Source: Clostridia bacterium (GTDB lineage: Bacteria; Bacillota; Clostridia; CAKSNL01; HGM11501). Taken from it: a DNA stretch of 28,135 nucleotides. Position 1 is the stretch's first letter. The number at the start of each line of letters is the position of its first letter. The notes under the pieces were generated by a model. That model did no database searches. It was given only the letters and a program-made list of their open reading frames with translations, and had not been told where the DNA came from. Of this stretch, positions 1 through 28,135 are shown piece by piece. The stretch is from NCBI GenBank assembly GCA_045545475.1, contig JAZQAZ010000012.1:1-28135 (forward strand), written 5' to 3'. The position numbers and the translations under genes were made by a program.

Positions 1-231
1 CTTAAAGTGTTCTGCCACCTTTTCAACATCGTTTTCAGACCAGAGTGTTTCAACATCGATAACACCCTTAAGGTCAACAAAGCTTATATGCTCTGTCGCA
101 TAATGCTCCTTGATGTAGGCAACAGTCTGTCTTCCTCTCTCTTCTGCAACCTCCCAGTTAAAGATACCGGGACGGGGAGTACAGTCACGTCTTAAGGGAA
201 CAAGTCCTATTTTCACATTGTAATCAAGCAT
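1..231 (-). CDS. L-fucose/L-arabinose isomerase family protein, N-terminal part (runs off the window edge)
   Basis: Not in the ORF track. Manual translation from ATG at 231, with AGGAGG at 238-243 on the minus strand, gives MLDYNVKIGLVPLRRDCTPRPGIFNWEVAEERGRQTVAYIKEHYATEHISFVDLKGVIDVETLWSENDVEKVAEHFK, open to base 1. It resembles the N-terminus of clostridial FucI-like isomerases. Confidence 0.6.
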   Translation of the reverse strand, partial: MLDYNVKIGLVPLRRDCTPRPGIFNWEVAEERGRQTVAYIKEHYATEHISFVDLKGVIDVETLWSENDVEKVAEHFK

Positions 232-360
232 AGTATACCTCCTGATAGTGAATTTATTTTAACGCATAAAACTTCTAATATATTTTACACCGTAAACGCA
301 TTTTTTCAATGTATAAAACGCCAGAAAAATTGTATATTTCGATTTGTTTTAAGCATTTTC

Positions 361-389
361 ATTATACTATTTCCCCGACAAAAAGTCAA
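361..389 (-). promoter_or_regulatory. sigmaA-type promoter towards the isomerase gene
   Basis: Minus strand TTGACT (389-384), 17-bp spacer, TATAAT (366-361). Confidence 0.6.
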
Positions 390-491
390 TTAAAAATCAA
401 AGCTTTACGTAAAATGCTTATACGTAGTTTTTTCTTATAAAACATTCCGAGAAATAAATACGAAAAAAAGGAAAATAAAACGCCTAAACCC

Positions 492-520
492 TTGATTTTT
501 CTACATTTCTGTGATAAAAT
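492..520 (+). promoter_or_regulatory. sigmaA-type extended -10 promoter of the polysaccharide operon
   Basis: TTGATT (492-497), 17-bp spacer, TGa-TAAAAT (512-520), about 85 bp upstream of the first ATG. Confidence 0.6.
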
Positions 521-528
521 TAAGATAG

Positions 529-546
529 TATGCAATTTTTTGCATA
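529..546. promoter_or_regulatory. Palindrome just downstream of the predicted start site (candidate operator)
   Basis: TATGCAA-tttt-TTGCATA, perfect 7-bp arms. Confidence 0.35.
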
Positions 547-557
547 TTAATGAAGAA

Positions 558-579
558 AAAATCTGCCGGGGCAGATTTT
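558..579. promoter_or_regulatory. Perfect inverted repeat in the 5' leader (RNA hairpin or operator)
   Basis: AAAATCTGCC-gg-GGCAGATTTT, 10-bp arms. Confidence 0.4.
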
Positions 580-604
580 GAGATACAGGAAAGAAGATGT
601 AAAA

Positions 605-2899
605 ATGGCAACAACTTATGAAAGAAAAAGAAGGAAGCACAGCAACATATTATACACAATTATTACCGCTGTATTAATATGTGCGGTCGTTTTCGCCATG
701 GTTGGAAACTTCTACCTTCTGGCAGAGAACGATGCTTATGAGATGCTACATCTGCAGACAAAGCAAATCAAGGATGACCTTACCTTGCAGCTTAAATCCG
801 ACAGAGAAAATCTCGTAACCATGGCAAACTTTGCTTCAAAGCTCTATTCCGATGGCGATGACTACAGCTTAATGTTCGAATCCTTCAAGCCTATCGGCCT
901 GCTTTCAAACATCGGAATACTTAATCCCGACAATACCTTTGTTACCAAAATGGGAGAAATAGACCTTTCAGGCAAAATCAGCTTTTCCGAAGAAGCACTC
1001 CGCGGAGAATACATAACAGGCAGAGTGGCCGACCTTACTAGAGATGGAGAGGAAATCATAAGAACCGCCGTTCCGATTAAGTCAAACGGAGAAACCGTGG
1101 GGATTTTATACGGTGTAATCCGCCTTGATGTAATAGGAGAAAAATATGTAAATATGGCAAGGGAACTTGACGCACAGCTTTTCGTGTACGATAAAGCAAC
1201 CGGAAAATTTGTGATAGACACAATAAGCAAGATTCCCGGTGAGCTCAAAAGCTTCAAGGACAGGGAGTTCAATAGCGGTTACACATACGAAGACTTTGAA
1301 AACAATGACAGCGGCTTTTCATCCTTTAAATCAAAATTTACCGGAGAGGATCTTTACATCCATTATTCCACCTTAGAGGATTTTGACTGGGGAATTATGC
1401 TCGCCCGCTATGAATCCCAGGTATTTGCAGAAACTCACGTAATATCCAGAAACTTGCTTTTCGCCTTTGGTGCAATCCTCATAATTCTAACAGTTTACCT
1501 TAACATTATTATGCAAAAGGAGAAAAACAGAAGAAAGTTAAACGAAGAGTCTTCCGAAATAAGAAAGCTTCTTCTCGAAATAAATCAACAGCACGAAAGT
1601 ATTACCTCCGCTCTTAAGAGAATAAAGGAATTTACCTCTTCCCGCTCCGCATTTTTTGCAGACACCGACGGAGAGGACCATCACTATATCAAACCTTCGC
1701 TTTCCGACATGCTTCTTATGGGCGAAGACAGAACATATTTCATCGGTGAGCTTTTCAGATATGCCGCCAACATAAATGCAGAAAAGCTTCCCATCGGATT
1801 TATGCAGATTCTTCCCAACAACCATCTTTTAAAAACAAATCCCGAGCTTTATCAGTTTTTAACTGTTCACGGAATAGACGATGTATCCTTTGCAATATTG
1901 TCAGATAAGAATAATCATGTCAGCATCCTCGGCACAATAAACCCGAAAAAAAGCTCTATGGTAAGAAGACTTATTGCAGATATTGCAGTATGTTTCTCCA
2001 TTGCGATATTCAACAAAAAGCACCTTAACAAAACTGTTCTTGCCGCAACTACCGACGCTCTTACGGGTGCTCTTAACCGAGTTGCGTACAAGAAGGACAT
2101 TCTGACTTTTGACGAAGAAAAGCCTGAAAATTTCTCCTGCATTTATATAGATGTCAACGAGCTTCATATAAGAAACAACAAATACGGCCATGCCGCAGGC
2201 GATGAGATGCTTATTTATATAGCCAATTCCCTGAAAGAAGTGTTCTTCGGCCATCACATCTACCGTATGGGCGGAGACGAATTTTTAGTATTTGCAGAAA
2301 ACACATCACACGAAAATATCAAAAATGATATAGAAACATTTATAAGCCATCTTAACCCCAGAGGCTATCATGTTGCCATCGGAACTTCCTTCAGAAGCCG
2401 TAATACCAACTGCGAGGAAATGGTGCACGAGGCCGAGGTCAGAATGTATGAGGCAAAAGCCGAATATTATCAGAAAAAAGAAAACACAAGCATAGCAAAG
2501 GATGCGGACAATTACAGCCAGATAAAAACCGGCATCAGCGAAATCGACACCATGATTTCCGTTCTCAAGGAACACTATAACGGAATCTATAAGGTTTCTC
2601 TTGTAACCGATAAGGCACACAGGATTCTTATGCCCGCTTATCTTGGCTACAGCGAAAACGAGGACCATTTCTCAAACCTCCTGAAAACATACATAAATGA
2701 GATTGTGCATCCGGACTCACACAGAGCGGTTACAAACTTCCTTAACTATGATGCAATAAGAAGACTTATCTCAGAAGGAACAACCCCTTCTATCACATAC
2801 AAAAAGGTAAATGGTGACTCCGTAACCTTAAGTGTATACAGCCTTACGGAAGATACCGATAATGTAAGCGATACCCTTTGGGTATTTGCAAAAGCCTGA
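605..2899 (+). CDS. Membrane sensor diguanylate cyclase (TM - Cache-like - TM - GAF-like - GGDEF - C-terminal PAS-like)
   Basis: Two hydrophobic helices flank an extracytoplasmic domain. Motifs TDALTGALNR, DVNELHIRNNKYGHAAGD and intact RMGGDEF (GGDEF at 2270-2284). ATG 605 after AGGAAAG preferred to TTG 578. Confidence 0.9.
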   Translation: MATTYERKRRKHSNILYTIITAVLICAVVFAMVGNFYLLAENDAYEMLHLQTKQIKDDLTLQLKSDRENLVTMANFASKLYSDGDDYSLMFESFKPIGLLSNIGILNPDNTFVTKMGEIDLSGKISFSEEALRGEYITGRVADLTRDGEEIIRTAVPIKSNGETVGILYGVIRLDVIGEKYVNMARELDAQLFVYDKATGKFVIDTISKIPGELKSFKDREFNSGYTYEDFENNDSGFSSFKSKFTGEDLYIHYSTLEDFDWGIMLARYESQVFAETHVISRNLLFAFGAILIILTVYLNIIMQKEKNRRKLNEESSEIRKLLLEINQQHESITSALKRIKEFTSSRSAFFADTDGEDHHYIKPSLSDMLLMGEDRTYFIGELFRYAANINAEKLPIGFMQILPNNHLLKTNPELYQFLTVHGIDDVSFAILSDKNNHVSILGTINPKKSSMVRRLIADIAVCFSIAIFNKKHLNKTVLAATTDALTGALNRVAYKKDILTFDEEKPENFSCIYIDVNELHIRNNKYGHAAGDEMLIYIANSLKEVFFGHHIYRMGGDEFLVFAENTSHENIKNDIETFISHLNPRGYHVAIGTSFRSRNTNCEEMVHEAEVRMYEAKAEYYQKKENTSIAKDADNYSQIKTGISEIDTMISVLKEHYNGIYKVSLVTDKAHRILMPAYLGYSENEDHFSNLLKTYINEIVHPDSHRAVTNFLNYDAIRRLISEGTTPSITYKKVNGDSVTLSVYSLTEDTDNVSDTLWVFAKA

Positions 2900-2910
2900 C
2901 GGAGAAAGAG

Positions 2911-3288
2911 ATGCTGCAACTTATAAAATTCGGAATAGTGGGCGTTATTGCCGCAATCATTGATGTGGGAGTTTTGGTTATACTCAAGGAATTTTTCCTT
3001 GTTGATGTGCTCATCTCATCCGCTATCTCCTTTTGTGTTTCAGTTAGTGTAAACTATATCTTAAGCATGGCCTTTGTTTTTAAAAGCAAAACCGAAAATA
3101 AGATTAAGGAATTTGTTATTTTCTTTTTCTTAAGCGTCGGCGGTCTTTTGTTAAACCAGTTTATTTTGTGGATTGGTGTGAAATTTACCACCATCTATTA
3201 TCTGGCCGTAAAAATTTTCGCCATGATAATTGTTCCGGTTTATAATTTTATAACAAGAAAGATATTTCTTGAATCAAAAGAAAAATGA
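2911..3288 (+). CDS. gtrA: GtrA family lipid-linked sugar flippase
   Basis: About 125 aa with 4 hydrophobic segments; QLIKFGIVG, NYILSMAFVF, YNFITRKIF. GGAG RBS at 2901 before ATG 2911. Confidence 0.9.
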   Translation: MLQLIKFGIVGVIAAIIDVGVLVILKEFFLVDVLISSAISFCVSVSVNYILSMAFVFKSKTENKIKEFVIFFFLSVGGLLLNQFILWIGVKFTTIYYLAVKIFAMIIVPVYNFITRKIFLESKEK

Positions 3289-3298
3289 GCGTGAAAGC

Positions 3299-3841
3299 AT
3301 GAATTCTGTTTTTAAAAAAGACCTTTTCAGATATTACGGAAAAGACGGAGAACCGTTTCTTAAAAAGCTTTTCCGTCCTCTTGAAATAAAGTACATTTCC
3401 GTTTTCAGAAAAGCAAACCTTTGTAAATTTTTACCCTTGAAACTGTTTTATATGTTAAGGCTTTTTGCTCTTTCCAAAAAAACTCACATTCAAATTCCGG
3501 CAAGAACTTCTATCGGAGAAGGATTTTATATAGGTCATCTCGGCCGTGTTATTGTCCATCCCGACGCCGTTTTGGGCAAAAACATAAACATCGGCACCGG
3601 AGTAACCATAGGAGCAGAAAACCGGGGAAAGAGAAAGGGTGCTCCAAAAATTTCCGATAACTGTTGGATTGGAACAAACGCAGTTATAGTCGGAAACGTG
3701 AATATTGGAAGCGATGTTTTAATCGCTCCGTTAACCTATGTTAATTTCGACGTTCCCGATCACAGCATCGTAGTAGGAAATCCCGGAAAAATAATTCCCA
3801 GAGAAAACGCTACAAAAGATTATATCTGTAATCGTGTGTAA
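3299..3841 (+). CDS. Hexapeptide-repeat (serine acetyltransferase-like) O-acetyltransferase, probably acting on the polysaccharide
   Basis: IGEGFYIGH, IGTGVTIG, PKISDNCWIGTNAVIVGNVNIG, VVGNPGKI left-handed beta-helix repeats; short form typical of EPS loci. Confidence 0.85.
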   Translation: MNSVFKKDLFRYYGKDGEPFLKKLFRPLEIKYISVFRKANLCKFLPLKLFYMLRLFALSKKTHIQIPARTSIGEGFYIGHLGRVIVHPDAVLGKNINIGTGVTIGAENRGKRKGAPKISDNCWIGTNAVIVGNVNIGSDVLIAPLTYVNFDVPDHSIVVGNPGKIIPRENATKDYICNRV

Positions 3842-3868
3842 AACATATAAACCTTTGGAGGTGGCACC

Positions 3869-5374
3869 TTGGCAGGCAAAGACACAAGAATAAAGCACAA
3901 CGTAATTTCTTCTCTGATTTATCAGGTGGTATTAATATCTTTAAGTTTCCTTCTCCCGAGATTATATCTTGAAAATTTCGGTTCAGAAGTAAACGGTGTT
4001 CTTTCCACCATAAAGCAGATATTTACATATATGTGCTTACTCGAAGCAGGCGTTGGCCTTGCCACAACACAGGCACTTTACAAAAGAATCGGCGAAAAAA
4101 ATTACAAAAGTGCAAGTGCGGTTCTTTCCGCAACCCACAGCTATTATATTAAAACCGGCATAATTTATTCTGTCATCGTGCTTTTTATAGCCCTCTTTTA
4201 CGCATACGCCGTTCCCACATCAATTGACAGTAACATTTTGTTTTTAATTGTTTTATTAAACGCCGTTCCTTCAATTTTCAGCTATTTTGTTCAGGCAAAA
4301 TACAGAATACTTATGGAGGTTGACGGAAGAAAGTATATAATAAACAATTCGGAAACCGTACTGCAGCTTGCATCAAATATCGGCAAAATACTTGTTCTCC
4401 TTTTAACAGACAGCCTTATTCTAATCCAGCTTGTCTATTGTATAATTGCACTTATGCAACTTATATTCCTTTACTTTTATGCAAAAAACAGATATACCTG
4501 GCTTAATTTAAAGGAAAAACCGGACTTTGAAGCAATCTCGCAGAAGAACTCCGTTTTGGTGCATCAACTTTCCGGCATGGTATTTAACAATACCGATGTT
4601 TTGCTTATCTCTTTCCTTTGCGACTTTAAAGCCGTAAGCATCTACGCCATTTACAACATCTTCTTTTCTCAGGTGCAAAATTTCATAACAAGCATTGTTT
4701 CATCATTCACTTTTGCACTGGGGCAGATGTTTAATACCGACAGAGAAAAATTCGACAGAATGTATAATGTATATGAAACTTTTTACATAATGATAACCTT
4801 CCTCATATACACTCTTATGGCAGTATTCCTTCTTCCCCTCATACAGATTTACACCGGAGGAATAAACGATGCCGAATATACAAACACGCTCCTTTTACTG
4901 CTTTTTGTTATAATGAGTCTTTTGGCAAACAGCAAGCTTCCCGCAAACGGTATTATAGAGTATTCGGGGGATTTTGCAAAAACACGTTCATTTGCAATTT
5001 GGGAAATGATTATAAATCTCAGCTTTTCCGTTGTTTCAATTATATATTTCGGAATATGCGGTGCCCTGGCAGGAACAGTTGCTGCCCTTTTGTACCGAGG
5101 TATAGTGACAATTTACTATTCCAATAAAATGGTTTTAAAAAGAAAATTAATTTGCACATATAAAATCATATTTACCAACAGTGCGGTTTTCGCCCTGGTT
5201 ATGGCAATATTTTACGTGGATACCTTTTCCGGCCTTCCCTTTTTACAATTGTTGGTTAAAGGCATTATCCACTCCATATGGATTGCAGCTCTTTACCTGA
5301 TTGCAAACTTCATATTTAACAAAGCTGCTTTTAAAACGTTTTTTGAAATATACAGGGAGAAAAGAAACAAATGA
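3869..5374 (+). CDS. wzx: Wzx repeat-unit flippase (MOP/PST family)
   Basis: 501 aa with many TM segments; GSEVNG..LLEAGVG motif; TTG start after GGAGG. Confidence 0.85.
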   Translation: MAGKDTRIKHNVISSLIYQVVLISLSFLLPRLYLENFGSEVNGVLSTIKQIFTYMCLLEAGVGLATTQALYKRIGEKNYKSASAVLSATHSYYIKTGIIYSVIVLFIALFYAYAVPTSIDSNILFLIVLLNAVPSIFSYFVQAKYRILMEVDGRKYIINNSETVLQLASNIGKILVLLLTDSLILIQLVYCIIALMQLIFLYFYAKNRYTWLNLKEKPDFEAISQKNSVLVHQLSGMVFNNTDVLLISFLCDFKAVSIYAIYNIFFSQVQNFITSIVSSFTFALGQMFNTDREKFDRMYNVYETFYIMITFLIYTLMAVFLLPLIQIYTGGINDAEYTNTLLLLLFVIMSLLANSKLPANGIIEYSGDFAKTRSFAIWEMIINLSFSVVSIIYFGICGALAGTVAALLYRGIVTIYYSNKMVLKRKLICTYKIIFTNSAVFALVMAIFYVDTFSGLPFLQLLVKGIIHSIWIAALYLIANFIFNKAAFKTFFEIYREKRNK

Positions 5375-6105
5375 GTATTCCAAAAGTAATTCACTATTGC
5401 TGGTTTGGCAAAGGAAAAATGCCTCCCCTTTCCGAAAAGTGCATAAAAAGCTGGAAAAAGTACTGTCCGGAATATGAGATAGTCTGTCACAATGAAGACA
5501 ATTTTGATATTACGGAAAACCTGTATGCAAAGGAAGCCTATGAAGCCGGCAAATGGGCCTTTGTCAGCGATTATGTGAGGCTTAAGGTTTTGTATGAAGA
5601 AGGCGGAATTTATCTTGATACCGACGTTGAACTTATAAAGCCGCTTGATGCTTTGATTGCCGAAACAGGCTACATGGGGTTCGACGATAACGGCGTTATT
5701 TCAACGGGCCTTGGCTTTGCCGCAGAAAAGGGCAATGAGCTTGTCGGGCATCTGCTTTCTGACTATGACGACATATCCTTTATCCTTCCCGACGGAAGCT
5801 ATGATATGACGCCTTGCCCCGACAGAAACACACAAACCATGATTAAGCTTGGCTTCAATCCCGATATTAAGGATCAGGTATTTATGGGTATACACATGCT
5901 TCCCGAAGATTTCCTTTGTCCCGTAAAGTATTATACGGGAAAGAAGGTAATAACAAAAAACACCTGTTCAATCCATCATTTTTCTGCGTCGTGGACATCT
6001 GCCACGGCAAAACGTACACTTTTTATAAAACGTCTCGTAGGCGTAAAAATGTATGATAAATTATATGGAAAGTTCCTTCATAAATTCAAATGGCTGGAGT
6101 GGTAA
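5371..6105 (+). CDS. GT32 (Och1-like, DxD) glycosyltransferase
   Basis: IPKVIHYCWFG, WAFVSDYVRL, GGIYLDTDVE, HHFSASW. Confidence 0.92.
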   Translation: MSIPKVIHYCWFGKGKMPPLSEKCIKSWKKYCPEYEIVCHNEDNFDITENLYAKEAYEAGKWAFVSDYVRLKVLYEEGGIYLDTDVELIKPLDALIAETGYMGFDDNGVISTGLGFAAEKGNELVGHLLSDYDDISFILPDGSYDMTPCPDRNTQTMIKLGFNPDIKDQVFMGIHMLPEDFLCPVKYYTGKKVITKNTCSIHHFSASWTSATAKRTLFIKRLVGVKMYDKLYGKFLHKFKWLEW

Positions 6106-6107
6106 TT

Positions 6108-7658
6108 TTGCCGGAAAAAACACTTAAGAAACTCTATTCTTACATATTGCCCCAATGGAAGGTATGCTTTTTTTCCTCTCTCATAGTTGGGTTTATTGCA
6201 CATTTAATAAAAATAACCTCCTGGCTTCCCAACTGGGATTCTTTGGTTTTCAGATATAATTCCCAGAATATGATAGGCCTGGGTAGGTGGTTTTTACCCG
6301 TTGTCTGCTCAGTAAGTTCTTTTTACGACTTGCCATTTCTCAACGGTCTTTTTGCGATTTTATTCCACGCCCTCGGTGCAGTGATGATATGCAGAATACT
6401 TAATATAAGAAAAAAAGTCAGTGCGGCGTTAATCGGTGCAATAATCGTTTCTTTCCCGACGGTTACCTCTGTCCTTATGTATAACTACGTTGCCGACGGT
6501 TACGGTTTTTCCTTTTTCCTTTCGGTTCTTGCGGCATATTTTATGACAAAGGAAAAGCCTGGATACATTTTATCTTCTCTCCTTATCGCTTTATCGGTTG
6601 GAATTTACCAGGCATATATAACCGTTACAATAATGCTGGTTTTACTCAAATTAATCGACGAACTGGTTTATAACTCCAACAGCTGCTCCTGCGTTATAAA
6701 AAAGGCTTTGCATGCACTTTTTTCAGGAGCCATCGGAATAATTCTTTACGCTTTGATACTAAAGCTTTCTCTCAGTATTTTTTCAGCAGAACTTCTTGAC
6801 TATCAAGGCATAAACGAAGCATCTTCATTATCGGGAATTGATTTTGCAGCTTCCCTTTACAGAATCAAAGAAACCTTTATAAATTGCTTCTTTGATTTTT
6901 CAGAAGGTTTAAATATATTTGTTTTCTTAAATATTTTCGTCCTTATATTCACGTTAGTTTATTACATTAAACACATAATTAAAAGTGTGCTTTATAAAAA
7001 GCCGTTAAATATCCTTTTGCTTTTAATTCTTGGTGTTATGCTTATATTCGGTGCAGGAGCATTGGCTTTTATAAATGCCGGAGTAGACTATCACAATCTC
7101 ATGCTTATGGGCTACTCTGTCTTTTACCTCTTCTTCCTTATCATTTATGAGCGAGGCGAAGAAAAAAGCGAAAAGCACTCTTCTTTAAAGTGCTGGATTG
7201 TACTTATAACAGCACTGGCCATAATTTTAAATCAGGTAGTTATAGCGAATGTAAGTTACCACAAGGCTCAGATAGCCTATGAAAAATCCTATGGGATGCT
7301 CATCCGCATTGCAAACCGCATAGAAGAAACTCCCGATTCTGAAAACTGCGAAAGAATCCTGGTGATAGGTGCACTTTCTAAAAGCGAAGATTACAGCGTT
7401 AACCTGACACCCGATATTACCGGAATAACCGACGGATACATTTTAAGGGCAGACGACGAAACAGTTGGACAAAGCGTACTTACCAGTGCACTTAACGATT
7501 ACTGCGGTAAAAGCTACAGCTTTATAAGCGGCACGGAAAAAGACGAGTTTATGAAAAAAGAAGAAATAAAAGCCATGCCGTTATGGCCGCTTCAAGGTTC
7601 AGTTGCCGTGTTGGATGATACAGTTATTATCAAGCTTTCGGCGGAAGGTGAAAATTAA
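6108..7658 (+). CDS. GtrII-like polytopic GT-C glycosyltransferase (lipid-phosphate-sugar donor)
   Basis: Multiple TM helices; WD..GRW near the N-terminus; LSVGIYQAY; soluble C-terminal domain. Start TTG 6108 after GGAG (ORF track start 6090). Confidence 0.75.
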   Translation: MPEKTLKKLYSYILPQWKVCFFSSLIVGFIAHLIKITSWLPNWDSLVFRYNSQNMIGLGRWFLPVVCSVSSFYDLPFLNGLFAILFHALGAVMICRILNIRKKVSAALIGAIIVSFPTVTSVLMYNYVADGYGFSFFLSVLAAYFMTKEKPGYILSSLLIALSVGIYQAYITVTIMLVLLKLIDELVYNSNSCSCVIKKALHALFSGAIGIILYALILKLSLSIFSAELLDYQGINEASSLSGIDFAASLYRIKETFINCFFDFSEGLNIFVFLNIFVLIFTLVYYIKHIIKSVLYKKPLNILLLLILGVMLIFGAGALAFINAGVDYHNLMLMGYSVFYLFFLIIYERGEEKSEKHSSLKCWIVLITALAIILNQVVIANVSYHKAQIAYEKSYGMLIRIANRIEETPDSENCERILVIGALSKSEDYSVNLTPDITGITDGYILRADDETVGQSVLTSALNDYCGKSYSFISGTEKDEFMKKEEIKAMPLWPLQGSVAVLDDTVIIKLSAEGEN

Positions 7659-8525
7659 ATGATATATTTTTGTGCCGACGACTACGGCCTTTGCGAAAGT
7701 GCCTCAGCTCACATCAGGCAATGTGTTGATGAAGGTATTCTCAATAAAGTCAGCGTATTTCCCAATTTCGAAAAGGTCGATTTGATAAAATTAACAGAAA
7801 ATAAAAATATCAGGCTGTCACTTCACTTAAATCTTGTTGAGGGAAGATGCATGGCCGACACAGCCAAAATAGGTCTTATTGCCGATAAAGACGGAAACTT
7901 TCTTCACACCTTTGGCGGTCTTTTTAGCCTTTGGCTCTTTCACGGGAAAAAATTCCGCAAAGAAGTTTACGAAGAAATTAAGGCTCAAATTTCATACTGG
8001 ATGAGCATTTTACCAAAAGGCGTCCCCCTCTCCATTGACAGTCATCAGCATACTCACATGATTCCATCTGTGTTCGATGCCTTAATCAAGGTTCTTAATG
8101 ACGAAGGAATAAATCCCGAATATATAAGAATTCCTGCAGAACCGCTGCTTCCATACATAAAAACACCTTCGCTTTATTTCACTTACAGTCCCGTAAACAT
8201 AATAAAGCAATGGCTTTTGAAATTTCTGTGGCTGATTAATAAAACACGCACAAAGGAAAAAAACGTTCCGACAGCCCTCTTTTTCGGAATACTTTTTTCA
8301 GGAAAAATGGATGAAAAACGCGTAAACAAAATTCTTCCGGAATATAAAAAATTGGCCGATAAGAAGAAATGGGATATAGAGGTTTTGTTTCATCCCGGAT
8401 ACATGGACAAATCAAAACCTGACTTTAAGGAAAACCACATAGTTTTTGAAAATTTTTATTTATCAAAAGAAAGAAAGACAGAATTTGACTCTGCAATGAA
8501 TATATCAGAAAGAAGTGTTAAGTAA
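7659..8525 (+). CDS. YdjC/ChbG/HpnK family carbohydrate deacetylase
   Basis: ADDYG, SLHLNL, IDSHQHTH, EVLFHPG motifs. Confidence 0.9.
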   Translation: MIYFCADDYGLCESASAHIRQCVDEGILNKVSVFPNFEKVDLIKLTENKNIRLSLHLNLVEGRCMADTAKIGLIADKDGNFLHTFGGLFSLWLFHGKKFRKEVYEEIKAQISYWMSILPKGVPLSIDSHQHTHMIPSVFDALIKVLNDEGINPEYIRIPAEPLLPYIKTPSLYFTYSPVNIIKQWLLKFLWLINKTRTKEKNVPTALFFGILFSGKMDEKRVNKILPEYKKLADKKKWDIEVLFHPGYMDKSKPDFKENHIVFENFYLSKERKTEFDSAMNISERSVK

Positions 8526-9205
8526 TGGCTTATATCGATCAGGATAAAGTTGATGAAAAAACAAGGAAAAAGCTGGAAGAAATCATCGAAAAATCATATG
8601 CCACATTTTGGAGAAGCAAAAGACTTTTTGACATCTTTTTTGCCACATTGATTCTGCTGTTTTTCCTTCCATTGATGGTGATAATTGCAATTGTAATAGT
8701 AATTGACGATCCTTCAGCAGGCCCTTTTTACAAGCAGATAAGAGTAGGCCGTCACGGCGAGGAATTTTATATGTATAAATTCCGTACCATGAAGGCAAAT
8801 GCGGACAAGATGATTGATGAGCTTGCAAAGCAGAACGAAATGGACGGGCCTGTGTTCAAAATAAAGGACGATCCCAGAATAACAAGAGTGGGCAAATACT
8901 TAAGAAAGCTTTCTCTTGACGAGCTTATGCAGTTTTTCAACGTTTTGAAGGGCGATATGACATTGGTCGGCCCCAGACCTCCGCTGCCCAGAGAGGTTGA
9001 ACACTATACCGATTATCAGAGACTCAGACTCCTTGTTACTCCCGGTCTCACCTGCACCTGGCAGATTTCCAAAAACAGAAACGACATCCCCTTTGAACAA
9101 TGGGTTGAAATGGATATTGAATACATACAGACAAGAACCTATCTCAATGACATTAAGATAATGCTTAAAACTCCGATAGTAATGCTTACGGCTACCGGAA
9201 GATAA
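8525..9205 (+). CDS. Priming (polyprenyl-phosphate hexose-1-phosphate) transferase, short form
   Basis: KRLFDI, single TM, YKFRTM, DDPRITRVG, LDEL, LVGPRP, PGLTCTWQ; TAATG coupling to the upstream gene. Confidence 0.95.
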   Translation: MAYIDQDKVDEKTRKKLEEIIEKSYATFWRSKRLFDIFFATLILLFFLPLMVIIAIVIVIDDPSAGPFYKQIRVGRHGEEFYMYKFRTMKANADKMIDELAKQNEMDGPVFKIKDDPRITRVGKYLRKLSLDELMQFFNVLKGDMTLVGPRPPLPREVEHYTDYQRLRLLVTPGLTCTWQISKNRNDIPFEQWVEMDIEYIQTRTYLNDIKIMLKTPIVMLTATGR

Positions 9206-9225
9206 CAAATTTTGGAGTGAATAAA

Positions 9226-10344
9226 ATGAAAGTTGCCATGATTGGCCATAAAGTTGTACCATCAAGACGAGGCGGAATAGAAAATGTCCTTACCACGCTT
9301 TGTCCTATACTTTGCGAAATGGGCCTTGACGTTACCTGCTATAACCGTTCGTCTGACAAAGTTGAAAATGAATATGTCGGAACCGTGCATGACAAAATGT
9401 ATAAAGGCGTAAAGCTTAAAACCGCATGGACGATAAATTTCCGTGGGTTTGCTGCAATGATAGCATCCTTCACGGCGGCAATTGCGGCATCCTTCGGGAA
9501 ATACGATGTTATTCACTTCCACGCGGAGGGTCCCTGTGCGGCATTATGGATACCAAAACTTTTCGGCAAAAAATGTATAGCTACAGTTCACGGACTTGAC
9601 TGGCAGAGAGAAAAATGGGGCAAGGGTTTTGCTTCAAAATATATCAAATTCGGAGAAAAGGTTTTAGCCAAATATGCAGATGAGGTTATCGTTTTAAGCG
9701 ATGCTGCCCACGATTATTTCAAAGAAACATACAACCGTGAAACCACTGTTATTCATAACGGAATAAGCCGTCCCGAAAGAAAAGATGCCAATATTATAAC
9801 CGAAAAATACGGTCTTTCGAAAGACGGATATATATCCCTTGTTTCAAGGCTTACTGCAGAAAAAGGCGTTCACTATCTTATTGACGCCTACAAGATGATT
9901 GCGACGGATAAAAAGCTTGTAATCGCAGGAGATACCAGCGATACGGATGAATATGTGAAAATGCTTAAAGAAAAGGCCGAAGGAAACCCGAATATTATTT
10001 TCACGGGCTTTATTTCAGGAGATACATTAAAGGAAATCTATTCCAACGCTTATATAAATGTACTTCCCTCCGACCTTGAGGGGATGTCTTTATGTCTCCT
10101 TGAGTCTCTTGCCTACAGAAATGCGCTTTTATGTTCGGACATTCCCGAAAACACTTCCGTTGCCGAGGACAAAGCACTTTATTTCAAAAAAGGCAATATA
10201 GAAGATCTGGCAGAAAAGCTTAAATTGCTGTGCAATGACGCTTCCCTGGTCTCCTCCCTCCGTGACGGTGCGGATGACTTCATTTTAAGTAAATACAACT
10301 GGTCAGATGTTGCAAAAGCAACTTACGAGCTTTATCAAAAATAA
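9226..10344 (+). CDS. GT4 glycosyltransferase
   Basis: GGIE, HGLDWQREKW, SRLTAEKG, PSDLEGMSLCLLESL (E-x7-E). ATG 9226 after GGAG (track GTG 9217). Confidence 0.92.
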   Translation: MKVAMIGHKVVPSRRGGIENVLTTLCPILCEMGLDVTCYNRSSDKVENEYVGTVHDKMYKGVKLKTAWTINFRGFAAMIASFTAAIAASFGKYDVIHFHAEGPCAALWIPKLFGKKCIATVHGLDWQREKWGKGFASKYIKFGEKVLAKYADEVIVLSDAAHDYFKETYNRETTVIHNGISRPERKDANIITEKYGLSKDGYISLVSRLTAEKGVHYLIDAYKMIATDKKLVIAGDTSDTDEYVKMLKEKAEGNPNIIFTGFISGDTLKEIYSNAYINVLPSDLEGMSLCLLESLAYRNALLCSDIPENTSVAEDKALYFKKGNIEDLAEKLKLLCNDASLVSSLRDGADDFILSKYNWSDVAKATYELYQK

Positions 10345-10363
10345 ATGTAAAGGTTTGTTTAAT

Positions 10364-11587
10364 ATGGATATTATGAAAAACACCGACAATCCCCACAACA
10401 GAGTATGCGAAATATTTAAGGAGCTCGCCTCTGAAAAGCTTTATGACACATGGATTGACAGTTTTGATGTCAATGTTGTTGACGATAAACACGTTTCTGT
10501 AATTTATCACGGCTCCGAAGACATAAAAAAGTTCAAAAAAGAGTGCAAAAAAGTCCTGACTTTCTGCATTTATTCTGCAATTGACGTGGACATAAATATC
10601 AAATTTACGAAAAACACCACAAACGAAGTTTTACCTTCCAAAACCAGGAAGAACTTAACGGCTCTCAAGTTCTTTATTCTGGGAATGTTATTTGTTTGTC
10701 TTGCAACTGCCGTTATTGTTATTATGTGCAGTTATATAGGAAACCGTAATTTCAGGGAAACCTTTTACAGCACCAGCAGCATAAAGGTTGACAGTCCTGT
10801 TCGTATTATCCAGCTTTCAGATATGCACGGTGCGAAATACGGCAAGGACAACGAAAAGTTGATTTCCCGTATCAGAGCGCTTAACCCTGACATTATTATC
10901 TGCACCGGAGATATTGTGGATTCCGTAAATGAAGATAAGGACTATGCAATCGCTCTCGGAAAAGAGCTTTCGGAAATTGCTCCTTCCTATTATATATACG
11001 GAAACAACGAAGTTGAAGGTATTTACGATGTACCGCTTAACGAAAAAGAACTTGATGAAAAGTTCGGCTTTGATAAAAATAACCGTGACGAAACAGCACT
11101 TACCAATCTCAGTGATAATTTTGAAGACGAGCTTGAGAAAACCGGCATGAAGGTTTTGAAAAACGAAAAGGACACCATAAAAGTAAAAACAATGACAATT
11201 GATGTATACGGAGTTTTAAATTCAAACCCCTCATCCTTTTGGTCTTACTCCGAAAAAGCTTTTTTAAGCTATATAGAAGAAAATCCCGGAAATTTGAAAA
11301 TCACAGCTGTTCACGAGCCGTTTATTTTTGAGGAATTCAATCCCGAATTCTGGGGGGATTTAATGCTTGCAGGCCACACTCACGGCGGCGTAATGCGTAT
11401 TCCCATGTTCGGACCTCTTTATACAACCGAAGGTGGGTTATTCCCTGAACGAGGCGGCGACTTTGTTTACGGAAGATATGATGCGGCAGGAAAGCCTTTG
11501 ATTATAAGCTCAGGTCTTGAAAACAATAATATTTTACGAATAAACAATCAGCCGGAACTTGTTGTCATTGATATTAATAAATTTTAA
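10364..11587 (+). CDS. Membrane-anchored calcineurin-like metallophosphoesterase (YkuE-like) with an N-terminal DnaA-domain-I-like region
   Basis: SDMH, TGDIVD, GNNE, HEP and GHTHGG motifs; TM FFILGMLFVCLATAVIVIMC; the first ~80 aa follow the DnaA domain I pattern (SEKLYDTWI...INIKF). Confidence 0.8.
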   Translation: MDIMKNTDNPHNRVCEIFKELASEKLYDTWIDSFDVNVVDDKHVSVIYHGSEDIKKFKKECKKVLTFCIYSAIDVDINIKFTKNTTNEVLPSKTRKNLTALKFFILGMLFVCLATAVIVIMCSYIGNRNFRETFYSTSSIKVDSPVRIIQLSDMHGAKYGKDNEKLISRIRALNPDIIICTGDIVDSVNEDKDYAIALGKELSEIAPSYYIYGNNEVEGIYDVPLNEKELDEKFGFDKNNRDETALTNLSDNFEDELEKTGMKVLKNEKDTIKVKTMTIDVYGVLNSNPSSFWSYSEKAFLSYIEENPGNLKITAVHEPFIFEEFNPEFWGDLMLAGHTHGGVMRIPMFGPLYTTEGGLFPERGGDFVYGRYDAAGKPLIISSGLENNNILRINNQPELVVIDINKF

Positions 11588-11605
11588 TTAAAGGAGGAAT
11601 AAACG

Positions 11606-12961
11606 ATGCTTACCGGTATAATTCAGAAATTGATTCTTTTGGCTGTCGGTATTTTGTTTTTGTCATCAGTTGCAATAATATTTCTCCGCTTAAAAAACGT
11701 CAATCGTACAGAACGTACACAAATTTTCAAAACGGCAGAATATTTCAACGCATGGATAATCCTTATTTGCTTTGTAACCACAATTGTTTACGGACTTTTC
11801 AATCATTTTGAAATGAAAAAATCCGTTCATGCAATACTTTCCCTTAACTATTCCGAGGCGTCTCAGGCACTTAATTCCAACGGAACAAGATACAACATGG
11901 CAGAAATTATAAGCGATGAAGTTGTGGAAAGAGCCATAAAAAAAGGGGCACTTCCCGATGTCACGGTAAAACAGCTTAAAAACTGCCTTGTGGTTTACCC
12001 CTGCGTACAGGGCGGTGTGGGAGATGAAACACAGTACCACATTTCCACAGAATTTGCAGTTGAATACCACGCATCCAAAGATACCGATCACCTTGATTCA
12101 GAAAATGTCATCAAGCTTATAACAGGTGCCTATAAGGAATATTACATTGAAAAATATACCGACAATTTTAAGCTTGACAGCGAAAAGCCGGATTTTACAG
12201 AAATGGAATATATGGATGTAGTTTCATATTTAGACAAAGAAGCACAGGCCATCCTTAATTATCTTTACGGAATGGCCGGAAAAAATCCCAGCTTTGTCAC
12301 CGAAAACGGAAGCACATTCAACTCCATTGCGGGTAAAGTTTATCAATTCAAAGAAACCCAGATAAATCAGAACTTAAAATCCCTTATACTGCAAAACGGA
12401 ATTGTAAGAGATGAAGACGAATATGTTGACAGGCTTTCATATCACAATAAAAACGTGGATTTTGACCGTCAGAAAAATCAGGTTTCTTATAATCTCTGCA
12501 ACAGTGCCATTGCCATGTACAGCGAGGAAATGACCAGAATCGTACTTGTCCCCACCTGGGATCAATCAGGCAAGTACTACATGGGAAGAACAAAGGTTGG
12601 CGTTGACGAGCTTTCCGTAATGGCCACAAACTTCAGTGACTATGTGGCATCCAACGAAAAGGAAATCATGGATAACAAGCTTATTATGGAAAAAATTTCA
12701 TCGGGAAGTGATGATTCTTCACTTTATTCTTCAGCAGACTCTCTTATAGAATCAATTTATACAAGCATCAAGGACTTTGAAAAAGAAGCAATTACCGCAG
12801 GAAGAGAGTATTCCCGCCATAAAATGAACCAGTGTATTGCAGTAAGTATTTACGGAATTTCAATTATGAGTGAGCTTAAAACGCTTATACTCTTTGCAGC
12901 CTTTACATATATATCGCTCATGCTTTATCACATTTCAAAGAAATTCCCCAAAAAAGCTTAA
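11606..12961 (+). CDS. Polysaccharide co-polymerase (Wzz/PCP)-like membrane protein, paralogue 1
   Basis: Two N-terminal TMs, a large helical extracytoplasmic region and a C-terminal TM; LNYSEASQALNSNGTRYNMAEIISDEVVERA; AAGGAGG RBS. The PCP role is inferred from topology and position near wzy. Confidence 0.6.
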   Translation: MLTGIIQKLILLAVGILFLSSVAIIFLRLKNVNRTERTQIFKTAEYFNAWIILICFVTTIVYGLFNHFEMKKSVHAILSLNYSEASQALNSNGTRYNMAEIISDEVVERAIKKGALPDVTVKQLKNCLVVYPCVQGGVGDETQYHISTEFAVEYHASKDTDHLDSENVIKLITGAYKEYYIEKYTDNFKLDSEKPDFTEMEYMDVVSYLDKEAQAILNYLYGMAGKNPSFVTENGSTFNSIAGKVYQFKETQINQNLKSLILQNGIVRDEDEYVDRLSYHNKNVDFDRQKNQVSYNLCNSAIAMYSEEMTRIVLVPTWDQSGKYYMGRTKVGVDELSVMATNFSDYVASNEKEIMDNKLIMEKISSGSDDSSLYSSADSLIESIYTSIKDFEKEAITAGREYSRHKMNQCIAVSIYGISIMSELKTLILFAAFTYISLMLYHISKKFPKKA

Positions 12962-12973
12962 AGGAGGATAGCA

Positions 12974-14824
12974 ATGAAAAATTTCGAAATTTTAAGATAC
13001 TTAAAAAGATTACTTCCCATCATCATTGTTATCTGTCTTCTGGCAACGTATGCCATCCATTTTAAGCTTTCACGTTCCAATACATATATAGCATCAGAGG
13101 TTATCCACTATAATGATGAGCAGGCGGAAAAAGGCCTTGCTCCCACCGGAGAAAAGCTGGATGTAAATGAAATCAAATCCTCTGCAGTAATGTCAAGAGT
13201 GGTTGACAAAATGGGCCTTACCGGAATTTATTCCGTTGACAGCCTTATTTCGAGAATTGAAATAACCCCCATCGAGGACAAGGACAAGGTTGCACAGAAG
13301 GATGCAAAACTTGAAGAGGGCGAAGAATACATATATAAGCCCAGTACCTTCATTATTTCCTTTGCCGCAACAAGTGGCGAAGGCCCCGACTTTGCGAGAA
13401 CTGTTCTTGACGAGATTCTGGATGTTTACTTTGAGCAGTTCAGCCAGAAATATGTAAACGTAGCTCCCGCAAACAATACCATTGAAAACTTAAATAAAAA
13501 CGATTATGACTTCATCGAAATAATGGAGCTTATCGACACGAGCATTGACAACACTCTTTCCACGTTATATCAAAGAATCAGCCAGAATAACTATTACAGA
13601 GCTACAGAAACCGGGGTATCATTTTCCGAGCTGGCAGATGATTTCAATTATTTAAGACAGGTTAATGTTTCATCACTTTTCTCTAAAATTTATGAGTATC
13701 AGATTACAAAAAACCGAGCTGTTTTAGTATCCGACTATACAACAAGAATAGACAATAACGGCATTTCCAACGAGAAAGACGAAAGCATAATAGAAGACGT
13801 TGTTACGGTAATTGATGCCTATGTAACAAAAATGCGTGAATCGGGAAACACCAACATAACCTATGAATACATTCTCGATAATCTTCACGAGCGTAATCCC
13901 CAGGATTATTTAAGCGACCAGACCGTTACCTATGACGAGCTTATTTACAGTTGGAGAGACCATAACGAAAGCAAGGAGCATGCAATTATCGACTCTGCGT
14001 ATTGTCGTTACATAATTGACACCTTCACCTCCTGCACCGGCAACTGCGGAGGAAAATGTGAATCATCATCGCTTACCTGTGCAGAGCTGAGCAACTCAGA
14101 ATATGCTGCTGTCAGAGCCGAGGTTGAGGAAGAAATTGATTCCCTTCTTAAAGAGCTTTCCACTCTTTACGATATCACAACAAAAACCAATGAAGAATAC
14201 AACAAATACCTTGGTGCAAGCTATATTTCCGTATTATCCTCTGCTTCTGTGAGAGAAAGTGTAAATGTAACACTTTATACCGCAATTGCTTTCTTCTTCC
14301 TTGTGGTTCTCTGCTCCGGCGGTGCCATTATTCTCGGAAGAGCCGCTGACATAATAAATTACATTTTCTATACCGACCATCTTACAGAATTCGGCAACAG
14401 GGCATACCTTGATAAGTACTTGAAATCCAAGGATAAAAAACTTCTTGATGACGGCGTTGTTTACTGTATGGTGGATATATCAAATCTTTCACACATTAAT
14501 GGAGAACACTCCAGAACTGCAGGCGATGACATAATAAAGATGTTTGCATACTACCTTAAAGAATCCTTCGGTAAATCGAACACCGAATACATCTATAACG
14601 GCAACGGCAGCTTTGTCATGTTGACAGAGGATTCCGATTATATTACCGTTGAGGATATTATGAGACTATTCAGACTGCGACTTGATGAAAGAGAAGAACT
14701 AAGAGACATTGTAATCGAATACAAAATCGGTATTGCAGAAACCTTTAAGGAAAATAAAACCGCAAGAAAATTGCTTTCAGAAGCCATAGGAAACAAAAAG
14801 AACTACACTTCGGACGTAAGATAA
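12974..14824 (+). CDS. Polysaccharide co-polymerase-like protein, paralogue 2, fused to a degenerate GGDEF domain
   Basis: N-terminal TM, large extracytoplasmic region and TM, then TDHLTEFGNR, VDISNLSHIN...AGDDII and YNGNGSF in place of RxGGDEF. Confidence 0.7.
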   Translation: MKNFEILRYLKRLLPIIIVICLLATYAIHFKLSRSNTYIASEVIHYNDEQAEKGLAPTGEKLDVNEIKSSAVMSRVVDKMGLTGIYSVDSLISRIEITPIEDKDKVAQKDAKLEEGEEYIYKPSTFIISFAATSGEGPDFARTVLDEILDVYFEQFSQKYVNVAPANNTIENLNKNDYDFIEIMELIDTSIDNTLSTLYQRISQNNYYRATETGVSFSELADDFNYLRQVNVSSLFSKIYEYQITKNRAVLVSDYTTRIDNNGISNEKDESIIEDVVTVIDAYVTKMRESGNTNITYEYILDNLHERNPQDYLSDQTVTYDELIYSWRDHNESKEHAIIDSAYCRYIIDTFTSCTGNCGGKCESSSLTCAELSNSEYAAVRAEVEEEIDSLLKELSTLYDITTKTNEEYNKYLGASYISVLSSASVRESVNVTLYTAIAFFFLVVLCSGGAIILGRAADIINYIFYTDHLTEFGNRAYLDKYLKSKDKKLLDDGVVYCMVDISNLSHINGEHSRTAGDDIIKMFAYYLKESFGKSNTEYIYNGNGSFVMLTEDSDYITVEDIMRLFRLRLDEREELRDIVIEYKIGIAETFKENKTARKLLSEAIGNKKNYTSDVR

Positions 14825-14875
14825 TATTAAAGATTTCCTTAAATCAGGCACTTTATGAGAAAGGAGGGCAACTTT

Positions 14876-16180
14876 GTGGAAAAAAAAATTCTCGGAAAAG
14901 CAAAAACATTTTATTTCATGCTTGTTGCTGTGATGATGTATTACTTTCTCAATGAATATATTGATATAGGTCTGCACATCACATTCCGCCACGCCTTTGC
15001 CCTCGTCCTCTTTGCAAGTGCAACAGTTTTGTTTTTATATAAACCAAATATCGCAAGGGGTTTTACCGCCTTCACTGATGCCTGTATTTATAGTCTACCC
15101 CTCCTTGTAACCACATCGGTTTCTCTTTTTGTATGGTTCATGGAAACGGTGGATGTTGGCGTAATTTCCAGAGGTCTTTCAAGTTCTTTCATATATTCCA
15201 ATATGCTCTCCTTTGCTTTGGGAGCAGGTGCACTGCTTTACATATTCGGAAATAACGGTATATGGTATAACCTTGCAGCTATTCTAATTGCAAATATTTT
15301 AATGCTGATAAAGGTTATTGCCGAAAACGGAATAGGCAGCTTTTTTTCGGAATTTGTAACGCTGGTTGTAACCTTTGCAGGCGTCACCGGTGACATTATT
15401 GTTCAGGCGGAAATCCACGAGCTTGCATTTTGTCTCGGAGCATATCTTATATACATGCTCTATAAACCCAAGAAAAGTATAATATATTTTATTTTCCTTT
15501 TCCTGAGCCTTTTCTGCTTTCTTGCGGCATTCAAGAGAATTGCCATAATAGCCATTGCAATTGCCCTTTTCTTTGGGTACCTGTTAAAATTCATCGCTAA
15601 ATATAACAAAAAAACTGCGGAAATACTCGTTATAATACTGTCGGTTGCAGTAATAATTCTTCTTATAGGCTATATCGCACTTATAAAAATGGATGCCTTT
15701 GAACTTCTTGAAGAAGCAGGAATTAACACCAGCGGCCGTGTGGAAATTTACAATGCTGTCGATGAATTTTATGAGTTCAATCCGGGATTTCTCGGAAACG
15801 GAATAGGCTTTCTCACCTACCAGCTTAATACCTTCATGAATGTGGGAGTTGCCTCAGTTCACAACGACTTTCTTCAGCATTTCATCGACCTTGGATTCTG
15901 GGGATACATCATCTGGCTCATCACAATGACTCTCACAAGAACATGCTATTTCGGAAGACGCGGCAATGTGGAAAATGCCATAATTTCATTTATACTTACC
16001 CTTTATCTTATTATTGTATCCACCACCGACAACACCATGAACTATCCGCTTTTAACAGGAGTTCTTGCAATTTTGATGATGGGAGAAAGCTTTGGAGAAA
16101 ATGTACGATACAGAGAAAATAAAATGTTCGGTTATATTTCCGAAGCTAACCGGGGAGAGAAAGGAGATTCTGTTTTATGA
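14876..16180 (+). CDS. wzy: Wzy polymerase (O-antigen ligase-like)
   Basis: Polytopic; TSGR..IY, FLGNGIG and HNDFLQ..DLG motifs; GTG 14876 after AAGGAGG (track ATG 14855). Confidence 0.8.
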   Translation: MEKKILGKAKTFYFMLVAVMMYYFLNEYIDIGLHITFRHAFALVLFASATVLFLYKPNIARGFTAFTDACIYSLPLLVTTSVSLFVWFMETVDVGVISRGLSSSFIYSNMLSFALGAGALLYIFGNNGIWYNLAAILIANILMLIKVIAENGIGSFFSEFVTLVVTFAGVTGDIIVQAEIHELAFCLGAYLIYMLYKPKKSIIYFIFLFLSLFCFLAAFKRIAIIAIAIALFFGYLLKFIAKYNKKTAEILVIILSVAVIILLIGYIALIKMDAFELLEEAGINTSGRVEIYNAVDEFYEFNPGFLGNGIGFLTYQLNTFMNVGVASVHNDFLQHFIDLGFWGYIIWLITMTLTRTCYFGRRGNVENAIISFILTLYLIIVSTTDNTMNYPLLTGVLAILMMGESFGENVRYRENKMFGYISEANRGEKGDSVL

Positions 16181-17385
16181 AAATTTTAATGGTAAATAAA
16201 TTTCTCTATCCCCGTGGCGGAAGCGAAAGCTATATGCTCTACCTTGCCGAATATCTTAAGAAAATCGGTCACGAAGTTCAGTTTTTCGGCATGTACGATG
16301 AAAACAACACCGTAGCAAATAACGCAGGTTTGTATACTACAAATATGGATTTTCACTCCGAAGGACTAAAAAGATTTCTTTATCCTTTCAAAATCATCTA
16401 TTCCTTTGAAGCAAAAAGGAAAATCATGCAGGTTATAGACGATTTTAAGCCTGACATAGTTCACATGAATAATATAAATTTTCAGCTTACGCCTTCCATA
16501 ATTTACGGCGTAAAGAAAAAAGGTATTCCTTTGGTGCAAACAGTGCACGATTATCAGATGATTTGCCCCAATCACCTTCTATATAATTTTGACAAGAACA
16601 TCCCTTGCGAAAAATGCGTCGGGGGCTCACTATCAAATTGCATAAAAAACAAGTGCATTCACTCATCAACCGTGAAAAGCATTATTGGCGTTATCGAAGC
16701 CAAGCTTTACTCACTGCTTAAAACCTACAAAAAGGTTGACCTTTTTATTTGCCCCAGTAACTTTCTTGAAAAAAAGCTGTTATCGGCAAAAGCATATTAT
16801 AAAGGAAAAACCAAAACTATTCATAACTTCATAAACAAAGAACAGTTTAACTCTAGCGAATTAACCGTTGAAGACTATATCGTTTTTGTAGGAAGGCTTT
16901 CCAAAGAAAAGGGAATTGAAAATATAGCCGGAGCCTCAAAGCTTCTTCCCGAATATAAATTTGTTATTGCAGGAAGCGGCCCGGATGAGGACATGCTTAA
17001 GGACCTTCCCAATGTGAAATTAGCAGGATTCCTCACAGGTGATGAGCTTACATCTCTTATGGGAAAGGCGAAAGTGCTTCTTCTCCCCTCTGTGTGCTAT
17101 GAAAATTGTCCGCTTTCCATACTGGAGGCACATTCCATGGGCGTTCCTGTTGTCACCATGAACTCAGGTGGAATGGCAGAGCTTGTAAAAGACGGTGTAA
17201 CAGGCACTCTCGTCACCGAGCCTACCCCGGAAGGAATTGCATCAAGCATAAAGAAAACCCTAGAAAATGATGATTATTATAATCAGCTTAAAGAAAACTG
17301 CAAAAAGGAAAAAAGTAATATTTTAAGCGTGGAAAGCTACGCAGAAATCCTTATAAAAGAATATGAAAAACTGATTGCGAGGTGA
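16177..17385 (+). CDS. GT4 glycosyltransferase
   Basis: MKILMVNKFLYPRGGSE, VGRLSKEKG, YENCPLSILEA; ATGA overlap. Confidence 0.92.
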   Translation: MKILMVNKFLYPRGGSESYMLYLAEYLKKIGHEVQFFGMYDENNTVANNAGLYTTNMDFHSEGLKRFLYPFKIIYSFEAKRKIMQVIDDFKPDIVHMNNINFQLTPSIIYGVKKKGIPLVQTVHDYQMICPNHLLYNFDKNIPCEKCVGGSLSNCIKNKCIHSSTVKSIIGVIEAKLYSLLKTYKKVDLFICPSNFLEKKLLSAKAYYKGKTKTIHNFINKEQFNSSELTVEDYIVFVGRLSKEKGIENIAGASKLLPEYKFVIAGSGPDEDMLKDLPNVKLAGFLTGDELTSLMGKAKVLLLPSVCYENCPLSILEAHSMGVPVVTMNSGGMAELVKDGVTGTLVTEPTPEGIASSIKKTLENDDYYNQLKENCKKEKSNILSVESYAEILIKEYEKLIAR

Positions 17386-17390
17386 AAAAA

Positions 17391-18449
17391 GTGTCAAATA
17401 CCAAGGTTAGCATTATCGTTCCTGTTTACAATGCGGAAAAGTATCTTAAAAGATGCATAAGTTCTTTGCAAAATCAAACTCTTAAGGATATTGAAATAAT
17501 TCTGGTGGACGATTCTTCCACCGACTCTTCCCTTGAAATATGCAAAAAAATGGCCGTGGAAGATTCCCGCATAAAAGTAATCCATAAGGAAAATGAGGGT
17601 GCCGGCCTTGCAAGAAATGCGGCACTTGAAATTGCAACCGGTGAATATATCGGCTTTCTGGACTCCGATGATTATGTTGAAAATGAAATGTTTGAAACGC
17701 TTTACAATAAAGCCATAGAACATTCTTCCGATCTTGTCATGTCCGGAGTATTATTTGTAGACGGAAATATGTTCAGCGAAAAAGGTGAACGTGTAAAGAA
17801 AACCTATTTTGATTGCGACACTCACTTTGAAGACGAATATGCTCTTAAAAAGCTTCGCATGGGAATAGTCGGCTCTTCCCCGGAAGATGCTGATGACAGT
17901 AAATACGGAATGAGCATCTGGAAAAATCTTTTTAAGAAAAAAATAATCGATGAAAATAACATTACATTTAACTCCGAGCGGGAAATGCTTTCGGAGGATG
18001 CTCTTTTCATGGTTGACTATATATCCTGCATCAGGAAAGCAACCGGAATTAACGAAGCATTTTACAATTATGTAAGAAATGACTCTTCCATATCAAAATC
18101 CTATAAAAAGGACAGATTTGAGAAAAGCCTTGTTTTCGTAAACGAGGTTGAAAAAAGATTTTGTAAGGACATAAATAAAGAAGAATATCAGATTTACATC
18201 GACAGATTCTGGCAGGCAATGTGCAGAGTTTTATGCACTCAGGAAATATTTAATGCAAAAGATAATAATATAAGCTACGGCAAATTGAAAAAACGGCTTA
18301 AGGCAATCTGCACTCACGAGCTTTCCAGGAGGGTTTTAAAGACATACCCATTCGGAAAACTTCCCCTTAAGCAAAGAATTTTTGCGTACTGCATGAAGTC
18401 AAGGCAGTATTTCCTCATGAAAATACTGGTAGGATTAAGAAGTAAATAA
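17391..18449 (+). CDS. GT2 glycosyltransferase
   Basis: VSIIVPVYN, LVDDSSTD, ARN, FLDSDD, SED. GTG 17391 after GAGGTG (alternative start 17382). Confidence 0.92.
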   Translation: MSNTKVSIIVPVYNAEKYLKRCISSLQNQTLKDIEIILVDDSSTDSSLEICKKMAVEDSRIKVIHKENEGAGLARNAALEIATGEYIGFLDSDDYVENEMFETLYNKAIEHSSDLVMSGVLFVDGNMFSEKGERVKKTYFDCDTHFEDEYALKKLRMGIVGSSPEDADDSKYGMSIWKNLFKKKIIDENNITFNSEREMLSEDALFMVDYISCIRKATGINEAFYNYVRNDSSISKSYKKDRFEKSLVFVNEVEKRFCKDINKEEYQIYIDRFWQAMCRVLCTQEIFNAKDNNISYGKLKKRLKAICTHELSRRVLKTYPFGKLPLKQRIFAYCMKSRQYFLMKILVGLRSK

Positions 18450-18459
18450 GGTGAAAGAT

Positions 18460-19479
18460 ATGTTTTTTTCTGTAATAGTTCCTGTATATAAAGTCGAAGA
18501 ATACCTTCCTGGTTGCATAGAAAGCGTTTTGGGACAAACCTTTTCCGACTTCGAGCTCATATTGGTGGATGACGGATCTCCCGACAACTGTCCTTCAATC
18601 TGCGACAGCTACGCCGAAAAGGATGCCCGTATAAAAGTAGTTCATAAAGAGAATGGCGGCCTTGCCTCTGCAAGAAGAGCAGGGATAAGGGTTGCAACAG
18701 GAGATTATGTCTTTAACTTAGATTCCGATGACCTTATCGAAAAGGACACTTTGGAATGTGCATATGAAATAATAAAAGAATCTTCCCCTGAAATTGTTTC
18801 CTTTGCATACAAATGGGTTAAAAGCTCTACCACCGTATGCATCACGGATGATACCCTTAAAGAAGGACTTTATTCGGAAAGCGATATTAAAAGCCACCTT
18901 TTCCCGAAGCTTTTAATGGATAAAAATATGAATCATGTTTCATATTATCTTTCCGGAAAGGCCGTTAAACGGGACTTTATTACTCCCCTGCAGCTTAACG
19001 TAAGTGAAAAAATTTCTTTAGGCGAGGATTTATGCTGCGTTTTTCCCGCATATCTTCATGCTAAAAGCGTTTACATAAGCAAAAAAGCGGCTTATTTATA
19101 TAATGTAAGGGAAGGCTCCCTTTCAAAGGCCTTTAACACAAAACAGATTTTCCTTATTGAGGATGTTATTAATGAATTAAGCAAAAATGATACAGAAAAA
19201 ATAATTGATTTTGAAGAACAGCTATGTCGCTATTCCTGCTTCATGTGCTTTACCGTCCTTGCCTCCGCAGCGGAGGGCAATTACAAAGAAAGCTTAAAGG
19301 CAATTAAAGAAAACATTAAAAATTCAATGCACGAAGAAAAAATCCGACAGGCAAGCTTTGGAAAAATATCTCCAAAAAGCAAAATATCTGTATTTCTTAT
19401 GAAAAAGGATTTATATAAAACAGCATTTTATTTCCTTAATTTCTGTAAACGATTAAAGACTATTTTGAAGAAAGGTTGA
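18460..19479 (+). CDS. GT2 glycosyltransferase
   Basis: FSVIVPVY, LVDDGSPD, NLDSDD, GED. ATG 18460 after AAGGTG (alternative start 18451). Confidence 0.92.
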   Translation: MFFSVIVPVYKVEEYLPGCIESVLGQTFSDFELILVDDGSPDNCPSICDSYAEKDARIKVVHKENGGLASARRAGIRVATGDYVFNLDSDDLIEKDTLECAYEIIKESSPEIVSFAYKWVKSSTTVCITDDTLKEGLYSESDIKSHLFPKLLMDKNMNHVSYYLSGKAVKRDFITPLQLNVSEKISLGEDLCCVFPAYLHAKSVYISKKAAYLYNVREGSLSKAFNTKQIFLIEDVINELSKNDTEKIIDFEEQLCRYSCFMCFTVLASAAEGNYKESLKAIKENIKNSMHEEKIRQASFGKISPKSKISVFLMKKDLYKTAFYFLNFCKRLKTILKKG

Positions 19480-19485
19480 AAACCT

Positions 19486-20550
19486 ATGAAGCCTGATATC
19501 TCTGTAATAATGAGTGTATATAACGGTGAGGCATACCTTGCCGAAGCAATAGAAAGTATCATAAATCAGACATATAAAAACTGGGAACTTATTGTGATAA
19601 ACGACTGCTCTAATGATTCCACTTATGATATTCTTTCTGATTTTGCAAAAAGAGACGAACGAATTAAAGTTCATAGCAACGAAGTTAACTTAAAGCTCCC
19701 CGCATCCTTAAATAAAGCAATTTCTCTTTCTTCAGGCAAATATATTGCCAGAATGGATGCAGACGACATCTCTCTTCCGGAAAGATTGGAAAAGCAATAT
19801 AAATTCATGGAGGAAAACAGCAATATTTCACTGTCCTCCTGCAGGTTTATGACCATGAAGAACGGAGTTTTTGCATCAGGCGGTGCCGGAGGAAGATGCG
19901 ACAATGATGCTATAAGGGCAATGCTCCTTGTTTCAAACCCAATTCTTCATCCCGGAGTTTTTGCAAAAGCTGAGGTTATGAAGAAATTTAATTATGACAC
20001 TTCTCTGACCTGCACAGAAGATCTGGAACTCTGGACCAGAATGGCAATGGCAGGCGAAAAAATGGAAATTCTCCCCGAGTGTCTTTTATTATACCGACTC
20101 CACGATAAGCAAATTACAAGCACAACTCTGGAAAGACAGCATACAGAAGTTCTTAAAATCCAGCAAAAATACTACGGTGCTCTGGCTGAGGAAATGGATC
20201 CCGACACAAAGGAATTTTACATAAGCGGCATATATTTCAAGGAAAAAACCGACACAGATAAGTATTTAGCTTATGCTTCATGGCTTAAGAATGTCACCGG
20301 CAAAAGCTTTGACAAAGAAACTATAAGCTATGCACTTTTAGAAATTCTTGCAGAATACAAAAGATGCGGCAAACCCAAATCTGAAATTATCAGGGCAATG
20401 CTTAAGGAAAATCCCTTCCTTCTTATTAAGGAAATTATAAGAAGAAAAAAAGCCGCAAAATGCGACATTGAAAAGTGCATGAAAGCAGCTCATGACCTTG
20501 GACTTTCCCGGACAGCGGGAACAAAGGAGTTTCCTATCTTTGAAAAATAG
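19486..20550 (+). CDS. GT2 glycosyltransferase
   Basis: ISVIMSVYN, INDCSND, RMDADD, TEDLELW. Confidence 0.92.
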   Translation: MKPDISVIMSVYNGEAYLAEAIESIINQTYKNWELIVINDCSNDSTYDILSDFAKRDERIKVHSNEVNLKLPASLNKAISLSSGKYIARMDADDISLPERLEKQYKFMEENSNISLSSCRFMTMKNGVFASGGAGGRCDNDAIRAMLLVSNPILHPGVFAKAEVMKKFNYDTSLTCTEDLELWTRMAMAGEKMEILPECLLLYRLHDKQITSTTLERQHTEVLKIQQKYYGALAEEMDPDTKEFYISGIYFKEKTDTDKYLAYASWLKNVTGKSFDKETISYALLEILAEYKRCGKPKSEIIRAMLKENPFLLIKEIIRRKKAAKCDIEKCMKAAHDLGLSRTAGTKEFPIFEK

Positions 20551-20569
20551 ATGGCAGGAGTAAGACAAA

Positions 20570-21937
20570 ATGAATTTTTTTGAATATCCTTATGTTATTA
20601 TAACGATTCTTGCAATGTTTTTCTTTGCTCTCGGATTGTTTGGTCTGTACTTTACCATGAAGTCAGTGATGACGTCACGAGGCTCGACAAAAAAAAGCTT
20701 TTGCAGTATCGGTAAAATAGAAAATGATTTTGAAAAGGCAACTTCCCTGGGAAAAAACTGTACTCTCATTTACATTTCCACATCCCTTGACAGTGCTGAA
20801 AGGCTTTATTCGGAATCAAGGGCACGAAGAATACACGAACAAATTAAAAATATTCTTTTCAGCCACCTGTGCCTTACCGTAAACGGTGAGCTTTCCCTTT
20901 ACGGAAGCGAAAGCTTCATCGCCTTTAACAGCTTAAGTCCCCAGAAATTAAACGTACGCATCGAAGAATGTTTTGAAGAAATCAATAAAGCTTTTGCAAA
21001 GCACGGTGCTGTTAATATCGTCAGCATACATTTCGGATATATAGTAACCGGCTCAGCAGAAGTATCTTTCAAAACGGCTCTGGGAAGAGCAAAGCAATCC
21101 TGCAGCATAGCAGAAGACAAAGATGTTCTTTATCACCGGTGGGACAGTGCAAACGGAAAAGAATTTGAAAGAAAAATCAAGATTGAAAACAACATACAAA
21201 ATGAAATTGACAACAACAGATTTTTCCTTGAATATCAGCCCATATTGGATGCCGGAACAGAAAAAATTATCGGGGCGGAAGTTTTATCCCGTCTTAATTC
21301 CGAAACAGAAGGTGTTCTCACCCCCTACTTTTTCCTTTCTGCGGTAAATAATGTGGGACTGAACGAGAAATTTGACTACTATATTTTTGAAAAAAACTGT
21401 AAATGGATTGCAAGCGACAAGGAAAAGCGTTCAAAATATGTTTATACGATAAACTTTTCCCGAAACACTCTTTGCGATGAAAACCTTTCAGAAAATATAA
21501 TAAACATAGTTGACAAATACGGCATAGACTATTCCTGCATCGCCGTTGAAATACTGGAGGACAAGGACCTTTCCGACAACGAAAAAACCGTAATGGTGAA
21601 TAATTTAACCCAACTTAAGAAAAAGGGGGTTTTAATCCTTCTTGATGATTTCGGCAAAGGCTATACAGGGTTCGGCGACCTTAACGATTTTGATATAAGC
21701 ATCGTAAAAATTGATAAAGACATAACTCAAAATGCAATAACCGAAACCGGATTTGTAATCCTAAAAAACATTATCAGAACCGCTCATGATCTTGGTTTTA
21801 AGACACTGTGCGAAGGAATAGAAACTAAAGAGCACAAAAACATTGTAATAAAGGCCGGATGCGATATGTTCCAGGGCTATTACTTCTATCGCCCGATGCC
21901 GGTCACTCAATTGGAAACATTGTTCTTGGAAAAGTAA
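20570..21937 (+). CDS. Membrane-anchored degenerate-GGDEF/EAL c-di-GMP phosphodiesterase
   Basis: N-terminal TM; eroded GGDEF fold (LYGSESF); EAL motifs YQP, EVLSR, INFS, EILE, DDFGKGY, KID, EGIE, QGY. Confidence 0.88.
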   Translation: MNFFEYPYVIITILAMFFFALGLFGLYFTMKSVMTSRGSTKKSFCSIGKIENDFEKATSLGKNCTLIYISTSLDSAERLYSESRARRIHEQIKNILFSHLCLTVNGELSLYGSESFIAFNSLSPQKLNVRIEECFEEINKAFAKHGAVNIVSIHFGYIVTGSAEVSFKTALGRAKQSCSIAEDKDVLYHRWDSANGKEFERKIKIENNIQNEIDNNRFFLEYQPILDAGTEKIIGAEVLSRLNSETEGVLTPYFFLSAVNNVGLNEKFDYYIFEKNCKWIASDKEKRSKYVYTINFSRNTLCDENLSENIINIVDKYGIDYSCIAVEILEDKDLSDNEKTVMVNNLTQLKKKGVLILLDDFGKGYTGFGDLNDFDISIVKIDKDITQNAITETGFVILKNIIRTAHDLGFKTLCEGIETKEHKNIVIKAGCDMFQGYYFYRPMPVTQLETLFLEK

Positions 21938-21946
21938 GGTGATTTT

Positions 21947-22879
21947 ATGTTATCCGTAATCATTCCCGCCTACAACGAAGAAAAGTGCATAAAGCTTGTA
22001 CACTCTGCAATACACTCTCTTCTTACGGCAAATAACATTGAAAGTGAATTTATCTTTATAGATGACGGCTCCGGTGATGAAACCTATAAAATGATAACTG
22101 AGCTTTCAGAAGAGAAAGAGAATGTGACAGGTCTGCACTTTTCCCGAAATTTCGGAAAAGAAGCCGCAATATCCGCAGGCCTTTCTGCCGCATGCGGAGA
22201 CTGTGCCGTCGTAATAGATGCCGATCTCCAGCATCCGCCGGAGAAAATCGTTGAAATGTATCGCCTGTGGGAGCAAGGTGCAGAAATAGTAGAAGGAATA
22301 AAAAACGAACGAGGCCGGGAAGGTAAACTAAAAAGCTTCGGTGCCGGAATTTTCTACTCCGCGATAAGCCGTATGGCAGGCTTCGATATGGCCAATTCTT
22401 CGGACTTTAAGCTTCTGGACAGAAAAGTTATCGATGTGCTTAACAAAATGCCTGAGAGAGGCTTTTTCAGGGCAATATCCTACTGGGTGGGATATAATAA
22501 GGGAACAGTTTATTATGATGTGGCAGAGCGTGTTGAAGGGGAATCCAAATGGTCAACCAAAGGGCTTTTTAAATACGCCCTTTCAAACATCACCTCCTAT
22601 TCCACCGCCCCTATGCAGATAGTAACGTTTCTTGGCTTTGTAATGCTTGCAATCTCGGTAATTTTCGGTGTCTGGGCACTTATCGATAAAATTATCGGCA
22701 GAGCACTGGAAGGCATGACAACGGTAATAATAATTACCATCTTTATAGGTAGCATCATAATGATAAGCCTTGGAATAATAGGCTACTACATCGCCCGCAT
22801 CTACGAAGAGATAAAAGGAAGGCCGAAGTACATAATTTCTTCCACGGTAAAGAGCGTGGAAAAATCAGATAAACTTTAA
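21947..22879 (+). CDS. gtrB: GtrB-like polyprenyl-phosphate glycosyltransferase (GT2 with 2 C-terminal TMs)
   Basis: IPAYNEE, DDGS, FSRNFGKEAA, DADLQHPP, two TMs, IYEEIKGRPKY. Confidence 0.9.
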   Translation: MLSVIIPAYNEEKCIKLVHSAIHSLLTANNIESEFIFIDDGSGDETYKMITELSEEKENVTGLHFSRNFGKEAAISAGLSAACGDCAVVIDADLQHPPEKIVEMYRLWEQGAEIVEGIKNERGREGKLKSFGAGIFYSAISRMAGFDMANSSDFKLLDRKVIDVLNKMPERGFFRAISYWVGYNKGTVYYDVAERVEGESKWSTKGLFKYALSNITSYSTAPMQIVTFLGFVMLAISVIFGVWALIDKIIGRALEGMTTVIIITIFIGSIIMISLGIIGYYIARIYEEIKGRPKYIISSTVKSVEKSDKL

Positions 22880-22913
22880 GGGAAATAAAAATATACAAGG
22901 AGGAGTACAGAAA

Positions 22914-23843
22914 ATGGAAAAGATAATAATGATTATAGCCATATCTGCATTTTTTGTTCAATCAATATTTCTGGCAACACTGTTTTTCCGCATAAAGAAA
23001 ATCGAAAAAAACAGGGCAACGGCTGCTTTGGAGACAGAAAAGAAGAATGTTGCCCGCGATGTGGAAACGGCAAAGGCTACCGAAAGCATCTTAGAGGGCA
23101 TTAAAAATAACGAGTTTAAGATGTATCTTCAGTTTGTGGTTGATAACAAGACCAAAAGGCTTGTTTCGGCAGAAGCTCTTTCAAGATGGGATAAGCCGGA
23201 AGAAGGAGTAAAAGGCCCCGGTTTTTATATCGCTCATATGGAAAAGACCGGCCTTATCAGCAAGCATGACTTTTATATGTTTGAGCTTGCCTGCCGTCAG
23301 CTGGAAAAGTGGAAAGGCACCGAATATGAGGATATTTCCATTTCCTGCAACTTCACAAGAATAACCCTTTCTGAAGAAGATTGCATTGATAAGCTAAAAA
23401 AGATTATGGACTCATATGATTTCGATAAATCCAAGCTGGCAATCGAAATAACGGAGGATGCCATAGAAAAGGATATGGAAACCGCAAAGAAGAACGTAAG
23501 GCTCTGTAAAGAGCTTGGCTTCAAGATTTATCTTGACGACCTTGGAAGCGGCTATACTTCCCTTTCCAATCTTTGCGACTATCCCATTGACATAGTTAAA
23601 ATCGACCGTGATATTCTCCTTAAGACCGATACCAAACGTGGCAAAGATTTACTTTCCGGTATAATTGCACTGGCACATAATCTTGATATGCCTGTAATCT
23701 GCGAGGGCGTAGAAACGGAGGAGCAGAACACTCTTGTGTCAGACTCACACTGTGACTACATCCAGGGCTGGTACTATACAAAGGCTCTTCCCTTGGAGGA
23801 ATGCGAGGAATTTTTCAAGGTTCATCATTCAAAATACTGTTAA
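22914..23843 (+). CDS. Membrane-anchored stand-alone EAL c-di-GMP phosphodiesterase
   Basis: N-terminal TM and short helical linker; EALSR, NFT, EITE, DDLGSGY, KIDR, EGVE, QGW; AGGAGG RBS. Confidence 0.9.
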   Translation: MEKIIMIIAISAFFVQSIFLATLFFRIKKIEKNRATAALETEKKNVARDVETAKATESILEGIKNNEFKMYLQFVVDNKTKRLVSAEALSRWDKPEEGVKGPGFYIAHMEKTGLISKHDFYMFELACRQLEKWKGTEYEDISISCNFTRITLSEEDCIDKLKKIMDSYDFDKSKLAIEITEDAIEKDMETAKKNVRLCKELGFKIYLDDLGSGYTSLSNLCDYPIDIVKIDRDILLKTDTKRGKDLLSGIIALAHNLDMPVICEGVETEEQNTLVSDSHCDYIQGWYYTKALPLEECEEFFKVHHSKYC

Positions 23844-23856
23844 AAGTATTTTCCAA

Positions 23857-23906
23857 TACAAAAAAAGCACTCCCACTTAATTTCAATAGGGAGTGTTCTT
23901 TTTGTA
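23857..23906. terminator. Intrinsic terminator, probably bidirectional
   Basis: TACAAAAAAA-GCACTCCC-14 nt-GGGAGTGT-TCTTTTTGTA, with flanking A and T tracts, just after the last operon gene and between convergent operons. Confidence 0.8.
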
Positions 23907-23917
23907 TAAAATCCATC

Positions 23918-24206
23918 CAATTGACGGGGGCCCGCATAGCTGAAGACGCCCAATTGACGGGGCCCGCACAGCTGAAGACGCCCAATTGACGGGGCCCGCA
24001 CAGCCGAAGACGCTCAATTGACGGGGGCCCGCATAGCTGAAGACGCCCAATTGACGAGGGCCCGCATAGCCGAAGACGCTCAATTGACGGGGGCCCGCAT
24101 AGCTGAAGACGCCCAATTGACGGGGGCCCGCACAGCTGAAGACTCCCAATTGACGGGGGCCCGCATAGCTGAAGACGCTCAATTGACGGGGGCCCGCATA
24201 GCCGAA
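23918..24206. repeat. Tandem repeat (minisatellite): 8 full units and 1 partial unit of 33 bp, two of them 32 bp
   Basis: Consensus CAATTGACGGGGGCCCGCAYAGCYGAAGACGCY; unit starts at 23918, 23951, 23983, 24015, 24048, 24081, 24114, 24147 and 24180; no spacers. Confidence 0.97.
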
Positions 24207-24262
24207 CTGTGTCCAAAAACCTGCACCCATCATAGGTAACAAGTTATTTCCTCGGACTAATC

Positions 24263-25351
24263 CTATATATTTCTCTCAACCTGACTTATGCAGTTTATCT
24301 CAAATTCGTAATCAGGATTTTTAATATCATCCTCGGTAAAGGACGTAAACAGAATTTTGCCGTTAGGTAATCTCTCTTTGTCGTATATAAGGTATATTCT
24401 TCCGTTATAAAAATCCACATCGGGATAGGATGTGTTCGAAGAAGAATCTAACAGACGCTTATACTTCCAGGTCTTTCCGTCATCCTCAGAAAGGTACACA
24501 GTCATATTTGTTCTTTGTTTTTTGTGGTCATTGTTAATGAGGAGCACACTTCCCGAAGGCAGCGTTGCCACAAAAAATCTTGTGTTGGGGCTGGCAATTC
24601 CTGAAGAAATCGAAGGCGTCCATGTCTCTCCGTCATCAAAGGATGTGCTTTCTGCAAGCTCTCCCGTGTATGTGCGGGCGAACATTCTAATACTGCCGTC
24701 CTTAAGCTGATATGCCATACTCTCGTCAAAAGGAGTAGGTATTTTTTCTGCTCCCTTAAGTCTTGTAAAAGTTTCTCCTTTATCGTCAGAGACAGAGTAT
24801 TCATAATTATTTGAGTCCTGGGAATAGTTAAAGAGTATCCATCTTCCGCTTTTGGTGCAAAGTGGCTTGCAGCGTAAAAATCCCTTATCTATGTATCTCG
24901 GCTCAGAAAATGCAGGATTTACGCTGTCGGGATTATCGCATACCATCATCCACTGGGCGTGGGTTTTATCAAGAAACATATATCCGTCGGAGTAATAACC
25001 AACCTTGCCAATCCCTGCCTCCTCTAAATTATTCTGTACCCAAAAAACAAATAATCTGCCGTCGGGCGCACACCAGAGCTGTATGTCAAGGGCCTGCACT
25101 AAATGCTCGTGACTTCCCGGTATTACGAATATCGGCTCGGACCAGGTCTTTCCGTAATCATCACTGTATTTGAGTAGATTGTAATTATCTATATGAGGCT
25201 CTCTGCTTCCTCCGGTATACCACCCTGCATATATTCTTCCGCCTTTGGTTATAGCAATAGTGGGACAGCCCTGCCACTTGCGTATGCTTTTATCAAAGCT
25301 CTCCTCAAAAGGCGGATAAAGAACCTTTGTAAATTCACTTGCATTACTCAT
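24263..25351 (-). CDS. BNR/Asp-box sialidase-like beta-propeller protein (GH33-like), no signal peptide
   Basis: Four Asp-boxes (SDDYGKTW, SDDKGETF, SFDDGETW, SEDDGKTW) and SYP. ATG 25351 after GGGGAG overlaps the upstream stop. Confidence 0.8.
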   Translation of the reverse strand: MSNASEFTKVLYPPFEESFDKSIRKWQGCPTIAITKGGRIYAGWYTGGSREPHIDNYNLLKYSDDYGKTWSEPIFVIPGSHEHLVQALDIQLWCAPDGRLFVFWVQNNLEEAGIGKVGYYSDGYMFLDKTHAQWMMVCDNPDSVNPAFSEPRYIDKGFLRCKPLCTKSGRWILFNYSQDSNNYEYSVSDDKGETFTRLKGAEKIPTPFDESMAYQLKDGSIRMFARTYTGELAESTSFDDGETWTPSISSGIASPNTRFFVATLPSGSVLLINNDHKKQRTNMTVYLSEDDGKTWKYKRLLDSSSNTSYPDVDFYNGRIYLIYDKERLPNGKILFTSFTEDDIKNPDYEFEINCISQVERNI

Positions 25352-26300
25352 ATGTTTTCTCCCCGTATTCAAATATTTTTATTATTCCGTAAGTTGTCGC
25401 ATTAGCTGAATCTTCTTCACTTACCGCAAAAACTTCTTTTCCGGAGTTTTCTTTTATAAGATACTCCATACTCTGCCGAAGCTGTTTTCTGCCACCGATT
25501 ACAACTTTTTTTGCATCGGACTTTATAATATTTTTTATCTCGCTGCACATTGCCGCACCTATAAAAAAGGAGGTGCATTCAAGAAGCGAATATCCGAAAA
25601 GGGTTTTGAGCGTCCTCACCTTGAAAAATGCCGCATTTACGCCGTTTTCACAGCAATACTCAAAGCCTTCCTGAAGTGAGGCAAAATCCAAATCGGCATA
25701 GGGGAGCATAATTATATCCTTTAAGATGGTGTTTTTTGCCACCGCCTCAATAAGCTCTCCCGTAAATTCCGTATGAAAATCGCATATTCTGCCGGCATCA
25801 TCCGTCATTATATGCTTTGAGTGGGAGCCGGGAAGCACATAAAGAGTGTTCGCTGAAAGACTCTCCGAAAGCCCCATAAGCTCCGTTTCCTCACCGCGCA
25901 TCATATCGGAAGTTGCAATCGACGTGCAGTCCGCTTTTATACCCCTCACAAATACAAAGGGTATGGGCGATATATCTTCTATTTTTGTGCGCTGCATCGT
26001 GTCGTGAAGCTTTTTTATACCGCAGGGTAAATCCGTGTGCGGAAGCTCTGACAAGCCATATTCCGATGTTATCATCCCGGAGCAAAGTATGCTGCATATA
26101 TCACCTTCGGCAATGCCGTTATTGTCAAGTAATGTTTTTATAGCAACTTTAATTTGCCTTTTGTATTCTGCATTGCCACTCACATTGTGTTTTGCTCCGA
26201 TGCTCATTTTCACGGTGCCTACAACCTTTCCTCCCAGTACCAGATTAATTCTGGTATTGGTAGTGCCCCCATCTATTGTTATGTAGTTTGCCAAAAGCAT
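25344..26300 (-). CDS. dgoK: 2-dehydro-3-deoxygalactonokinase
   Basis: IDGGTTNTR, SGMITSEYGL, DMMRGEETE, LPGSHSK, TGEL. Confidence 0.9.
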   Translation of the reverse strand: MLLANYITIDGGTTNTRINLVLGGKVVGTVKMSIGAKHNVSGNAEYKRQIKVAIKTLLDNNGIAEGDICSILCSGMITSEYGLSELPHTDLPCGIKKLHDTMQRTKIEDISPIPFVFVRGIKADCTSIATSDMMRGEETELMGLSESLSANTLYVLPGSHSKHIMTDDAGRICDFHTEFTGELIEAVAKNTILKDIIMLPYADLDFASLQEGFEYCCENGVNAAFFKVRTLKTLFGYSLLECTSFFIGAAMCSEIKNIIKSDAKKVVIGGRKQLRQSMEYLIKENSGKEVFAVSEEDSANATTYGIIKIFEYGEKTYE

Positions 26301-26950
26301 TACCCCCTCACCGCATTTACATATTTTTCAGCAAGGGCTGTGATTGCACCATAGTCAGATGATGCAAGGAGCTTTTTATCTATGATATTTGAGCCTATGC
26401 CAAAGCCGCATATACCGCATTTAAGATATGCCTTAATATTATCTAAGTCTATTCCTCCCACCGCCAGCATCTTTATGTTGCTTAAGGGGGCTTTAACGGC
26501 CTTTACGTATTCAGGTCCCATGCTTGTTACAGGGAACAGCTTGACAAAATCCGCCCCGCAGTTCAGAGCCTTCTGTATCTCCGTGGGAGTAAGTGCACCG
26601 GGGATAGATACTACACCATGCTCTACAGTGGCTTTAATTACAGCTTCGTTTGTATCGGGAGATATAATAAACTCACCACCGGCCTTATAGGTAAGCTCCA
26701 CCTTTTTTGTGTCCGTCACCGTTCCGGCACCGATGTGCATAGTATCGCCAAAGTGTTCTTTAAGCACAGCTATGTTTTTCGCTGTACGGCTATCTTCAAC
26801 CTTTCCGCTGCTATCATAGGTAAGCTCTGCAAGCCGCACTCCGCCATCGTACATAGCCTTTACAAGAGGCAAAAGCTTATTTTCCTCTACGCCTCGGATT
26901 ATTACAATCAGTTTGTTTTCAAGTATGCTTTTTATAACATCATTTTTCAT
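26300..26950 (-). CDS. KDPG/KDPGal (2-keto-3-deoxy-6-phospho-aldonate) aldolase, Eda/DgoA family
   Basis: IVIIRG, IGAGTV, IISP, PGALTPTEI, VKLFP, AVGGI; coupled to dgoK by TAATG. Confidence 0.92.
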   Translation of the reverse strand: MKNDVIKSILENKLIVIIRGVEENKLLPLVKAMYDGGVRLAELTYDSSGKVEDSRTAKNIAVLKEHFGDTMHIGAGTVTDTKKVELTYKAGGEFIISPDTNEAVIKATVEHGVVSIPGALTPTEIQKALNCGADFVKLFPVTSMGPEYVKAVKAPLSNIKMLAVGGIDLDNIKAYLKCGICGFGIGSNIIDKKLLASSDYGAITALAEKYVNAVRG

Positions 26951-26969
26951 ATTTTTCGCCTCAATGTTG

Positions 26970-26998
26970 ATGATATCACATTAAAAAAGAAATGTAAA
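26970..26998 (-). promoter_or_regulatory. sigmaA-type promoter of the aldolase-dgoK-BNR operon
   Basis: Minus strand TTTACA (26998-26993), 17-bp spacer, TGa-TATCAT (-10 hexamer 26975-26970), then GAGG RBS. Confidence 0.55.
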
Positions 26999-27019
26999 TT
27001 GCACTTTCGGTAAAAAATA

Positions 27020-27048
27020 TTGCCAAACCTGCAAATATGTGCTATGAT
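27020..27048 (+). promoter_or_regulatory. sigmaA-type promoter of the AraC gene
   Basis: TTGCCA (27020-27025), 17-bp spacer, TGc-TATGAT (-10 hexamer 27043-27048). Confidence 0.6.
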
Positions 27049-27054
27049 ATATTT

Positions 27055-27837
27055 ATGGATAAAAATTTTGAATTTATAGAAAAACACAACCAAATAAAAT
27101 TTCGTTATGCCAGTGGCAAATCCATCCGGTCGGGTAACGAAATTCACGAATATCACGAAATATTGTACTATATAGACGGAGATGCCACATTCTTATCGGA
27201 AAACTATTGTGAGGAGTTGACAAGAGACACTTTGCTGATAATACCGAAAGAGTGTTATCACAGCTTTGAGATAAAAAATCAGAATGTATATACCCGTCTT
27301 GTGCTGAATTTTCCTGATATTTGTGTTCCCTCTGAAATGGCAGACGTGTTTAAAAGAATATCTGTCATACATAACGTAAGCCCGGAGATAGCCTATGTCA
27401 TAGAGCGTATGTGCCACGTTTTAACAAAAGAAACTGCCGGAGCGGAACACTTGCTCTATGCGCTTTATAACCTTTTGATATCAGAATTACATTGCTTTGG
27501 CATCGAAGGCAGCGAGCCCGGGTACCGTGCAAAGGACAGCGTTTCCGGGCGGTGTATAGAATATATAAAAGGCAATTTAAGCAAAAGAATCACAGCCTGT
27601 GATATTGCATCGCACTTAAACATATCAACCTCGTCGCTCTTACATAGCTTTAAGTCAGAGATGGGAACTCCCCTACACAGATACATAACGGAAAAGCGAC
27701 TTATATATGCCCGAAGCCTGATAGCCGAAGGTGCGAGGCCCACAGAGATATTTTATATGTGTGGCTTTGAAGATTATTCGGGATTTTACAAGGCGTTTTT
27801 AAAAATGTTCGGCTATCCCCCATCAAAGATAAAGTGA
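27055..27837 (+). CDS. AraC family transcriptional regulator (cupin plus HTH)
   Basis: HEYHEILY cupin; C-terminal IASHLNIS..L.HSFK, KRL, CGFEDYSGFYKAFLKMFGYPPS; divergent from the sugar-acid operon. ATG 27055 preferred to 27037, which lies inside the promoter. Confidence 0.92.
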   Translation: MDKNFEFIEKHNQIKFRYASGKSIRSGNEIHEYHEILYYIDGDATFLSENYCEELTRDTLLIIPKECYHSFEIKNQNVYTRLVLNFPDICVPSEMADVFKRISVIHNVSPEIAYVIERMCHVLTKETAGAEHLLYALYNLLISELHCFGIEGSEPGYRAKDSVSGRCIEYIKGNLSKRITACDIASHLNISTSSLLHSFKSEMGTPLHRYITEKRLIYARSLIAEGARPTEIFYMCGFEDYSGFYKAFLKMFGYPPSKIK

Positions 27838-27880
27838 TATAAAAAAAGCACCCTTTCGGCGGTACTTCTTAGGGAGAAGC

Positions 27881-27991
27881 CGGTTTTGGCTTGTTATTTT
27901 CCGCTGATAGTGCGCAAAAAAACGCAGACATACGCCAGTATGGCTGCGTTTTTTAACTTCTCTAAGGCGAAAAATTCCTAACCCAAAACTG
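27881..27991. repeat. Long imperfect palindrome (REP/MITE-like)
   Basis: Core AAAAAACGCAGACATAC-gcca-GTATGGCTGCGTTTTTT (27917-27954, one mismatch); outer arms CGGTTTTGG / CCAAAACTG. Confidence 0.6.
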
Positions 27992-28135
27992 CGAATGCAC
28001 CACAAAATTCTCGATTTTGAGTGCAGGACTATGAGAAAAAACTGTGCCCATCGAGGGCAAGTTTTTTGCTCGGAAATTTTCACGGCATATTAAGATGCCT
28101 AAGAAAATTTCCTTCGCATAGGAAAAAAGCCGAAG

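Follow-up and report, generated by a model that had tools for sequence, protein, structure and literature searches.

A Wzx/Wzy polysaccharide locus of a Clostridia bacterium with a Wzc-like co-polymerase fused to a degenerate GGDEF domain: a candidate for local c-di-GMP control

Wzc, the PCP-2a co-polymerase of the E. coli group 1 capsule and colanic acid (PDB 7nhr, 9r62, 9r68), partners Wzx and Wzy and is built of a transmembrane helix (TM1), an alpha/beta base with long helical hairpins, a second transmembrane helix (TM2) and a cytoplasmic regulatory domain, which is a BY-kinase with a tyrosine tail. In Firmicute capsules the pathway is served by CpsC, CpsD, CpsB and CpsA (PCP-2b). PelD, Listeria PssE and B. 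subtilis YdaK are membrane-anchored degenerate GGDEF receptors that bind c-di-GMP via an RxxD I-site and serve synthase-dependent polymers, LapD and FimX are degenerate EAL receptors of c-di-GMP with protease control and pili as outputs, and the degenerate GGDEF domain of Caulobacter PdeA binds GTP. Reviews, in the portions available to us, link c-di-GMP to synthase systems and co-polymerases (PCPs) to tyrosine kinases. In the wzy-type holdfast pathway of Caulobacter, according to the accessible parts of the reports, the glycosyltransferase HfsJ binds c-di-GMP in a direct post-translational control (PMC6372794, PMC11481889), and HfsK is a further c-di-GMP-controlled holdfast protein. Local signalling between a DGC and its effector is described, in a source likewise available in part, for E. 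coli NfrB.

The locus that we compared with these systems comes from a gut Clostridia bacterium (GCA_045545475.1, contig JAZQAZ010000012.1). The window, that is, the whole stretch of DNA analysed, is the entire contig of 28,135 nt from a genome that is 95% complete, so the context upstream of the locus is missing. Positions 605-23843 hold 20 tightly spaced ORFs, all on the plus strand (ORF calls begin at 578/605), in which neighbours overlap or are separated by gaps of at most 34 nt; the run is taken to be an operon on the sole criterion of gene spacing, and promoter and terminator scans of the locus stayed at chance level. Family assignment by Pfam and NCBIfam profile searches revealed the genes of a Wzx/Wzy heteropolysaccharide pathway together with four GGDEF/EAL genes, and the ORF map and families agree with the first-pass annotation, which had claimed a single co-directional run with a priming transferase, Wzx, Wzy, six glycosyltransferases and these four genes. 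The priming polyprenyl-phosphate sugar-phosphate transferase (8525-9205, short form; Bac_transf, E 1.2e-64) is one of two such genes genome-wide, and the Wzy polymerase (14855-16180; Wzy_C, 41.1 bits) is the sole Wzy_C match in the genome. The Wzx-type (MOP) repeat-unit flippase (3869-5374) has no Pfam match at threshold (MatE E 0.014) and was assigned by its similarity (25% identity over 446 aa, E 3e-24) to L141:6804-8342, itself a Polysacc_synt match. The six cytoplasmic glycosyltransferases comprise a DXD enzyme (5371-6105; Gly_transf_sug, E 1.6e-16), two Pfam-assigned GT4 enzymes (9217-10344, Glycos_transf_1 and Glyco_transf_4; 16177-17385) and three GT2 enzymes matching Glycos_transf_2 (17382-18449, E 3.5e-39; 18451-19479, E 3.6e-36; 19486-20550, E 5.4e-36). 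A Gtr-type side-branch system is also encoded, consisting of a small GtrA-like membrane protein as its flippase part (2878-3288; GtrA_DPMS_TM, E 5e-24), a polytopic GtrII-like glycosyltransferase that would add the branch outside the membrane (6090-7658; Glucos_trans_II, E 3.4e-47) and a PgfS/GtrB-like polyprenyl-phosphate sugar synthase (21947-22879; Pfam GT2; NCBIfam PgfS, E 2e-71, under that family's cut-off). With a hexapeptide-repeat O-acetyltransferase (3269-3841; Pfam Hexapep, NCBIfam EpsC/WcaB-like below cut-offs) and a YdjC-like carbohydrate deacetylase (7659-8525; YdjC, E 2e-36) completing the set, the product would be a branched, O-acetylated heteropolysaccharide.

The regulatory part of the locus departs from the known systems. 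The genes contain no BY-kinase, PHP phosphatase or LCP protein, as had been claimed; outside the locus the genome has one of each, namely a CpsC/CpsD pair (C30:41355-42925) that carries Walker A and, at its C-terminal end, a Tyr cluster, CpsB (C2:69112) and an LCP protein (C8:138567). Unlike in CpsABCD loci, then, all four functions are scattered elsewhere, and the place of CpsC/CpsD in an assembly line of the same pathway type is held by ORF11 and ORF12, whose ectodomains have about double the length of the one in the CpsC of this genome (267 aa).

ORF12, directly upstream of wzy, is a two-TM protein followed by a GGDEF domain. Its residues 1-460 (12974-14353) comprise, between TM1 and TM2, an alpha/beta base and long helical hairpins, and although Pfam gives no co-polymerase (Wzz) match on ORF11 or ORF12 themselves, Wzz is matched in 9 of 31 ORF12 family members. 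In a Foldseek search with this part of the AF2 model (pLDDT 85.3) the best 13 distinct entries were all PCPs, headed by Wzc (E 5e-6), and VIA aligned 254 residues of model positions 2-460 with Wzc chain 19-451 (Z 13.6, rmsd 10.7). Fold and Wzz matches in relatives thus bear out the co-polymerase-GGDEF fusion proposed from the first reading. PCPs are expected to have a proline-rich motif before TM2; no proline was read in this stretch of ORF12. The host is of Gram-positive type and so has no Wza, unlike Wzc systems, and ORF12 further differs from Wzc in being accompanied by a phosphoesterase and by a paralogue that has no kinase either, and in carrying a dead GGDEF domain instead of a BY-kinase with a Tyr tail.

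This cytoplasmic domain (residues 461-616, 14354-14824; Pfam GGDEF, 42.5 bits) keeps the GGDEF fold (Z 18.8 and rmsd 2.4 over 149 residues of 5euh), but its motif is degenerate ('YNGNGSF') and the catalytic acids are absent. None of 75 family representatives of at least 560 aa keeps G[DE]EF in the GGDEF part. Column counts over 70 aligned sequences, drawn from a family of 652 cluster representatives, show that a 'YNG.GQF' signature is kept while the metal Asp is lost, that the guanine-contact positions N509 and D518 persist in 50/70 and 55/70 sequences, and that D468, N475, R476, Y541, N542, R598 and L600 each occur in more than 80%. By these residues the domain appears catalytically dead family-wide, and since the dead form is kept across so large a family, selection for something other than catalysis is indicated. 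As in PelD, PssE and YdaK, a membrane-anchored dead GGDEF domain lies in a polysaccharide operon with a cyclase and/or phosphodiesterase; unlike in these receptors, it is fused to a Wzy-pathway PCP, and the alignment columns hold no RxxD I-site in the ORF12 domain or the family consensus. A conserved G-R-x-x-D immediately precedes the domain.

ORF11 (11606-12961) has two TM helices around a large ectodomain, without a cytoplasmic domain. Its identity to the ORF12 N-terminus (22% over 390 aa, E 1e-4) marks it, at the sequence level, as a paralogue, and its relatives are the first member of a tandem PCP pair in distant loci. A complex model of ORF11 with the ORF12 N-terminus scored ipSAE 0.69 (runs 0.69, 0.72 and 0.66; best of 3 controls 0.00) with at least 79% contact agreement between runs and partner pLDDT of at least 73, a mark that 116 of 157 solved complexes attain, as against 2 of 215 mismatched pairs. 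The model supports a heteromer, though the value might come from a resemblance to PCP rings of known structure, those of Wzz and Wzc, and not from specific pairing. Just upstream, ORF10 (10307-11587; Pfam Metallophos, NCBIfam YaeI/LpxG-like below cut-offs) is a membrane-anchored calcineurin-like metallophosphoesterase (MPE) whose catalytic domain probably faces outside. Of 11 distant loci, 8 have an MPE relative of about 280 aa with a signal-anchor N-terminus next to their PCP pair, and in the MPE fusion P0199 a third TM separates the GGDEF domain from the MPE. The triad of two PCPs and an MPE recurs in distant Clostridia, where the second PCP bears either a dead GGDEF or an EAL domain, the latter often degenerate, or has no added domain. 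The acids of DDFG and EGVE are lost in the PCP-EAL fusions of G048 and G096 and partly lost in P0249, a fourth such fusion being that of G076; those of G048 and G096, without catalytic acids, resemble LapD and FimX, which differ in their outputs and in having no PCP module. Since G037 has a tandem PCP pair and phosphoesterase without any c-di-GMP domain, and G024 and G204 a PCP pair alone, the module can work without that domain. Further c-di-GMP genes near distant loci encode dCache-GGDEF-EAL (G233), HD_5 (G283, G048) and EAL (G204) proteins.

The remaining c-di-GMP proteins, ORF1, ORF18 and ORF20, are all membrane-anchored. ORF1 (605-2899) is a sensor diguanylate cyclase with an intact motif ('RMGGDEF'; Pfam GGDEF, 62.8 bits), in line with the claim of an intact cyclase as first gene. 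The ATG at 605, given as the start in the earlier annotation, is favoured by the sequence and by stop codons that fall within the initial residues of some ortholog matches. The ectodomain weakly matches dCache_1 (26 bits, below cut-off), and a C-terminal domain of about 140 aa belongs to no recognised family. The two EAL proteins expected near the end of the locus are ORF18 (20570-21937; Pfam EAL, E 1.4e-54), in which a degenerate GGDEF-like stretch ('GSESF') precedes an EAL domain with EVL, N, ExxE, DDFG, K, EGIE and QG all present, and the stand-alone ORF20 (22914-23843; Pfam EAL, E 8.7e-60), also with what we take to be the full set of catalytic motifs. Both EAL matches of the 2.74 Mb genome and 2 of its 4 GGDEF matches lie within the locus, and two likely active cyclases lie outside it, on C44 ('GGEEF') and C3 ('GGDEF'). 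The genome has no match to PilZ or to HD-GYP (HD_5), and none to the c-di-GMP riboswitch in a search that had no positive control for RF01051. Because of this distribution, we read the locus as carrying a dedicated circuit.

Orthologs of ORF12 and ORF18 were found in 46/46 full-length related loci, which answers the question of whether the GGDEF/EAL genes are conserved with the locus in relatives. Among 31 other locus-bearing genomes of 14 families, 29 have an EAL gene no more than 20 kb away from that of the PCP; of the 62 EAL matches in these genomes, 53 lie at the locus (47 within 20 kb of the PCP gene) or adjoin a cyclase ortholog (6). The ORF1 ortholog is present in 25 genomes, within 15 kb in 18, and absent at E <= 1e-40 from 6; it stays with the locus though its placement varies, being upstream, downstream or paired with an EAL gene. 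PCP similarity exceeds RpoB similarity in 20 of 24 other-family genomes, by which the locus has moved horizontally between families, and the c-di-GMP genes stay with it despite this movement. These comparisons support the view that they belong integrally to the locus and are conserved with it.

We propose that the polymer is made via the Wzx/Wzy route by the priming transferase, six cytoplasmic glycosyltransferases, Wzx, Wzy and the Gtr-type branch system, with the CpsC/CpsD module replaced by a different co-polymerase module of ORF11, ORF12 and ORF10. The two long paralogous PCPs would probably form a mixed ring, and ORF10 may cut the polymer off undecaprenyl diphosphate or recycle the carrier, an action that would make up for the lack of an LCP protein in the locus. 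The dead GGDEF of ORF12, predicted to sit on the cytoplasmic side exactly at the position of the Wzc tyrosine kinase, would be a guanine-nucleotide switch, most likely for c-di-GMP, made locally by the sensor cyclase ORF1 and removed by the membrane-anchored ORF18 and ORF20; by governing how the PCP ring assembles or how active it is, the switch would determine how much polymer is made or how long its chains are. We give the full proposal, in which locally supplied c-di-GMP switches the ring through ORF12, about an even chance of being right; the domain might instead bind GTP, or no ligand at all.

The absence of RxxD, with N509 and D518 kept in most members, also fits a domain that binds GTP or recruits ORF1 or ORF18 by GGDEF-GGDEF contacts, so that c-di-GMP would be turned over next to the assembly machinery and have its target elsewhere in it, such as a glycosyltransferase, on the model of HfsJ. 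The shared membrane anchoring of ORF1, ORF18 and ORF20 agrees with such docking, as do the partly available accounts of HfsJ, a c-di-GMP-binding glycosyltransferase of a Wzy-type pathway, and of local signalling through NfrB. However, no known c-di-GMP-binding family or domain was recognised by Pfam or NCBIfam among the glycosyltransferases of the locus, and the recurrent degenerate EAL at the same PCP position suits a ligand-binding receptor better than a GGDEF docking site; we regard docking as unlikely.

Alternatively, the dead GGDEF might be no more than a structural or oligomerisation domain that remains from an ancient fusion, with ORF1, ORF18 and ORF20 setting cell-wide c-di-GMP and riding the same mobile island. 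Unfused PCP pairs with the same phosphoesterase, the 6 of 31 genomes lacking the cyclase ortholog, the two off-locus cyclases and the mobility of the locus would all be accommodated, but the family-wide signature of the domain, its replacement by another c-di-GMP fold and not by unrelated domains, the genome's lack of PilZ, HD-GYP and riboswitch matches and the retention of ORF18 in 46/46 related loci make a relic distinctly improbable. Regulation in trans by the CpsC/CpsD pair and CpsB, as in other Firmicute Wzy loci and with c-di-GMP as a minor layer, draws on the orphan position of the C30 pair outside any glycan cluster and on a BY-kinase-like match (E <= 1e-20) in 31/31 other carriers of the locus, in 29 of them above the family cut-off, but we judge it very unlikely, since no such match adjoins the locus in any of them (at its nearest, in G094, the distance to the PCP gene is about 24 kb), the locus crosses families without a kinase, the 31/31 presence may be Clostridia background, and the pair, which lies beside an SLH protein, could instead serve another glycan locus of the genome, which lies on C44 and encodes a priming transferase, a Wzx-type flippase and pyruvyl transferases.

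The claim of local c-di-GMP control over a Wzy assembly line is strengthened where it concerns the integral, conserved genes and the repeated finding of GGDEF or EAL domains at the PCP position, and weakened by the absence of RxxD and the catalytic acids from ORF12 and by the existence of a potential trans BY-kinase, albeit one never linked to the locus. As to the architecture, our literature searches found no description of PCP-dead-GGDEF fusions, but c-di-GMP control of a Wzy pathway as such is known from the Caulobacter holdfast. There, as far as the accessible parts of the sources go, soluble enzymes, a glycosyltransferase or an acyltransferase, act as receptor and the hfs locus has no built-in cyclase or phosphodiesterase, whereas here the candidate receptor is a co-polymerase and the locus encodes both enzymes. 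What emerges is a candidate for an undescribed way of switching the common Wzx/Wzy pathway, in which a dead c-di-GMP-type domain would replace the tyrosine kinase on the chain-length protein.

Mapping of the ORFs on contig C12, which is contained in the window at its complete length of 28,135 bp and belongs to a 2.74 Mb genome that is 95% complete, revealed 20 plus-strand ORFs at 578/605-23843 that overlap or are separated by gaps of at most 34 nt. The first-pass annotation had described a Wzx/Wzy polysaccharide locus with genes for c-di-GMP turnover, and the ORF map together with the Pfam and NCBIfam assignments bore this description out. The locus opens with the cyclase ORF1 (605-2899), a sensor protein that matches dCache_1 weakly (26 bits, under its cut-off) and carries a GGDEF domain with the motif RMGGDEF, followed by GtrA (2878-3288) and then, in order, by a hexapeptide acetyltransferase, a 501 aa polytopic protein, a DXD glycosyltransferase, a GtrII-like protein and YdjC. 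A short Bac_transf priming transferase (8525-9205, Pfam E 1.2e-64) is separated by a GT4 gene from ORF10, a membrane-anchored calcineurin-like phosphoesterase (10307-11587), after which come the two-TM proteins ORF11 (11606-12961), which has no Pfam match, and ORF12 (12974-14824), which has a terminal GGDEF. The Wzy_C polymerase (14855-16180; Pfam 41.1 bits against a cut-off of 31.7) is followed by one GT4 and three GT2 genes, the TM-EAL protein ORF18 (20570-21937), a PgfS/GtrB-like GT2 (21947-22879) and the second TM-EAL protein, ORF20 (22914-23843). The 501 aa protein matched Pfam directly only through MatE with an E of 0.014, and it is by way of a relative, a Polysacc_synt-matching protein (E 3e-24 over 446 aa), that it is assigned as a predicted Wzx-type flippase, so that a priming transferase, a Wzy-type polymerase and a Wzx flippase of a Wzx/Wzy-dependent pathway are all found. 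A Gtr-type system in three parts, namely GtrA (2878-3288), the GtrII-like protein (6090-7658) and the PgfS/GtrB-like GT2 (21947-22879), is scattered through the operon, and this split system suggests that a sugar branch is attached outside the membrane after flipping.

As to the borders of the locus, the first gene probably starts at the ATG at 605, since the ortholog matches have a stop codon among the residues 5' of it and an AGGAA lies 12 nt upstream. At the other end, genes for a BNR-repeat (sialidase-like) protein, a KDG kinase and a KDPG aldolase on the minus strand and an AraC regulator on the plus strand (24263-27837) were found in none of the 46 related loci, which places the locus end at 23843 and assigns those genes to the host backbone. 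Promoter and terminator scans remained at chance (59 versus 55.3, 18 versus 17.5, 20 versus 18.8, and 12 versus 8.4), and Rfam at gathering thresholds gave no match in the window, hence no c-di-GMP riboswitch leader. A perfect 9 bp hairpin (AAAATCTGCC..GGCAGATTTT) occupies 558-579, ahead of the cyclase gene and behind a promoter-like site at 492-520. The cyclase itself carries after its GGDEF a C-terminal domain of about 140 aa (ORF1 residues about 630-773, window 2500-2899) with no Pfam or NCBIfam match.

Neither ORF11 nor ORF12 matched Pfam Wzz (PF02706), with E values up to 10 allowed. Using residues 1-460 of ORF12 against a 50%-clustered protein library, we obtained 652 representatives at E ≤ 0.001 whose lengths cluster near 450-480 aa or 590-700 aa; a Wzz match at E ≤ 0.001 appeared in 6 of the 35 scanned representatives, two of these above the cut-off, and at E ≤ 0.01 in 9/31 members of the N-terminal alignment. 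Family profiles run against PDB sequences found no polysaccharide co-polymerase (PCP), the A1 profile returning only GGDEF chains and the A3 profile only chance matches, so the relation to PCPs is drawn from fold and relatives only. Because fold-search results for the full-length ORF12 model were filled by GGDEF chains, the N-terminal part was modelled and searched separately. With the AF2 model of residues 1-460 (pLDDT 85.3), the 13 best distinct Foldseek entries were all co-polymerases, including Wzc (E 5e-6), full-length Wzz (9e-4) and WzzE (3e-3). Structural alignment with VIA-align gave Z values that, on this model, are middling for helical proteins: 13.6 for Wzc (rmsd 10.7 over 254 residues, model 2-460 against chain 19-451), 11.8 for KpsE and about 10.3 for WzzE, with unrelated helical chains reaching at most 9.8. 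We assign ORF12 as a PCP because the Foldseek list is consistent and the match spans TM1 to TM2. ORF12 shows the architecture of the Wzz/Wzc/KpsE superfamily, with two TM helices around an alpha/beta base and a long helical hairpin ectodomain; a proline-rich motif before TM2 is a further feature of PCPs, and ORF12 lacks proline throughout residues 408-431, as does the family consensus over this stretch. The alignment with Wzc extends only to the border of the kinase domain, and the next domain of ORF12 has a GGDEF fold (Z 18.8 against 5euh, rmsd 2.4, 149 residues aligned); thus, whereas Wzc has its kinase after TM2, ORF12 has a GGDEF in the same place.

ORF11 and the ORF12 ectodomain are distant paralogues (22% identity over 390 aa, E 1e-4). 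A complex model of ORF11 with ORF12 1-460, built from separate alignments, reached an ipSAE of 0.69 (runs 0.69, 0.72 and 0.66), whereas the best of three controls scored 0.00; since homo-oligomeric PCP rings are already solved, the score of the pair may mirror likeness to them. The runs share at least 79% of contacts with partner pLDDT of at least 73, and the modelled interface extends along the helical hairpins and base domains. In calibration, the mark for complex scores was passed by 116/157 solved complexes and 2/215 mismatched pairs.

The GG[DE]EF motif is present in ORF1 ('GGDEF') and is replaced in ORF12 ('NGNGSF') and in the N-terminus of ORF18 ('GSESF'). ORF12 has Y-N-G-N-G-S-F at the position of the GGDEF of cyclases, and G[DE]EF is missing from the C-terminal part of all 75 representatives of at least 560 aa, a sequence pattern by which the domain is predicted to be dead family-wide. 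The EAL catalytic residues E(A/V)L, N, ExxE, DD(F/L)G, K, EG(V/I)E and QG, the residue set of active EAL phosphodiesterases, were all found in both ORF18 and ORF20, which are predicted phosphodiesterases. The Wzx/Wzy locus combines a predicted dead GGDEF in the place of the kinase with a built-in cyclase and two predicted phosphodiesterases.

To follow the PCP pair beyond close relatives, 399 Clostridia genomes were scored, and a protein related to the ORF12 ectodomain (E ≤ 1e-8) occurred in 80 of them, including the complete genomes G283, G134 and G261. The distant relatives (22-33% identity) are mostly tandem pairs, and the 11 loci that were annotated are all Wzy-type, containing Bac_transf, Wzy_C or Polysacc_synt plus GT2/GT4 genes, with no AAA_31/CbiA-type kinase in any of the 11. 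In eight of them a Metallophos protein of about 280 aa comes after the pair. The second PCP carries a GGDEF in three genomes, all with the phosphoesterase beside the pair, and the other c-di-GMP genes nearby are HD_5 in G283, a dCache-GGDEF-EAL in G233 and none in G178. It carries an EAL in G076, G048 and G096, again with the phosphoesterase in each case; G076 has no other c-di-GMP gene, G048 has a nearby HD_5, and 8 ORFs were annotated at the G096 locus. A long second PCP with no Pfam match at 1e-7 occurs in G030, with the phosphoesterase, and in G280 (locus L142; 583 aa), where the phosphoesterase is missing, and neither has other c-di-GMP genes. Finally, the second PCP is unfused in G037 (phosphoesterase present, no other c-di-GMP gene), G024 (neither) and G204 (no phosphoesterase, a nearby EAL). 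The library also holds the fusions PCP-GGDEF-TM-Metallophos (P0199) and PCP-EAL (P0249). Among the PCP-EAL proteins the EAL is nearly intact in G076, partly degenerate in P0249 (DNFG, KLS) and degenerate in G048 and G096 (DKFE/DRFE, CGIE/CGVE). The place of the Wzc kinase is thus taken by two different c-di-GMP folds, of which the GGDEF is always and the EAL mostly inactive as judged by their motifs, and this supplies the best comparative argument that the PCP module may sense a nucleotide.

When 70 fused members of the family are aligned, conservation of the dead GGDEF is strong at the domain start (D468 63/70, N475 68/70, R476 62/70) and extends to N509 (50/70), G517 (56/70) and D518 (55/70), which we take to be guanine contacts, and further to Y541 (59/70), N542 (65/70), F547 (55/70), R598 (61/70) and L600 (67/70), with no such conservation of the first metal Asp (ORF12 D501). 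The degenerate-GGDEF receptors PelD, PssE and YdaK use an I-site RxxD five residues before the GGDEF position, whereas in ORF12 this position reads K-S-N-T, and across the family its alignment columns vary or contain gaps. A G-R-x-x-D directly after TM2 and before the dead GGDEF (ORF12 455-459, window 14336-14350) is conserved in the family (G455 65/70, R456 66/70, D459 57/70 with E in 10) and absent from the three probably active cyclases of the host genome; it is an RxxD-like motif at an unusual site. The most economical reading is that c-di-GMP would gate the PCP through this module, a proposal that we regard as evenly poised. The retained guanine positions and an I-site position without RxxD would also suit a dead GGDEF that serves for docking or senses GTP, a reading that we consider rather unlikely.

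Gating by c-di-GMP can be set against the c-di-GMP inventory of the host. Two of the four GGDEF matches and both EAL matches of the genome are in the locus, and there is no HD_5 match. Riboswitches of the c-di-GMP-I and -II types (RF01051, RF01786) were not found genome-wide, a weak negative as RF01051 gave no match in any control genome either. Synthase-dependent c-di-GMP-activated systems (Bcs, Alg, Pga, Pel, Pss) combine a processive membrane synthase with PilZ or an equivalent receptor; the GT2 proteins of the locus, in contrast, are of about 350 aa with only GT2-type Pfam domains, and the genome has no PilZ match. A single-protein search for related loci, which reaches close relatives only, gave 80 loci with 202 relatives, mostly from goat, sheep, deer, cattle and buffalo gut MAGs labelled Clostridia, Oscillospiraceae, Acutalibacteraceae and others, and distant loci were accordingly taken from the search of Clostridia genomes. 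The proposed conservation of the GGDEF/EAL genes with the locus was confirmed: ORF4-5 and ORF8-18, and with them ORF12 and the gene for the GGDEF-EAL protein, occur in each of the 46 loci whose flanks are complete, with ORF6 in 45/46, ORF7 in 41/46 and ORF20, which is close to the edge of the fetched range, in 25/46. Across 31 locus-bearing genomes of 14 GTDB families, an EAL lies within 20 kb of the PCP gene in 29; of 62 EAL matches in total, 47 are within that distance, 6 are beside a cyclase ortholog on another contig and 9 are elsewhere, some of these probably through contig breaks. The cyclase ortholog was found in 25/31 genomes, in 18 on the same contig within 15 kb, and is placed upstream as in the window, downstream, or paired with a short EAL, which indicates that its linkage with the locus is kept through rearrangement. 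A merely structural GGDEF domain with enzymes acting globally appears improbable.

The locus also seems to travel. Compared with the host proteins, RpoB from 24 genomes outside the family is 61-74% and the PCP module 66-87% identical, the PCP being higher in 20/24, and within the genus the relation is reversed (RpoB 91-97%, PCP 77-87%). From these identities, the whole locus (578-23843) appears to undergo horizontal transfer among Clostridia of the herbivore gut; by its GC content it cannot be told apart as foreign (38.8% versus 40.8%, 10th percentile of 23 kb windows).

The lack of a CpsABCD-type tyrosine-kinase module, as first proposed, held for the locus but not for the genome. Pfam and NCBIfam revealed no BY-kinase domain or partner with a Walker-A and C-terminal Tyr cluster encoded with the PCP in the window. 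The sole BY-kinase match above cut-off in the host genome is on contig C30 (41355-42925; L006:11355-12925), where a Wzz protein resembling CpsC and a kinase resembling CpsD, the latter with Walker A and a Tyr cluster at its C-terminus, have as neighbours an SLH-domain protein, a methyltransferase and a type III glutamine synthetase, which puts the pair outside any glycan cluster; CpsB is on C2 and the single LCP gene on C8. A BY-kinase acting in trans had been named as a threat to the c-di-GMP proposal, and BY-kinase-like matches indeed occur in all 31 other locus-bearing genomes, 29 of them above cut-off, but none adjoins the locus, a presence that neither shows nor excludes action in trans. 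Control of the locus by an unlinked kinase is the least probable reading. The unlinked CpsC/CpsD, CpsB and LCP could have as their client a second glycan locus of the host (C44:46800-66060, L153), which contains a short priming transferase, three GT4, a Wzx-type flippase, two pyruvyl transferases, ATP-grasp enzymes, an aminotransferase, DUF5693 and a MurJ-like flippase, and whose product may be a pyruvylated cell-wall polymer for SLH proteins.

The third member of the conserved module is the phosphoesterase. The third TM of the P0199 fusion and the signal-anchor N-termini of stand-alone relatives place it outside the membrane, and a role as intracellular c-di-GMP degrader was rejected on this topology. 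ORF10 has an extra lysine-rich, probably cytoplasmic N-terminal segment of about 115 aa before its TM helix (residues 1-115, window 10307-10650) that is missing from the relatives of about 280 aa in distant loci. The pair of long PCPs, together with a phosphoesterase that faces outward, suggests another mode of chain ending or release in Gram-positive-type cells. A second signal-anchored metallophosphoesterase of the ORF10 kind, of 283 aa, is encoded on the minus strand at C44:25450-27385 (L154:3451-5386) immediately upstream of a polytopic, probably active cyclase (GGEEF), with no polysaccharide gene among the three ORFs annotated there; this pair is a second link between phosphoesterase and c-di-GMP genes, one that polymer release does not explain.

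Among open-access papers and bioRxiv preprints, we found no description of a GGDEF or EAL fusion to a PCP. Passages of one article list activation by c-di-GMP among the traits of synthase-dependent systems and describe capsule PCPs as typically equipped with tyrosine-kinase modules (PMC8892547), and two passages of a 2025 review of capsule chain length mention c-di-GMP only for synthases (PMC12220298). Direct c-di-GMP control of a wzy-type pathway is already known, going by sections of two papers, from the holdfast, whose pathway is wzy-type (PMC6372794) and whose glycosyltransferase HfsJ binds c-di-GMP (PMC11481889). We conclude that the anatomy of the locus, a Wzx/Wzy locus with a PCP pair and surface phosphoesterase module, is real, conserved and apparently undescribed. 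More tentatively, it may represent a third regulatory class of PCP, in which c-di-GMP on a dead GGDEF or EAL would replace Tyr phosphorylation of Wzc/CpsCD as the switch of the PCP ring and a surface metallophosphoesterase would replace the LCP step, with the cyclase and phosphodiesterases on the same horizontally mobile island. If this were true, nearly the whole c-di-GMP network of these small-genome gut Clostridia would run one polymer.

Wzx/Wzy pathways produce most capsules, O-antigens and many biofilm polymers, and switching of their PCPs is understood only for the tyrosine-kinase types. A PCP with a c-di-GMP-type cytoplasmic module would connect this pathway directly with the chief biofilm signal of bacteria, and with its own cyclase and phosphodiesterases the locus offers a compact, self-contained system for testing that link. 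The ORF12 family is large and common in herbivore-gut Clostridia, with 652 cluster representatives and a relative in 80/399 sampled genomes, and through its transfer between families the locus may influence the surface glycans of the gut community at large.
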